A stretch of DNA of 64,000 nt from Bryobacterales bacterium (lineage in GTDB: Bacteria; Acidobacteriota; Terriglobia; Bryobacterales; Bryobacteraceae). Each line of letters opens with the position of its first letter. The first letter of the stretch is position 1. The stretch spans positions 5,389-69,388 of the forward strand of contig CAWITB010000010.1 in NCBI GenBank assembly GCA_963838885.1, in the 5' to 3' direction. Positions 1 through 64,000 of this stretch are shown piece by piece. The notes beneath the pieces were generated by a model, which worked only from the letters and a program-made list of their open reading frames with translations, was not told the origin of the DNA and did not search any database. Made by a program: the position numbers and the translations under genes.

Positions 1-1
1 C

Positions 2-214
2 GTCGCTTCCGATTGGGTCGATTACGCGCTCGATCAACAGACCGTGACCGGTTCGGGAGGCACAGTCAAGATTTCGAACGCCTATACACAGACTTGGTCG
101 AACGGTCAGGGCCAGTGGTTCCAGACCAATGACCCGAATACGAACCCAAACGGCGTTCTATCCGGGAACTGGACACCACAGACGAAAGTCCACGGAAACG
201 GGACTCCGCAATGA
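2..214 (+). CDS. 3-prime end of an unidentified ORF entering from the left edge (partial)
   Basis: Frame 2 is open from the window edge to TGA 212-214. The stop overlaps the ATG of the next ORF (ATGA). No family recognised. Confidence 0.3.
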   Translation, partial: VASDWVDYALDQQTVTGSGGTVKISNAYTQTWSNGQGQWFQTNDPNTNPNGVLSGNWTPQTKVHGNGTPQ

Positions 215-882
215 GCGCGGCTGCAACTGCCAGCGCACAAGCCGGTGCGCGTAGTGGTTTGAATCGCTGCCTCGCCTTAGTGGTTCGCTACTGGTCTTTC
301 AATATGACGATGGTCCACAACCGGGGCACGGATTGGCCGGGTTTCGGATACAGCAAAGAGGAGAAGGCGGAACTTCAAAATCTCGCCGGGGCCGTTCGCG
401 CCGGCGAATTCTATATCTGGCTGTTCATTTTCGTGGCCATCGCTATTGCAATTTTCGCCGCCACCGCCGCGGCCGGATTTGAATGTCTCCTGAACGCGAT
501 AGGAGGCGAGCAAAACATGGCGCGCACGCCGGAATCCATGTTCTTTCTCATGCTGGCGCTGGTTGCCTTGGCAAGCCTTTCAATCGGATTTCCCGCCGCC
601 ATGTTGCCGGCTTCCGCGCTGACAGGCCGCTTCTACGGCGTCCAGGATTCGGATTTGCCGGATCGTCAAACCACCGCGCACTATTTCCGCAAGCTATGGT
701 TTCAGATCACCCGAATCGCGATTATAGGGGCGGTTGCGCTGTTTGCGATCTGGATATTCGTTCCGGGCGATTCCAAGTATTTCGCCGTGGCAAAGCTCGT
801 GCTTCCACTGTTATCGCCGGCAGCGGCGGCTCTTACAACCGGTTACTATTTTTCCCGCCGCTCGGCCCATTTCGGAAAGTAA
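211..882 (+). CDS. hypothetical integral membrane protein
   Basis: 223-aa ORF with about four long hydrophobic segments (e.g. FYIWLFIFVAIAIAIFAATAAAGF). ATGA coupling to the upstream ORF. The start could be a later Met. Confidence 0.5.
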   Translation: MSAAATASAQAGARSGLNRCLALVVRYWSFNMTMVHNRGTDWPGFGYSKEEKAELQNLAGAVRAGEFYIWLFIFVAIAIAIFAATAAAGFECLLNAIGGEQNMARTPESMFFLMLALVALASLSIGFPAAMLPASALTGRFYGVQDSDLPDRQTTAHYFRKLWFQITRIAIIGAVALFAIWIFVPGDSKYFAVAKLVLPLLSPAAAALTTGYYFSRRSAHFGK

Positions 883-1083
883 CTTCCACGGACCGGTTAT
901 GCTCAACCGCCCGGCAACGTCTTCTCGTCGGCACAGCCGCGTGCTTGCCACTCCCGCCGTCGAGACAATTCGCGTCCGAAACGGCGGCGCAAGCAGGCCG
1001 ATAGCAAGCCAAGCGGCGCCCAAGGTTCGGCCGAAAGGCGCATGTTAAACTGAGATTTCCGCGTCGCGGAGAACTCCCGGATC

Positions 1084-1983
1084 ATGCGTAGTTTTTGTAT
1101 TGCCGTCCTGTCGTGTGGATTCGCATTTGCCCAACTGCCGCAAGTGCCGCAGTTACCCCAACAGGCGGCCGTTCCCGACGACAAGATCGTGGCTACGATC
1201 GACGGCAAGCAATATACCGCGGGCCAGATTCGCGCGATGGAGACCGGTTTACCGCCGCAGGCTCAACAGGCATTCGCATTGAATCCGGCGGTGGCCTTGC
1301 AGCAGCTTTTCATGACCAAGCATCTCGCCCAAGAGGCCGAGAAGCAGCAGGTCGACAAGGAATCTCCATACAAAGAACAGCTCGAGTATCAGCGGGAATT
1401 CTTTCTGGCTACGACCGAGATCAACAAGTACGCGAACGCCGGAATCGTACACGACGAAGATCAGGAGAAATATTATAAGGACCATCCCGAGGAGTTCGAG
1501 CAGGCCAAGGTGCGCGTGATTTATGTCCCGTTCAGTGGCGGGCAGGTCAAATCGGAGAAAAAGGTATTAACCGAAGCCGAGGCGAAGTCCAAGGCGCAGG
1601 ATTTGCGCAAGCGGTTAGAAGCCGGCGCGGATTTCGCGCAACTCGCGCGCGAAAATTCGGAAGACAAGGAGTCAGCGGCCAAGGGTGGAGAGTGGGGCCT
1701 GATCAAGCGCAGCAGCAGCTTGCCCGAGGATGTCAAGACCACCGTGTTCGCGTTGAAGCCCGGCCAGGTCAGTGAGCCGCTGAAGGAGGCGAACGGGTTT
1801 TATCTGATTAAGTTAGACGAGTTCTCGAAGCAGCCCTACAACGAGGTTTCCGCGCAGATCGCCGACAAGCTGCGGCAGGAGCGGCTGCAAAATTTCATGA
1901 AAGATCTGCAGAAGCGCTTCACCGTGAAAGTGGAGAATCCCGATTTCTTTCCGCGTCAGTCCACCGCTCCGGCCTCTCGCTGA
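1084..1983 (+). CDS. secreted peptidyl-prolyl cis-trans isomerase, parvulin (SurA/PrsA-like)
   Basis: N-terminal signal peptide (MRSFCIAVLSCGFAFAQ). C-terminal parvulin-type rotamase region (ADFAQLARENSED...GGEWGLIKRSSLPEDV...GQVSEPLKEANGFYLIKL). Confidence 0.8.
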   Translation: MRSFCIAVLSCGFAFAQLPQVPQLPQQAAVPDDKIVATIDGKQYTAGQIRAMETGLPPQAQQAFALNPAVALQQLFMTKHLAQEAEKQQVDKESPYKEQLEYQREFFLATTEINKYANAGIVHDEDQEKYYKDHPEEFEQAKVRVIYVPFSGGQVKSEKKVLTEAEAKSKAQDLRKRLEAGADFAQLARENSEDKESAAKGGEWGLIKRSSSLPEDVKTTVFALKPGQVSEPLKEANGFYLIKLDEFSKQPYNEVSAQIADKLRQERLQNFMKDLQKRFTVKVENPDFFPRQSTAPASR

Positions 1984-2038
1984 CGCGCTGGCGGCGCGCT
2001 TCCCGCGGATTGAAGGGCGGCCGATCCGGGTACGCTTT

Positions 2039-2506
2039 TTGCCCTCGCTGACGGCTTCGCGCGGCGGCTTGCATTCGAAATCCGGGCGCGGCGAGCCGGT
2101 GCATGCGGGGTCTTTCATTCGCAGCCGCGAGGTGGTGCTCGATGCGGCGCTGCGCTCCGATCCGCGCGAATTGTCCCGGATTTTCGTTCACGAGATTTTT
2201 CACTTTGTTTGGGTCAGGCTCGGTAACCCGACGCGGCGCTCCTACGAAGAATTGCTACGCGGGGAACTGGCCGGGGGGGCGCGCGGCGAACTGGGGTGGT
2301 CCGCTGAAGCAGCGAAAAAGCGGCTTCAGCAAGCCTCGCACGGCGTCCTTTGGCGCGGTTACGCGTGTGAAAGCTTCTGCGATACGGCGGCGTTCTTATA
2401 TTCCCGCTGCAAGCGGCACGAGGAGTTTACCCTGGCCTCCAAGTGGCGGCACAAACGCGCTCGCTGGTTTTCCGACTCTTTGGGGCGGCGCTCTCTCTCG
2501 ATATAA
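2039..2506 (+). CDS. hypothetical protein with HExxH (HEIFH) metallopeptidase-like motif
   Basis: 155-aa ORF whose first canonical start in frame is TTG 2039. Contains the motif IFVHEIFHFVW. No confident family assignment. Confidence 0.4.
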   Translation: MPSLTASRGGLHSKSGRGEPVHAGSFIRSREVVLDAALRSDPRELSRIFVHEIFHFVWVRLGNPTRRSYEELLRGELAGGARGELGWSAEAAKKRLQQASHGVLWRGYACESFCDTAAFLYSRCKRHEEFTLASKWRHKRARWFSDSLGRRSLSI

Positions 2507-2526
2507 TTAATGGAGGAAGCTTTCCC

Positions 2527-3096
2527 ATGCCATCCTTATGCCGTAGTCTGTCGAGCGCCGCGGTTATATGCGTGTTTCTGGCGGGCTGTTCGAGACATCC
2601 CACCCTGCATAAGGACCGCAAGGAAGCGCCCGATTTCGCGCTCAAAGACGTGAACGGAAAGACCGTCCATCTCTCCGACTATAAGGGCAAGGTGGTGCTG
2701 CTCGATTTCTGGGCTACCTGGTGCGGCCCCTGCAAAATCGAGATTCCGTGGTTCATCGATTTCGAGCAGGAATACAAAAACAAAGGCTTCGCGGTGGTGG
2801 GCGTCTCCATGGACGAGGGCGGCTGGGACGCCGTGAAGCCTTTTATTCAACAGGAAAAGATGAATTACCGCGTCTTGCTCGGCGATGAGGACGTTGGACA
2901 GAAATATGGAGGCCTTGATTCGTTGCCTACGACGCTGCTGATCGACCGTTCCGGAAAGATCGCGGCTGTACACGTTGGCGTTGAAAAAGGCAAGAATGAA
3001 TTACGGGATGAAATCAGCTACCTGCTGGAAGGCGAGAGTGCCGCTAACCGCCGCGCTCTTTCTCCTGGTCCTGCCCTCATTACGAGCGCAAAATAG
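2527..3096 (+). CDS. TlpA/ResA-family thiol:disulfide oxidoreductase, probable lipoprotein
   Basis: Thioredoxin-fold motif FWATWCGPCKIEIPW. Lipobox-like FLAGC after ATG 2527, which follows GGAGGA. The longer track ORF from 2443 is probably over-extended. Confidence 0.85.
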   Translation: MPSLCRSLSSAAVICVFLAGCSRHPTLHKDRKEAPDFALKDVNGKTVHLSDYKGKVVLLDFWATWCGPCKIEIPWFIDFEQEYKNKGFAVVGVSMDEGGWDAVKPFIQQEKMNYRVLLGDEDVGQKYGGLDSLPTTLLIDRSGKIAAVHVGVEKGKNELRDEISYLLEGESAANRRALSPGPALITSAK

Positions 3097-3493
3097 CAGC
3101 GTGGTTACCGTCGCGCCGCTCCAAAAAGCGCGCGTCAAGCGGAGCGAGGAGTTCACGGAGAAACTGGCTGTTCAGGTGAAGCCGGGTTTTCACGTCAACA
3201 GCAATGCGCCCGAAGACGAGTACCTCATTCCACTGCGGCTTACCTGGAGCGGCCCGTTGCAGGCCGAAAACATCGAGTTCCCGAAAGCGGAGCGCATCAA
3301 ATCCTCGTTTTCCGCCAAGCCGCTCGCCGTTTATACCGGCGCATTCGAGATCGCGACGAAATTCAAAGTTCCGGGCGACGCTCCGGCGGGTCCCAATCTC
3401 GCGACCGGCAAGCTTCGTTATCAGGCCTGCAACGATCGCGAATGTCTCGCTCCGAAAACAATCGAAGTAAATCTGTCGCTCGACATAAAATAG
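3008..3493 (+). CDS. DsbD N-terminal-domain-like (DsbC/DsbD_N family) secreted protein
   Basis: Signal peptide MKSATCWKARVPLTAALFLLVLPSLRAQ. C-terminal YQACNDRECLAPK resembles the conserved Cys pair of DsbD-alpha-type domains. Adjacent to the TlpA-like gene. Confidence 0.6.
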   Translation: MKSATCWKARVPLTAALFLLVLPSLRAQNSSVVTVAPLQKARVKRSEEFTEKLAVQVKPGFHVNSNAPEDEYLIPLRLTWSGPLQAENIEFPKAERIKSSFSAKPLAVYTGAFEIATKFKVPGDAPAGPNLATGKLRYQACNDRECLAPKTIEVNLSLDIK

Positions 3494-3502
3494 ATTCGCG
3501 TA

Positions 3503-4450
3503 TTATTTCGGCTCCGTGCCCCTCAGAATGATCGCCTCCTCCTCGGCGCGCGTGTCGTTCAGGAAGGTTCCGCAGCCGCTCTCGACGCCGGCCAGATATT
3601 TCAGCTTCGTGGCGCTGCGCTGAATCGGCAAGAAGTCGATGTGGAAATGAAAATAGGGATGGCCGCCCTTGGGGGGGCTTTGGCGTAGCATCATCATCAG
3701 CGGCATGGGAGAGCCGTACAGGTTGTCGTATTTCTTCCGTACCGCGCTGAGAATCGATGCCAAGTCGTGCGCCTCGGCTTCGTCCATCGCCGCGAGCGTT
3801 TGAAAATGACGCCGCGCGCAGAGCTGCATTTCGGTCGGAAAGCGGCCAAAAAATGGCAGAAAAGCCACGAAACTGTCGTTGGTTAGCACGATGCGGCGGC
3901 CGTCCTTCATCTCCCGCGCGAGAATGTCGCAATAGATGCAGCGCCCTTGCGCAGCCTTGTAATCCAGGGCCGACTTCAACTCCACCTCGATCAGCGGAGG
4001 GATGAAGGGAAAGCCGTAGATCTGCCCGTGAGGGTGCGGCATGGTGACGCCGATCGCAACGCCGGTGTTTTCGAACACCGCGACGTATTCGATTTCGGGG
4101 TTTGCGAAGAGCTCTTGGGTGCGCTGCGTCCACAGCCCGATCACTTTCAGCCATTGATCGACCGTAAGCTGCGATGGGAGCAGATTGTGATTGGGCGAGT
4201 ACAGCAAAACATCCTGCGTCCCTCGCGCGCCGGTGGTGCAGAAGAGCCCGGTTTCGGGGGAGAACGGCGCGGCTTCTTCGGTAAACGCGGGGAAGTCGTT
4301 GGGATACAGGTAAACGTCGTATTCATCGGGGACGCGTCCCGATCCGGGATCGAACGGACACCAGTCGCGCGGCATCTGCGGCCGGTCCTGCCGGTTGGCC
4401 GCCACCGCGACCCATTGCCGCAGCAAGGGATGCCAACGCAGCTCGCTCAC
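3503..4450 (-). CDS. galT: galactose-1-phosphate uridylyltransferase
   Basis: HIT-family His-Pro-His active-site motif (VTMPHPHGQIYGFPFIPP). N-terminus VSELRWHPLLRQWVAVAANRQDRP is typical of GalT. Start placed at GTG 4450, 4 nt after the upstream stop. Confidence 0.85.
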   Translation of the reverse strand: MSELRWHPLLRQWVAVAANRQDRPQMPRDWCPFDPGSGRVPDEYDVYLYPNDFPAFTEEAAPFSPETGLFCTTGARGTQDVLLYSPNHNLLPSQLTVDQWLKVIGLWTQRTQELFANPEIEYVAVFENTGVAIGVTMPHPHGQIYGFPFIPPLIEVELKSALDYKAAQGRCIYCDILAREMKDGRRIVLTNDSFVAFLPFFGRFPTEMQLCARRHFQTLAAMDEAEAHDLASILSAVRKKYDNLYGSPMPLMMMLRQSPPKGGHPYFHFHIDFLPIQRSATKLKYLAGVESGCGTFLNDTRAEEEAIILRGTEPK

Positions 4451-4454
4451 GATT

Positions 4455-5099
4455 TCAGGATAGCCCGCTGCTCGTGGAGGTCGCGAGATGCAGCCACGCC
4501 GCCACCGCCGCAAGCTTCTGGTCCGCGGTCCAGGGCGGCCCCGCGAGTTTGCCCATCTCCGCGATGCGCCGGTCGAGCGACTCGCGAGATACTTGCAGCG
4601 CCGCGGCTGCATGGTCGTATACTTCACGTTCCCGCGTCGCGGTGATCGCGAGATTACATTGGCCCGCCGCGTAGCGCAATGCCTCGCGATAGAGCTCGCC
4701 TTCGGCGGTGTGAATCAACGCATGGGAAGCGAGCGTTGAGGCAAGAGGGCCGAGTGCACGTCCGGACGACATGAGGATTGCGCAGCCGGCCGGGTCGTAT
4801 GCATCCAACTCATCGAGCACGAGCCGCAGCGCGCGCAACGCCAGCGATTCCGATTCCCTGCGTGCGAGTCCAACCAGCGCTTCCGCTTCCGGTAAAGGTA
4901 AATGCTCCGCCGCGTGATACGGCTGCCGCGGGCATGCGTCGATGAGGGTGATGCGGCGCTTGAGGACGAACTCCGGGGACCGAGCCGGGCCCGCGAGGAC
5001 AACGAGGGCCGCCCATCCAGAATGGGCCCGCACGCCCACTGCGGCTTTAGCGCCGCTCGCTTTAGCGCCGCCCACTTTAGCGCCGTGCCCAATATTCAT
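4455..5099 (-). CDS. hypothetical protein
   Basis: 214-aa ORF in an operon-like array between the VWFA gene and galT. N-terminal GAKVGGAKASGAKAA is encoded by a 15-nt x3 repeat. No family recognised. Confidence 0.4.
   Translation of the reverse strand: MNIGHGAKVGGAKASGAKAAVGVRAHSGWAALVVLAGPARSPEFVLKRRITLIDACPRQPYHAAEHLPLPEAEALVGLARRESESLALRALRLVLDELDAYDPAGCAILMSSGRALGPLASTLASHALIHTAEGELYREALRYAAGQCNLAITATREREVYDHAAAALQVSRESLDRRIAEMGKLAGPPWTADQKLAAVAAWLHLATSTSSGLS
5045..5089. repeat. 15-nt x3 tandem repeat (CTTTAGCGCCGnnnn)
   Basis: Three consecutive 15-nt units read directly from the sequence. In frame within the 5-prime end of the 4455..5099 ORF. Confidence 0.8.
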
Positions 5100-6039
5100 C
5101 GCGCGCCTGAACCACCAGCCCCTTCTGCCGGGTTGTCAGCTGGATCTTCCGGAATTCCGAATTGCGCACGGGCACATCGGAAACATAGCCGATGCTGTAC
5201 TGACTACGCAGCTCGTCCTGAATGCGCTCGAAGATGCGGTCCAGAGGTTGCGACCGCGATACCTCGAAAAATCCGCCTCCAGTCTCTCGCGAAATCCGCG
5301 TCAGAACTCCCCTTCCGTCGGGACCGAGACGTCCCAGGATGGGGACACCGTAGGCGTTGGGATCGGAGAACAGGATGGAATAGACGAGCGTGTCGGCCCG
5401 TTGCGCCGCCTCGACGGCGGCGTTCAGAGGCGATTCGCTGCCGGTATCGACGCCGTCCGTGATGAGGATCTCGGCCTTACGGCCGGTCTGCTTTTCCATG
5501 ATGTCCCGCGATGCGTTCAGGATGGCGTCGTAGAGCAGAGTGCCGCCTCCCATTTGGCCCTCCAGCTCGCGTCTGGTGGGCGTGTCGACGAACGCGAGCG
5601 CATCGTCAAGATCGCGGAACGACGACGTGAGATCCTGCTTCAACTGCACCGCCATATCGAATTGCATGATGAAGACGCGATCCTTGGGCGGCCGCAGCAC
5701 CTGTTCGAGAAACCGCGAGCAGGCGCCGCGCTCCGCGTCCATGACGCGCCGCTGGCTCATGCTGGTGTCCACCATTAGGCCGAGCGTTAGCGGCAAGTCC
5801 GATTCGCGCGAGAAATATCGGATCGATTGCGGCCGTCCGTTTTCAAGTACCGAGAAATCATCCTTGTTGAGATCTCGGATGAGCTCGCCCTTTTTGGTTC
5901 TTACGGTCGCGAAGACGCTGACGACCTTGACTTCGGTCGAAAATGTCGGCTGTTCCTGCGCCCGCAGCAACCGCTTGGCGCACAGCAAAGAAGCCGTCGC
6001 GCTAAGGAATTGCCGTCTGCTCTCAGGATGGAACTGCAT
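5077..6039 (-). CDS. VWA domain protein, acidobacterial VWFA-related family (TIGR03436-like)
   Basis: Paralogous to the 25279 and 34643 genes. Shares the N-terminal beta-sandwich-like part (FSTEVKVVSVFATVRTKKGELIRDLNKDDFSVLENGRPQSIRYF) and a VWA core (LTLGLMVDTSMSQ...ILITDGVDTGS). Start placed at Met 6039 (MQFHPESRRQFL). Confidence 0.75.
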   Translation of the reverse strand: MQFHPESRRQFLSATASLLCAKRLLRAQEQPTFSTEVKVVSVFATVRTKKGELIRDLNKDDFSVLENGRPQSIRYFSRESDLPLTLGLMVDTSMSQRRVMDAERGACSRFLEQVLRPPKDRVFIMQFDMAVQLKQDLTSSFRDLDDALAFVDTPTRRELEGQMGGGTLLYDAILNASRDIMEKQTGRKAEILITDGVDTGSESPLNAAVEAAQRADTLVYSILFSDPNAYGVPILGRLGPDGRGVLTRISRETGGGFFEVSRSQPLDRIFERIQDELRSQYSIGYVSDVPVRNSEFRKIQLTTRQKGLVVQARDEYWARR

Positions 6040-6092
6040 TGCTCCGACCTTTGGCACGCCGCTTGCACTGCATGAAGCGAGGAAACAAGGGT

Positions 6093-6380
6093 ATGCGTAA
6101 GTCGATTTTATCATTCAGCCTGGCGGCTTCAATGTTGTTCAGCACGGTTGCCCCGGTCACCGCTAATGCCGCGACGTATCACTCTTACCGGCGGCACAGC
6201 CGATATTACCGGCACAAAGCGCGTAGAAAAACCGTCAAGCGCGTTGGCGTGGGCGCCGCAGGAGGCGCGGTAGTAGGCGGATTGTTAGGGGGCGGCAAGG
6301 GCGCTGCTATCGGAGCGGCTGCTGGAGGCGGCGCCGGCTACGCATATGACCGGCACAAGAAGGCCGAAGGCAAGCCGTAG
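6093..6380 (+). CDS. small secreted glycine-zipper protein
   Basis: Signal peptide, then a basic stretch, then GVGAAGGAVVGGLLGGGKGAAIGAAAGGGAGYAY (glycine-zipper-like). ATG 6093 follows GAGGAA. Confidence 0.55.
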   Translation: MRKSILSFSLAASMLFSTVAPVTANAATYHSYRRHSRYYRHKARRKTVKRVGVGAAGGAVVGGLLGGGKGAAIGAAAGGGAGYAYDRHKKAEGKP

Positions 6381-6806
6381 TCAGCTTTCCAGCTTCGAAT
6401 TCAGCGTGATGTTCGTTTTATAGAGTTTCGATACCGGACAGCCGCTCTTGGCTTCCTGCACGGCCTTGTTGAAAACTTCCTGAGATGCTCCTGGAACGCG
6501 GGCCCGCAGTTCCAGATGGCTTTCGGTAATTCCAAACCCACCCTCTGTTTTGTCCAGCGTGATCGTGCATTCGGTCTCGATAGAATCGGCTTTCAACCCA
6601 GCTTGCGCGAGTTGATTCGATAACGCCATTGAAAAACAGCCGGCGTGCGCGGCGGCCAACAACTCCTCGGGATTCGTCCCTTGGCCTTGCTCAAACCGCG
6701 TCTGAAAAGAGTATTTCGAATTGGACAACGTTCCACTCGCGGTCGACATAGTCCCGCTTCCCGATTTCAAATCGCCCTTCCACTGCGCACTCGCTTTTCT
6801 TTGCAT
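6381..6806 (-). CDS. osmC: OsmC family peroxiredoxin
   Basis: 141 aa with the characteristic OsmC layout and two conserved Cys contexts (AAAHAGCFSMAL and AKSGCPVSK). Confidence 0.85.
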   Translation of the reverse strand: MQRKASAQWKGDLKSGSGTMSTASGTLSNSKYSFQTRFEQGQGTNPEELLAAAHAGCFSMALSNQLAQAGLKADSIETECTITLDKTEGGFGITESHLELRARVPGASQEVFNKAVQEAKSGCPVSKLYKTNITLNSKLES

Positions 6807-6880
6807 CGAGATTCCTCCTCTCTTCTAAGATACGTGAGCATCGCGACGGCTGCCGCGTTTGATATCCTTTACGAGTCTCA

Positions 6881-8179
6881 ATGACTCCAACGGGCGCGGC
6901 ACGGCGGCAGGAAGCGATCGGGCGAAGCGCGGTTCGCCGTATCAACCGGCGAATCATGCCGTTCCTTTTTCTGCTTTACATCGTCGCGTTCCTCGATCGC
7001 GTCAACGTGGGCTACGCGGGCCTTGAAATGACGCGCGAACTGCACTTCTCGAACGCCGTGTTCGGCTTCGGCTCCGGGATTTTCTTCATTGGTTACGTCC
7101 TGCTCGAAATTCCCGGGACGCTGATCGTGGAGGTGTGGAGCGCGCGCAAGTGGATCGCGCGCATCATGATCTCCTGGGGCCTCCTTGCCGGGCTCACGGG
7201 TCTTGTCCACACGGCGCACCAGTTCTATTGGGCGCGATTTTTTCTGGGTGTGGCGGAAGCGGGTTTTTTCCCCGGCGTGATCGTCTATCTCACGCACTGG
7301 TATTGCAGCGCCGATCGCGCCAAAGCAATCGCCATGTTCATGTCGGCGATCCCTCTCTCGCAGGTCGTCGGAGCTCCAATTTCCGCGGCGCTCATGCAGA
7401 TTCATTGGCTCGGCTGGTCGGGATGGCGCTGGTTGCTGATCCTCGAAGGCGCGCCCGCGATCGTCTTGGGCATCGTGACGCTTTTCTATCTGACGGATCG
7501 CCCGCAGCAGGCGCACTGGCTTGCGGCGGAGGAGCGCGATTGGCTTGCTCGCGAGCTCGAAAGGGAAGAGCGCGCCAAGGCCGCTGGTGGCCATGTCGGC
7601 ATCTGGCGTGCCCTCGGCAACCGCAACGTCCTTCTTCTCACGCTGTCATATTTCTGCGGCTCGACGGTGCAATACGGCTTTGGCCTGTGGCTTCCCAAGA
7701 TCTTTCAGAAGCTCTCGGGATTGAGTCCATTCGCGGTAACTCTGTTGACGGCGATTCCGTATGTGGCGGCTTGGCCCGCAATGCTTGCCCTCGGTTGGCA
7801 CTCCGACCGCACCGGCGAGCGCAGGCTGCATGTTGCGGGCGCATTGACGGTCGCCGGTCTCGCTCTGCTCGCAAGCCAATACGCGGGATCAAGTGTCGTC
7901 CTAGGCGTCGCGGCGTTCACCCTGGCCGCCATGGCCATCAACGGCCGGCTCCCCTGTTTTTGGCCGCTCCCCGCCGCGTTGCTCGGCGGAACTTCCGCGG
8001 CCGCGGCTATCGGAGCCATCAATTGCATCGGCAACACCGGCGGCTTCGTCGGTCCTTATATCATGGGCTTCCTGAGCTCCGCCGCGCACGGCTACACTGC
8101 CGGAGTCGCGTTCCTGATTGGATCCGCCTTCGTGGGCGCGGCGGCCGTTCTGTTCGTGCGAAAGCCGCAGCACCCTTAG
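6881..8179 (+). CDS. MFS transporter (anion:cation symporter-like)
   Basis: 432 aa with about 12 hydrophobic segments. N-terminal FLDRVNVGYA and loop motifs typical of ACS-type MFS permeases. Confidence 0.8.
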   Translation: MTPTGAARRQEAIGRSAVRRINRRIMPFLFLLYIVAFLDRVNVGYAGLEMTRELHFSNAVFGFGSGIFFIGYVLLEIPGTLIVEVWSARKWIARIMISWGLLAGLTGLVHTAHQFYWARFFLGVAEAGFFPGVIVYLTHWYCSADRAKAIAMFMSAIPLSQVVGAPISAALMQIHWLGWSGWRWLLILEGAPAIVLGIVTLFYLTDRPQQAHWLAAEERDWLARELEREERAKAAGGHVGIWRALGNRNVLLLTLSYFCGSTVQYGFGLWLPKIFQKLSGLSPFAVTLLTAIPYVAAWPAMLALGWHSDRTGERRLHVAGALTVAGLALLASQYAGSSVVLGVAAFTLAAMAINGRLPCFWPLPAALLGGTSAAAAIGAINCIGNTGGFVGPYIMGFLSSAAHGYTAGVAFLIGSAFVGAAAVLFVRKPQHP

Positions 8180-8183
8180 CGAT

Positions 8184-8786
8184 ATGCCCCGCTTGCCGAT
8201 TGAACATCCGGCCGCATGGGCGCTACTCATCTTGTCTTTGGTGTGCGTTGCGCTGGCGCTTGTACTTTCGCGCATCCGGCACGAAAGCGCGCGCGCCATC
8301 TACAAAAAGCATTTCGCTTCGAATCGCCCCCGCGAGCGGGTGCTGTTCGCCTCCATCGGATTTTATATCGCATTCGCGACCGTGCGAGTCATAACGCACG
8401 CCATTCACGCCGGGCGAGGTCCCTTCCGCGACGTATCCATGGGCGGCCGCCATATTCATCATCTGGTTTGGGGCATCCTGCTCCTTTTGCTGGTCGGTTA
8501 TTGCTGGCTTTTCCAACCCTCCGTACATCATCCCCGCACCGTGAGCCGCATCCTTTCGTTTTTTTATGGCGTCGGATCGGCCCTCACGCTGGATGAATTC
8601 GCGCTGTGGCTGAACCTGCGTGATGTCTACTGGGAACGCCAGGGCCGCGCCAGCGTGGACGCCGTCCTGCTGTTTGGCGCGCTCCTGTCGATCAGTTTCT
8701 TCGGCGGGCGGTTCTTCCACGAGCTGATCGAGGAAGCCCTGGGCAGAAGGCATCGCCAACCCGCGGGCGCTGGGCCGGTAAAATAA
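8184..8786 (+). CDS. hypothetical membrane protein
   Basis: ATG 8184 gives MPRLPIEHPAAWALLILSLVCVALALVL plus further TM segments. No family recognised. Confidence 0.5.
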   Translation: MPRLPIEHPAAWALLILSLVCVALALVLSRIRHESARAIYKKHFASNRPRERVLFASIGFYIAFATVRVITHAIHAGRGPFRDVSMGGRHIHHLVWGILLLLLVGYCWLFQPSVHHPRTVSRILSFFYGVGSALTLDEFALWLNLRDVYWERQGRASVDAVLLFGALLSISFFGGRFFHELIEEALGRRHRQPAGAGPVK

Positions 8787-8790
8787 CGGC

Positions 8791-9303
8791 TTGGGCCAAT
8801 TCTATACGCGGGAATGCCTCATCGAAATGCGCGCACAATGGCGGCGCGAAGGCAAAGCGGTGGTGTTCACGAACGGCTGCTATGATATTCTGCATCCCGG
8901 TCACATCCGCCTGCTCGAGAGCGCCCGCTCGCTTGGCGACATTCTGATTTTGGCGCTGAATAGCGATGCCAGCGTGCAACGGATCAAGGGACCATCGCGC
9001 CCACTGATTCAAGAAGACGAGCGCGCCGAGCTCGCCTGCGCTCTCCAGGCGGTCGATGCCGTCACATTTTTCGGCGAGGACACGCCGCGCGAGCTGATCG
9101 CCGCCGTGCTTCCCGACATCCTGGTCAAGGGGGCCGATTGGGCGCACTTCATTGCCGGGCGTGAAGAGGTCGAAGCCGCCGGGGGCAAGGTGATGGCTCT
9201 GCCGCTTGAGCCGGGCTATTCCACCAGCGGCATTGTGGAGGAGATTCTGGCGCGCGCCGGAGGCGACTGCACTAATGAGTCATGGCATAGACGACGTAGT
9301 TGA
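8791..9303 (+). CDS. rfaE2: D-glycero-beta-D-manno-heptose 1-phosphate adenylyltransferase (RfaE domain II type cytidylyltransferase)
   Basis: FTNGCYDILHPGHIRLLE (HxGH nucleotidyltransferase motif) and LNSDASVQRIKGPSRPLIQEDERAE are typical of stand-alone RfaE/HldE C-terminal domain proteins. TTG start. Confidence 0.8.
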   Translation: MGQFYTRECLIEMRAQWRREGKAVVFTNGCYDILHPGHIRLLESARSLGDILILALNSDASVQRIKGPSRPLIQEDERAELACALQAVDAVTFFGEDTPRELIAAVLPDILVKGADWAHFIAGREEVEAAGGKVMALPLEPGYSTSGIVEEILARAGGDCTNESWHRRRS

Positions 9304-10117
9304 CGCCGATGCGGATGCCGAGGGCGGAATATTTCTCGGGGTATCCAGGGTCGTCGGCCCACTCCCAGGAGTCGCCGATATCGGAGTTGAAAGACATGGC
9401 GACCATGACGCGATCGTGGTCGTCATAAATGCCCCGCCAGTGCGCGACGGCGCCGTCGTTGCGATATGTCGTGCCGCGGCGCAGTGCCCATTCTCCGGGA
9501 ACCTGGTAACGATCGTCGAGGTCGTAGACGGTATGGAAGATGGAATCGGCGCTTGCGATTTCGACGATCGGCCGGTCGGGGAACACGCGTTTCATGCTCT
9601 CCTCGAAGCGGTCCCATTCGGACGTGCCCCAGAAATCGTCGAGCATTAAAAATCCGCCGCGCAGGAGGTACTCGCGCAGTTTGTTCGCTTGCGCCGCGGT
9701 GAGGTTCCAATCGCCCATTTCGCCCGCATTGAGCCAGGGCCAATTGTAGACATCATCGCCATCGTCGAGATTGACGGGCTGTTCGACGGAGCGGGCGTGG
9801 ACGCGGGTGAGGCGGCGGACGGCTTGGGCGAAGTGGCGGTCGGCGCGGGGATAATCCTGGGTCCAACTGGTGCCGCCCTGGGTCCAGTCGAGCGCGCCGC
9901 GGCCCCAGCGCCAGCGCGCAAAGCGGGCATTGGGATGCTGCGGGTACATGAGGCGGGCGAAAATCCACTCGGCTTTCTGCTGGTAATCGGACGGGAGGGG
10001 GACGTCATCGTAGGGTTCCATGCTGGGGTAAACACGGAAGGGCTGCTGGAACGCGTAGAGGGAAGTGAGGAGCACGGCAACGGCTCCAAGCCGCGGAAAC
10101 ATCTTGCGGAGAGTCAT
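9272..10117 (-). CDS. DUF4159 domain protein
   Basis: Start at ATG 10117 (MTLRKMFPRLGAVAVLL). The body (YPRADRHFAQAVRRLT...NWPWLNAGEMGDWNLT...LREYLLRGGFLMLDDFWG) matches my recollection of DUF4159. The long N-terminal track extension is rejected. Confidence 0.7.
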   Translation of the reverse strand: MTLRKMFPRLGAVAVLLTSLYAFQQPFRVYPSMEPYDDVPLPSDYQQKAEWIFARLMYPQHPNARFARWRWGRGALDWTQGGTSWTQDYPRADRHFAQAVRRLTRVHARSVEQPVNLDDGDDVYNWPWLNAGEMGDWNLTAAQANKLREYLLRGGFLMLDDFWGTSEWDRFEESMKRVFPDRPIVEIASADSIFHTVYDLDDRYQVPGEWALRRGTTYRNDGAVAHWRGIYDDHDRVMVAMSFNSDIGDSWEWADDPGYPEKYSALGIRIGVNYVVYAMTH

Positions 10118-10169
10118 GGCGCTCCTGTCGCGAGGATAGCATCGGGCGGCGCTGCGCGGCGGCTGCCGC

Positions 10170-11403
10170 TTAGTTCCAATACGTTTCGCCGGGCGCGAGA
10201 TGGGCCTTGGCGACGTCGGGATTTCGTTCAATGCCGTAGCCGGGTTTGTCTTCGATGACGAAGTAGCCGCGTTCCCAGAAAGGGCCTTCGCGGATGACGA
10301 GATCGGGCCACCAGGGGACGTAGTTTGCCAGCTCGTGAATGCGTAAATCGCGCATGGACGCGGCGGCGTGGGTGGAAGCGATGGTTCCGACGGGGCTGCC
10401 GGGATTGTGGGCGGCTGTCCAGATGCCATACATGCCGGCGTAGTCCAATATGCGCTCGGCTTCGAGGAGACCGCCGGATTTGGGGATGTCGATGTGGACG
10501 CCATCGCAGCCTTGCAGCTCGATCAGCTTGCGGAAACCCTGGACGCCATAGAGATTCTCTCCGGTGCAGATGGGCACCTTGACGGCGTGCGTGACGCGCG
10601 CCATGAGCTCGGGGTTTTCGGGCGGCACGGGGTCCTCGAGCCACATCGGCTTACAGGTCGAGAGCGTTCGCGAGTTCGATGAAATCACGGTGCGTCGTAG
10701 TGCCAGTGGAGGTCGATTGCGAAGTCGCCATCGGGGCCGAGCTCCTCGCGGACGACTTCCATGCCTTTCTCGATCGTGCGAATGTCCTTGTGCGTGGCCC
10801 GGTTCGCGGTATTCGGGGTCGGCTTTGCGCGGGACGCCATCGCCCTGGAATTTGAAAGCCGTCCAGCCCCATTTTTCCGATTTCGCTTGCCGACTTTACC
10901 GCGCCAGGGAGGCGGGGTCGTTTGGCGTTGTTAACCACCTGCATGGTGCGGTAGAAGCGGACTTTGTCGCGGAAGCGGCCGCCGAGCAGATTGCAGGCGG
11001 GCATCTGGAGAATGCGTCCGCAAAGATCCCATAGCGCGATCTCGATGCCGCTGGCGGCGTTGACGGTAACTCCGCCGATGGCGCCCGCGCCGCCGCTCTG
11101 CATCAGCATTTTGGCGTACAGCTTGTCGACATTGAGGGGACCTCGCCGATCACGATGGGAGCCATTCTGTTGATGACGAGGTCTTTCACGCCCCTAGCCC
11201 CAATAGGCTTCGCCTATACCGTAGAGGCCGGAATCGGCCTCGATCTTGATGAGGTTGCAATCCCACGTGCGCGCACGATCATGCACTTCGGCTGTAAGGC
11301 TCGGGGAAAAGAAGGCGGTTGTGAGAGCAGCGCTGGCGCGGAGAAAATCGCGACGGGTCGTTCGTTGTACAGCATTGGGGTGCGAGCGGGAATGGCGGAG
11401 CAT
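10170..11403 (-). pseudogene. enolase-superfamily enzyme (mandelate racemase/muconate lactonizing/galactonate dehydratase-like) with Tat-type signal, multiply frameshifted
   Basis: Homologous pieces lie in three frames (ORFs 11194..11637, 10651..11109, 10170..10688). RRDFLRASAA Tat-like motif at the N-terminus. At least four frame changes are needed to join GEAYWG / GVKDLVINRMAPIVIGE / PLNVDKLYAKMLMQSGGAG / ...WLEDPVPPEN... Confidence 0.7.
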
Positions 11404-11566
11404 TGTTTCGCGTGCCGCGGTATGAGCGGCCTCGGCGATAGGACGAAAGTGCAGAACGAATCCCGTGGGCGCGGGCGCGGCAAGTCGCGAGCAGTTGGAG
11501 GCTAGTCGCGCCGCGTGGTCTATACGTTGAATACGACCGAGGATTGCACCTTTGGCACAGGCACAG

Positions 11567-12082
11567 TTAGCGCGCCGTTGCGAAGAGGCGGATGCCGGCG
11601 ATTCCGTGAGCGCCGGCGGCGATGCAGAGACGCGCATTCTCCTCGGTGATGCCGCCCAATGCGTAAATGGGTATTCGCACGGCGAGGACGGCTCCCCGCA
11701 GACGGTCGAGGCCGGCGGGCGGGCCTTTGCCGGGGGATTCGAAGACGGGTCCGAATACGGCGAAATCGGCGCCGTCGAGCTCCGCGGCCTGGAGTTCGTC
11801 CACGTTATGAGAGGAGTATCCGATGAGGAAGCCTGGCGGGACGATGCGGCGCGGGCTGGGCGAGCCGGCGGGCAGGTGAACGCCGGCGGCGCCGCAGGCC
11901 AGGGCGATGTCGGTGCGGGTATTCACGAGAATGCGAGCTCCGGGGACGGCGACGGCTTGTTCGACGAGACGCATGAGATCGCGGGCGCTCAGCTCTTTGG
12001 CGCGGATCTGGATCATGGCGGCTCCAAGATCGGCGGCGCGGCGGACTACGTCGAGCGAATCGGTTATGCAATAAAGGTTCAC
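11567..12082 (-). CDS. thiE: thiamine-phosphate synthase
   Basis: 171 aa; IQIRAKELS..., GVHLP..., FGPVFESPGKG..., YALGGIT are typical ThiE motifs. GTG start overlaps the modC stop (GTGA). Confidence 0.8.
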   Translation of the reverse strand: MNLYCITDSLDVVRRAADLGAAMIQIRAKELSARDLMRLVEQAVAVPGARILVNTRTDIALACGAAGVHLPAGSPSPRRIVPPGFLIGYSSHNVDELQAAELDGADFAVFGPVFESPGKGPPAGLDRLRGAVLAVRIPIYALGGITEENARLCIAAGAHGIAGIRLFATAR

Positions 12083-13149
12083 AGAACGCGCAGCGACTCG
12101 GGCGGAAATTCAACCACCCACTCGTTGCCGCGTTCCTGCTTATCGAATGCGGCGCGGGGCATTTCGACCGCGAGGTTGCGATCGAACTGCAGGCGCACGC
12201 CAGCGGCCTTTTCGACCACGGATTCGAGCGCCGCGGGAACCTGGTTTGGGGCCAGCTTGCCATTGCGCGGAAGCGCCAACAAGCGATCCGGGCGCACGCA
12301 GATCCACACGCGGTCCCCGATCAGATGGCCGGGAATATAGCGTCCGGTGAGTTCGAATTGCTCGTAGCGCAAACGGCTGGAATTGCGGCCAGGGTCGAGG
12401 GCGCGGATCTCGGCCGGCAGCAAATTGTAGAGTCCCAGCAGGCGCGCCACATCGACATTGGCGGGTCCGTCGACGATTTCGCGCGGCGAGCCGTTCTGCA
12501 CAATACGGCCCTCGCGAACAACGATCATTTCATCCCCGAGCTGCAGCGCCTCGTCGAGGTCGTGCGTGACCAGCAGTATGGGGATGCCGTAACCGGCGCG
12601 GACTTGGCGTAGGAGGTCGTACAACTCGGCGCGGAGCGGCGCATCGAGGCCGCGGGCGGGCTCGTCCAGAAGCAGCGCGTGTGGCTCGGCGATCAGGGCG
12701 CGCGCGATGGAACAACGCTGTTTTTGTCCGCCGGAGACCTCGTGCGGACGGCGGCCGGCAGCGTCGGCGAGATGGAATTTTTCGAGCATCTCGTTGACGC
12801 GGCGGCGGCGCTCCAAGCCGGGCCGTCGTTCGAGCGCGAACTCCAGGTTGCGACGCAAGGTCATGTGCGGGAAAAGCGCGTAGTTCTGAAACACGTAGCC
12901 GCAGCGGCGCTGGCGCGGGGGAATATTCACGCCGGCGGCGGCATCGAAGAGGATGACGTCGTCGAGCATGATGCGGCCTTCGCCGGGGCGGACGAATCCG
13001 GCGATGCAATCGAGCGTCAGAGTTTTTCCCGCGCCGCTCGATCCAAAGAGCACCGTGGTGGCGGGGCCGGCCTGGAAATCGACGTCGAGCGAGAAGCCGG
13101 TCGAATCCGGTCCAGCGGGGAAACGTTTGCGGATCCGAGCCGTGATCAT
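12079..13149 (-). CDS. modC: molybdate/sulfate-type ABC transporter ATP-binding protein with C-terminal TOBE-like domain
   Basis: Walker A GSSGAGKT, signature VSGGQKQR, Walker B LLLDEP. ATG 13149 overlaps the modB stop (ATGA). The 93-aa N-terminal track extension is rejected. Confidence 0.75.
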   Translation of the reverse strand: MITARIRKRFPAGPDSTGFSLDVDFQAGPATTVLFGSSGAGKTLTLDCIAGFVRPGEGRIMLDDVILFDAAAGVNIPPRQRRCGYVFQNYALFPHMTLRRNLEFALERRPGLERRRRVNEMLEKFHLADAAGRRPHEVSGGQKQRCSIARALIAEPHALLLDEPARGLDAPLRAELYDLLRQVRAGYGIPILLVTHDLDEALQLGDEMIVVREGRIVQNGSPREIVDGPANVDVARLLGLYNLLPAEIRALDPGRNSSRLRYEQFELTGRYIPGHLIGDRVWICVRPDRLLALPRNGKLAPNQVPAALESVVEKAAGVRLQFDRNLAVEMPRAAFDKQERGNEWVVEFPPESLRVL

Positions 13150-13829
13150 ACAGGGGTCTGACGCGGGCCGAAGGGATTGGTGGCGAAGCGGTTCGCGAGA
13201 CTGAGAATAACGAGTGCGACGGCGGAGATGACCAGCACCAGCGTACGGGCCGCGGCGCCGTTGCCGGATTCGACGGCGTCGTAGATCGCAAGAGCTATGG
13301 TTTGGGTGCGGTGCGGGATATTGCCCGCGATCATGAGCGTGATGCCGAAATCGCCGAGCGCGCGGGCGAACGCAAGCGCGGAGGCGGCCAGAATGGAGCG
13401 CCGAGTCAACGGCAGCGTGACGCGCCAAAACAGGCGCAGCTCGGAGGCGCCGAGATTGCGGGCGGCGCGCTCGAAGGAGTGATCGACGCTTTCAAATGCC
13501 GCGCGCGCGGACTTGATCAGCAGCGGCGTCGCGTGGAACAGGGCGGCGACGACGGCTGCCTGCCACGTGAACACGAGGGGCGCGCCCGTAGTCCATTCGT
13601 ATACCTTTCCCAAGGGGCTGGCGCGGCCGAGCGCGACCAGGAGATAGTAGCCGAGAACGGTCGGCGGGAGGACGAGCGGCAGGGTGACGGCGGCGTCCAG
13701 GATTTCTTTGCCGCGAAAGACGTGGTTGGCGAGGAGCCAGGCGATCCACAGGCCGATCACAACCGCCAACACGGTCGAGATGGCGGCGACGCGCAGGCTG
13801 AGCCACAGCGGGAACCAATCGACCGGCAT
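13146..13829 (-). CDS. modB: molybdate ABC transporter permease
   Basis: 227 aa, CysT/ModB-type permease (LPLVLPPTVLGYYLL, EAA-like loop ERAARNLGASELRLFWRVTLP). Confidence 0.75.
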   Translation of the reverse strand: MPVDWFPLWLSLRVAAISTVLAVVIGLWIAWLLANHVFRGKEILDAAVTLPLVLPPTVLGYYLLVALGRASPLGKVYEWTTGAPLVFTWQAAVVAALFHATPLLIKSARAAFESVDHSFERAARNLGASELRLFWRVTLPLTRRSILAASALAFARALGDFGITLMIAGNIPHRTQTIALAIYDAVESGNGAAARTLVLVISAVALVILSLANRFATNPFGPRQTPV

Positions 13830-13898
13830 GGGGAAACTCGATTCTATCAGGCGGACGCGGGGGCAACCGGCGCCGCCCTGCTACCTTGAAAAACGGAT

Positions 13899-14855
13899 AT
13901 GCGGAATTTCGACAGTCTCTCGGAGCGGGAGATTCTTGCCCTCGCTATTTCGCTCGAGGAAGAGGACGAGCGGGTTTACGCCGATTACGCCGATGGGTTG
14001 CGGCAGGATTTTCCCTCTTCCGCTTCCGTATTTGAGGGCATGCGCGAGGAGGAGTCCACGCATCGCCGTCGTCTGATCGAGCTTTTTCAGGAAAAATTCG
14101 GTCCGCACATTCCGCTCATCCGGCGCCAGGATGTGAAAGGCTTCGTCACGCGCCGCCCCGTCTGGCAGGTGCGGCCGCTGGGCCTCGAAACGGTGCGCAA
14201 TCAGGCCAGCGCCATGGAAGTGGAGAGCAGACGTTTTTACGAGCGGGCGGCTGCGCGCGCACAGGATGCCGGGGTGCGGCAATTGCTGGACGATTTGGCG
14301 CAGGAGGAGCGCTATCACGAGGAGCGCGCGGGCGCGCTTGAACGCGAGAAGCTGCACGGAAACGTCAAGCGCGAGGAGGAGGAAGCCAGACGGCGCTTGT
14401 TCGTGCTTCAGATCGTGCAGCCGGGATTGGCCGGGTTGATGGACGGGTCCGTGTCAACACTGGCGCCGGTGTTCGCCGCCGCTCTGGCCACGCACAAGAG
14501 TTGGGACGCGTTTGTCGTCGGGTTGGCCGCTTCGCTCGGCGCGGGCATCAGCATGGGGTTTGCCGAGGCTCTATCGGACGATGGCAGCCTCACGGGTCGA
14601 GGGCATCCCTGGGTGCGTGGATTTATTTGTGGGGCGATGACGGCGCTGGGGGGCGTCGGCCACACGATTCCGTTTCTGATCCCCGATTTTCAGATCGCCA
14701 TGATCGCGGCCGTGCTCGTCGTGATTGTAGAGTTGGGGGTCATAACGTGGATACGGCATCGTTATATGGAGACGCCCTCGCTGTCGGCGGCGCTGCAGGT
14801 CGGTCTGGGCGGGGCGCTGGTGTTTATCACGGGCGTCTTGATCGGCAGTTCGTAG
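13899..14855 (+). CDS. VIT1/CCC1-family iron/manganese transporter with N-terminal ferritin-like (erythrin) domain
   Basis: N-terminal four-helix ferritin-like repeats ([12 protein letters not shown]...[10 protein letters not shown]...[12 protein letters not shown]...EERYHEERA), followed by a VIT1-type membrane domain ([17 protein letters not shown]...). Confidence 0.8.
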
Positions 14856-15110
14856 GGGCGGCGCTACGGCTCCGGCTCGATGCCCACCCGGCCCGACGAA
14901 TCAGCGGTTCCTGTGTGGCATTGTCGTACACAAGGGCACCCCTATCGAGATGTCATAGGTCTGAGTTTCGCCAGGCTTTAGCTCGACCTGTCTTAACTCG
15001 TGAACGCAAGACTGCGGCATATCCGCGCCCGCGCGGCAGACGCCTGTGCGTCGCCCCGGCCTGTTGATTGAGGGTACCGGTCCCGCTGGCAAAAGCGGAT
15101 TATAGAAAGC

Positions 15111-15467
15111 ATGGCAGAATTCTTTACGCACAATGCGACAGCACTCCTCGCGTTTGTAGGTGCTCTGGTTGGCTCCCTTGCCTCGGGAGGCCTCTCGTTT
15201 GTGAACGCATGGGTTATGCGAAATCGGGACTTAAATCTCAAATTTTGGGAGAGATTCCTGGATCGGAGAATAACTGCACACGACAGCGAGTTGGGCCTTG
15301 CTCTCAGAATGCGACGGATGGTTTCATTAGGAATGGTCAACTCAAGCGGCGAAGTTGCGCGTGCACCTGAAGTGATGATGTCCAGAGAAGCGTTCGACAA
15401 CTGGCTAACTGAGTTCGCGGAAAAAACTAACCGACCTGCCCCCTCGAGCTGTACCAATCATAACTGA
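15111..15467 (+). CDS. hypothetical membrane-anchored protein, 3-prime end abutting or interrupted by the IS
   Basis: 118-aa ORF with one N-terminal TM in a visibly lower-GC stretch. Its stop codon is created at the IS junction (aac|TGA). Confidence 0.4.
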   Translation: MAEFFTHNATALLAFVGALVGSLASGGLSFVNAWVMRNRDLNLKFWERFLDRRITAHDSELGLALRMRRMVSLGMVNSSGEVARAPEVMMSREAFDNWLTEFAEKTNRPAPSSCTNHN

Positions 15468-15546
15468 AGTATCCGAGTCCTAAACCCCAAGTTATGGCAC
15501 CCGTTCGGTGCCGACCAACGGGAGGCGGATCGAAATTGCAAGCTTG

Positions 15547-16539
15547 CTAAGCAAAGCCTGCCATTCGCTCTTCTCCGTTATTTCCCCCGGCGTCGCGGAC
15601 AGGACCCGTCAAGGCCTCGCGAAGCGAGCCGAAGGGAAGCCTTGACGGTTGGCCGCGATGCTGTAAAATTTGTTGCACAGCGAATGGCAGGCTTGCAAAA
15701 CCCGATTTTGATATGCCGCCAGTACGCACAATCGCCGCTGCTTCCGAGGGCGTCAGGTACGCGAGCGCGCTGTGTGGGCGCTCCTCGTTGTAGTCTTTTC
15801 GCCACACCGCGATCTTACATCGCGCATCATGCAAGCTGGTGAACCAGTTTGCGTTCAAGCATTCATCGCGAAAGCGCCCATTGAAGCTCTCGATATGACC
15901 GTTTTGGCTAGGCTTGCCTGGTTGGATATGCCACAGCCGCACTTGGTTCTGCTCGCACCAGGCGCTTACTATTTGGCTCACGAATTCCGGCCCGTTATCC
16001 ACTCGTATCTCCTCCGGCCTGCCGCGTTCCTGGCTCAGGCGCTCCAGCACACGTTTCACCCGCCCACCGGCCAGACTCGTGTCCACCTCAATCGCCAGAC
16101 ATTCCCGCGTGTATACATCTTCGATGGTCAAGCAGCGCAGCGTGCGCCCATCCGCTAGGCTATCTTGCACGAAATCCATCGCCCAGCGCTGATCGGCGTG
16201 CGTTACCTCCGGCAACTCCACCGCCGGGCGCTTTAACGCTTTGCGCCGCTTGCGCGGAACCTGCAGGCGCTCTTCACGGCATATACGATGCACTCTCTTG
16301 TGGTTCACTCGCATCCCTTCCCGCTGCAACAATGCCGTCAGGCGCCGATATCCAAATCGCTGCCGCGCTCTCGACAGCTCGCATATCCGCTGCCGGATTC
16401 CATCATCCGGCCTCGCCCGCGCTGTGTAGCGGCATGTCGACCGCGCTACTCCTAAGAGCCTGCAGGCACGGCGTTCACTCGTTTTCTGTACCTGTCTCAT
16501 ATACCCTACCGCCGCCCTCTGGGCCACAGGCTCTACCAT
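15547..16539 (-). CDS. IS3-family transposase OrfB (rve/DDE integrase core)
   Basis: 330 aa; DQRWAMDFV...TIEDVYTRECLAIEVD...RVDNGPEF...GKPSQNGHIESFNGRFRDECLN...YNEERPHSAL is the classical IS3/IS407 DDE region. Confidence 0.9.
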   Translation of the reverse strand: MVEPVAQRAAVGYMRQVQKTSERRACRLLGVARSTCRYTARARPDDGIRQRICELSRARQRFGYRRLTALLQREGMRVNHKRVHRICREERLQVPRKRRKALKRPAVELPEVTHADQRWAMDFVQDSLADGRTLRCLTIEDVYTRECLAIEVDTSLAGGRVKRVLERLSQERGRPEEIRVDNGPEFVSQIVSAWCEQNQVRLWHIQPGKPSQNGHIESFNGRFRDECLNANWFTSLHDARCKIAVWRKDYNEERPHSALAYLTPSEAAAIVRTGGISKSGFASLPFAVQQILQHRGQPSRLPFGSLREALTGPVRDAGGNNGEERMAGFA

Positions 16540-16798
16540 TTTTTTGATACGACGTCCCGCAACATGACCAGGTCCAGCGCCTGGTCCGCCACGATGCGCT
16601 TCAGCTTGCGGTTCTCTTCTTCCAGTTGCTTCAGCCGCTGCGCCTCGCTCACCTAAAAAAAACGTACTTCGCTTTCCAGGCGTAGTACGTCCCGGCGCTG
16701 ATGCCGTGCTGCCGGCACAACTCCTTGGTCTTAATCCCTGCCTCGCCCTGTTTCAGAATCGAGACAATTTGTTCTTCCGAAAACCGTCCCTTCTTCAC
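16533..16798 (-). pseudogene. IS3-family OrfA (HTH + leucine zipper), interrupted
   Basis: GTG 16798 after AAGGGGG gives VKKGRFSEEQIVSILKQGEAGIKTKELCRQHGISAGTYYAWKAKY. A T8 run (minus strand) then gives VFFR-stop. The zipper part VSEAQRLKQLEEENRKLKRIVADQALDLVMLRDVVSKKW resumes in another frame. Confidence 0.7.
16539..16545 (-). promoter_or_regulatory. programmed -1 ribosomal frameshift slippery run (A7) joining OrfA to OrfB
   Basis: The minus strand reads TCA AAA AAA TGG TAG. A -1 slip gives ...SKKMVEPVAQRAAV..., continuous with OrfB. This position at the OrfA end is typical for the IS3 family. Confidence 0.6.
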
Positions 16799-16960
16799 CG
16801 TTGTCCCCCTTTCCGCGGCTTCCTCCGCCGCCGGGAAACTCCAGCTTAGATTGGCTCATTTTTAAGGGACAAGGTCATAACTGCAACAACATGGCTTTCG
16901 ACGCCAGTCAAAAGAGAGCTCAATTTTGTCCAAGACTATTTCGTAACGGTTCACGTTAAC

Positions 16961-17212
16961 ATGTCTGATGTTCCTTCTGACCACTTCGCAACGGTCGGTT
17001 CGTTCGTCCGACAAGACTTCATAGACCTATCAAGCAAGCTGGAGAACACGGCATTTGAGTTCTTTAAAACGGAAGCGCGAGCCCTTCGTCTAAGCGATCT
17101 TACGGAGCACCAAAAATATCCACTTCAGGAAACGAAGGCTCGGCTTCAAAGCACAGTGTTTCTCAGTCGATGGGCAGAGATTCAGGCTATTCTGGCCAGC
17201 CGCCAAGCATAG
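16961..17212 (+). CDS. hypothetical protein (copy 1)
   Basis: 83-aa ORF in lower-GC DNA. Identical protein in copy 2, with one silent difference. The frame stays open upstream to the IS junction. Confidence 0.4.
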   Translation: MSDVPSDHFATVGSFVRQDFIDLSSKLENTAFEFFKTEARALRLSDLTEHQKYPLQETKARLQSTVFLSRWAEIQAILASRQA

Positions 17213-17344
17213 GTGCACTCTGCGTAAATCCCGCAGCGTCATTTGGAAGAAGTTTGCGAAATGGCCTCCCGTCCAGGGCTCGTGGGATTAGGCAAGTGCG
17301 TATGCTCGGACCGGAAACCGCCAATTCCGTTATCGAGAGGCAAC

Positions 17345-18409
17345 TCACAAGTTCCCGCCCGCGCACACGCGCGTCAGGCAGCGGAGCGTCTCGCGCGCCG
17401 TCCGCTCCCAGGTAAACCGGGCGGCGTGCTCGCGAGCTTGGGACGTTAGCGCGGGAGCGGTAGTCACGCGCTCGATTGCGCTCCGCAGTTCTTCATCGCT
17501 CGCGGGATCGAAAAACATGGCCGCGCCGCCGGCGATTTCGCGCAATGGCGGGATATCGGAGCAGGCCACGGGGACGCCGGCGGCCAGGGCTTCGAGGACC
17601 GGCATTCCGAAGCCTTCGAATGTCGAAGGATAGACGAACGCTCGGGCGCAACGGAACAGATCGTAAAGCTCCGACCGGGGTATCCAGCCGGTGAACCGCA
17701 CGCGTCCGTTCGCGGCGCTCTCGATCCGTTTTGCCGCAAAGCCGCGCAGCCCCACGACGACCAACTCCGGCGCATCCGGCATCGCGGCATGAACGCGCAG
17801 CAGCCGCTCCAGGTTCTTGTGCGGATGCAGCGTCGAAACGCAAAGTAGATAATCGCGAGGGTCGCGCCGCGCTGCGATGTCGAAAAACTCCGCTTCAACG
17901 CCATGGTGAATTACCATCGCATCCACACCGTAGAAATGTTTCAGATCATCGCGCGTCGCGTTTGAAACGGCAATCAATGCCTGCGAGCGCCGCGCCGAGC
18001 TCGACAGCAGCAGGTTCCAGAAGGGCAGTTCGAACCAGCGGAAATGCTCCGGATGGCGTTTATGTTGCAAATCGTGAAACACGGTGACGCTCGGGCAAGG
18101 ACACCACGCCGGACCTGTGAATCCCGGGTTCAGGAGCACATCGATGCGGTCGCGGCGCAGTGCGCTGGGCAGGGCGAACTGCTCGAAGAGGATGCGTCCT
18201 GGCCGGAAGGATGCTCGCACGCGCTGCGGCGCGGACTTGAAATTAGCGGCCATTGGCGCGAGGCCGGCGCCGGTCTCGGAGTTCGTAAATACCACGTATT
18301 CGTTTTCGGCATCGACGCGGGCAAGCGCGGCAAGCAGGTTACGCAGATAAATTTCAGTGCCGCCGACGCCGCCCGGAATCAGATAAAGCGCATTTACGCC
18401 GATGCGCAT
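17345..18409 (-). CDS. glycosyltransferase family 4 (GT-B, Glycos_transf_1) (copy 1)
   Basis: 354 aa; C-terminal E-x7-E-type region FVYPSTFEGFGMPVLEALAAGVPVACSD is typical of GT4 enzymes. Last gene of the 4-gene operon. Confidence 0.85.
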   Translation of the reverse strand: MRIGVNALYLIPGGVGGTEIYLRNLLAALARVDAENEYVVFTNSETGAGLAPMAANFKSAPQRVRASFRPGRILFEQFALPSALRRDRIDVLLNPGFTGPAWCPCPSVTVFHDLQHKRHPEHFRWFELPFWNLLLSSSARRSQALIAVSNATRDDLKHFYGVDAMVIHHGVEAEFFDIAARRDPRDYLLCVSTLHPHKNLERLLRVHAAMPDAPELVVVGLRGFAAKRIESAANGRVRFTGWIPRSELYDLFRCARAFVYPSTFEGFGMPVLEALAAGVPVACSDIPPLREIAGGAAMFFDPASDEELRSAIERVTTAPALTSQAREHAARFTWERTARETLRCLTRVCAGGNL

Positions 18410-18425
18410 CTTTGCAAGCCCGCGC

Positions 18426-20171
18426 TCACGGAGCTAAACGCGCGAGCTGTTCGCGCGCGACCTGATTTTCCGGGTCAAGGGCCAACGCATGCCGATAATC
18501 GTTCGCTGCCGAGCCGCGGTCCCCTTCGATGAGGTACACATTGCCCCGATTCACGTATGTCATCGCAAAGTTCGGATCAAGCCGGGCGGCGCGATTCAAC
18601 GCCTCCAGCGCTTCCGGCAATTTTTGCTCCTTCGCATACTCCATGCCAATCTGCGAATAAACGTGCGCGTTCGGCTCGAGCGCGGCCGCTTGCTGTAACT
18701 TGGACAGGGCATTCTCGCGATCGCCCATGCAATCGTAGGCGAGGCCCCAATCGAGCAGCAGCGAAAAATCCGGCTTCGCGATTGCCGCTGTCTGGGAATA
18801 CTGTTTCACTGCGCCGCCGCACCGGCCGGCGGCGTACATCGCATGCGCCAGTTGGAACGACGGCCGTACCTTATGAGGCGAGTCCGCGGCCGTCTGTTGC
18901 CACATGGCGATGGCGTCGCCCCACAGTAAATTGCGTTGATACGCGAGCGTCCCCTCGACCAACAGCAGCCCGCCGAGTGTCGCAATGACAACGCCGCGCC
19001 CCGCTTTCCAGCGCCGTACAAATTCGGCGGTAATCAGAAGCAGGCCGATGAACGGCAGGTAGAGGCGGCGCTCGGCGTAAACGTCTTTCAGCGGCACGAT
19101 GGACGACGTCGGCGCGAGCAGAAGAAGGAACACGAACCAGCCATAGGATGCTAGAGGAAAGCGGCGGCGGTATATCCAGGCCGCAACCGATACTCCGATC
19201 AGAGCCGCCAATCCCGCGATCGCGGCGGGATCGGAAACGGAATGCGTTACCGCAATATCGGGATCGAGATTCAGCCGGAACGGAAATACGAATAGAAAAA
19301 GATACTTCCAGATGACGCGGCATTCCGTCAAGAAATACTGATACCAGGCGATTCCTTTCACGTTGAAGCCCGCGGATGTCGCGTTCTTCAGGACAAACAC
19401 CCAGACGAACGCTCCCGCAAGCGCCGCGAGAATGGCCATCGTTCCGTAGAGTTTCCAGTTCCGCCGTATGGCCGCGGTCGTGAATCCCGGATTCCAGTAA
19501 AAATCGGTGAGGAGCAACAGCGCGGGCAGGATTACGGCGTGCTCCTTGCTCAAGCACGCCAGACCGAACAGAGCGAGAACCGCCGCAATGCGCCCCGGGG
19601 CGAGAGCGCCGTTTCCGTACAAGAAAACCACGAACGCCGCGAGGAAGAAACACACGCTCAAGGTTTCCGAGCGGCTGGCGATATAGCTCACCGCTTCCGT
19701 TTGAATCGGATGCAGCAGGAAGAGGCCGGCGGCGAATAGCGCAACCGATTCACGCGTCCATGTCCTCGCGGCCGCGGCCTTCTCGAGAAGCTTGCGCACA
19801 GCCAGAAGAATCAATCCGCCGTTGATCAGGTGCAGCAGCACATTGAAGAAGTGGTAGGAGTACGTGTTTTGTCCGCTCTGCTGAAAGTTGAGCCAATAAG
19901 AAAACATCAGGAGCGGGCGAAGCCCACCGATCCACGCCCGCAGAGGCGCTCTGGCGAAACCGTCGATGCGGTAGGGAAGATAATCGTCGTCGAGCAGGAA
20001 TGGCCCGTTCAGCGCCGGGCCGTAAACAGCGAAGACCACAAAAAGCGCTACCGCCGCGCCGATGACGATGGGCCACAAGGGCCGAGAGGCGGGCCGGCGC
20101 GGTGCGGGAGCCACGGCGGCCGCCGCCGTGCGCCCATTGACCGCCGACTTTCTTTTACCGCTTTTCACCAC
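18426..20171 (-). CDS. GT-C-fold membrane glycosyltransferase with C-terminal TPR domain (TMTC/PMT-like) (copy 1)
   Basis: The N-terminal ~390 aa has about 10 hydrophobic segments, the acidic loop motif FLLDDDYLPY after TM1, and HPIQTEAVSYIASRSE (resembles the HPxHTEAV motif I recall for DUF1736/TMTC). The C-terminal ~190 aa are TPR repeats. Confidence 0.7.
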   Translation of the reverse strand: MVKSGKRKSAVNGRTAAAAVAPAPRRPASRPLWPIVIGAAVALFVVFAVYGPALNGPFLLDDDYLPYRIDGFARAPLRAWIGGLRPLLMFSYWLNFQQSGQNTYSYHFFNVLLHLINGGLILLAVRKLLEKAAAARTWTRESVALFAAGLFLLHPIQTEAVSYIASRSETLSVCFFLAAFVVFLYGNGALAPGRIAAVLALFGLACLSKEHAVILPALLLLTDFYWNPGFTTAAIRRNWKLYGTMAILAALAGAFVWVFVLKNATSAGFNVKGIAWYQYFLTECRVIWKYLFLFVFPFRLNLDPDIAVTHSVSDPAAIAGLAALIGVSVAAWIYRRRFPLASYGWFVFLLLLAPTSSIVPLKDVYAERRLYLPFIGLLLITAEFVRRWKAGRGVVIATLGGLLLVEGTLAYQRNLLWGDAIAMWQQTAADSPHKVRPSFQLAHAMYAAGRCGGAVKQYSQTAAIAKPDFSLLLDWGLAYDCMGDRENALSKLQQAAALEPNAHVYSQIGMEYAKEQKLPEALEALNRAARLDPNFAMTYVNRGNVYLIEGDRGSAANDYRHALALDPENQVAREQLARLAP

Positions 20172-20904
20172 CCGCTAACTTCCTCCTTCTACCCTCGAAT
20201 TTCAGCACGTTCACAAACACTCCCAGCAGCACGTGAACAATGTAGTAGAGCGACTTGAGCGGCGTAATCGAACTGCGGCCGGCCATGCGCCGCCTCATCC
20301 GGCAGGATACTTCCTGAAATTGGAAACGCCGTCGCTGCAGAACGACCAGCGTCTCTATCTCAGGATATTCCAGGGGAAAGCTTTTCGTGAACACTTCAAG
20401 CGCCTGCTGGTTAACGCCCACAAACCCGGAGGTCGGATCGCGCACGGGCCTTCCTAGAATGGGCCGCAGCACCATGCGGAACACTTGTATTCCCATGGCG
20501 CGCACAATGCTCGAATGATAGCCGTCGCGCTCGTCGAAGCGCGATCCGATCACCATCTGGCAACCCGAGCCGCGCAACGCATCGAGAATGCGCGGAATGT
20601 CGCGCGGATCGTGCTGGCCGTCGCCATCGATGCGAATCACGTAATGATATCCCAGCTCGAAGGCAAGCTTGTAGCCGGCCTGGACGCATCCGCCCAAGCC
20701 CAGATGATGCGGCAGAGGCAGTACGTCCGCGCCCGCGGCCGCCGCGGCGCTTTTCGTCGCGTCGAGCGAGCAATCGTCGATCACCAACACCGGCGCGCCT
20801 GGCAGAACTTCATGCAACTCCCGCACGACGCTCGCAATGGCGGCCTCTTCGTTGAAGGCCGGAATGATCACCAGGTAATCGTCGGGGCCGGTGGCGAGCC
20901 TCAC
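20155..20904 (-). CDS. GT2 polyprenyl-phosphate glycosyltransferase (Dpm1/GtrB-like) (copy 1)
   Basis: 249 aa; VIIPAFNEE, VIDDCSLD, IRIDGDGQHD (DxD) and a C-terminal hydrophobic segment YYIVHVLLGVFVNVL. Overlaps the upstream and downstream genes. Confidence 0.8.
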   Translation of the reverse strand: MRLATGPDDYLVIIPAFNEEAAIASVVRELHEVLPGAPVLVIDDCSLDATKSAAAAAGADVLPLPHHLGLGGCVQAGYKLAFELGYHYVIRIDGDGQHDPRDIPRILDALRGSGCQMVIGSRFDERDGYHSSIVRAMGIQVFRMVLRPILGRPVRDPTSGFVGVNQQALEVFTKSFPLEYPEIETLVVLQRRRFQFQEVSCRMRRRMAGRSSITPLKSLYYIVHVLLGVFVNVLKFEGRRRKLAGGEKR

Positions 20905-21908
20905 AGCGCCGCGACCTTGCGCGGAGCGATGGAATACTCGCGGAGCAGGCGATGAAACTGCCTCGGACTCAGGCGCCGCCGTATTCGCCGGCGCTGCTCA
21001 CGCAGGCGGCCGATGTTGCGCAGCAGTGCGGCGTGCGCGCGCAGGACCGCAACAACCAAGCCCGCGGGACGATGTCCCGCCTGCCGATAAGCAGCCGTCG
21101 TCCCCTGGCCTTTCCACGCGTACATTGCGTGCCAGAAGTAGCGCGCCAGAGAGTAGAACGGCGCCGCCCACAGCATACGAGGCGGAAAATTCTTGGCAAG
21201 CAAAAAGAGGCGATTGCGCTCCACATAGTACGCCTTCAAGGGCGAAGCGCGGCCGGCCGAATGCGAGTAGCGATGCTCCACCACGGCATCCGGCGCGTAA
21301 ACGCATTCCCACGCCGCCCAGCGCGCGCGAAGCCCCAAATCGGTGTCCTCGCAATACAAGAAAAAGGATTCGTCGAAGAGACCGATCTCATCGAGCATCT
21401 CGCGCTTATACAGAGCGGCGCATCCGCTTGGCAGTAAAGCATGGCGGCGCCGCGCATAGCGATCGCTCTCCTGCCCGGCGACATCCAAATGGCCGCACTG
21501 CTTGCTGCTGCCGTCGCCGCACACGAGCATTCCGGCGGAGTCCAGCCGTCCCTCGCCCAGCAAGCGTATTTGCGAAGCGCACATCCCGATCTCGTGCCGT
21601 TCCGCGATGGCGGCCACTAGCGAGGCGAGCCATTCCGGCCTCGGCTCCGCGTCGTCGTTTAATGTTGCGACATACATGGAGGCGGAAGCGCGAATCGCTT
21701 GGTTGACGGCGGCGCCAAATCCTACGTTCGCATCGTTGTAAATCACATGGACGCCATCGCGGGCGGTAACGGCGCGCCGTCCGCTGTTATCGACGACGAT
21801 GACTTCGAAATCCCGCAGTGTCTGCCGCGCGAGCGCCTCCAGACAAGCCTCTAATGCATCGTCCGCGGCCAAAGTCGGCACTACTACCGTCACGCTCGGA
21901 TTCGGCAA
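20901..21908 (-). CDS. GT2 family glycosyltransferase (copy 1)
   Basis: 335 aa; VTVVVPT...VIVVDNSG...ATLNDDAEP...FLYCEDTDLGLRA is typical of rhamnosyl/galactosyl-type GT2. ATGA overlap with the next gene. Confidence 0.8.
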   Translation of the reverse strand: MPNPSVTVVVPTLAADDALEACLEALARQTLRDFEVIVVDNSGRRAVTARDGVHVIYNDANVGFGAAVNQAIRASASMYVATLNDDAEPRPEWLASLVAAIAERHEIGMCASQIRLLGEGRLDSAGMLVCGDGSSKQCGHLDVAGQESDRYARRRHALLPSGCAALYKREMLDEIGLFDESFFLYCEDTDLGLRARWAAWECVYAPDAVVEHRYSHSAGRASPLKAYYVERNRLFLLAKNFPPRMLWAAPFYSLARYFWHAMYAWKGQGTTAAYRQAGHRPAGLVVAVLRAHAALLRNIGRLREQRRRIRRRLSPRQFHRLLREYSIAPRKVAAL

Positions 21909-22067
21909 AGCTTGATTTTACTATCCGGGCGAAGCGCGGGAGTTGACGGGCCCGAGGGCGTCCACAAATCGCCGGGCTCTCGCCGGGTACGTCTCAGGAG
22001 GGTGCCCAGCGCTTCACCTCGATTCGCCGAGTACCGCAGTCGCTGGCTTTGCCTGTGAACGGTAGGC

Positions 22068-22412
22068 GTGCCAGAGGACCGGACCTCGACCGCGATTGGC
22101 GTACTGCCTGGTAGATGCGATCGCTCGAAGCGCGGCGAAGCCATCGAGAAATATACCGGCGGTGCATACAGTCAGCACAACCGGCTAATGCTTTACCCGC
22201 AAGGCGAAGCAATACCCCGGAAAGCGTCCACTCCAAGCGCGCGGATCGCTGAAGGCAACTATGCCGTGCTGCATTGCCGGGAGGAGCGGCAGGGGATCGC
22301 GATTGGGCCGGGATCGACATTTCCGGCTCGATGAGAACGGCGAAATGTCAAGCAATGGGATGTGCTCCAGGTCGCGCCGGAGGCGTCGGCCAACAGTAAC
22401 ACCATGTTGTGA
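22068..22412 (+). pseudogene. decayed SnoaL-like/NTF2-fold gene (copy 1), approximate bounds
   Basis: Pieces in different frames: AIEKYTGGAYSQHN..., IAEGNYAVLHC..., WAGIDI / FRLDENGE... The C-terminal ...WDVLQVAPEASANSNTML-stop is readable in copy 2. The pattern resembles SnoaL-like proteins ending ...GKIVEHWDVLQ. Confidence 0.4.
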
Positions 22413-22443
22413 GGGCCGTTGGCGTGATATCTTGACTATTCAA

Positions 22444-23562
22444 ATGCGAATCGCTCACTTCGCGGTGCTCCTGGCCGCCGCGCCGCTCCTGACCGCCGCT
22501 CCCAAACGGTACTTCGTTTACTTCGGCACCTACACTGGCCCGAAGAGCAAAGGCATCTACGTCGCCCGCTTCGACGCGGGTACGGGCAAAGTAGAGCCGC
22601 TCAGCGTAGCCGCCGAAATGAAGAACCCGTCCTTCGTCGCGCCTCACCCCAACGGCCGCTTCTTATACGCCGTCAGCGAGGAACGAGGCGGGAGCGCCAG
22701 CGCCTTCTCCATCGACCGCAATAGCGGAGCTCTGACGCTGCTCAACACGGTATCGTCCAAAGGAAACGGGCCCTGTTACGCGCGCGTCGACAAGACCGGC
22801 CGGGCGCTGTTGGTGGCCAATTACGGCAGCGGCACCTTCGCGGTTTTCCCCATCGAAGCCGACGGCAAGCTCAAGGAAGCCTCCGCTACCATTCAGGACC
22901 AGGGCAAGGCAAGCATGCCCGTGCGCCAGGGCGGCCCGCACGCGCACTCGTTGAATCCTTCGAATGACGACCGCTTTGCCGTGGGCGCCGACCTCGGCCT
23001 CGACAAGCTCTTCGTCTTTAAATTCGACGCCGCGGCCGGTACTCTCACGCCCAACAATCCGCCTTATGCGGAACTCAAGCCCGGATCCGGACCGCGCCAT
23101 TTCGCTTTCCATCCGAATGGGAAGTTCGCGTACGTAACCGATGAAATCTCCTCGAACGTGGTCGCCTTCCGCTGGGACGCCGCGGCCGGAACGCTGCACG
23201 AGCTTCAAACTATCTCGACTATTCCAGCGGACTTCAAAGGCGAGAACACGACAGCCGAAATCCTGGTCCATCCCTCCGGAAATTTTCTCTATGATTCGAA
23301 TCGCGGAGCCGATAGCATAGCCGTGTTTCGCATCGACAAAAGCAAAGGTACGCTCACGGCGGTGGACCATACCTCGACCCAAGGAAACGTCCCGCGCGGC
23401 TTCGGCATCGATCCGACAGGCTCGTTCCTGATCGCCGGTAATCAGAAATCGGACAATATTGTGGTGTTTCGAATCGACAAGAGCAGCGGTAAATTAACTC
23501 CGACGGGTCAAACGCTGGAGGTCGGCGGCCCGGTTTGCGTAAAATTCGTCCCGCTTCAATAG
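22444..23562 (+). CDS. secreted 7-bladed beta-propeller lactonase (6-phosphogluconolactonase, YbhE/Pgl type) (copy 1)
   Basis: Signal peptide MRIAHFAVLLAAAPLLTAAP, then YFVYFGTYTG...GIYVARFD...NPSFVAPHPNGRFLYAV...GPRHFAFHPNGKFAYV... are typical lactonase propeller repeats. Confidence 0.8.
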   Translation: MRIAHFAVLLAAAPLLTAAPKRYFVYFGTYTGPKSKGIYVARFDAGTGKVEPLSVAAEMKNPSFVAPHPNGRFLYAVSEERGGSASAFSIDRNSGALTLLNTVSSKGNGPCYARVDKTGRALLVANYGSGTFAVFPIEADGKLKEASATIQDQGKASMPVRQGGPHAHSLNPSNDDRFAVGADLGLDKLFVFKFDAAAGTLTPNNPPYAELKPGSGPRHFAFHPNGKFAYVTDEISSNVVAFRWDAAAGTLHELQTISTIPADFKGENTTAEILVHPSGNFLYDSNRGADSIAVFRIDKSKGTLTAVDHTSTQGNVPRGFGIDPTGSFLIAGNQKSDNIVVFRIDKSSGKLTPTGQTLEVGGPVCVKFVPLQ

Positions 23563-23593
23563 CGCCTCAAGTCAGCCCAATATAAAGCGCCGT

Positions 23594-24521
23594 TCATTTG
23601 CCGAATCTGAAATCCCAAGAGTTTCGTGACAGGCCGTTCAGCTCTTCGAGTGAAAACCCGAACTCGCCGGCTGCAATCTCAAACTCACGCCGTAAAGAAG
23701 TCCCAAACAGCGCCGGATCGTCGCTGTTTAACGTAATCGGCACGCCCGCATCGAAGAGGCTCCCGCACGGGATGCGCGCTCAAAGACGCGACCGCCCCCG
23801 TTCGCACATTCGAGGTGATGCAAATCTCCAATGGCACGCCGCGGTCTCGTAGTGCCGTCAACAAAGTCGCATCCCGAGCGGCGGCGATTCCGTGTCCAAT
23901 GCGCTCCGCCCCGATGGCGAGCGCCGCCCATACCGACTCCGGCCCGGCGGTTTCCCCGGCATGACACACCAGGCGCAAGCCGCCGTTGCGCGCATACGCG
24001 AATACATCGCGGAACCATTCAGCCGGTCCGCGAATTTCGTCCCCCCCGATCCCGAACGCGACCACGCCCTGGTCCCGCCGCGAAACGGCGAACTCGGCGA
24101 CGCGCCTGCCCGGCTCCGCCCCGAACTGCCGCACGGCGTCGAGTATCCAGAACACCTTCACGCGCGCGCGCAGCGATTCCCGCCATAACGCTTCATATAC
24201 ATCCGCAAGGGACTGCTCCTTCCAGAGGACGACTCCGGCCGAAAGCGTCACCTCGGCGTATTCGATGCGCTGTTCGGCGAAATGCTCGAACATTCGGCGC
24301 GCCGCAATCGCGTAGTGCTCCGGCGACCGCAGCTTGCGCGTGACCCAAACGAAGGCGCGCAGAAATCCCGCGAAATCGTTAAATGTGGTATTCGCGACGA
24401 CTTCCTCGCAGGTCAGCGCAGGATCGATCTCCAGCAAGGCCTCCACCCCGATCGCGCCCTCCAGATGAACGTGCAGCTCGGCAAGGGGCGCCGCTAAAAG
24501 ATCGCCGGACATCCTTGCCAT
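23594..24521 (-). pseudogene. add: adenosine deaminase, frameshifted near the 3-prime end (copy 1)
   Basis: LAELHVHLEGAI..., CHAGE..., ERIGHGI... An extra G near 23757 (gaggctcc vs gagctcc in copy 2) replaces the conserved tail FDAGVPITLNSDDPALFG with out-of-frame residues. Confidence 0.75.
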
Positions 24522-24627
24522 GGTAACGGCAGCACGCTAACGGCCGTGACGCGAGGGAGCGGCGATCACATCTCTTGCATGCGCCGAACCGGATCCCGCC
24601 GGCGCTGCGCCACGGCGCCGAGCGCCA

Positions 24628-25233
24628 TTACATGGCCGCGTCGCCGTCCAGACTGCGCCACAGATACCACGATGCGATCGAGCAGTAAGGATGCCAGCGG
24701 CGGCCGAGTTTTTCGATTCTGGCGGGCTTGGGGAGCGCGCGCATGCGATATGCTTTGCGGATGGCGGAGCGGACGCCGAAGTCGCCGGTGGGCAGGATGT
24801 TGGGACGGCGCAGGGCGAAAATCAGGAACATGTGCGCGGTCCAGACGCCCACTCCCTTAACGCGCGTGAGGCGCTCGATCACCTCTTCGTCGGTCATTCG
24901 CGGGAAACTGCTGAAGTCAATCTCACCCGAGCGGGTGCGCTCGGCCAAGTCGCGGATGTAGGCTGTCTTCTGGCCGGAAAGTCCGGCGGCGCGCATCTGT
25001 TCGGCCGTAAGACCAAGGATGGCATCGGGCGTAATGTTTCCTTGCGGCAGCGCGCCGATCAAGCGCGCCAGTATGATGGCCGCAGCCTTCCCGTTAAGCT
25101 GCTGATATACAATAGATCGCACCAGCGACTGAAAATCCGGGTCGCGAAAATCGATGCGGCATTCCCCGACGCGCTCGATGATGGCCGCAAGCACCGGATC
25201 CGCCTGCTTTAGATGAACAATGGCTTCCTGCAT
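24628..25233 (-). CDS. DNA-3-methyladenine glycosylase II family protein (HhH-GPD) (copy 1)
   Basis: 201 aa; LTRVKGVGVWTAHMFLIFALRRPNILPTGDFGVRSAI is the HhH-GPD motif region with the catalytic Asp context. Confidence 0.8.
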   Translation of the reverse strand: MQEAIVHLKQADPVLAAIIERVGECRIDFRDPDFQSLVRSIVYQQLNGKAAAIILARLIGALPQGNITPDAILGLTAEQMRAAGLSGQKTAYIRDLAERTRSGEIDFSSFPRMTDEEVIERLTRVKGVGVWTAHMFLIFALRRPNILPTGDFGVRSAIRKAYRMRALPKPARIEKLGRRWHPYCSIASWYLWRSLDGDAAM

Positions 25234-25278
25234 GGAACTGGCCGCGCTAGCGGCGCATCTATTGAACAGTATAAATAC

Positions 25279-26302
<1,024 letters not shown>

Positions 26303-26320
26303 GTAACGGTTCACGTTAAC

Positions 26321-26572
26321 ATGTCTGATGTTCCTTCTGACCACTTCGCAACGGTCGGTTCGTTCGTCCGACAAGACTTCATAGACCTATCAAGCAAGCT
26401 GGAGAATACGGCATTTGAGTTCTTTAAAACGGAAGCGCGAGCCCTTCGTCTAAGCGATCTTACGGAGCACCAAAAATATCCACTTCAGGAAACGAAGGCT
26501 CGGCTTCAAAGCACAGTGTTTCTCAGTCGATGGGCAGAGATTCAGGCTATTCTGGCCAGCCGCCAAGCATAG
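26321..26572 (+). CDS. hypothetical protein (copy 2)
   Basis: Same 83-aa product as 16961..17212. Confidence 0.4.
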   Translation: MSDVPSDHFATVGSFVRQDFIDLSSKLENTAFEFFKTEARALRLSDLTEHQKYPLQETKARLQSTVFLSRWAEIQAILASRQA

Positions 26573-26598
26573 GTGCACTCTGCGTAAATCCCGCAGCG

Positions 26599-27771
26599 TC
26601 ATTTGGAAGAAGTTTGCAATATGAAATATCGTCCAGGGCTCTGTGGGATTAGGCACGTGCGTATGCTCGGACCGGAAACCGCCAATTCCGTTATCGAGAG
26701 GCAACTCACAAGTTCTCGCCCGCGCAAACGCGCGTCAAGGCAGCGGAGCGTCTCGCGGACCGTCCGCTCCCAGGTAAACCGGGCGGCATGCTCGCGAGCT
26801 TCGGACGTTAGCGCGGGAGCGGTAGACACGCTCTCGATTGCGCTCCGCAGTTCTTCATCGCTGGCGGGATCGAAAAACATGGCGGCGCCGCAGGCGATCT
26901 CGCGCAACGGCGGGATATCGGAACAGGCCACGGGGACGCCGGCGGCCATGGCTTCGAGGACCGGCATTCCGAAGCCTTCGAACGTCGAAGGATAGACGAA
27001 CGCTCGGGCGCAACGGAATAGCTCGTAAAGCTCCGTTCGCGGTATCCAGCCAGTGAACCGCACGCGTCTGTTCGCGGCGCTCTCGATCCGCTTTGCCGCA
27101 AAGCCGCGCAGCCCCACGACGACCAACTCCGGCGCATCCGGCATCGCGGCATGAACGCGCAGCAGCCGCTCCAGATTCTTGTGCGGATGCAGCGTCGAAA
27201 CGCAAAGCAGATAATCGCGAGGGTCGCGCCGCGCTGCAATGTCGAAAAACTCCGCTTCAACGCCATGATGAATTACCATCGCATCCACACCGTAGAAATG
27301 TTTCAGATCATCGCGCGTCGCGTTTGAAACGGCAATCAATGCCTGCGAGCGCCGCGCCGAGCTCGACAGCAGCAGGTTCCAGAAGGGCAGTTCGAACCAG
27401 CGGAAATGCTCCGGATGGCGTTTATGCTGCAAATCGTGAAATACGGTGACGCTCGGGCAAGGACACCACGCTGGACCTGTGAATCCCGGGTTCAGGAGCA
27501 CATCGATGCGGTCGCGGCGCAGTGCGCTGGGCAGGGCGAACTGCTCGAAGAGGATGCGTCCTGGCCGGAAGGATGCTCGCACGCGCTGCGGCGCGGACTT
27601 GAAATTTGCGGCCATTGGCGCGAGGCCGGCGCCGGTCTCGGAGTTCGTAAATACCACGTATTCGTTTTCGGCATCAACGCGGGCAAGCGCAGCAAGCAGG
27701 TTACGCAGGTAAATTTCAGTGCCGCCGACGCCGCCCGGAATCAGATAAAGCGCATTTACGCCGATGCGCAT
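26599..27771 (-). CDS. glycosyltransferase family 4 (copy 2) with altered, extended C-terminus
   Basis: A 1-nt insertion about 12 codons before the copy-1 stop (gtcaaggcag vs gtcaggcag, near 26737) removes the stop and adds about 36 unrelated residues. The rest is about 97 percent identical by eye. Confidence 0.75.
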   Translation of the reverse strand: MRIGVNALYLIPGGVGGTEIYLRNLLAALARVDAENEYVVFTNSETGAGLAPMAANFKSAPQRVRASFRPGRILFEQFALPSALRRDRIDVLLNPGFTGPAWCPCPSVTVFHDLQHKRHPEHFRWFELPFWNLLLSSSARRSQALIAVSNATRDDLKHFYGVDAMVIHHGVEAEFFDIAARRDPRDYLLCVSTLHPHKNLERLLRVHAAMPDAPELVVVGLRGFAAKRIESAANRRVRFTGWIPRTELYELFRCARAFVYPSTFEGFGMPVLEAMAAGVPVACSDIPPLREIACGAAMFFDPASDEELRSAIESVSTAPALTSEAREHAARFTWERTVRETLRCLDARLRGRELVSCLSITELAVSGPSIRTCLIPQSPGRYFILQTSSK

Positions 27772-27787
27772 CTTTGCAAGCCCGCGC

Positions 27788-29533
27788 TCACGGAGCTAAA
27801 CGCGCGAGCTGTTCGCGCGCGACCTGATTTTCCGGGTCGAGGGCCAACGCATGCCGATAATCGTTCGCTGCCGAGCCGCGGTCCCCTTCTATGAGGTACA
27901 CATTGCCCCGATTCACGTATGTCATCGCAAATTTTGGATCAAGGCGGGCGGCGCGATTCAACGCCTCCAGCGCTTCCGGCAATTTTTGCTCCTTCGCATA
28001 TTCCATGCCAATCTGCGAATAAACGTGCGCGTTCGGCTCGAGCGCGGCCGCTTGCTGTAACTTGGACAGGGCATTCTCGCGATCGCCCATGCAATCGTAG
28101 GCGAGGCCCCAATCGAGCAGCAGCGAAAAATCCGGCTTCGCGATTGCCGCTGTCTGGGAATACTGTTTCACTGCGCCGCCGCACCGGCCGGCGGCGTACA
28201 TCGCATGCGCCAGTTGGAACGACGGCCGTACCTTATGAGGCGAGTCCGCGGCCGTCTGTTGCCACATGGCGATGGCGTCGCCCCACAGTAAATTGCGTTG
28301 ATACGCGAGCGTCCCCTCGACCAACAGCAGCCCGCCGAGTGTCGCAATGACAACGCCGCGCCCCGCTTTCCAGCGCCGTACAAATTCGGCGGTAATCAGA
28401 AGCAGGCCGATGAACGGCAGGTAGAGGCGGCGCTCGGCGTAAACGTCTTTCAGCGGCACGATGGACGACGTCGGCGCGAGCAGAAGAAGGAACACGAACC
28501 AGCCATAGGATGCTAGAGGAAAGCGGCGGCGGTATATCCAGGCCGCAACCGATACTCCGATCAGAGCCGCCAATCCCGCGATCGCGGCGGGATCGGAAAC
28601 GGAATGCGTTACCGCAATATCGGGATCGAGATTCAGCCGGAACGGAAATACGAATAGAAAAAGATACTTCCAGATGACGCGGCATTCCGTCAAGAAATAC
28701 TGATACCAGGCGATTCCTTTCACGTTGAAGCCCGCGGATGTCGCGTTCTTCAGGACAAACACCCAGACGAACGCTCCCGCAAGCGCCGCGAGAATGGCCA
28801 TCGTTCCGTAGAGTTTCCAGTTCCGCCGTATGGCCGCGGTCGTGAATCCCGGATTCCAGTAAAAATCGGTGAGGAGCAACAGCGCGGGCAGGATTACGGC
28901 GTGCTCCTTGCTCAAGCACGCCAGACCGAACAGAGCGAGAACCGCCGCAATGCGCCCCGGGGCGAGAGCGCCGTTTCCGTACAAGAAAACCACGAACGCC
29001 GCGAGGAAGAAACACACGCTCAAGGTTTCCGAGCGGCTGGCGATATAGCTCACCGCTTCCGTTTGAATCGGATGCAGCAGGAAGAGGCCGACGGCGAATA
29101 GCGCAACCGATTCACGCGTCCATGTCCTCGCGGCCGCGGCCTTCTCGAGAAGCTTGCGCACAGCCAGAAAAATCAATCCGCCGTTGATCAGGTGCAGCAG
29201 CACATTGAAGAAGTGGTAGGAGTACGTGTTTTGTCCGCTCTGCTGAAAGTTGAGCCAATAAGAAAACATCAGGAGCGGGCGAAGGCCACCGATCCACGCC
29301 CGCAGAGGCGCTCTGGCGAAACCGTCGATGCGGTAGGGAAGATAATCGTCGTCGAGCAGGAATGGCCCGTTCAGCGCCGGACCGTAAACAGCGAAGACCA
29401 CAAACAGCGCTACCGCCGCGCCGATGAGGATGGGCCACAAGGGCCGAGAGGCGGACCGGCGCGGTGCGGGAGCCACGGCGGCCGCCGCCGTGCGCCCATT
29501 GACCGCCGACTTTCTTTTACCGCTTTTCACCAC
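27788..29533 (-). CDS. GT-C-fold membrane glycosyltransferase with C-terminal TPR domain (copy 2)
   Basis: 581 aa, five amino-acid differences from copy 1 in the ORF track. Confidence 0.7.
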   Translation of the reverse strand: MVKSGKRKSAVNGRTAAAAVAPAPRRSASRPLWPILIGAAVALFVVFAVYGPALNGPFLLDDDYLPYRIDGFARAPLRAWIGGLRPLLMFSYWLNFQQSGQNTYSYHFFNVLLHLINGGLIFLAVRKLLEKAAAARTWTRESVALFAVGLFLLHPIQTEAVSYIASRSETLSVCFFLAAFVVFLYGNGALAPGRIAAVLALFGLACLSKEHAVILPALLLLTDFYWNPGFTTAAIRRNWKLYGTMAILAALAGAFVWVFVLKNATSAGFNVKGIAWYQYFLTECRVIWKYLFLFVFPFRLNLDPDIAVTHSVSDPAAIAGLAALIGVSVAAWIYRRRFPLASYGWFVFLLLLAPTSSIVPLKDVYAERRLYLPFIGLLLITAEFVRRWKAGRGVVIATLGGLLLVEGTLAYQRNLLWGDAIAMWQQTAADSPHKVRPSFQLAHAMYAAGRCGGAVKQYSQTAAIAKPDFSLLLDWGLAYDCMGDRENALSKLQQAAALEPNAHVYSQIGMEYAKEQKLPEALEALNRAARLDPKFAMTYVNRGNVYLIEGDRGSAANDYRHALALDPENQVAREQLARLAP

Positions 29534-30266
29534 CCGCTAACTTCCTCCTTCTACCCTCGAATTTCAGCACGTTCACAAACACTCCCAGCAGCACGTGAAC
29601 AATGTAGTAGAGCGACTTGAGCGGCGTAATCGAACTGCGGCCGGCCATGCGCCGCCTCATCCGGCAGGATACTTCCTGAAATTGGAAACGCCGTCGCTGC
29701 AGAACGACCAGCGTCTCTATCTCAGGATATTCCAGGGGAAAGCTCTTCGTGAACACTTCGAGCGCCTGCTGGTTAACGCCCACAAACCCGGAGGTCGGAT
29801 CGCGCACGGGCCTTCCTAGAATGGGCCGTAGCACCATGCGGAACACTTGTATTCCCATGGCGCGCACAATGCTCGAATGATAGCCGTCGCGCTCGTCGAA
29901 GCGCGATCCGATCACCATCTGGCAACCCGAGCCGCGCAACGCATCGAGAATGCGCGGAATGTCGCGCGGATCGTGCTGGCCGTCGCCATCGATGCGAATC
30001 ACGTAATGATATCCCAGCTCGAAGGCAAGCTTGTAGCCGGCCTGGACGCATCCGCCCAAGCCCAGATGATGCGGCAGAGGCAGTACGTCCGCGCCCGCGG
30101 CCGCCGCGGCGCTTTTCGTCGCGTCGAGCGAGCAATCGTCGATCACCAACACCGGCGCGCCTGGCAGAACTTCATGCAACTCCCGCACGACGCTCGCAAT
30201 GGCGGCCTCTTCGTTGAAGGCCGGAATGATCACCAGGTAATCGTCGGGGCCGGTGGCGAGCCTCAC
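29517..30266 (-). CDS. GT2 polyprenyl-phosphate glycosyltransferase (Dpm1/GtrB-like) (copy 2)
   Basis: Protein identical to copy 1 in the ORF track. The nucleotide differences I found are silent. Confidence 0.8.
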   Translation of the reverse strand: MRLATGPDDYLVIIPAFNEEAAIASVVRELHEVLPGAPVLVIDDCSLDATKSAAAAAGADVLPLPHHLGLGGCVQAGYKLAFELGYHYVIRIDGDGQHDPRDIPRILDALRGSGCQMVIGSRFDERDGYHSSIVRAMGIQVFRMVLRPILGRPVRDPTSGFVGVNQQALEVFTKSFPLEYPEIETLVVLQRRRFQFQEVSCRMRRRMAGRSSITPLKSLYYIVHVLLGVFVNVLKFEGRRRKLAGGEKR

Positions 30267-31270
30267 AGCGCCGCGACCTTGCGCGGAGCGATGGAATACT
30301 CGCGGAGCAGGCGATGAAACTGCCTCGGACTCAGGCGCCGCCGTATTCGCCGGCGCTGCTCACGCAGGCGGCCGATGTTGCGCAGCAGTGCGGCGTGCGC
30401 GCGCAGGACCGTAACAACCAAGCCCGCGGGACGATGTCCCGCCTGCCGATAAGCAGCCGTCGTCCCCTGGCCTTTCCACGCGTACATGGCGTGCCAGAAG
30501 TAGCGCGCCAGAGAGTAGAACGGCGCCGCCCACAGCATACGAGACGGAAAATTCTTGGCAAGCAAAAAGAGGCGATTGCGCTCCACATAGTACGCCTTCA
30601 AGGGCGAAGCGCGGCCGGCCGAATGCGAGTAGCGATGCTCCACCACGGCATCCGGCGCGTAAACGCATTCCCACGCCGCCCAGCGCGCGCGAAGCCCCAA
30701 ATCGGTGTCCTCGCAATACAAGAAAAAGGATTCGTCGAAGAGACCGATCTCATCGAGCATCTCGCGCTTATAGAGGGCGGCGCATCCGCTTGGCAGTAAA
30801 GCATGGCGGCGCCGCGCATACCGATCGCTTTCCTGCCCGGGGACATCCAAATGGCCGCACTGCTTGCTGCTGCCGTCGCCGCACACGAGCATTCCGGCGG
30901 AGTCCAGCCGTCCCTCGCCCAGCAAGCGTATTTGCGAAGCGCACATCCCGATCTCGTGCCGTTCCGCGATGGCGGCCACTAGCGCTGCGAGCCATTCCGG
31001 CCGCGGCTCCGCGTCATCGTTCAATGTTGCGATATATAGGGCGGTGGAAGCGCGAATGGCTTGGTTGACGGCCGCGCCAAATCCTACGTTCGCGCCGTTG
31101 TAAATCACGTGGACGCCATCGCGGGCGGTAACGGCGCGCCGTCCGCTGTTATCGACGACGATGACTTCGAAATCCCGCAGTGTCTGCCGCGCGAGCGCCT
31201 CCAGACAAGCCTCCAATGCATCGTCCGCGGCCAAAGTCGGCACTACTACCGTCACGCTCGGATTCGGCAA
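30263..31270 (-). CDS. GT2 family glycosyltransferase (copy 2)
   Basis: 335 aa, about 9 substitutions relative to copy 1. Confidence 0.8.
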   Translation of the reverse strand: MPNPSVTVVVPTLAADDALEACLEALARQTLRDFEVIVVDNSGRRAVTARDGVHVIYNGANVGFGAAVNQAIRASTALYIATLNDDAEPRPEWLAALVAAIAERHEIGMCASQIRLLGEGRLDSAGMLVCGDGSSKQCGHLDVPGQESDRYARRRHALLPSGCAALYKREMLDEIGLFDESFFLYCEDTDLGLRARWAAWECVYAPDAVVEHRYSHSAGRASPLKAYYVERNRLFLLAKNFPSRMLWAAPFYSLARYFWHAMYAWKGQGTTAAYRQAGHRPAGLVVTVLRAHAALLRNIGRLREQRRRIRRRLSPRQFHRLLREYSIAPRKVAAL

Positions 31271-31428
31271 AGCTTGATTTTACTATCCGGGCGAAGCGCG
31301 GGAGTTGACGGGCCCGAGGGCGTCCGCAATCGCCGGGCTCTCGCCGGGTACGTCTCAGGAGGGTCCCCAGCGCTTCACCTCGATGCGCCGAGTACCGCAG
31401 TGGCTGGCTTTGCCTGTGAACGGTAGGC

Positions 31429-31773
31429 CGCCAGAGGACCGGACCTCGACCGCGATTAGCGTACTGCCTGGTAGATGCGATCGCTCGAAGCGCGGCGAAG
31501 CGATCGAGAAATATACCGGCGGTGCATACAGTCAGCACAACCGGCTAATGCTTTACCCGCAAGGCGAAGCAATACCCCGAAAAGCGTCCACTCCAAGCGC
31601 GCGGATCGCTGAAGGCAACTATGTCGTGCTGCATTGCCGGCAGGAGTGGCAGGGGATCGCGATTGGGCCGGGATCGACATTTCCGGCTCGATGAGAACGG
31701 CGAAATTGTCAAGCGATGGGACGTGCTCCAGGTCGCGCCGGAGGCGTCGGCCAACAGTAACACCATGTTGTGA
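31429..31773 (+). pseudogene. decayed SnoaL-like/NTF2-fold gene (copy 2), approximate bounds
   Basis: Same fragments as copy 1. The C-terminal FRLDENGEIVKRWDVLQVAPEASANSNTML-stop is intact here but out of frame with the upstream pieces. Confidence 0.4.
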
Positions 31774-31804
31774 GGGCCGTTGGCGTGATATCTTGACTAT
31801 TCAA

Positions 31805-32924
31805 ATGCGAATCGCTCATTTCGCGGTGCTCCTGGCCGCCGCGCCCCTCCTGACCGCCGCTCCAAAACGGTATTTCGTCTACTTCGGCACCTACACTGGC
31901 CCGAAGAGCAAAGGCATCTACGTCGCTCGCTTCGACGCGGGTACGGGCAAAGTAGAGCCGCTCAGCGTAGCCGCCGAAATGAAGAACCCGTCTTTCGTCG
32001 CGCCTCACCCCAACGGCCGTTTCTTATACGCCGTCAGCGAGGAACGAGGCGGGAGCGCCAGCGCCTTCTCCATCGACCGCAATAGCGGAGCTCTGACGCT
32101 GCTCAACACGGTATCGTCCAAAGGAAACGGGCCCTGCTACGCGCGCGTCGACAAGACCGGCCGGGCGCTGTTGGTGGCCAATTACGGCAGCGGCACCTTC
32201 GCGGTTTTCCCCATCGAAGCCGACGGCAAGCTCAAGGAGGCCTCCGCGACAATTCAGGACCAAGGCAAGGCAAGCATGCCCGTCCGCCAGGGCGGCCCGC
32301 ACGCGCACTCGCTGAATCCCTCGAATGACGACCGCTTCGCCGTGGGCGCCGACCTCGGCCTCGACAAGCTCTTCGTCTTTAAATTCGACGCCGCGGCCGG
32401 TACTCTCACGCCCAACAATCCGCCTTATGCGGAACTCAAGCCCGGATCCGGACCACGCCATTTCGCTTTCCATCCCAACGGGAAGTTCGCGTACGTAACC
32501 GATGAAATCTCCTCGAACGTGGTCGCCTTCCGCTGGGACGCCGCGGCCGGAACGCTGCACGAGCTTCAAACTATCTCGACTATTCCAGCGGACTTCAAAG
32601 GCGAGAACACGACAGCCGAAATCCTGGTCCATCCCTCCGGAAATTTTCTCTATGATTCGAATCGCGGAGCCGATAGCATAGCCGTGTTTCGCATCGACAA
32701 AAGCAAAGGTACGCTCACCGCCGTGTACCAAACCTCGACGCAAGGAAACGTCCCGCGCGGCTTCGGCATCGATCCGACCGGCTCGTTTCTGATCGCCGGT
32801 AATCAGAAATCGGACAATATCGTGGTCTTCCGCATCGACAAGAGCCAGCGGTAAATTGACGCCTACCGGTCAAACGCTGGAGGTCGGCGGCCCCGTTTGC
32901 GTGAAATTCGTCCCGCTTCAATAG
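31805..32924 (+). pseudogene. beta-propeller lactonase, frameshifted near the 3-prime end (copy 2)
   Basis: An extra C (agccagcgg vs agcagcgg, near 32836) truncates the ORF at 32854. The copy-1 tail GKLTPTGQTLEVGGPVCVKFVPLQ is still encoded out of frame up to TAG 32922-32924. Confidence 0.75.
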
Positions 32925-32957
32925 CGCCTCAAGTTAGCCGAATAGTAAAGCCGCCGT

Positions 32958-33885
32958 TCACTTGCCGAATCTGAAATTCCAGGAGTTACGCGACAAGCCC
33001 TTCAGCTCTTCGCGTGAAAACCCGAACTCGCCGGCTGCAATCTCGAACTCGCGCGGCAAAGAAGTCCCAAACAGCGCCGGATCGTCGCTGTTCAACGTAA
33101 TCGGCACGCCCGCATCGAAGAGCTCCCGCACGGGATGCGCGCTCAAAGACGCGACCGCCCCCGTTCGCACATTCGAGGTGATGCAAATTTCCAGTGGCAC
33201 GCGGCGGTCTCGTAGGGCCGTCATCAGAATCGGATCCCGAGCGGCGGCGATTCCGTGTCCAATGCGCTCCGCCCCGATGGCGAGCGCCGCCCATACCGAC
33301 TCCGGCCCGGCGGTTTCCCCGGCATGACACACCAGCCGCAATCCGCCGTCGCGCGCGTACGCGAATACGTCGCGGAACCATTCCGCCGGTCCGCGAATTT
33401 CGTCCCCCCCGATCCCGAACGCGACCACGCCCTGGTCCCGCCGCGAAACGGCGAACTCGGCGACGCGCCTGCCCGGCTCCGCCCCGAACTGCCGCACGGC
33501 GTCGAGTATCCAGAACACCTTCACGGGCGCGCGCAGCGATTCCCGCCATAACGCTTCATATACATCCGCAAGGGACTGCTCCTTCCAGAGGACGACTCCG
33601 GCCGAAAGCGTCACCTCGGCGTATTCGATGCGCTGTTCGGTGAAACGCTCGAACATTCGGCGCGCCGCAATCGCGTAATGCTCCGGCGACCGTCAATTTA
33701 CGGGTGACCCAAACGAAGGCGCGCAGAAATCCGGCGAAATCGTCGAATGTGGTATTCGCGACGATTTCCCCGCAGGTCAGCGCAGGATCGATCTCCAGTA
33801 AGGCCTCCACCCCGATCGCGCCCTCCAGATGAACGTGTAGCTCGGCAAGGGGGGCCGCTAAAAGATCGCCGGACATCGTTGCCAT
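32958..33885 (-). pseudogene. add: adenosine deaminase, frameshifted in the N-terminal third (copy 2)
   Basis: Split into ORFs 33556..33885 and 32958..33656. The break coincides with a 13-nt AT-rich substituted patch (33691-33703) that is 1 nt longer than in copy 1. The C-terminal tail is intact here. Confidence 0.75.
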
Positions 33886-33991
33886 GGTAACGGCAGCACG
33901 CTAGCGGCCGTGACGCGAGGGAGCGGCGATCACATCTCTTGCATGCGCCGAACCGGATCCCGCCGGCGCTGCGCCACGGCGCCGAGCGCCA

Positions 33992-34597
33992 TTACATGGC
34001 CGCGTCGCCGTCCAGACTGCGCCACAAATACCACGATGCGATCGAGCGGTAAGGATGCCAGCGGCGGCCGAGTTTTTCGATTCTGGCGGGCTTGGGGAGC
34101 GCCCGCATGCGATATGCTTTGCGGATGGCGGAGCGGACGCCGAAGTCGCCGGTGGGCAGGATGTTGGGACGGCGCAGGGCGAAAATCAGGAACATGTGCG
34201 CGGTCCACACGCCCACTCCCTTAACGCGCGTGAGGCGCTCGATCACCTCTTCGTCGGTCATTCGCGGGAAACTGCTGAAGTCAATCTCACCCGAGCGGGT
34301 GCGCTCGGCCAAGTCGCGGATGTAGGCTGTCTTCTGGCCGGAAAGTCCGGCGGCGCGCATCTGTTCGGCCGTAAGACCAAGGATGGCATCGGGCGTAATG
34401 TTTCCTTGCGGCAGCGCGCCGATCAAGCGCGCCAGTATGATGGCCGCAGCCTTCCCGTTAAGCTGCTGATATACAATAGATCGCACCAGCGACTGAAAAT
34501 CCGGGTCGCGAAAATCGATGCGGCATTCCCCGACGCGCTCGATGATGGCCGCAAGCACCGGATCCGCCTGCTTTAGATGAACGATGGCTTCCTGCAT
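33992..34597 (-). CDS. DNA-3-methyladenine glycosylase II family protein (copy 2)
   Basis: 201 aa, one substitution (C to R) relative to copy 1. Confidence 0.8.
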   Translation of the reverse strand: MQEAIVHLKQADPVLAAIIERVGECRIDFRDPDFQSLVRSIVYQQLNGKAAAIILARLIGALPQGNITPDAILGLTAEQMRAAGLSGQKTAYIRDLAERTRSGEIDFSSFPRMTDEEVIERLTRVKGVGVWTAHMFLIFALRRPNILPTGDFGVRSAIRKAYRMRALPKPARIEKLGRRWHPYRSIASWYLWRSLDGDAAM

Positions 34598-34642
34598 GGA
34601 ACTGGCCGCGCGAGCGGCGCATCTATTGAACAGTATAAATAC

Positions 34643-35635
34643 ATGCGTACCGCCGCCCTGTTCGCTTTTCCGGCGCTGCTACTTGCACAACCCGCCGCTC
34701 CGCCCGCCTCTCCCCAGCAGGAGCCTGCTCCTCCCAGCATTCAAGTCAACGTTGAGCTCGTTAACGTCCTGTTTACCGTGCGCGACAAGCGCGGCGGATT
34801 GGTCGGCAACCTGAACAAGGACGACTTCACCATTGCCGAAGACGGCAAACAGCAAGAGATCAAGTACTTTACGCGCGAGACCGATATTCCGATCACCATC
34901 GGACTCCTCGTCGACGTGAGCGCCAGTCAGGGCAATCTGATCGGGATCGAACAGCAGGCCGCCTATCAATTTTTCGGTCAGGTCTTGCGGCCCAAGGATT
35001 TGGCATTTTTGATCAGCTTTGGCGCCGATGCCGATCTTCTGCAGGACTATACCAATTCGACGAAACTACTTCGCGCCGGCTTGCAGGATCTTAAGGTCAA
35101 CTCGAGCGTGGGCGGGCTCAGCCCCGGGCCCGTGCCCACGGTATACCAGCCTCGCGGGACGATTCTCTACGACGCCGTCTATCTGGCGGCGCACGATCAG
35201 CTAAAAGGCCAAGTCGGGCGCAAGGCGCTGGTTCTGATCACGGACGGCGTAGACGAGGGCAGCCGCTACAAAATTCAGGACGCGATCGAAGCGGCGCAAA
35301 AAGCCGACGCGGTGATTTACAGCATCTATTACGTCGACCGCGGATTCTATATGCGCAACGGCGGGGGATTCAACTTTGGGGGCGGCGGTGAAGGCTACCT
35401 GAATCGCATGTCGAATGAGACCGGCGGTCACGTGTTCAAGGTGGACCGCAAGCACACGCTCGAAGACGTGTTCAAAGAGATTCAGGACGATATGCGGTCG
35501 CAGTACGCTATCGCGTACTCTCCCACGAACGCCATCAAAGACGGCACCTTCCGGCGCATCGACATTCACGCCAAGGACAAGGATCTGAAGATTCAGGCCC
35601 GCAAGGGTTATTACGCCATCAAGCCGGAACAATAG
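34643..35635 (+). CDS. acidobacterial VWFA-related protein, intact (copy 2)
   Basis: Signal peptide MRTAALFAFPALLLAQ. VNVELVNVLFTVRDKRGGLVGNLNKDDFTIAEDGKQQEIKYF, VWA core, and C-terminal ...FRRIDIHAKDKDLKIQARKGYYAIKPEQ. Confidence 0.8.
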   Translation: MRTAALFAFPALLLAQPAAPPASPQQEPAPPSIQVNVELVNVLFTVRDKRGGLVGNLNKDDFTIAEDGKQQEIKYFTRETDIPITIGLLVDVSASQGNLIGIEQQAAYQFFGQVLRPKDLAFLISFGADADLLQDYTNSTKLLRAGLQDLKVNSSVGGLSPGPVPTVYQPRGTILYDAVYLAAHDQLKGQVGRKALVLITDGVDEGSRYKIQDAIEAAQKADAVIYSIYYVDRGFYMRNGGGFNFGGGGEGYLNRMSNETGGHVFKVDRKHTLEDVFKEIQDDMRSQYAIAYSPTNAIKDGTFRRIDIHAKDKDLKIQARKGYYAIKPEQ

Positions 35636-35694
35636 GGCCGGGCGCCGGGCGTCCGATTGATAACATCGGAGTTTGGCTGAGAGGGACGGCGCCA

Positions 35695-35889
35695 GTGAAG
35701 GTCCGCGATGTCATCAGATTGATCGAGAATGATGGCTCGAGGCACGTCAGCACGCGAGGGAGCCACCGCCAATATAAGCATCTCGTGAAAAAGGGACGAG
35801 TGACGGTGCCGGGTCACTCGGGGGACGACGTGCACCCTGACACGCTCAAGAGTGTTCTGAGCCAGGCTGGACTGAAAGCCAAGCTATGA
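35695..35889 (+). CDS. hicA: type II toxin HicA (mRNA interferase)
   Basis: 64 aa; MKVRDVIRLIENDG...RGSHRQYKH...VTVPGH...LKSVLSQAGLK is the canonical HicA pattern. GTG start. ATGA overlap with hicB. Confidence 0.85.
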   Translation: MKVRDVIRLIENDGSRHVSTRGSHRQYKHLVKKGRVTVPGHSGDDVHPDTLKSVLSQAGLKAKL

Positions 35890-36105
35890 AAAAGTACGCC
35901 ATTATTATCGAGCAAGGCGGAAACAATCTTTCCGCCTGGCGTCCGATCTACCCGGATGCATCGCTACCGGTAAGACCGCAGAAGAAATCGGACGAAACAT
36001 GCGGGAAGCGATTGAGTTTCACCTGGAGGGGCACGGGAAGATGGCGAGCCGATCCCGGAGCCGCATACGGCCGTTAGCTACGTGAAGCTGCAAGGAGTCG
36101 TCTAG
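35886..36105 (+). pseudogene. hicB: HicB antitoxin N-terminal domain, two frameshifts
   Basis: MKKYAIIIEQGGNNLSAW (frame A), then ASDLPGCIATGKTAEEIGRNMREAIEFHLEGHGK (frame C), then EDGEPIPEPHTAVSYVKLQGVV-stop (third frame). Together these form a typical short HicB. Confidence 0.7.
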
Positions 36106-36304
36106 CGCGAAGCTGTTTGTTCCTTGCTGTCGCGCCGTCAATTCAATGGCCTGCATTCCTCGCGCGCGCAAAGCATCCACTTCTCAGGGAAGGCGACTAC
36201 GCGCTCATGTGATTCCCTTCCACGCGGCGCGCCAATCCAGCAAAACCGCTCATAATCGGTGCAATCGGGAGTAGGCGACGCCGCCTACTGCAATCGAGGG
36301 TATC

Positions 36305-37153
36305 GTGGATCCTATGACCGCACGATTCGCTTACGGTGCAGACATAATCGAGATCATCGATTCCGTACCCGAAGACGATAGCCAGACCGCCCGTCACTTG
36401 GAGCAGCACATTGCCGACTTGAAGTACGAGGCATCAGTTGTGCAGATTCCCCTCACCCGGCGAAGAGTTGTAAGTGCGCCCGAGCTCTATGCAGAGCTGT
36501 CGCATGTCGCGAGACCGCAGTGGAGAGGAATCTCTGGCCGCTTCTGCATATCGAAGCTCATGGCAGCAACGATGGGCTCCATTGTCGGGAGGTGATGTTG
36601 TGCAATTGGCGGATCTTCAGCCCTACTTGATGGCGCTCAACAAAGCGACTCGAAACCACCTTTTCATAATGATGGCAGCCTGCAAGGGATTTCATGCGAT
36701 CAAAGCGATGTTCGAGCGCGCCGATCATGCCGTCTGCCTACGCCTTCTCGGGGGACCCGCGAGGAGACATCGGCGGGACGGCTGGAGTGTGCGATGAAGG
36801 CGTTTTACAGTTCACTTCTGCGTACCGGCGATATTAGTGAGGCTACCAGTACAGCGCAGCAAATCGAGGAGACGTTTCGGCTCTACTCGGCAGAAGAGGC
36901 ATTCATGAAGGGATGGAGGCAGGCACTGGAGCAGTTTCCCACGGGCGGTAAGGCGCTGCAGGAAAAGACTGAACAGATCGTTACGAAGATGAAGACCGAA
37001 GACTTGCCTCTGCTGGAACGTCCTCATGCGAAGACGAAGCAGGCAATACGTCAACTCGATCTGAATATTCCATTCCAAGCGTACCGAAGAAAGTTCTTCA
37101 TGCTTGATCGCTTCCCGGAGCTTGAGGCGGAGATTTCTGGTGTGAAGCTCTGA
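36305..37153 (+). pseudogene. possible CHAT/caspase-fold protease-like gene, multiply frameshifted
   Basis: Stitching frames gives ...NLWPLLHIEAHGSNDGL / GGDVVQLADLQPYLMALNKATRNHLFIMMAACKGFHAIKAM / PSAYAFSG / REETSAGRLECAMKAFYSSLLRTGDISEA... This has an HG dyad, a hydrophobic strand + AC, and a FY..L..G tail in the order seen in CHAT/C14 domains. Pattern-based only. Confidence 0.35.
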
Positions 37154-37392
37154 CGCTCTTGCATCGCAGCACCCACAGTGGAGAGATCGCCGTGTGCGCG
37201 GTTGGGCGAAGGGAAGTCGCATCCGTCAAGTTTCGAACTTGATTTTGATGGAAACACGCTACCCGAAGTAGGTTATCGCCTGCAGGTTGACGCGAAACGC
37301 GCAAACTGGAAACTTGGGCCAGGATTGGCTGTGAGATCTGCCGCACGCTGTTCGCCGTGCGCCGGCAACCCGCCGCGCTGTACGCTTGTTAC

Positions 37393-39250
37393 ATGTGCGG
37401 CATTGTCGGTTACATCGGACCGCGAAAAGCGGCGCCCATTGTCCTCGACGGATTGCGGCGGCTGGAGTATAGGGGATACGATTCGGCTGGAATCGCGGTC
37501 CTCGATGGCGACGGCCAACTGGCGGTGCGCCGGGCTTCGGGCAAACTGCGCAACCTCGAAGAAACCATACGCGCCAACCCCGTCGACGGGGCTTACGGCA
37601 TTGGCCACACGCGTTGGGCGACGCACGGCCGGCCCACGGAAGAGAACGCGCATCCGCACCGCGATTGCACGGGCAACATCGTCGTGGTCCACAACGGGAT
37701 CGTCGAGAACTATCTTGCGCTGAAGCGGCAACTGAAGAGCGAAGGCCACCACTTCGTGACCGAAACCGATACCGAAGTGATCGCGCACCTCGTCGAGAAG
37801 CATTATTCCGGGAATCTCGAAGAGGCCGTCCGCAAAGCCGTCAAAGAGCTGAACGGCGTTTTCGCGCTGGGCATCGTCTCAAGCCAGGATCCGCATAAGA
37901 TCGTCGCGGCGCGGTCCGGTCCGCCGGTAGTGGTGGGGCTCGGCGAGGGCGAGTATTTCGTCGCCTCCGACGTCCCCGCGATCCTCAGCCACACGCGGGA
38001 CATGATTTTCCTCGGCGACGGCGACCTCGCCGTCCTGACTCCCGAAGGAGTGCGCCTGACCGATTTCAACGGCAGGTCGATCAAGCGCCCGGTCTCGCAT
38101 ATTCTGTGGGACCCCATTATGGCGGAAAAGGGCGGCTACAAGCATTTCATGCTCAAGGAGATCTTTGAGCAGCCGCGCGCCGTGCGCGATACCATGCTGG
38201 GCCGCGTGGGCCAGGAGTCGGGACGCATTTTCCTCGACGAAATGAACATCACGGACCGCGAGTTCCGCGAGCTGAAGCAAATCAAAATTATCGCGTGCGG
38301 CACGAGCTGGCACGCCGCTCTCGCAGGGAAATTCATGATCGAGCGGCTGGCGCGCATTCCTGTCGAAGTCGATTATGGCAGCGAGTTCCGCTATCGCGAT
38401 CCGATCCTCTCGAAGGACGTGCTGACCGTCGTCATATCGCAATCGGGCGAGACCGCCGATACGATCGCGGCGCAGCGCGAGGCCAAGCAGAAAGGCTCGA
38501 AGACGCTCGCCATTTGCAATGTTGTCGGGTCGATGATTACGCGCGAGGCCGCGGGCGCGCTCCTGACGCATGCCGGGCCGGAAATCGGCGTCGCATCGAC
38601 TAAAGCGTTCACCTGCCAGCTCACGGCCCTATTTATCCTCGCCATGTACCTCGGACAGATTCGCGAACAGCTCCCCGCCGAAGAATCCCGAACCCTGGTT
38701 CAGGAACTGGTACGGGTTCCCGGAAAGCTGGAGGCGATTCTCGATCACGATACAATTTACGACGAGATCGTGAAGCGCATGTTTCGCGCCAACGATTTTC
38801 TTTTTCTCGGCCGCGGCATTCATTTTCCGATAGCGCTCGAAGGGGCGCTGAAGTTGAAGGAGATCTCTTACATACACGCCGAAGGCTATCCGGCGGGCGA
38901 AATGAAGCACGGGCCCAATGCGCTCATCGACGAGAACCTTCCGGTGGTGGTGCTGGCCACGCGCGATCCGGACAGCCCGGAAAGCCGTATTCGCTACGAG
39001 AAGACGATATCGAACATTCAGGAAGTGAAGGCGCGCAGCGGAATCGTGATCGCGCGTGGCTTGTACGGGCGATGAAGAAGAGGTCGGCGGCATGGCGGAT
39101 TTCGTGCTCCACATTCCACCCGCGAGCGAGTTGCTCCTGCCGATCCTGGAAGTGGCGCCGCTGCAATTGCTCGCCTATCACATTGCCGTGCGGCGCGGCT
39201 GCGACGTCGATCAGCCGCGTAATCTCGCCAAGAGCGTCACGGTGGAATGA
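37393..39250 (+). CDS. glmS: glutamine--fructose-6-phosphate aminotransferase (isomerizing), with an apparent frameshift near 39050-39058
   Basis: [10 protein letters not shown]-terminal Ntn motif and two SIS domains. The canonical C-terminus ...[15 protein letters not shown] is in ORF 39056..39250, one frame off from the main ORF ending at 39075. Confidence 0.85.
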
Positions 39251-39669
39251 AGCAGGCGGCGCACCGGCTCGAAATCGTGACGCAGGGCAAGGGACTGTAT
39301 GATTTGACGCGCGAAATCGAGCGTTGGATCACGGCGCGGAAGCCGCGCGCGGGGCTGCTGACGATTTTCTGCCAGCACACCTCGGCCTCGCTAGTGATTC
39401 AGGAGAACGCCGATCCGGACGTAGTCGCCGACCTGAACGATTTTTTCGAGAGGCTCGTGCCGGAGGATGCGAGCCTGTACCGGCATACCGCCGAAGGACC
39501 TGACGATATGACGTCGCACATCCGCGCGGCGTTGACGCAGACGCAACTGAGCATCCCGGTCCAGGACGGCCGCCTGGCGCTCGGAACGTGGCAGGGCGTC
39601 TATCTTTTCGAGCATCGCGCGCGGCCTCACCGCCGCAGCATCGCGTTGCATTTGTTGATGGAGGAATAG
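39247..39669 (+). CDS. YjbQ/UPF0047 family protein (secondary thiamine-phosphate synthase)
   Basis: 140 aa; [24 protein letters not shown]...[17 protein letters not shown]...[12 protein letters not shown] is the UPF0047 signature. ATGA overlap with the glmS stop. Confidence 0.8.
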
Positions 39670-39680
39670 ACTAAAGGGCG

Positions 39681-39725
39681 GCTTCAGCCCGCTTGGCTTT
39701 AGCCCGCTTAGCTTCAGCCCGTGAG
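39681..39725. repeat. 15-nt x3 tandem repeat (GCTTyAGCCCGyknn)
   Basis: Three consecutive 15-nt units spanning the rseP stop codon region, read directly. Confidence 0.75.
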
Positions 39726-41024
39726 CTTGGAAATATCGTTGTAGATCGCAAAAGCCACGACGGCCATCAGAAATACGAAGCCGGCCTTGAACACGGCCTC
39801 TTTAACGCGCAGACTCAGGTCGCGGCGCATGAACATCTCGATCAGGAGCATCAGAATCGTGCCGCCATCGAGAATCGGAATCGGCAGCAGGTTGAGCACC
39901 GCGAGATTGAGGCTGACCATAGCCATGAAACCTAGATAAGGGATCGTCCCCTCGCGGGCCGCTTCACCGGAAAGCTGCGCGATGCCGATGGGACTATTCA
40001 GCGTCTTGGGCGACATCTTCTGCTCCACGATGCCGCGCAGCATGGTATAGATCAGCGAAGCGTATTTGACGTTCTGTCGCACGGATTCGGAGAACGCCTC
40101 GGGCAGACGCAGTTGCGTGATCTGCAGTCTCGGCTCCAGTGTGACGCCAATCATCCATTGCTCGCTGCCGTCCATATTTCTTTGCGCGGGCGTCACGGTC
40201 GCAACGCGCTGCCGGCCGTTGCGCGAGTAAGCGATCGAAACCGGTTTGCCGCCAGTTCGCGCGATGGTCTCTTTCAGCGTATAGGTGGAGCGGATGGGCT
40301 GCCCGTCGATTCCCGTAAGAATATCGCTGCGTTCCAGCCCGGCCTTGGCCGCGCCCATGCCGGGCATGACGCTGGCTACTTCAATGTCCGTGGATTCGGC
40401 CCAGCCAGCCACGCCCGCGCCCGACTTGGCGTCCAGCGCAGGCGTGATAACGAGATGCTTGCGCTCACCGTTGCGCAGCACCCAGACGTCGATCGCGTGT
40501 CCGGCGCTGGCAAGCTCGCGCATGGCGATGTCTTCCCAATTCGGATCGACGGTGGTATCGATCTGGACCACGCGATCCCCGGCTTGAACGCCGGCTTTGG
40601 CCGCCGCTCCGCCGGGCAGCACGTAGCCAACCACGGGGTCGGGCTTGTTGGGCAGCTTTTCAAAGTGCACCATGAACAGCCCCGTCAGCACCGCGACCGC
40701 GAGCACGACGTTCATGAAGGGTCCGGCAAACGAAATAATCAGACGCTGCCAGCGCGGCTTGGCCAAAAAGGCCCGGGGATCGCTCGAGTTCTCTTCTCCC
40801 GGCTCCGCCCCGGCCATTTTCACGTAGCCTCCGAACAGGATGAGCGAGAAGCGAAAGTCCGTCTCGCCCCGTTTAAAGCCGAACAGCCGCGGCCCGAACC
40901 CGAAGCTGAAGGCGTCCACGCGAACGTCGAAAAAGCGCGCCGCCCAGAAATGGCCAAGCTCGTGGATCAGGATCATCACCCCGATCAGGACCAGCAGCCA
41001 CCAGATATTCTGAAGAACGGTCAT
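39714..41024 (-). CDS. rseP: RIP metalloprotease RseP (site-2 protease, M50, PDZ domains)
   Basis: HELGHFWAARFF (HExxH) in TM1, two PDZ-like regions, C-terminal NLAVLNLLPIPILDGG motif. Confidence 0.85.
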   Translation of the reverse strand: MTVLQNIWWLLVLIGVMILIHELGHFWAARFFDVRVDAFSFGFGPRLFGFKRGETDFRFSLILFGGYVKMAGAEPGEENSSDPRAFLAKPRWQRLIISFAGPFMNVVLAVAVLTGLFMVHFEKLPNKPDPVVGYVLPGGAAAKAGVQAGDRVVQIDTTVDPNWEDIAMRELASAGHAIDVWVLRNGERKHLVITPALDAKSGAGVAGWAESTDIEVASVMPGMGAAKAGLERSDILTGIDGQPIRSTYTLKETIARTGGKPVSIAYSRNGRQRVATVTPAQRNMDGSEQWMIGVTLEPRLQITQLRLPEAFSESVRQNVKYASLIYTMLRGIVEQKMSPKTLNSPIGIAQLSGEAAREGTIPYLGFMAMVSLNLAVLNLLPIPILDGGTILMLLIEMFMRRDLSLRVKEAVFKAGFVFLMAVVAFAIYNDISKLTG

Positions 41025-41030
41025 TCGAGT

Positions 41031-42231
41031 TTACGCCGTAGGGCAGGCGTTCAGCGTCCCAGCCCTTTCGAGAACGCGCCGGGCGGCCTGGCGCGATTCG
41101 CGGTCGATTTCGAGAACCTCGCGAACGGAGCCGGGCTGGCGCACCGGCACTCGCTCCAGAGTTTCTTCCACAATTGCCGAAATGGACGGGAAAGAGATTT
41201 GCCCGTTCAGAAAAGCCTCAACCGCAACTTCATCCGCTGCATTGAGAGTACAGGTTGCCGACCCGCCCGTCCGCTGGGCCTCGTAAGCCAGCCGCAGCAG
41301 AGGGAATTTCACGAAATCGGGTGGAAAAAAGGTCCACGTTCGCGCCGCGGTCCAATCCAGCCGCGCGACTGGCGCGTCTTCGCGATCCGGCCAGGTAAGG
41401 GCGTACTGGATCGGCATGCGCATGTCCGTCGCCGAGATTTGAGCAATCAGGCTTCCGTCGTTAAACTCCACCATGGCGTGGATTGACGATTGCGGATGTA
41501 CGACCACGTCGATCTCGCGCGGGCTCCAAGTCGAACAGCCAGCAGGCCTCTATCACTTCAAAGCCCTTGTTCATCAAAGTGGCCGAATCGATGGTAATGC
41601 GGCGGCCCATTTGCCACGTGGGATGATGCAGCGCCTGCTCCGGCGTGATAGCGGAAAAATGTTCCAGCGGAGTTTCGCGGAACGGGCCGCCGGATGCCGT
41701 CAGCAACAGGCGCGAAACCTCGCCACGCTTTCCAGCGCGAAAGCATTGGTGCGCTCCGTTGTGTTCGCTATCAACCGGAATCAACTCCGTAGCAGCCTTT
41801 CGCGCGGCATCCATGACGAGGGCGCCGCCCGCCACCAGCGTCTCTTTATTCGCCAACCCCACTCGCTTTCCGCTTACCACGGCCTCGTAAGTCGCCTCCA
41901 GGCCCGCGACGCCGACAATCGCCGACATCACGAAGTCCACACTGCCGTCGGTCGCGGCCGCAACGCGGCCAGCCGGGCCGAACGATACCTCCGGCCACTC
42001 CGATACCGGCAATTTGCTTTCGGAAAGTCTCCTTAATAGATTCGCGCGCACGCCTTCGGTTGCCACTACCGCCATTTCGGGACGAAAGCGCTCGATTTGG
42101 CTAGCCAGCAGATCGGCGTTTCGCCCTGCCACCAGCGCAAAGACGCGGTATTCGCCGGGATGGCGGCCAACAACATCCAGCGTACTCACGCCGATGGAGC
42201 CGGTCGAGCCAAGGATGGTGAGATTTTTCAA
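41031..42231 (-). CDS. dxr: 1-deoxy-D-xylulose 5-phosphate reductoisomerase, with an apparent frameshift near 41511-41521
   Basis: ILGSTGSIGVSTLDV, ...DSEHNGAHQC..., NKGFEVIEACWLF in ORF 41461..42231. EIDVVVHPQSSIHAMVEF... continues in ORF 41031..41507, one frame off. Confidence 0.85.
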
Positions 42232-42430
42232 AGACTTATTTTACAGCGTTCGAGCGGCCACGTACAGGGTACGCTCGCTCTCGCTGAAAGACCCAAACCC
42301 TTGCGGGCGCCGGGGAGGATTGCTTCAGGGGTCTTTTATGAGGTTAGTCTCGCTTTGGTGGGAGTTGCCTCCCCGGCTTACTTCCAATATTAGTATATGA
42401 TTTTGCGGAACGCAACAGTTTTTTGTATTC

Positions 42431-43324
42431 TTAATGTTTTTTTACTTGGACACCGGCCCAATCTTCCTCGACCGTTATCGTGGAACAGAAGTCCGCTTCT
42501 CCGTAACCCTTTGAAATTGCAGCTCCAAACATCTGTTGCGTCAAGGCCGTGAGGGGTAACGGTACTCCCAGTTCCCGACCGGAATCGAGCGCCATGCTGA
42601 CGTCCTTGTGCATCCACTTTGTGGAAAACGCCGTTTGGAAATCGTGTTTCAGCACAAACGGCGCTTTGGCGCTGATCAGGCCCGACTTCGCAGCGCTGTT
42701 GTCCAGGACCTGAAGCATTAGGGACGGATCGACGCCGCCTTTGGTCGCCAGAACCATGCCCTCGTTGAAGGCTTGCATGATGTTGGCGAGAATCAGATTT
42801 TGCGTCAGCTTGGCCTGCAAACCCATGCCCGGACCGCCGCAATAGAAAAACATCTTGCCCATATTTTCAAACCAAGGCCTGGCGCTCTCAAACACGCCCT
42901 CATCGCCCCCGATCATGAAAGTCAGGGTGCCGTTGGTCGCCCCGGGTGTCGAGCCGGTGCACGGCGCATCGAGGAAGTGAACGCCCTTGGCGTGGAACGC
43001 CGCATGGATTTCGCGGCTGGCGTGCGGCGAGATGGTGCTGGCATCGGCAACCGTGCTGCCGGGCGCCGCGCCTTCGATGACCCCCTGCGGTCCCAACAAG
43101 ACGTGACGCGACATCTCCGTGTTGCCAACGCAAAGGAAAACACATTCGGAGCGGCCCGCAACTTCACGCGGAGACTGGCACGGAGTGCCCTTGCCCTCCG
43201 GGGCGAGCTTTTCCGCTTTCGAAGCAGTCTTCGACCACAGCGCCACTTCGTGACCCGCCTGCAGCAGACGCCGCGCCATGGGGTAACCCATTAATCCCAA
43301 TCCGAGAAAGCCGAGTTTTGCCAT
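42431..43324 (-). CDS. NAD(P)-dependent beta-hydroxyacid dehydrogenase (3-hydroxyisobutyrate / 2-hydroxy-3-oxopropionate reductase family)
   Basis: MAKLGFLGLGLMGYPMARRL Rossmann motif; DAPCTGSTPGATNGTLTFMIGG; KLTQNLI... Start placed at ATG 43324. Confidence 0.8.
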   Translation of the reverse strand: MAKLGFLGLGLMGYPMARRLLQAGHEVALWSKTASKAEKLAPEGKGTPCQSPREVAGRSECVFLCVGNTEMSRHVLLGPQGVIEGAAPGSTVADASTISPHASREIHAAFHAKGVHFLDAPCTGSTPGATNGTLTFMIGGDEGVFESARPWFENMGKMFFYCGGPGMGLQAKLTQNLILANIMQAFNEGMVLATKGGVDPSLMLQVLDNSAAKSGLISAKAPFVLKHDFQTAFSTKWMHKDVSMALDSGRELGVPLPLTALTQQMFGAAISKGYGEADFCSTITVEEDWAGVQVKKH

Positions 43325-43341
43325 AAGAGAGAATAGTACCA

Positions 43342-44337
43342 ATGAAACCGCGAGTGCTGGTCACGAAGCGAATTTATCCCGAAGCCATCGATTATCTGAA
43401 GCAGCATTGCGAAGTCGATTACGAGGAGACCGACACGGTCCTGGGCGCACCGGAATTGCTCGCGCGGGCCCAGGGGAAAGACGGAATCGTCGCGCAACTC
43501 GGGGATAAGTTTACGGACGCGGTCATCGAGCGGCTGCAGGGGATCAAGGTAATCGCAAATGTCGCGGTTGGATTCGACAACGTCGATGTCGCGGCGGCGA
43601 CACGGAAGGGAATCGTCGTCACGAACACGCCGGACGTTCTGACGGATACGACGGCCGATTTCGCATTTGCGCTGCTGCTCGCCGCCGCGCGGCGCGTCGT
43701 CGAAGGGCACCATTTCATCCATGCGGGGCAGTGGAATCTCTGGGCCATCGATCTTCTGGTGGGGCAGGATATCCATCATAAAACGCTCGGGATTTTCGGT
43801 ATGGGACGGATCGGGCGGGCGATGGCGCGGCGCGCGCGTGGATTTTCTATGCGCGTCATTTACAACGATGTCGTGCCAGCGGGCGAAGCGCTCGATCGGG
43901 AATTGCAACTCGAGCTCGTCTCGAAAGAGCAGTTGCTGCGAGAAGCGGATTTCGTGAGCCTGCACGTCCCGCTCACGGCATCGACGCGCAAGCTGATTGG
44001 CGAGCCGGAGCTGCGCGCCATGAAATCCACGGCGGTGCTGGTGAACACCTCGCGCGGACCGGTCGTGGATGAGGCGGCGGTGGCGCTGGCGCTAACGGAG
44101 GGCTGGATCGCCGCGGCCGGCCTGGACGTGTTTGAGAACGAGCCGAACGTGTACGCGCGACTGCTTGCTCTCAACAATGTTGTACTGACGCCGCACATCG
44201 CGAGCGCCTCGGTCGACACGCGGCGGGAAATGTCCATGCTCGCGGCACGCAATGCGGTAGCCGTGCTAGAAGGCCGCCGCCCGGAGACGCCGCTCAACCC
44301 GGAGTTGTGGGATCCGGCAGGCTCGAAAGAATCTTGA
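43342..44337 (+). CDS. D-2-hydroxyacid dehydrogenase (glyoxylate/hydroxypyruvate reductase-like)
   Basis: 331 aa; GIFGMGRIGRAMARRA NAD motif; NTSRGPVVDE...LDVFENEP...TPHIASAS catalytic R/E/H pattern. Confidence 0.8.
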   Translation: MKPRVLVTKRIYPEAIDYLKQHCEVDYEETDTVLGAPELLARAQGKDGIVAQLGDKFTDAVIERLQGIKVIANVAVGFDNVDVAAATRKGIVVTNTPDVLTDTTADFAFALLLAAARRVVEGHHFIHAGQWNLWAIDLLVGQDIHHKTLGIFGMGRIGRAMARRARGFSMRVIYNDVVPAGEALDRELQLELVSKEQLLREADFVSLHVPLTASTRKLIGEPELRAMKSTAVLVNTSRGPVVDEAAVALALTEGWIAAAGLDVFENEPNVYARLLALNNVVLTPHIASASVDTRREMSMLAARNAVAVLEGRRPETPLNPELWDPAGSKES

Positions 44338-44345
44338 GCACGAGT
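44296..44345. repeat. direct repeat unit 1 (covers the last codons and stop of the hydroxyacid dehydrogenase gene)
   Basis: caacccggagttgtgggatccggcaggctcgaaagaatcttgagcacgag recurs at 44475-44521 with a 3-nt gap and three mismatches. Confidence 0.8.
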
Positions 44346-44472
44346 GGAATTCCTCAGCCTCGAGCTGCGGCGCTCGGTTTAATTGGCCGGCGTTTTGCGA
44401 GCCGGAACCCGCACCCTCGATCGCGGCTCGGTTGGCTCGCGCTTGCGGACGAAAACGGCGTGGAAAGACGAT

Positions 44473-44826
44473 TCAGCCCGGAGTTGTGGGCGGCAGGCTC
44501 GAAAGTATCTTGAGCAGGAGCAGGTCCGAAGGATGAAAGCTGGCGGCCGAGACGTTGTTCAAATCCTCATCGCTCTCCACGATATGGCTGCGGATCAGGG
44601 AACGCAGCCGATCGACGGAAACGCCCAACTCCATCGCGGCTTCGCATTCCGAGTAAGGACCTTTCACGGGACCTCTTGAGGGATTGGGCGCAAGCGGTTG
44701 CATGGCGGCGTTGGCAGTCTCCATTTGCATTCTAAGGTGCGGGCGCGGGCGGGCAAATCGGTTAGAGATCTTAGATGGCGCGCCATCATCCCTGATGGAC
44801 TTTCGTACTACCGCCGGGGCGGACAA
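44473..44826 (-). CDS. hypothetical protein, possible HTH
   Basis: 117-aa ORF; YSECEAAMELGVSVDRLRSLIRSHI looks like a short HTH. The C-terminus is encoded antisense to repeat unit 2, so the ORF limits are doubtful. Confidence 0.3.
   Translation of the reverse strand: MSAPAVVRKSIRDDGAPSKISNRFARPRPHLRMQMETANAAMQPLAPNPSRGPVKGPYSECEAAMELGVSVDRLRSLIRSHIVESDEDLNNVSAASFHPSDLLLLKILSSLPPTTPG
44475..44521. repeat. direct repeat unit 2 (orphan copy of the gene 3-prime end)
   Basis: cagcccggagttgtgggcggcaggctcgaaagtatcttgagcaggag; see unit 1. Confidence 0.8.
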
Positions 44827-44856
44827 AGCGTGCTATGCTGCGAGCAGAACACTGGC

Positions 44857-45225
44857 ATGTTGCGCGCGAAGCTGATCGTCTTTGTGGCCGCGGCAATCTT
44901 TTTTGCCCAGCTCCAGTGCGTTGCGGCATGCGCAAGCGCGCCGTGCGCCCCCGATTCCGGCAAGAACCGATCGCTCCCGCCGTGCCATCGGCATCACGGC
45001 CACTCGCACGACCCGAGTCCCGGTTCATGCGCGCACCAAGCCATCGTCACCACGGCGACATCGCCGCGGACGCTACGGACCCCAGCTCCGTTCGTCTCAA
45101 TGCTGAGCGCGACGGCAACTCTCGCCGCGCCGATTGCGGCCGGCACGTGGACCGGCGAGTTACACTTGGCGGCGTTTTCTCAATCCGGCTTCATAAGCCT
45201 TTCTTCCACTCCCCTCCGAATCTGA
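44857..45225 (+). CDS. small secreted Cys/His-rich protein
   Basis: ATG 44857 gives MLRAKLIVFVAAAIFFAQLQCVAACASAPCAP...PPCHRHHGHSHDPSPGSCAH. Signal peptide plus clustered Cys/His. Confidence 0.45.
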   Translation: MLRAKLIVFVAAAIFFAQLQCVAACASAPCAPDSGKNRSLPPCHRHHGHSHDPSPGSCAHQAIVTTATSPRTLRTPAPFVSMLSATATLAAPIAAGTWTGELHLAAFSQSGFISLSSTPLRI

Positions 45226-45250
45226 GTCTCTCCCGATCCGCAATCATTCC

Positions 45251-46621
45251 ATGTCTGTGGCCGCGGTGCGGCCGCGGAGTGCTTTTGGTTCGGGGAGAAG
45301 GAGATCACTCTTGCGGAGACAAATTCAAATTTATGTATTGGCAGTGGTTTCATGCCATTGCGCCGCGGCCCAAGAGGAGCAAATGGGAGATCACCATGCC
45401 GGGCACGAAACATCGGCAATGAATATGGTGGACATGAATCCAGCGAGCATGTTTCTGATGAATCTCTCTTCCGGAACTTCACAGAATCCAGCCGCATGGC
45501 CCATGCCGATGATCATGACCCATTTCGGGAATTGGAACACGATGTTCATGGGCGTAGGGTTTCTGTCGGACATCCAACAATCCGGCCCACGCGGCGGCGA
45601 TAAGCTATACTCGACCAACTGGTTCATGGCTTCCGCCGAGCACCGCGCTGGATCGAACGGCGCATTCGAGGCCGTGCTCATGCTCAGCCTGGAACCAGCG
45701 ACGGTCGCGGACCGGCGCTATCCGCTGCTTTTTCAGACCGGGGAAACGGCTTACGGCCTGCCCTTGGTTGACGCGCAGCACCCGCACAATTTGATCATGT
45801 CTCTGGGGTTCCATTACGCGCGCCAGCTTGCCGAGAACACCACGCTCGACCTGTATTTTGCGCCGGTCGGCGACCCCGCGCTCGGGCCGGTAGCCTTTCC
45901 CCATCGCGCCTCGGCAATGGAGCTGCCCGAAGCGCCGATCTCTCATCATTTGCAGGATTCGACCCATATCGCCGACGAGGTCGTCACCGCTGGAATCCAT
46001 TATAAAAAGGTAAAGCTCGAAGCCAGCGGATTCTACGGCTCCGAGCCGGGTGAGAATCGTTGGATCGTCCAAACCGGCCCCCTCAATTCGTGGTCTTCGC
46101 GATTGTGGTTCTTTCCTTCGAAGAATTGGGCGGCACAGGCGTCGTTCGGGAGGCTGGTCCACCCCGAGGCGCTGGAGCCCGGCGACCAGACTCGGGCGAC
46201 GGCTTCAATCGAATACAGTCGGCCGCTGCCTGGGGGAAGCTGGTCTTCGACCCTGGCGTGGGGGCGCACCCACAGTACCGCGACATTTCGCAATCTGAAT
46301 TCGTATCTGGCGGAATCCGTGCTGCCGGTGACGCCCCGCAATTTCATCACGGGCCGGTTCGAACTCGTGGATAAGGACGAACTGTTCAGCGACCAGCCGG
46401 CTCTGGAACAGCGGCTCGAACCACTCTATGGCAGCACGTTTCGAATCGGCGCCTACACTCTCGGCTACACGCGAGACATCGATCTTTTCCAGCATGTCGC
46501 AACCGGAATCGGAGCGAATTTCACGGCTTACACGCTGCCGGACGCGATCAAGCCGTATTACGGCGCTCATCCCGTGGGCGGCAATATTTTCGTTCGTTTT
46601 CGGCTCAGGCCGCACGAATAG
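45251..46621 (+). CDS. hypothetical secreted/outer-membrane-like protein with His- and Met-rich N-terminal region
   Basis: 456-aa ORF; MGDHHAGHETSAMNMVDMNPASMFLMNL...WPMPMIMTHF, then a long region of alternating beta-like segments. No family recognised. Confidence 0.5.
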   Translation: MSVAAVRPRSAFGSGRRRSLLRRQIQIYVLAVVSCHCAAAQEEQMGDHHAGHETSAMNMVDMNPASMFLMNLSSGTSQNPAAWPMPMIMTHFGNWNTMFMGVGFLSDIQQSGPRGGDKLYSTNWFMASAEHRAGSNGAFEAVLMLSLEPATVADRRYPLLFQTGETAYGLPLVDAQHPHNLIMSLGFHYARQLAENTTLDLYFAPVGDPALGPVAFPHRASAMELPEAPISHHLQDSTHIADEVVTAGIHYKKVKLEASGFYGSEPGENRWIVQTGPLNSWSSRLWFFPSKNWAAQASFGRLVHPEALEPGDQTRATASIEYSRPLPGGSWSSTLAWGRTHSTATFRNLNSYLAESVLPVTPRNFITGRFELVDKDELFSDQPALEQRLEPLYGSTFRIGAYTLGYTRDIDLFQHVATGIGANFTAYTLPDAIKPYYGAHPVGGNIFVRFRLRPHE

Positions 46622-46662
46622 CGTAGAGGAAAGGAAGGCATTGCAATGCAAAGGACTTTTTC

Positions 46663-46968
46663 TTGGCGCTGGCGCTCGCAGCCCTGCCCATCGCGGCTGC
46701 GGCCGGTACGTTCACGGGCGTCATCACCGACACAATGTGCGGCGCCAAACACGAGATGATGAAAGACCAGCCCGACGCCCGGTGCGTCAAAATGTGCACA
46801 GAAGGGCAGTATGCTTATGCGCTCTTCGACGGCACAAACGTCCTAAAGTTGAGCGATCAGAAGACGCCTGCAAAGTACGCGGCCCAAAAAGTAAAGGTGA
46901 CCGGCACGCTCGACCAAAAGAGCAACACAATCAAGGTTTCGTCGATCGAGCCTGCCGATGGAAAGTAG
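46663..46968 (+). CDS. small secreted Cys-containing protein
   Basis: TTG 46663 in the track. A better start (ATG 46646 after GAGGAAAGGAAGG, giving MQRTFFLALALAALPIAAAAG) would require one more T in the T5 run at about 46657-46661. Confidence 0.5.
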   Translation: MALALAALPIAAAAGTFTGVITDTMCGAKHEMMKDQPDARCVKMCTEGQYAYALFDGTNVLKLSDQKTPAKYAAQKVKVTGTLDQKSNTIKVSSIEPADGK

Positions 46969-47415
46969 TGCGCCCGGCGCCGTTCGCGCCTCGCGATGCG
47001 CCACTTCCGGCGCGAGTGAAGCCGGCGCATTGGGTTTATTGCCGCTCCTGACATGACGGCAATAGTTGGAGTGGCGACGCTGGAAAACGGTGTACGCGGG
47101 CGGGCCCGGCGTGCGCGCGGCCACCACTCAGGCAGGCTCCGTCTTCTGGTGTTTTGCGCCGCGGCTGCGGCTGATCGTGAGCTTTCGGCGGGCATGCGTG
47201 ACGACTGATTGCGGTTGATAGCGTCAGTCTATGGCGGACCCGGACAACAGCCCGATAGGGAGCACATCCGATGCGGATGTCGCGGCGGTTCTTCGGAATT
47301 TGGGGAGCACTGTTGTGCTCAGTTCCCATAAACCATCGGCGATTCCTGCCCATTTAGCCGGGCGCTGCCCACGAGGTAAGAGCAAACACGGTAGGGAAAG
47401 GTCGAGAACTAACGA

Positions 47416-47991
47416 ATGAGTCAGCAAGAGAATGAACTTCGGATTGAAGGAGTCGTCCGCGCTGCCGGCTACGCCCGCGATGCCCCAGGGAAGCAGTTCC
47501 TCGGAGCGATTATCGAGGGAAGCGACGGAAAAGATTGGGTGATCGACTATAACGAGCAGTCTCCGTTCCATGCGTTCGCCGATCGTCAAGTGCTGGTTTC
47601 CGGTGAACCCTACGAGCCCACGGGACAGAAGCTTATAGGCAGGCGGGGCAAACTAGGGATAGGGCACCTCCGGGTGGCGACTATGCGACTTGTTGAAGTG
47701 ACGCCCGATGCACAGCTTGTGGAAGTCGGAGCCGGGCACCAACTCTCTGGGCGATTCGAGCGGGGAACCAGCGATACGCGAGAATCATCGCTGTCTTTCG
47801 TCACTGAGAAGGGGGACACCTTCTTAATATCTAACGATCCTGCCGGAGCGACCCTTGGTCGCAGTGTCGAGGTCTGGGCTTACCCTGTCCAGCCGTCACC
47901 ATCGATTCTGAGACCTCCCGAGCAGTATCTCTGGATCATCTGCCCATGTTCGTCCGCGGATCTTTGGGAATGGCGCAAACGGCGGTCGTGA
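47416..47991 (+). CDS. hypothetical protein
   Basis: 191-aa ORF in a lower-GC stretch. No motif recognised. Confidence 0.4.
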   Translation: MSQQENELRIEGVVRAAGYARDAPGKQFLGAIIEGSDGKDWVIDYNEQSPFHAFADRQVLVSGEPYEPTGQKLIGRRGKLGIGHLRVATMRLVEVTPDAQLVEVGAGHQLSGRFERGTSDTRESSLSFVTEKGDTFLISNDPAGATLGRSVEVWAYPVQPSPSILRPPEQYLWIICPCSSADLWEWRKRRS

Positions 47992-48189
47992 CCACCAGGG
48001 TTTTACGTACTCCCGTTGCGTGGCCACCGGGAGCGGGATTCCGGTTGCAGGGGTAAGCCAACGTTACCAGTTACGGTCGCGGCGCATCACGCACGCTTAC
48101 CGAAACCTCACGCTGATCTTGCGCTTTTGGGCGTTCTGGCTCAGCTCATCGCCCAAGCGCGAGCAAACCGTTTGCGCGCCAATGACATC

Positions 48190-49743
48190 CTACTTCTCGA
48201 GCAGGAAATTGCCGATAAAGAGCGCGTCTATCCCGGAGGAATAGAAGCTCCGCACCGCATCGCGCGGCGTGCAGACCAGGGGATCGCCGAATAAATTGAA
48301 GCTGGTGTTGTAGAGAACAGGCAGACCAGAGGCCTTCCCAGCCGCATGTAGCAGACGATGATACAGGGGATTATCTTCCCGCGCGACCGTGTGGACGCGG
48401 ATTATGCCATTGTCCATCACGGCGGCTTCAAAGGTCTTGCGGTGGCGTTCGCGGACGCGGCCGGCCGTGGCCAAATAACGCGCATTCGGCCCGGTTTCAA
48501 AATATTCGCTCGCAATCTCGGCCGGGACGGATGCCGCGAATTTGCGAAAAGGTTCGCGATGTTTGATATAGCGATTCAGGTTTTCGGTCGAATACGGGTT
48601 CGAGGGCGACGCCAGAATGCTTCGATTGCCAAGCGCACGCGGGCCAAACTCCATGCGGCCCTGCATCCACGCCACAATTTTCTGGTCTTCAATCTGGCCG
48701 ACGGCGCAGTCGATCAGCTCGTCCGTGGCGGGCAGAAAACGAAACCGCAATTTGCAGTTCTCGAGCACCTGCTTGATCTCCTCCAAGCTATAGCCGGGCC
48801 CCAGACATAGATCGTTGAGCGAGGCGCGCCGCTTCTCGCCGTAAACGTTGTGCCAGGCGTGGAACACCGCTCCCAGGGCCGCGCCGGCGTTGCCTGCCGC
48901 CGGTTGCACGAAAACATCTCTAGTCCGCTCGAGCGCGCTCACCAACAACGCGTTCAACGCCACGCCCCCCGCGAGGCAAAGGCGCGGCGAATCGCCCGCC
49001 ATGCGAAGGACGGCGCGCTCCACGGCGCGTTGCAAGCCCGCGGCGAGCGGGGCTTTTATCGCTTCGGGAATTACGGCTTCGTCGTCAAGGCCGAGACTGC
49101 GATAAAACTTACCGCTGAAACCCCCGCCACGCAGACGGCCGGAATCGAAAAAACTGCGGTCCAGCGCCGGCCAGTCGCCCTGGCCCAGGATTTCCTCGAA
49201 GAGTAGAATGTACGCTTCCCCGGGCTCACAAGCCGAGAGCCACTGCACCTTGTGCTCGTCCTGTTGCGCGCTATACCCGAGCAGCTCCGTTACTCGGCCG
49301 TAAAGCTCGCCGAGCGAATCGGGGAAGTAGGCGTCTTGCTCCAGTTGCAGCCGGTTGTGAGCGGCGCGCCAGCGCGCGGCGGAGCGGAAGTCGCCATCGC
49401 GGTCCAGCGTGAGCACCGTCGCATCCTCGAACGGCGAGGGATAAAATGCCGAAGCCGCGTGGGCCGCGTGGTGCTCCACCATGATGACGTGCGCGTTCTC
49501 GAATTCGGATCGCACCGTCATGTGCAGTTCCTGCGCGAACGGCCGGACCAGCGCCACGCAATCGACATCGGAGGCGCGCACTTCCGCGAGCCGCAGCGAT
49601 TCCGCTATGGCCGCCCGCGGCAGCGCTCCCGGCTGGATGCGGCGCGCGATCTTGTGCTGCTCGACGGCGGCCGTGAGCGTTCCGTCCTTGAGCACCGCGC
49701 AGGCCGGGTCGTTGTACAGACCGCCCAGACCGGCGACGATCAT
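48190..49743 (-). CDS. carbamoyltransferase (NodU/CmcH family)
   Basis: 517 aa; [17 protein letters not shown]...[17 protein letters not shown]...[18 protein letters not shown] are typical family motifs. ATGA overlap with the glnS stop. Confidence 0.85.
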
Positions 49744-51458
49744 TTCGATTTCTTCTCGATCTTGGCCCAGGCATCGCGCAGCGCTACCGTGCGGATGAAG
49801 ATGGGCCGTTGCGGCGTGGAATCGTAGTCAACGCAGAAATATCCCAGGCGCTCGAATTGAAAGCGCGCGCCGGGCGGGGCGTCGCGCAGACTTGGCTCCA
49901 GCTTCGCGTTAGAAACCGTTTCCAGCGAGTTCGGGTTCAGGTTGGACGTGAAATCCGCGCCCTCTGGGACGTCGTCCGGATCTTCCTTGGTGAAAAGGTT
50001 TTCGTATAACCGCACCTCAGCATCAATGGCGTGAGCGGCCGAGACCCAGTGAATCGTCGATTTCACCTTACGCTTGTCCGGGGCATCCCCGCCTCGCGTG
50101 GCCGGATCGTAAGAGCAGTGGATTTCGACGACCTCGCCGGTCTTTTCGTCCTTCACGACGCTCGTGCAAGTGATGAAATAGCCATAGCGAAGGCGCACCT
50201 CGCGCCCCGGCGAGAGCCTGTAGAACTGCTTAGGCGGATCTTCGCGGAAATCGTCCTGCTCGATATAGAGCACTCGCGCAAACGGCACGGCCCGCGCGCC
50301 GGCGGTCGCGTCTTCGGGATTGTTGACGGCCTCCATCAACTCGACCTGCGACTCCGGGTAATTGTCGATGACGACGCGCAACGGCTTGAGCACCGCCATG
50401 ACGCGCGGAGCGCGCTTGTTTAAATCGTCGCGGACGAAGTATTCCAAAAGGGAAAGCTCGGTCGTCCCGTTGGTCTTCGAAATGCCTATGCGCCGGCAGA
50501 AATTCCGGATCGCTTCCGGCGTATAGCCGCGGCGGCGCATTCCGGAGATCGTGGGCATGCGCGGATCATCCCACCCATTCACGTATTTCTTTTGGACCAG
50601 CGTCAGCAACTTGCGCTTGCTCAGCAGGGTATAGGTGACGTTCAACCGGTCGAATTCGATTTGCCGCGGACGATAAATGCCGAGCTGCTCGAGGAACCAA
50701 TCGTAAAGGGGGCGATGGTCCTCGAATTCGAGCGTGCAGATGGAGTGCGTGATGTGTTCGATTGAGTCCGATTGGCCATGCGCGAAGTCGTACATGGGAT
50801 AGATGGGCCATGCCGCGCCAGTGCGGTGATGCTCGGCGTGAAGGATGCGGTACATGATGGGATCGCGCAGATTGAGATTGGGCGATGCCATGTCGATTTT
50901 CGCGCGCAGCGTCCGCGCTCCGTCGGGGAATTCGCCCGCCCTCATGCGCTCGAACAGGTCGAGATTTTCCTCCAGCGAACGGTGGCGATAGGGGCTCTCC
51001 CGCCCCGCTTCGGTCAGCGTACCGCGCTGCGCCCGCACCTCCTCGGCGGTAAGATCGCACACGTATGCTTTGCCCGCTTTGATCAGTTGCACGGCCCACT
51101 CATAGAGCTGCCCGAAATAATCCGAAGCGTAGAACAGGCGCCCCTCCCAATCGCCGCCCAGCCAGGCCACGTCTTCGACTATCGAATCGACGTACTCGGT
51201 CGCCTCCTTTTCCGGATTCGTATCGTCGAAGCGCAGGTTGCATTTTCCGCCGAATTCGGCGGCGAGGCCGAAATTCAGATGAATGGATTTGGCGTGCCCG
51301 ATATGCAGATAGCCGTTCGGCTCCGGCGGAAAGCGCGTGTGTACGCGCCCTCCATACTTATTGGAGCCGAGGTCCTCGATGATAATGTCCCGAATGAAAT
51401 TCGAAGGCGCCGTTGCATCGATAGAGATGGCCGCGGGATCGTTGGTTGGTATCGTCAT
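49740..51458 (-). CDS. glnS: glutamine--tRNA ligase
   Basis: [19 protein letters not shown] (HIGH), LSKRKL (KMSKS-like), C-terminal anticodon-binding beta-barrels. Start placed at ATG 51458 (MTIPTNDP). Confidence 0.9.
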
Positions 51459-51465
51459 GATGTCG

Positions 51466-52905
51466 CTATTGCAGCTTTTCGAGCGCCTGGCCGATGCGCT
51501 TGAGACACGTTTCGCGTCCCAGGACCTCCAAGGTTTCAAAAAGCGGCGGCGCGTTCTTGCGTCCGCACACGGCCACGCGGATTGGCTGGAACATCTGGCC
51601 GGTTTTTACTTTCATCTCCTGGGCAGCGGCGCGCAAGGCGGCATCGAGCGACTGATGCGTGAAATCCGGGATTGTGGCGAGGGTCTCTTGCGCGCGCCGC
51701 AGGACGCTCCGTGCCATCGCTGCGTCGCCCTTCTGCGGGACCAGCTCGGCCGGGTCGTAGGGCGCAAGCTCGCCGACGAAGAAGAAGTCCGCAACGGTCG
51801 CTACGTCGCTCAATAACCGCACTCGTTCCTGGATCAACGGCGTTACGCGCCGCAATTTCTCCGCATCGGCGTTCAGCCCGGCCTGAAGCGCAAACGGCAG
51901 CAACTCCGCCGCGAGCTCAGCCGCCGGCATGGCGCGAATCGTTTCAGCGTTCAACCACAGCGCCTTGGGGTCGAACGGATCCTCTTCCTTGAAATTCACG
52001 ACCGCGTTGCTGCGATTGATTCCCTCGAATGAAAACAGCTCGACCAGCTCCTGCAGGCTCAAGACCTCCCTGTCGTTCTTCGGCGACCAACCCAACAGAC
52101 TCAGAAAATTGATGAAGGCGTGCGGCAGAAAGCCGGCGTCGCGATACGTCGTCACGCTCACAACCGGACCATGCTTGCGCTTCGACAACTTCGCTCCGTC
52201 GGGCGCGATCAGGAGCGGCAGGTGGGCGAATTGCGGAGGCTGCGCGCCGGCCGCTTCGAAAATCAGCGCGTGCTTGAACGTGTTCGCAAGGTGATCCTGG
52301 CCGCGGACAATGTGAGTGATCCGCAGATCGATATCGTCGGCGCAGGAGGCCATGTGATACGTCGGCAGCCCACTGCTGCGCAGCAGCGCGAAGTCCTCGA
52401 TATCGGAGGTCGATTTCGACTGCGCCCCGTAAACGGCGTCGTGGAAACAGACGCTCGCGACCGTTTCCCGTGGAACCTTGAAACGGAGCACGAACGGCTC
52501 GCCCGCCGCCGCGCGGCGACCGCTCTCTTCGCGGCTCATCGCGCGCATCGCGGGATCGAACAGCCACGCTCCCGCTTCATGCGATCTCTCCTCCGCTTCG
52601 ACCGCGGCGGGAGTGAAATCGCGGTACGCCAGTCCTTTTTCGAAGATGGTCCACGCCGCGCGCCGATGCAATTCGATCCGCTCGGATTGGCGATATTGCT
52701 CATCCCACGGCAACTCCAGCCAACGCAGGCCCTCAAAGATGGAATCGAGCGAGGCTTGCGTGTTGCGGTCCACGTCGGTGTCGTCGATGCGCAGGACCAT
52801 GGCGCCCTTGTTGTGGCGCGCATAAAGCCAATTGAAGATGAACGTTCTCGCACCGCCGATATGCAAAAACCCCGTCGGCGAAGGCGCGAAGCGCAGTCGA
52901 ACCAT
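51466..52905 (-). CDS. gltX: glutamate--tRNA ligase
   Basis: [18 protein letters not shown] (HIGH), KLSKRKHG (KMSKS), 479 aa. Confidence 0.9.
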
Positions 52906-52990
52906 TTAATGTTCAGGATAACAGCGGCATTCCCCACGATTGCCGATCCGCTCGATCGGGTAAGGCGTAATATGATGAACCCAAGTCCAG

Positions 52991-53806
52991 ATGAAGCCCG
53001 TCGCCTTCGCGCTATTGTGTCTTTTCGCCATCGCTTTTGCGCAACCGCCGATCCCCGATGACAGTGTCTGGAGGGACTTCACGAGCTGGTTGCAAAGGCA
53101 GCCGCCAAATAGTAAACCCGGTGATTTGATTCGTTCCTATCAGGAGAGCCTCCTTGCACAGGGAATACCCGGCGAGGAAGTCCGGCGGCGGATGGGAGTT
53201 GTTTCGAATTCGATTTTCACGCGCCGAAAGGGAATCGAGCTTCTTTGGGATAAGGTCTACGCGGGAAACGACCCAATCTTCATCCAGAGTCCAAGCGCCG
53301 TGGTGATGAGCGCCATCGACGGGCGAAAGCCCGGCAAAGCGCTGGATGTCGGGATGGGTCAGGGCCGGAACTCAGTTTATCTCGCGGCGCAGGGGTGGGA
53401 CGTCACTGGCTTCGACCCGTCTGGCGAGGCGATTCGTATGGCCCGCTCCAACGCCGAAAAGGCCGGGGTGAAGATCCGCGCTCTGATCGCGAGAGACGAC
53501 GAGTTCGAGTACGGCTCGGGTGTATGGGACCTGATTGTCATGACCTATGTACGTGACTTGACTAAAGACGACGCCGAGCGCTTCTGGAAGGCTCTGAAGC
53601 CAGGTGGAATTCTCGTCTATGAAAACGGAGCTGATGAAAGCAACTCGGTTTTGAGAGCGTTCCTGGGATATCAAATCATCCGCTTCGAGGACATTCTGAC
53701 GACTCCAGAATGGAATCCGGGAAACCGAATTCGTGTTCAGCGGATGATTGCCCAGAAAACACTCAGAAATTCCGTAGCGCCTGGCGCGCCTGAACGGCGG
53801 CATTAG
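52991..53806 (+). CDS. class I SAM-dependent methyltransferase with N-terminal signal peptide/extra domain
   Basis: KALDVGMGQGRNSVYLAAQGWDVTGFDPS is SAM-binding motif I (TehB-like). Signal-like MKPVAFALLCLFAIAFAQ. Confidence 0.7.
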   Translation: MKPVAFALLCLFAIAFAQPPIPDDSVWRDFTSWLQRQPPNSKPGDLIRSYQESLLAQGIPGEEVRRRMGVVSNSIFTRRKGIELLWDKVYAGNDPIFIQSPSAVVMSAIDGRKPGKALDVGMGQGRNSVYLAAQGWDVTGFDPSGEAIRMARSNAEKAGVKIRALIARDDEFEYGSGVWDLIVMTYVRDLTKDDAERFWKALKPGGILVYENGADESNSVLRAFLGYQIIRFEDILTTPEWNPGNRIRVQRMIAQKTLRNSVAPGAPERRH

Positions 53807-54899
53807 CGGCCTCTTCGGCCGTCGGTTTCAGAGCCGTAACATGTCCCATCTTCCGCCCGGCGCGCGGTTCAAGCTTGCCGTAGAGATGGAGAGCGACGTC
53901 CGGTATCGCAACTGCCGCCGGCCAATTGGGCTCCGTCGGCATCCACAGGTCTCCTAACAGGTTCGCCATCGCGGCCGGCCGTATCAGTTCCGTCGAACCG
54001 AGCGGCAGCCCGCAGACGGCCCGTAGCTGCTGCTCGAATTGGCTCGTCATGCAGGCGTCAATGGTCAGATGGCCAGAGTTGTGGGGGCGCGGCGCAAGCT
54101 CGTTCACCAATAGGCCGCCGCCGCCCTTCACGAAAAACTCGACGCACAGCACGCCAATCACTTGGAGCTTTTCCAAAATGCAGCGCGCGATCTCGACGGC
54201 TTCGCGGGCCGCCCTTGGGCCCACGCGCGCGGGCGCGATCGAAAGGTCCAGAATACGACGTCTGTGGCGGTTCTCGATGACGCCCCAATGCACGAAATCG
54301 CCCCCGGCCGATCGCGCCGCGACCACCGAAACCTCGCAGGAAAAATCGATGAAAGACTCGAGCACGGCCTCCTGGCGGCCCACGGCGTCCCACGCTGCGG
54401 CGGCATCCGCCGCCGATTGCAACTTGAACTGGTTCTTACCGTCGTAACCGAAGGAGGCGGATTTTAGAACCGCGGGCGCGCCGAGCTCCGCGATAGCGCG
54501 CCGCAGATCTTCGATCGAGCGCACTTCGCGATAGGGAGTCACGGGCAGACCGGCGCCACTCAGAAACGCTTTTTCGCGGATGCGCTGCTGCGTCGTATGC
54601 AGGATCGAGCCGCTGGGCCGCACCGGGGCGCAGCGCTCGGCGGCGGCGGCCGTCGGACCCGGCACATTCTCAAATTCAAAAGTCACCACGCTGACTTGCT
54701 TGGCGAACGCGCATACCCGATCGAGATCGTCGTAAGCGGCCGTAACCTCGACGTCCGCGACTTGGCCCGTGGGAGTGTCGGAATCCGGCGAGTAGGTGTG
54801 AACGCGGTAGCCCATGCGGCGCGCCGCGATGGTAAACATGCGTCCCAGTTGGCCGCTGCCGAGCACGCCGATGGTGGCGCCGGGAAGAACCGGCTTCAT
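53763..54899 (-). CDS. purK: 5-(carboxyamino)imidazole ribonucleotide synthase
   Basis: [13 protein letters not shown]..., ATP-grasp body, [12 protein letters not shown] motif. ATGA overlap with purE. Confidence 0.9.
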
Positions 54900-55378
54900 G
54901 GCAGCTCTTCGGCGCTCACGCGCGCGGCCTGCTCCTCGCGAAAGAGGCGCAGCTTTTCGCGCAGGCCGGCATCGTGATTCGACAAGATTGCGATCGCCAA
55001 TAGCGCCGCATTGCGCGCCCCGGGGGCTCCGATGGCCAGCGTTCCCACGGGAACGCCCCCCGGCATCTGCACGATCGACAAGAGCGAATCGAGGCCCTTC
55101 AGAGCATGGCTTTCAACTGGAACGCCGAGCACCGGCAGAAGCGTATTGGCCGCCACCATGCCGGGCAGATGAGCGGCCCCGCCCGCTCCCGCGATGATCA
55201 TCTGTAAGCCGCGCGATTCCGCCGCGACGGCATATTCCATCATCCAGCGCGGCGTGCGGTGCGCCGAAACGATCCTCTTCTCGTGCGCCACGCCGAAGCT
55301 CGCGAGCGTCTCGGCCGCATGGCGCATGGTCTCCCAATCGGACTTGCTGCCCATGATTATGCCGACGAGGGGCTGCAT
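54896..55378 (-). CDS. purE: 5-(carboxyamino)imidazole ribonucleotide mutase
   Basis: [14 protein letters not shown]..., VSAHRTP..., [16 protein letters not shown]... are canonical PurE motifs. Confidence 0.9.
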
Positions 55379-55391
55379 CGCGCACGCAGAA

Positions 55392-56840
55392 TTACTGCCC
55401 TTGCGCCAGCGTGTAGCCGGGCTGGCCGTCGTAGCTCCGCAAGCTTTCCGTTTTCACGATATCGAGGCCCTGGTCGAGCACGCGCCCGAGCAGCGCCAGC
55501 GTCTGACGCGATGTTACGCCGTTGGCGCCCGTGAAACGGCAGCGGAAGCTTTCGGTGCAGAACGTCTCCGGCATGCCGTCGGGCCAGACTTTGACGCCGC
55601 GGTTGTCGATCATGGTGAGATTCAGGCCCTCGCCGTTTGCTTTCTCGACGGTTTCGGCCAGCCGCTTCGGATCGAGCGAAGGCCACGCTACATAGATATC
55701 GATTCCATCGAGACTGGTATCGGCGGCCCGCCGGGCAGCCTGTTCGGGGCGCGCCGCTTTCGAGGGCGCCGCCCGGTAATGGGCGGGTTTCAGCGTGTGC
55801 GGCGTTTTGCCGAGGCGATCGACGACGGCTTGCGCGAACTCCTTCGTCCCGACCTTCTGCTTACTCTGGCCTTCGGTGTAGACGTCGTAGGTATGAACGC
55901 CGTCTTCCATCGTCGCGAGCCAGGCGTTGTGAACGCGCTCCGCCACATCGTGCTGTTCGATATGCACCAGCATCAGCACGGCTCCCAGCAGCAGTCCCGA
56001 GGGATTGGCGAGATTCTGGCCGGCGCGGCGCGGCGCCGAGCCGTGAATCGCTTCGAACATGGCGCATTGCGTGCCCACGTTCGAAGAGCCCGCCAAGCCC
56101 ACCGATCCGGCAATCTGCGCCGCCACATCGGAGAGAATATCGCCGTAGAGGTTCGGCATTACGAGCACATCGAACGCTTCCGGCGTATCGGCCATTTTCG
56201 CGGCGCCGATGTCCACAATCCAGTGTTCCTTCTCGATCTCCGGATAATCCCGGCCGATCTCGTCGAACACCTTGTGGAAGAGACCGTCGGTCATCTTCAT
56301 GATGTTGTCTTTGGTGAAGCACGTCACCTTCTTGCGGTTGTGCCGCAGCGCATATTCGAAGGCGTAGCGTACGATCTTCTCGGAGCCAGGCCGGGTAATC
56401 AGCTTGAGACACTCGACGACGTTTTCACTCAGGCGGTACTCCATGCCGGCGTAGGTGTCCTCTTCGTTTTCCCGCACCACGACCAGGTCCATGCCGGGAT
56501 GCTTCGTCTTCACAAACGGGTAATAGGCAACGCAGGGACGCACGTTGGCGTAGAGGCCCAGCATCTTGCGCGTGGTGACGTTGAGGCTCTTGAACCCGCC
56601 GCCCTGAGGAGTCGTGATCGGCGCTTTCAGAAATACCTTGGTGCGCCGCAGCGATTCCCATGCGCTTGGCTCGATGCCGGCGGAGTTGCCGCGCAGATAC
56701 ACCTTCTCGCCGATCTCAATGACTTCGGTTTCGATCCGCGCGCCGGCTGCCTCTAGAATGTGGAGCGTCGCCGCCATGATCTCCGGGCCGATGCCGTCGC
56801 CGTAGGCGACCGTGATGGGAGTTCGAGTAGCCATGGTCAA
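55392..56840 (-). CDS. icd: NADP-dependent isocitrate dehydrogenase (long form with C-terminal extra domain)
   Basis: Isocitrate/isopropylmalate dehydrogenase family motifs ([26 protein letters not shown]). 482 aa, with about 130 extra C-terminal residues as in Thermus-type ICDH. Confidence 0.85.
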
Positions 56841-57091
56841 GGGAAAACTAAAGGTAGCACTCCGCCGCGGCGAAGTTGCGGAAGGCGCCGAGGAGGAAGT
56901 CTGAAGGCGGGCGGGAACGGCGAACGTGTTGCAGATGCAGCGATCGGGAGAATCGGTGGACGCCCTCCGGATTGCGGAACGACGTCCGCAGCTGGTGACG
57001 GTAATGTTCGGGTGCGGAATCAGAGCGGCCGGCGTTCAGGTCCGCGGCGAATCGACCGGTTTAGAGGTCTGGGGCCATGTCCGAGCAGAGT

Positions 57092-57454
57092 CTAGTCAGT
57101 GGGGTCGGCCAGACAGGCGGACCGGCGGCGCCACGTCAGAGATGATTGAACATACTGGCGAGAGGAGATCTCGCCCAGGGCGCCGGCAGCGACTTCTATC
57201 ACCGAGGACCGAGCGCGCGACACGAACGTGAAAGCCTTTTGCCCGTTGAAGCCGACGCCGGCGACATAGAGAGAGCCTTGAGCGTCGAGGGCAATCGCGG
57301 TTAGGCGCGGAGATTGCGATTCGGGCATCTGAACCGGCGTCTCGGTAGGCGGGCCAATCGGATCCGCGATCCGCGCCACGTAACCTTGCCCGGCGCGCTG
57401 TCCGGCGACGTAGATGGCGCCGATGTTTCCCCTTGTAACGGCAGCTAATTGCAC
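57092..57454 (-). pseudogene. possible remnant of a beta-propeller repeat (SBBP/NHL-like) protein
   Basis: Repeated ...GAIYVAGQ... / ...GSLYVAGVGFNG... strands in a 120-aa ORF with no credible start context. Neighbouring frames hold further short fragments. Confidence 0.25.
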
Positions 57455-57887
57455 ATCGACGGGGAAGACGACTTCCGCGCGATGTTTGGCGCAAGGAGAC
57501 AGGCCGCCAAGAGCGTGGAGATCCTGTAGCGCTCAACAATGTTTGCCTAGATCTAACATCAACGTGGCAAGACTTGCCTTCCATCGCGCCGTCAGCGCCC
57601 ATGCAGGCTTCCATCAAGGCAATCGCCTGGCTGAGCGACACTCATTGAAAGCATGCAGCTCTTGAGGGCGGTCCGCGAGCGACCGAGAATCGAATAACTG
57701 CAAGATTTCTTCATGCGTCCCTAGCCCGCCAAGGGACGTGTCATCGGCCGATCTCAATGCAACTGAAATCTCGAGATCGCTTGCAATGACGGCGGTCATT
57801 CCGGGAATCGCCATGGTGAGATTGGGAGGCGTTGACGCACGGTGAAATGGCCTCTATAAATCTTCCCAAATTCAGCGAGGCAAAACA

Positions 57888-58823
57888 ATGAAGAAAATCG
57901 CCGCCGTCCTTAGCCTGCTCGCTCTGCCTGCAGTGCACGCGGCCGGGCAGCCGCAGCGCCCGAAGATTCTGGGTATTGCTCACATGGCGTTCTACGTTTC
58001 CGATCTCGCGAAGGCACGGATGTTCTGGACGGACTTCCTCGGTTACCAGGAATGCTTCAACCTGAAGCGCAAGGACAGTAACGACGTTCGTATCGCCTTT
58101 ATAAAGATCAACGATACCCAATATGTCGAGTTATTCGCGGAGAAGCCGCGCACCGCGGGCGTAATGCTGAATCATATCTCGTTCTATACCGAAAACGCGG
58201 ATGCGATGCGGGACTATCTCGCGGCCGAAGGCGTCAAAGTTCCCGATAAGGTAGGCAAGGGGAAGACCGGCAACAAGAACTTCAATATTACGGACCCGGA
58301 CGGTAACATCGTCGAGATTGTCGAATATGAGCCCGATAGCTGGACCGCGCGCGAGATCGGGAAATTTATGCCGGAGGCGCGAATCTCCGATCACATCCGG
58401 CACGTGGGCGTGAAGATCGGTTCGTTGTCGGCGGCAAACGGCTTTTATCACGGTATCCTCGGCTTCCATGAAATCTGGCGCGGCGGCGGCTCGCCAACCG
58501 TTCTGAGCTGGACCAACATGCAGGTTTCCGATGGTTCCGATTATCTGGAATTCATGCTTCAGGGGCCAAATCCCAACCCTTCGAAGAACGGCACGAAAAA
58601 TCATCTCTGTCTGGTGGTTCCGGATTGCCGCCGAGCGGCCGCCATTCTCAAAGCCCGGCCCGCTTCCAAGAATTTCAAGATGGAGGACATGAAGGTCGGC
58701 GTCAATAGAAAGCGCCAGGTCAACCTCTACGATCCGGACGGTTCGCGCGTGGAATTGATGGAGCCGAACACAGTGGATGGCAGGCCCACGCAGCCGTCCA
58801 ACGCTCCGCCGCCTATACAATGA
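57888..58823 (+). CDS. secreted two-domain VOC (glyoxalase/bleomycin resistance/dioxygenase) family protein
   Basis: Signal peptide MKKIAAVLSLLALPAVHA. Two VOC modules (ILGIAHMAFYVSDL...HISFYTEN... and IRHVGVKIGSL...HLCLVVPD...DPDGSRVELME). Confidence 0.75.
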   Translation: MKKIAAVLSLLALPAVHAAGQPQRPKILGIAHMAFYVSDLAKARMFWTDFLGYQECFNLKRKDSNDVRIAFIKINDTQYVELFAEKPRTAGVMLNHISFYTENADAMRDYLAAEGVKVPDKVGKGKTGNKNFNITDPDGNIVEIVEYEPDSWTAREIGKFMPEARISDHIRHVGVKIGSLSAANGFYHGILGFHEIWRGGGSPTVLSWTNMQVSDGSDYLEFMLQGPNPNPSKNGTKNHLCLVVPDCRRAAAILKARPASKNFKMEDMKVGVNRKRQVNLYDPDGSRVELMEPNTVDGRPTQPSNAPPPIQ

Positions 58824-58869
58824 TCGGCGTGTTGGACCAACGATCGCGAAAACACGCGGAATGGCCGAC

Positions 58870-59037
58870 GCAAGGACGCGTTGGCTTAAAGGCCCAGCAT
58901 CTCGCGCGTTGGGGTGGTGAGAAGTCTTGAGATGTTCCTGAAGCACCCATTACGAGTCCCAGGGCGGCGGGTTCAATAGCATCGGTTTCGATCCGCGCGC
59001 CGGCCGCATCTGGAATCGAGAGCCGTCGCCGCCATGG
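58870..59037 (-). pseudogene. scrambled fragments derived from the 5-prime part of icd
   Basis: 58870-58930 resembles 56532-56593 (direct). 58947-58977 is the reverse complement of about 56590-56620. 58981-59037 resembles 56724-56779 (direct). Aligned by eye at roughly 80-90 percent identity. Confidence 0.6.
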
Positions 59038-59387
59038 CTAGGCGAACGCAGCAGTTTGGAGCTCATAGGCGTGAACCGCTCGAAACCGATGGAGTGAAAC
59101 GCGGCGGTGATCATCGACGAATTGAGACCACTTGTCGAGAACGGCTCACTCGATCGACCCCGCTGAAAGGCGCCCCTCGACGGATTTGCAGCGGCATAGG
59201 ATTGCGTGCTCGGGCGGCCTAAGATAGTCTAACCGGTATCTTGAAACGACCGCGGAACGCGCGGCCGTTCTTGACGGAGCATCTGTCATTCGGAAAATGA
59301 TCTAACACTTCTTTACAGAGCGCGCGGTAACGGGAGAGCGCTTGCGCACGCTTCTGATTACAGAACCCAACAATCAGGAGACAACCT

Positions 59388-59759
59388 TTGAAAAATACAT
59401 GGATTTACAGAACGCTTGCAGGCGCGCTCTTCGCATCAGCGATGGCGATCAGCGGCTCGGCTGGGCCTATCCCCCAACAGATCAAGGTTACGCTGCCGTA
59501 TCCTGTGATGATCGGCAGCACACAAGCGCCCGCGGGAGAGTACGCGATTCAGGTGCTTAGCGATGCGGCGAGCGGCCCATTAATGCTGTTCTCCTCAAGA
59601 AACGGATTTGCGGTTGAAGCATTCGCGACGGCCATCCCGCTCAATGGCAGGGCAATCAGCTCGAAAACCGAGATCGTGTTGAAGCGGCAGGGAGACACCC
59701 GCGAACTGGATAAGATCCTGGTCGAAGGCCGGGACATCGGTTACGAGTTTCTGAAGTAG
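59388..59759 (+). CDS. hypothetical secreted protein
   Basis: TTG start after CAGGAGA. Signal peptide (TLAGALFASAMAISGSAG). 123 aa. No family recognised. Confidence 0.45.
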   Translation: MKNTWIYRTLAGALFASAMAISGSAGPIPQQIKVTLPYPVMIGSTQAPAGEYAIQVLSDAASGPLMLFSSRNGFAVEAFATAIPLNGRAISSKTEIVLKRQGDTRELDKILVEGRDIGYEFLK

Positions 59760-59877
59760 CTCTACCCTACCCGGGGGCTAATGCGCTTGCTGTCCAGATT
59801 GCTACATGCCGCTCCGACAAACCCCGGTGCTACGTTTGCGGTCACGTCTGCGGGCTCTCAACGCGTTGGCCCTCTCG

Positions 59878-61173
59878 ATGACGACAGTTGCGCGATGGCA
59901 GGTTCGCGCTGTGCCTAGAAGTTCGCTTTCGATCGCGCTCATACTGTGTTGCGCCGGCGTTCAGGCTCCCGCTTCGGCGCATTCCATGGATCAAGCAGCC
60001 GTCCTGCTCGATTTCCGGGACAGCGCGATCGAAGCCGAGCTGCAGCTACCGATTGAACGATTGCAAGCCGCTATCGGCGCGCCCATCACTCAGCACAGCA
60101 TCGAGCTGGAGCCGGCTCGCATCAGGAGGTACATTCTTCGTCGTTTCTCGGCCGCCCTTCCTGACGGCCGAGAATTTGGAGCTGAAATAAACGCTCCTCT
60201 TCGTTTGTCCAGCATCGAAGGCGGTTCGTATCTCGTCGCGCGCCTTCGCCTCACGCCGCCGGCTGACGCGGGCGCAAATCTTTTCGACTTAAGGTGGGAC
60301 CCTCCTCTCGATCGCCTTCCGTCGCAGGTGATCCTGGTCTCGATCCGCACCGACTGGCGGACGAGCACATTCGCGAATAACCCGCAGTTGCTCGGAGTGC
60401 TCCGTGGCGGCAGCCGGTCCGTCCGCGTGGATCGCAGAGATGGGACGTGGTGGCGTGGCTTTGAAAGCTTGTTCAAACTCGGTATGCGCCACATCGCCGA
60501 AGGGACCGATCATCTTCTGTTCCTGCTCGTGCTGCTGCTTCCCGCGCCCCTTTTTGTTTTGCATGCGCGCTGGGCGAGCTACTCCGGAATACGCCCATGC
60601 CTTTGGCGCATCGGCAAGGTGGTCACGGCCTTCACGGCTGGACATTCCATCACTCTCGCCTCTGGCGCTATGGATCTCTTTCATGTTCCGAGCCGCCCTA
60701 TCGAGGCGCTGATCGCAGCTTCGATACTCGTTTCCGCCGTGCACGCGCTCCGTCCGTTATTTCCGGGCCGGGAAGCCGTGATCGCCGGCTGCTTCGGGCT
60801 CGTCCACGGTCTGGCGTTTGCGACAACGCTAGCCGGCCTTGGCCTCGGCCGCTGGGAACGCGCCGCTGGCATATTCGGCTTCAACGCCGGCATTGAGGCC
60901 ATGCAACTCGTAGTGGTCGCCGCCGCGTTGCCCTCACTGATTCTGTTGAGCCGGACGCGTCTGTATACGGCGATCAGAATCACCGGCGCCCTCTTTGCCG
61001 GCGCTGCCGCAACCGGATGGATTGCGCAGCGCCTCTGGAATGTTCCGAATCCCGTCGACCCGCTCGTAATGGCAATTGCCGAACGCGCCGCTTGGGTCGC
61101 GATCGGACTAACATCGCTGGGTTTTGTCGCCCGAAATTCACCGCGGCTCGGAAGGAGCTCTCTACGCAAATGA
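59878..61173 (+). CDS. HupE/UreJ-family membrane protein with N-terminal periplasmic domain
   Basis: The C-terminal half (HIAEGTDHLLFLLVLLL...FTAGHSITLA...GLVHGLAFATTL...FNAGIEAMQL) matches the HupE/UreJ pattern. Start placed at ATG 59878. Confidence 0.7.
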   Translation: MTTVARWQVRAVPRSSLSIALILCCAGVQAPASAHSMDQAAVLLDFRDSAIEAELQLPIERLQAAIGAPITQHSIELEPARIRRYILRRFSAALPDGREFGAEINAPLRLSSIEGGSYLVARLRLTPPADAGANLFDLRWDPPLDRLPSQVILVSIRTDWRTSTFANNPQLLGVLRGGSRSVRVDRRDGTWWRGFESLFKLGMRHIAEGTDHLLFLLVLLLPAPLFVLHARWASYSGIRPCLWRIGKVVTAFTAGHSITLASGAMDLFHVPSRPIEALIAASILVSAVHALRPLFPGREAVIAGCFGLVHGLAFATTLAGLGLGRWERAAGIFGFNAGIEAMQLVVVAAALPSLILLSRTRLYTAIRITGALFAGAAATGWIAQRLWNVPNPVDPLVMAIAERAAWVAIGLTSLGFVARNSPRLGRSSLRK

Positions 61174-62171
61174 TCCGATTATCAATCCTGGTTTTGTTAT
61201 CGCTATCCGCTGCCATGGCGCAAACAGCAACGTCCCGAATCGTGAGCGCCGCGAACACGTTCCTTTCGACGCTCGATCACAAACAGCGGCAAACCGTGCT
61301 GTTTGCATTCGACGATCAAAAGCAGCGGACGCGCTGGTCCAACCTCCCGGTTGCAATGATTGAACGCGCGGGGCTGAGCATGGGAGAGCTGAAAGCCGGC
61401 CAGCGTTCCGCCGCACTGGCTCTTATTGCTTCCGCGCTCAGCAGCCGGGGCTTCGAGAAGGTTCAGCAGATCATGGAAGGCGACGAGATCCTGAAGTCCA
61501 ACGAACGAAACAACCCAATATTCGGCAAGGATCTCTACTACATTTCTATCCTCGGCACGCCCTCCGAAAGCGATCCTTGGATGGTACAGTTCGGGGGCCA
61601 CCATCTCGCGCTCAATATTACTATCGCCGGTGAACGCGGCGTCCTAACGCCGACCCTGACCGGCGCACAACCTGCTCTCTACGCCATCAACGGCAAAACC
61701 GTCCGCCCACTCGGCCAGGAGAGCGATAAGGCTTTCGCGTTACTGAACGCGCTCGACGATAGTCAACGGAATCAAGCGATTCTGAGCTACCGTTTGGCCG
61801 ATCTGGTGCTCGGGCCCGGGCAAGATGGCAAAACCATCCAACCGGAGGGACTGAAAGCTTCGGCGATGAACGAGCGGCAGCGCGCCATGCTGATCGATGT
61901 CATATCGGAGTGGTCGGGCATTATTCACGCGAGCGCGGCGGCAGCGCGTATGAGGGAGCTTAAAGCCGACATCGACGAGACTTGGTTCGCGTGGAGCGGC
62001 CCGGCAACCGTTACTCCAGGGAGCAACATCACAGCCTATTACCGTATTCAGGGACCGCATCTCGTCATCGAGTACGCGCCTCAACGGCTGGGCGGCGATC
62101 CTTCGATGCACGTCCATACGATGTACCGGGATCCGACGAACGACTACGGCCGAAAGTTCACCGCAAAATGA
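61170..62171 (+). CDS. DUF3500 domain protein (secreted)
   Basis: ATG 61170 after GGAAGGAG, overlapping the upstream stop (ATGA). FLSTLDHKQRQTVLFAFDDQKQRTRWSNLP...QFGGHHLALN... matches my recollection of DUF3500. Confidence 0.7.
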   Translation: MIRLSILVLLSLSAAMAQTATSRIVSAANTFLSTLDHKQRQTVLFAFDDQKQRTRWSNLPVAMIERAGLSMGELKAGQRSAALALIASALSSRGFEKVQQIMEGDEILKSNERNNPIFGKDLYYISILGTPSESDPWMVQFGGHHLALNITIAGERGVLTPTLTGAQPALYAINGKTVRPLGQESDKAFALLNALDDSQRNQAILSYRLADLVLGPGQDGKTIQPEGLKASAMNERQRAMLIDVISEWSGIIHASAAAARMRELKADIDETWFAWSGPATVTPGSNITAYYRIQGPHLVIEYAPQRLGGDPSMHVHTMYRDPTNDYGRKFTAK

Positions 62172-62827
62172 ACGCGAGGCGCGCTTTTTCTACCGCGATT
62201 CTGTGCGCCGGGATGCCTGTTTTTGCGCACAGGTTGGACGAGTATCTGCAGGCCACGATCATGTCAGTTGAGAAAGACCGTGTTCAAGCGCAGATTTGTC
62301 TGACCCCAGGTGTCGCCGTTTTTCCGACTGTGCTTGCGGCTATCGATACCGATAGGGACGGAGTCATTTCAGAAGCCGAGCAGCGGGCTTACGCTGGGCG
62401 GGTGCTTCGGGATTTGTTAGTCACCATTGACGGCGATCCTTTGAAACCACGGCTGACCTCCCTGCAATTTCCAACAATTGAAGAGATGAAAGAAGGACGC
62501 GGCGAGATCCAGATCGAGTTCAACGCCGATCTGCCTCCGAACGGCCCCAACCGAAAACTAATCTTCGAAAATCATCACCAAAGCCAAATTGCGGCCTATC
62601 AGGTGAATTGTCTGGTTCCGCGCGATCCCGATATTCGAATCCTCGCGCAGAATCGAAATTACTCGCAGTCGCACTATGAATTGGATTATGCGCAGGCTGG
62701 CGTTCGTTCGATTCGCGACTGGCTCGGCACGGTGGCGGTGCTTCTGTTTGTGTGGCTCGCATTGTGGTGGAGCAGGAAACGGGAGAAAATCACGAACAAG
62801 TCAACACCACTTCATAACATGAACTGA
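62168..62827 (+). CDS. hypothetical protein with EF-hand-like loop and C-terminal TM anchor
   Basis: ATG 62168 overlaps the DUF3500 stop (ATGA). Signal peptide. DTDRDGVISEAE resembles a Ca-binding EF-hand loop. C-terminal WLGTVAVLLFVWLALWW. Confidence 0.5.
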   Translation: MNARRAFSTAILCAGMPVFAHRLDEYLQATIMSVEKDRVQAQICLTPGVAVFPTVLAAIDTDRDGVISEAEQRAYAGRVLRDLLVTIDGDPLKPRLTSLQFPTIEEMKEGRGEIQIEFNADLPPNGPNRKLIFENHHQSQIAAYQVNCLVPRDPDIRILAQNRNYSQSHYELDYAQAGVRSIRDWLGTVAVLLFVWLALWWSRKREKITNKSTPLHNMN

Positions 62828-62938
62828 AGACAGGTCCGCGTCTATAAACACATCGGATGCAGCGGAGAAATCCGGGCTGTCCTCGTCGGTGGTGGAGACT
62901 CCCCGCCCCGCAAGTCGAAATCAATCGTACGCCGGCCA

Positions 62939-64000
62939 CTAACCCTGGACGCGTTTCTCTTTTCCCGCCCAGAATTTCTCTCTTAAGAGAAGCTTGCGGA
63001 TCTTGCCGGTCCCCGTCTTGGGCAGCGGCTCCTCGGCAAACTCAACCACTCGCGGCAGCTTGAACTTTCCGAGGCGGCCCTCCAGAAATTCCAAAAGGGC
63101 GTCGCACGTGAGCGACGATCCCGGTTTGCGCACCACCACCGCGACCGGCACTTCGCCCCATTTTTCGTGCGGCGCGGCGACCACCGCGCATTCGAATACC
63201 TCGGGGTGCGCGAAGATGGCCTTCTCCACTTCAAGCGAGGAAATATTCTCGCCACCGCTGATGATGATCTCTTTCTTGCGGTCCACGATATGGATGTAGC
63301 CGTCCTCGTCCCACACGGCCATGTCGCCGGTATGGAACCACGGTCCGGTCATCACGGCCGCCGTCGCGTCCGGCTCCTTGTAATAACCTTCCATGATGTG
63401 ATCGCCCATGGCGACCACTTCGCCGATGGCCTGCATGTCCTTGGGAACGTCGTTCATGTGCGGATCGACCACGCGAACGCATACGCCCGGCACCGGCCAG
63501 CCGGCCATGGCGTGGCGGCGATAACGCTCCGGCCCTTCGTCCGGGATGCCGCGTTTGCGGCGCGCCGACGTGAGGACTGGCGCTGTCTCGGTAAGTCCGT
63601 AGCCTCCGAAGGCTTCACAGTGGAAAGCGGTTTCGATGCGTTCGATCAGCTCCGGCGAGGACGCGGCTCCGCCCAGCATGATCTGACGCATGCTCGACAA
63701 ATCGTATTCACCAATATCCGGAGCGTTGAGCAGCGCGTTGGCCATGGTTGGAACCAGGCTCATATGAGTGGCGCGATGCTGCTCGATTAGCTTGAATACT
63801 CCGGTGGGCTCAAAACGGCGCACCATAATCTGCTTGATGCCCAGCATGGTGGAGGCCTGCGGCCGTCCCCAGCCGTTGGCGTGAAACATCGGAATGGTGT
63901 GCAGATCCACCATGGTCTCGATTTGTTCGAAGAGTCCGCCGACCGAGAGTGCGTGAAGATATAAGGTGCGGTGGCTGAGCGTTACGCCTTTCGGCGTTCC
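62939..64000 (-). CDS. AMP-dependent synthetase/ligase (acyl-CoA synthetase), 5-prime end outside the window
   Basis: The frame is open to the window edge and reads GTPKGVTLSHRTL (AMP-binding motif), then ...YGLTET..., TGDMAVWDEDGYIHIVDRKKEIIISGGENISS..., PKTGTGKIRK. Confidence 0.85.
   Translation of the reverse strand, partial: GTPKGVTLSHRTLYLHALSVGGLFEQIETMVDLHTIPMFHANGWGRPQASTMLGIKQIMVRRFEPTGVFKLIEQHRATHMSLVPTMANALLNAPDIGEYDLSSMRQIMLGGAASSPELIERIETAFHCEAFGGYGLTETAPVLTSARRKRGIPDEGPERYRRHAMAGWPVPGVCVRVVDPHMNDVPKDMQAIGEVVAMGDHIMEGYYKEPDATAAVMTGPWFHTGDMAVWDEDGYIHIVDRKKEIIISGGENISSLEVEKAIFAHPEVFECAVVAAPHEKWGEVPVAVVVRKPGSSLTCDALLEFLEGRLGKFKLPRVVEFAEEPLPKTGTGKIRKLLLREKFWAGKEKRVQG

Follow-up and report, generated by a model that had tools for sequence, protein, structure and literature searches.

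In tandem duplications of the Salmonella and E. coli type, short repeats, rRNA operons or IS copies are the sites at which the duplicated block runs directly from its end into its start. An error comparable to the one considered below is the heterotype false duplication of diploid eukaryotic assemblies. Long-read metagenome assemblers, for their part, concatenate subpopulation-specific variants, report direct duplications without read support and emit non-existent sequence (Trigodet et al., bioRxiv 10.1101/2025.04.22.649783). The tandem repeat described here lies in a 64-kb stretch of DNA, the whole of which we call the window. Its source contig probably belongs to a metagenome-assembled genome (MAG) of the Bryobacterales (Acidobacteriota) for which noisy long reads were used, a technology that we infer. 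We propose, with a probability of about 0.7, that this 9.4-kb tandem is an assembly artefact in which two strain haplotypes were concatenated in silico, that is, a false duplication.

A single self-BLAST alignment pairs positions 16939-26254 of the window with 26299-35619, head-to-tail and from end to end, over 9324 columns with 97.565% identity, 216 mismatches and 11 gap openings, which are small indels. The first unambiguous matched base pair of the two copies is 16943/26303, and the repeat finder shows a start-to-start spacing that drifts from 9360 to 9365. The initial annotation had described two collinear copies of ~9.36 kb with this same drift in offset and with the same gene order; self-BLAST and the repeat finder bear out the former and the alignment the latter. 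Since no second repeat of comparable size is found by self-BLAST in the window, where the next best self-match is 64 nt long, chance is excluded as the source of the repeat. From self-BLAST, the alignment and inspection of the sequence, copy 1 occupies 16939..26254, its 3′ end falling 15 nt short of the stop codon of a VWFA gene. Copy 2 occupies 26304..35619 (BLAST extends its start to 26299, inside a run of T) and runs on without interruption through the VWFA stop codon to the right flank. The contig thus contains the two collinear head-to-tail chromosomal copies that a genuine duplication would have.

Each copy opens with a small 83-aa plus-strand ORF (16961..17212 and 26321-26572), identical in protein sequence between copies and without a family match in profile searches. 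A GT4 glycosyltransferase follows on the minus strand. In copy 1 (17345..18409, 354 aa; Pfam, and tblastn with homologues from L001-L008) it is intact, its end coinciding with those of the homologues; in copy 2, alignment and tblastn show that the 390-aa ORF at 26599..27771, also on the minus strand, carries an extra base at ~26737 that, only a few codons short of the regular stop, changes the reading frame and creates a spurious 36-aa tail. Next, on the minus strand, is a 581-aa multi-pass membrane protein (18426..20171 and 27788-29533; 5 aa differences), with ~8–10 hydrophobic segments downstream of an “LDDDY” motif. It had been called a GT-C/TPR protein: the C-terminal TPRs stand, and a GT-C-like nature is plausible from the architecture only. 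Two minus-strand GT2 genes complete this group. The first, polyprenyl-phosphate sugar synthase-like (20155..20904 and 29517-30266), encodes identical proteins, and the second (20901..21908 and 30263-31270) shows 9 aa differences. No family support was obtained in profile searches for a “SnoaL-like relic” that had been placed after these genes.

The remainder of the block is of a different kind. The lactonase gene (profile PF10282, 419 bits) lies on the plus strand; it is intact in copy 1 (22444..23562, 372 aa, equal to database protein P0122), and in copy 2 (31805..32854, 349 aa, equal to P0121) an extra C at 32845 shifts the frame, with loss of the last ~26 residues. The adenosine deaminase gene, add, on the minus strand, is frameshifted in copy 1 (23597..24521) near residue 251, at ~23758-23770, as tblastn with the Add protein of L161 indicates, and in copy 2 (32961..33885) near residue 64, at ~33692-33694. 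It is followed by an HhH-GPD (AlkA-like) DNA glycosylase gene, also on the minus strand (24628..25233 and 33992-34597; 1 aa difference), and by the plus-strand acidobacterial VWFA gene. In copy 1, the latter (25213..26254) has a frameshift at ~26069 and is truncated by the poly-T junction; in copy 2 (34577..35635, 352 aa) it is intact, with a TIGR03436 score of 270.7 bits and full-length homologue matches. Profile searches agree with the identities first given for the GT4, the two GT2s, the lactonase, add, the AlkA-like glycosylase and the VWFA protein. The label “glycosylation module” for the whole block does not fit a set in which four GT genes stand beside the lactonase gene, add, the alkA-like gene and VWFA. 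The initial annotation had made no mention of the junction poly-T, the truncation of VWFA in copy 1 or the single-base frameshifts in both copies.

The two copies are joined by a filler of 49 nt at 26255..26303, made up of AGG, 44 T residues (T44, 26258-26301) and GG. Sequence comparison found no homology of the filler to either flank of the block, and neither the sequence nor self-BLAST revealed microhomology or an IS at the join. Apart from T44, no homopolymer in the window exceeds 8 nt; in 1.9 Mb from 161 comparison contigs, the longest homopolymer is 11 nt, and none of the Nanopore MAG contigs examined contains a run like T44. Judged from sequence, T44 is a non-templated, low-complexity filler. 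The join also cuts the VWFA gene of copy 1 five codons (15 nt) ahead of its stop. A genuine duplication would be expected to have a novel joint at a repeat, IS or microhomology, which is not what is seen here; the T44 filler and the cut VWFA gene form instead the abrupt, non-biological join with a broken gene that haplotype concatenation would leave. Scans for tRNAs, Rfam families and terminators at the block boundaries were uninformative. A literature search on the cause of poly-T joins in Nanopore assemblies yielded nothing specific.

The differences between the copies tell of their history. They comprise 109.5 synonymous and 38.5 non-synonymous differences (dS 0.055, dN/dS 0.12), with dN/dS of at most 0.27 for every gene in the block, and 108 of the 148 in-frame coding differences are at third codon positions. 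Proteins range from identical (the small ORF and the first GT2) to ~3% different, so that the initial description of the divergence as low but real is upheld. Sequencing noise as the source of the substitutions is ruled out by the dN/dS of 0.12 and the third-codon-position bias. In the VWFA gene, dN/dS is 0.04 (16 synonymous, 2 non-synonymous) despite the truncation of copy 1. These low ratios indicate that both lineages were under purifying selection for essentially the whole divergence time and, given that the junction cuts VWFA, that the divergence was already old when the junction arose. The copies further share identical tracts of 1089 nt (18640-19728) and 582 nt (20468-21049), the simulated maximum being 562. 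Within-species identity (97.6% of nucleotides), purifying selection and a recombination mosaic are what one would find between orthologous alleles; the near-identity or relaxed constraint that should follow a duplication is not observed at these values of dS and dN/dS. The divergence therefore looks allelic, as between two strains, rather than like post-duplication decay.

Frameshifts are not confined to the repeat. The essential flank genes dxr and glmS are split by them, and orfA of a neighbouring IS3 element is also frameshifted; within the repeat there are five in coding sequence, add being broken in both copies at different sites. It follows from the state of dxr, glmS and both add copies that the indels look like errors and not like decay, and the broken reading frames demonstrate that the contig is prone to error. 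On the same facts, we rejected complementary pseudogenisation of true duplicates: add is broken twice, and essential single-copy genes outside the block are broken too. Simple homopolymer errors are a poor fit, as the contexts of the indels are not long homopolymers. The density of frameshifts in the block is ~3 times that in the flanks, a difference that is not statistically significant (p = 0.10); such an excess would fit split read depth and is only suggestive.

The IS3-family element, recognised by Pfam (rve, rve_3, HTH_21), its ORFs and inverted-repeat alignment, lies at 15432..16877 on the minus strand, with imperfect ~42-nt inverted repeats and a 4-bp target duplication, TAAC. It sits 61 nt to the left of copy 1 and, by self-BLAST, is single in the window. 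An IS-mediated, composite-transposon-like origin would call for IS copies at both block ends or at the joint; this origin was rejected, as the lone IS3 stands 61 nt beyond the edge of the block and carries a target duplication of its own. On the right, the block adjoins a hicA/hicB toxin–antitoxin pair (35695..36100, plus strand; Pfam HicA_toxin), in which three-frame translation places a frameshift of hicB at ~35940.

What do relatives say? Both lactonase products are encoded on one 79,293-bp NCBI contig. The closest relative, L161 (92% aa), is a Microflora Danica Nanopore Bryobacterales MAG with similarly split genes, and the nearest relatives in general are Nanopore MAGs; that project assembled with Flye --meta and one round of Medaka (PMC12313526). 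Among the matches listed, nothing closer than 63% aa was found in GTDB genomes, and nothing closer than 81% aa in JGI metagenomes; these matches included no second assembly of the same species. It had been suggested that the homologous locus be inspected in related genomes. Eight Bryobacterales/Terriglobia MAGs each have one copy of the four-gene GT module in their 21-kb loci, and the lactonase is single copy in the 21 kb of L161, where its neighbours differ from those in the block. In the relatives L081 and L082, glmS comes after VWFA, which matches the right-hand context of copy 2. Synteny is limited to this GT module and to the surroundings of alkA/VWFA(/glmS); the block is a mixed chromosome stretch, and not even the closest relative preserves its gene order. 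Relatives cannot, with such limited synteny and with the different neighbours in L161, settle the copy number in this strain.

We propose that two co-existing strains of one species, ~2.4% apart over this locus, would have contributed to the assembly; this two-strain scenario is one that we infer. The strains would probably differ at the locus edges as well, by the IS3 insertion on the left and the hicAB module on the right. The assembler may then have laid both alleles end to end rather than keeping one allele or writing two contigs. The order in the contig would accordingly be left flank and IS, strain-A allele cut at 26254, junk T44, and strain-B allele with the right flank, and the real chromosome would have the block once. 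It is the unnatural T44 join together with the strain-like differences that favours stitching by the assembler over a true gene duplication. Of the two options left open by the initial annotation, strain-haplotype concatenation is thus the one favoured, and a retained amplification of a glycosylation module is disfavoured by the T44 junction, the allele-like divergence, the error-prone contig and the mixed gene content. Two points can be raised against an artefact: tandem placement of two copies normally needs at least one read path in the assembler, and a random chimeric read joining two molecules of the same 10-kb locus is unlikely in a soil community. A technical process that yields exactly T44 is also not one that we can name.

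Could the block truly be present twice? Its second copy would then be an allele imported from a sister strain, either on a circularised incoming fragment integrated by a single crossover or through a plain tandem duplication, one copy of which was later overwritten in patches by homologous recombination. Such a genuine merodiploid would keep the arrangement of the deposited contig at face value, would account for the allelic, low-dN/dS divergence, and would agree with the mosaic of identical and divergent tracts, such as patchy recombination, or gene conversion if the tandem copies are real, would produce; the region is, moreover, rearranged relative to the closest relative and adjoins the IS3 element and hicAB. 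We nevertheless hold it to be unlikely. To our knowledge, bacteria have no way of joining DNA that would leave a 44-nt homopolymer behind. Unless selected, a direct repeat of 9.3 kb with 97.6% identity should quickly be lost by RecA-dependent recombination, and the genes of the block do not add up to one function whose dosage selection could favour. With add frameshifted in both copies and the essential flank genes frameshifted too, the indels again resemble errors rather than decay. Should the tandem be real, which we doubt, it would be a natural merodiploid stable in an uncultured Bryobacterales, with a T tract derived from end-joining or an RNA-templated process.

An old in-situ tandem duplication, kept by selection for glycosylation-gene dosage while its copies diverged in place, predicts relaxed selection, and the overall dN/dS of 0.12 and that of 0.04 in a VWFA copy truncated from the start speak against it; from the site counts, one neutral copy would have accumulated an estimated ~180 non-synonymous changes, compared with the 38.5 observed. 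Although the head-to-tail structure has measurable divergence and the GT genes are the best conserved, containing both identical tracts, the unit is an arbitrary stretch including add, alkA-like, lactonase and VWFA genes rather than a GT module. In every relative examined that module occurs once, and the poly-T junction is left unexplained, so that we regard this history as very improbable. The position of T44 would be accounted for by retro-duplication, in which reverse transcription of a polyadenylated RNA read from the minus strand of the block would have given a cDNA that integrated, its poly-A tail becoming the plus-strand T44. The tract is exactly at the low-coordinate end of copy 2, which would be the 3′ end of a minus-strand transcript, and that strand carries the four GT genes, add and the alkA-like gene. 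Only this position fits: genes of the block lie on either strand, the transcript would have to be 9.3 kb long and begin antisense within VWFA, no target-site duplication is present around copy 2, and no reverse transcriptase domain was found among the annotated ORFs scanned in the window. A recent retrocopy should also be near-identical to its source and not 2.4% diverged under purifying selection. We know of no RNA-mediated duplication of this kind in bacteria and give this route almost no credence.

If concatenation by the assembler is correct, the main value of the locus lies in quality control. The deposited contig would be ~9.4 kb too long and would carry ~9–10 spurious extra genes, inflating any analysis of gene counts, paralogy or “GT expansion” that uses this MAG, and the ORFs of add, lactonase, GT4, VWFA, dxr and glmS would have been broken by consensus errors. 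Long-read MAGs could be screened without reads for such a signature, namely a kilobase-scale direct repeat whose copies differ as strains of one species do, at low dN/dS, and are separated by a linker of low complexity. Should the tandem be true, a soil acidobacterium would stably carry a diverged merodiploid segment, which would be a rare case, and the chemistry of the junction would call for an explanation.

The locus shares with RecA- or IS-mediated tandem duplications of the Salmonella and E. coli type a multi-kilobase head-to-tail repeat over unrelated neighbouring genes. In those duplications, however, the copies are nearly identical and unstable, and here they are 2.4% apart with a dN/dS of 0.12; in place of a direct joint there is a 49-nt filler with T44, and the lone IS is 61 nt outside the block. 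Merodiploidy by Campbell-type integration likewise gives two allelic segments in direct tandem with selected divergence. It needs a circular intermediate whose closure point becomes the junction, whereas the junction here is a homopolymer, and no vector, integrase or plasmid sequence is present. The long-read haplotyping errors of Trigodet et al. were demonstrated by read clipping and coverage in PacBio HiFi data, whereas this case is known from the contig alone, and a homopolymer linker is not described there. In both, variants of one locus stand serially in a single contig as a long direct repeat with a sharp join, possibly with read-less sequence at that join and with ORFs broken by indels.

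Self-BLAST of the window returns a single long direct match, between 16939-26254 (copy 1) and 26299-35619, with 97.565% identity over 9324 columns (216 mismatches and 11 gap openings). Since the runner-up self-match in the window covers only 64 nt, the repeat cannot be put down to chance. The repeat finder shows the spacing between the copy starts drifting from 9360 to 9365, and a global alignment of the copies places ten indels of 1-2 nt within the repeat. All three analyses bear out the collinear, head-to-tail repeat of ~9.36 kb with a drifting offset that was described in the initial annotation.

The block includes an 83-aa ORF (16961-17212 and 26321-26572), a putative gene located between the IS element or the poly-T run and the GT4 gene. 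Its predicted protein is identical in both copies, with one synonymous difference in the DNA, and has no Pfam or NCBIfam match. The block also encodes a GT4 glycosyltransferase recognized by profile searches, a membrane protein of 581 aa with TPRs at its C-terminus, two GT2 enzymes (GT2a and GT2b), a 7-bladed-propeller lactonase, an adenosine deaminase (add), an HhH-GPD glycosylase, and an acidobacterial VWFA protein (TIGR03436, 270.7 bits). The 581-aa protein has an LDDDY motif following the first of its roughly 8-10 hydrophobic segments and is plausibly a GT-C enzyme, as judged from architecture only. Profile matches thus uphold most of the gene list proposed earlier, with the exception of the “SnoaL-like relic” that separates GT2b from the lactonase, for which profile searches gave no family support. 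Eight relatives carry the GT2-GT2-GT-C/TPR-GT4 module in synteny, with one copy within 21 kb; the order GT2 (335 aa), GT2 (249 aa), membrane/TPR protein, GT4 is kept in the relatives’ loci L001-L008 (about 10000-15000 in each) and at 17345-21908 of the window. In the relatives, ~500 bp separate the TPR protein gene from that of the small GT2, a gap that is absent in the window. This four-gene set, with 45-71% aa identity across Bryobacterales/Terriglobia MAGs, looks like a lipid-carrier-dependent periplasmic glycosylation system, a predicted role.

The last base of copy 1 is 26254 (...GGTTATTACGCCAT). It is followed by a linker consisting of AGG, 44 consecutive T’s (26258-26301), and GG, right after which copy 2 begins at TAACGG. 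At the point matching the end of copy 1, copy 2 reads ...GCCATCAAGCCGGAACAATAG, so the VWFA gene of copy 1 is cut five codons before its stop. Apart from the T run, no homopolymer in the 64-kb window exceeds 8 nt, and the maximum across 1.9 Mb of 161 fetched comparison contigs is 11 nt. Neither microhomology nor a mobile element is present at the join between the copies. A single IS is present nearby, an IS3-family element of 1446 bp with orfA and orfB (15432-16877, minus strand), 61 nt outside the left boundary of the block. It has imperfect ~42-nt inverted repeats and a 4-bp target duplication of its own (TAAC), and self-BLAST shows no second copy in the window. Its orfA is broken at an 8-nt A/T run (16655-16662) that lies upstream of the site where orfA/orfB frameshifting usually occurs, reflecting either an error or a decayed element.

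How old is the divergence relative to this junction? The in-frame coding differences comprise 109.5 synonymous and 38.5 non-synonymous changes (dS 0.055; dN/dS 0.12, ranging gene by gene from 0 to 0.27), and 108 of the 148 fall at third codon positions. The low dN/dS and the third-position bias indicate that the differences are evolutionary and filtered by purifying selection, which rules out sequencing noise as their source. In VWFA, whose copy-1 version is cut short by the junction, synonymous differences number 16 and non-synonymous ones 2 (dN/dS 0.04). If one copy had been dispensable or non-functional ever since the junction arose, ~180 non-synonymous changes would be expected across the block, an estimate from site counts that assumes roughly half of the divergence to be neutral. 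Because the observed 38.5 are far fewer, the divergence must be older than the junction. Therefore, each copy evolved as a functional allele in a genome of its own, and the two were united only recently, in a cell or in a computer. The divergence is mosaic: two tracts, of 1089 nt (18640-19728) and 582 nt (20468-21049), are identical and longer than the simulated maximum of 562 nt, a pattern that between-strain recombination and gene conversion fit equally well.

The contig is error-prone. Near 41500, the essential MEP-pathway gene dxr, on the minus strand, falls into two reading frames (ORFs 41464-42240 and 41034-41549). The break, within 41440-41580, is a single-base frameshift in a CGCGCG context, between ...WLFDLEPAR and EIDVVVHPQS..., and almost certainly stems from an erroneous assembly consensus. 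In a second essential gene, glmS (ORF 37357-39075), the frame changes ~50 codons before the end, near 39060, and the canonical C-terminus is found in the +1 frame (39040-39250); this frameshift, too, is of the assembly type. Besides these, hicB, frameshifted after “...NNLSAW” (about 35940), and the IS3 orfA are interrupted in the single-copy flanks. Comparison with homologues shows that the GT4 and lactonase genes are intact in copy 1 and frameshifted near the C-terminus in copy 2, that add is frameshifted in both copies at different sites, and that VWFA is intact in copy 2 and both frameshifted and truncated in copy 1. The five coding frameshifts in ~16 kb of repeat, versus four in ~38 kb of flank coding sequence, represent a 2.9-fold excess that is only suggestive (one-sided p = 0.10). 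Such an excess would be expected from lower read depth per copy, should two false copies have shared out the reads from two strains, and also from real decay. Since add is broken in both copies and essential genes are broken as well, error is favoured over decay.

Directly right of the block, between VWFA and glmS, lie a hicA toxin gene (PF07927) and its hicB antitoxin gene (35695-36100). In two relatives’ loci, L081 and L082, VWFA is followed by a glmS homologue (88-90% aa), the same order as for copy 2, whose right-hand context is accordingly native. The VWFA-glmS interval is shorter in these loci than in the window, so the hicA/hicB module may be strain-variable. A second VWA-domain gene (PF13519), in the left flank at 5080-6114 (minus strand), is distantly related to the duplicated VWFA and has 46% aa identity to a VWFA homologue in another relative’s locus, L148. 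Minor repeats also occur in the window. Two short direct matches between 56516-56778 and 58854-59036 (58 nt at 81% and 64 nt at 84%) relate an intergenic stretch past a glyoxalase gene to the 5′ part of an isocitrate dehydrogenase gene (55395-57035, minus strand), and may be a gene-fragment relic. A direct repeat of ~50 nt with 88% identity (44294-44344 and 44473-44520) covers the 3′ end of a 2-hydroxyacid dehydrogenase ORF (43327-44334) as well as the beginning of the next minus-strand ORF (44476-44832).

Among the GTDB matches listed, Bryobacterales/Terriglobia MAGs rank highest, with 55-63% aa identity; for VWFA, the top JGI metagenome matches reach 80-81%. Searching with the lactonase protein led to three NCBI proteins clustered at 90% identity. 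Two are the exact products of copy 1 (P0122; 22444-23562) and copy 2 (P0121; 31805-32854), both encoded on one 79,293-bp contig. The closest relative’s protein (P0001), 92% identical, comes from the Microflora Danica MAG GCA_963795935.1, where the lactonase is single copy in a 21-kb locus with different neighbours and split genes of the window’s kind. At 4831-6942 of that locus (CAWCJO010000010.1), PF00282, pyridoxal-dependent decarboxylase, is matched by two ORFs (296 and 180 aa) that adjoin on one strand, followed by a 104-aa ORF without a match; next to them, the DHDPS gene spans just 131 aa. With its split decarboxylase and short DHDPS, this Nanopore MAG displays the frameshift noise seen in the window. 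Microflora Danica Nanopore reads were assembled with Flye --meta --nano-hq and one Medaka round (PMC12313526), and we infer that the window derives from the same kind of data.

We propose, with a probability of about 0.7, that the repeat reflects two strain variants of one locus that would have been placed end to end by an assembler. The technical-looking linker, the allelic divergence older than the junction, the noisy metagenomic contig, and the lack of a known biological joining mechanism all argue for this. On the other hand, assembler joins of this sort usually require some read path, and gene conversion would produce identical tracts too. The leading alternative, a true merodiploid carrying a sister-strain allele in tandem, is compatible with those tracts; no bacterial mechanism is known that would join the copies through such a linker, and we regard this reading as unlikely.

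An old in-situ duplication, retained for dosage, is improbable given the selection signature (dN/dS 0.12; 38.5 non-synonymous changes). Of the two options raised in the initial annotation, retained amplification sits poorly with this signature, and the concatenation of strain haplotypes is favoured by the linker, the allelic divergence, and the error-prone contig. The position of the T tract suggests retro-duplication, but gene orientation and copy divergence conflict with it, no RT was found in the window’s scanned ORFs, and there is no target-site duplication; this origin is very hard to credit.

Most probably, then, the repeat is real in the sequence file and not in the organism, and it is best handled as a false duplication for now. 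In practical terms, the repeat is useful as a caution to anyone running gene-count analyses on this MAG, and as a signature of haplotype concatenation that is usable without reads. Long-read metagenome assemblers are known to concatenate subpopulation-specific variants and to produce direct duplications unsupported by reads, as well as non-existent sequence (bioRxiv 10.1101/2025.04.22.649783).
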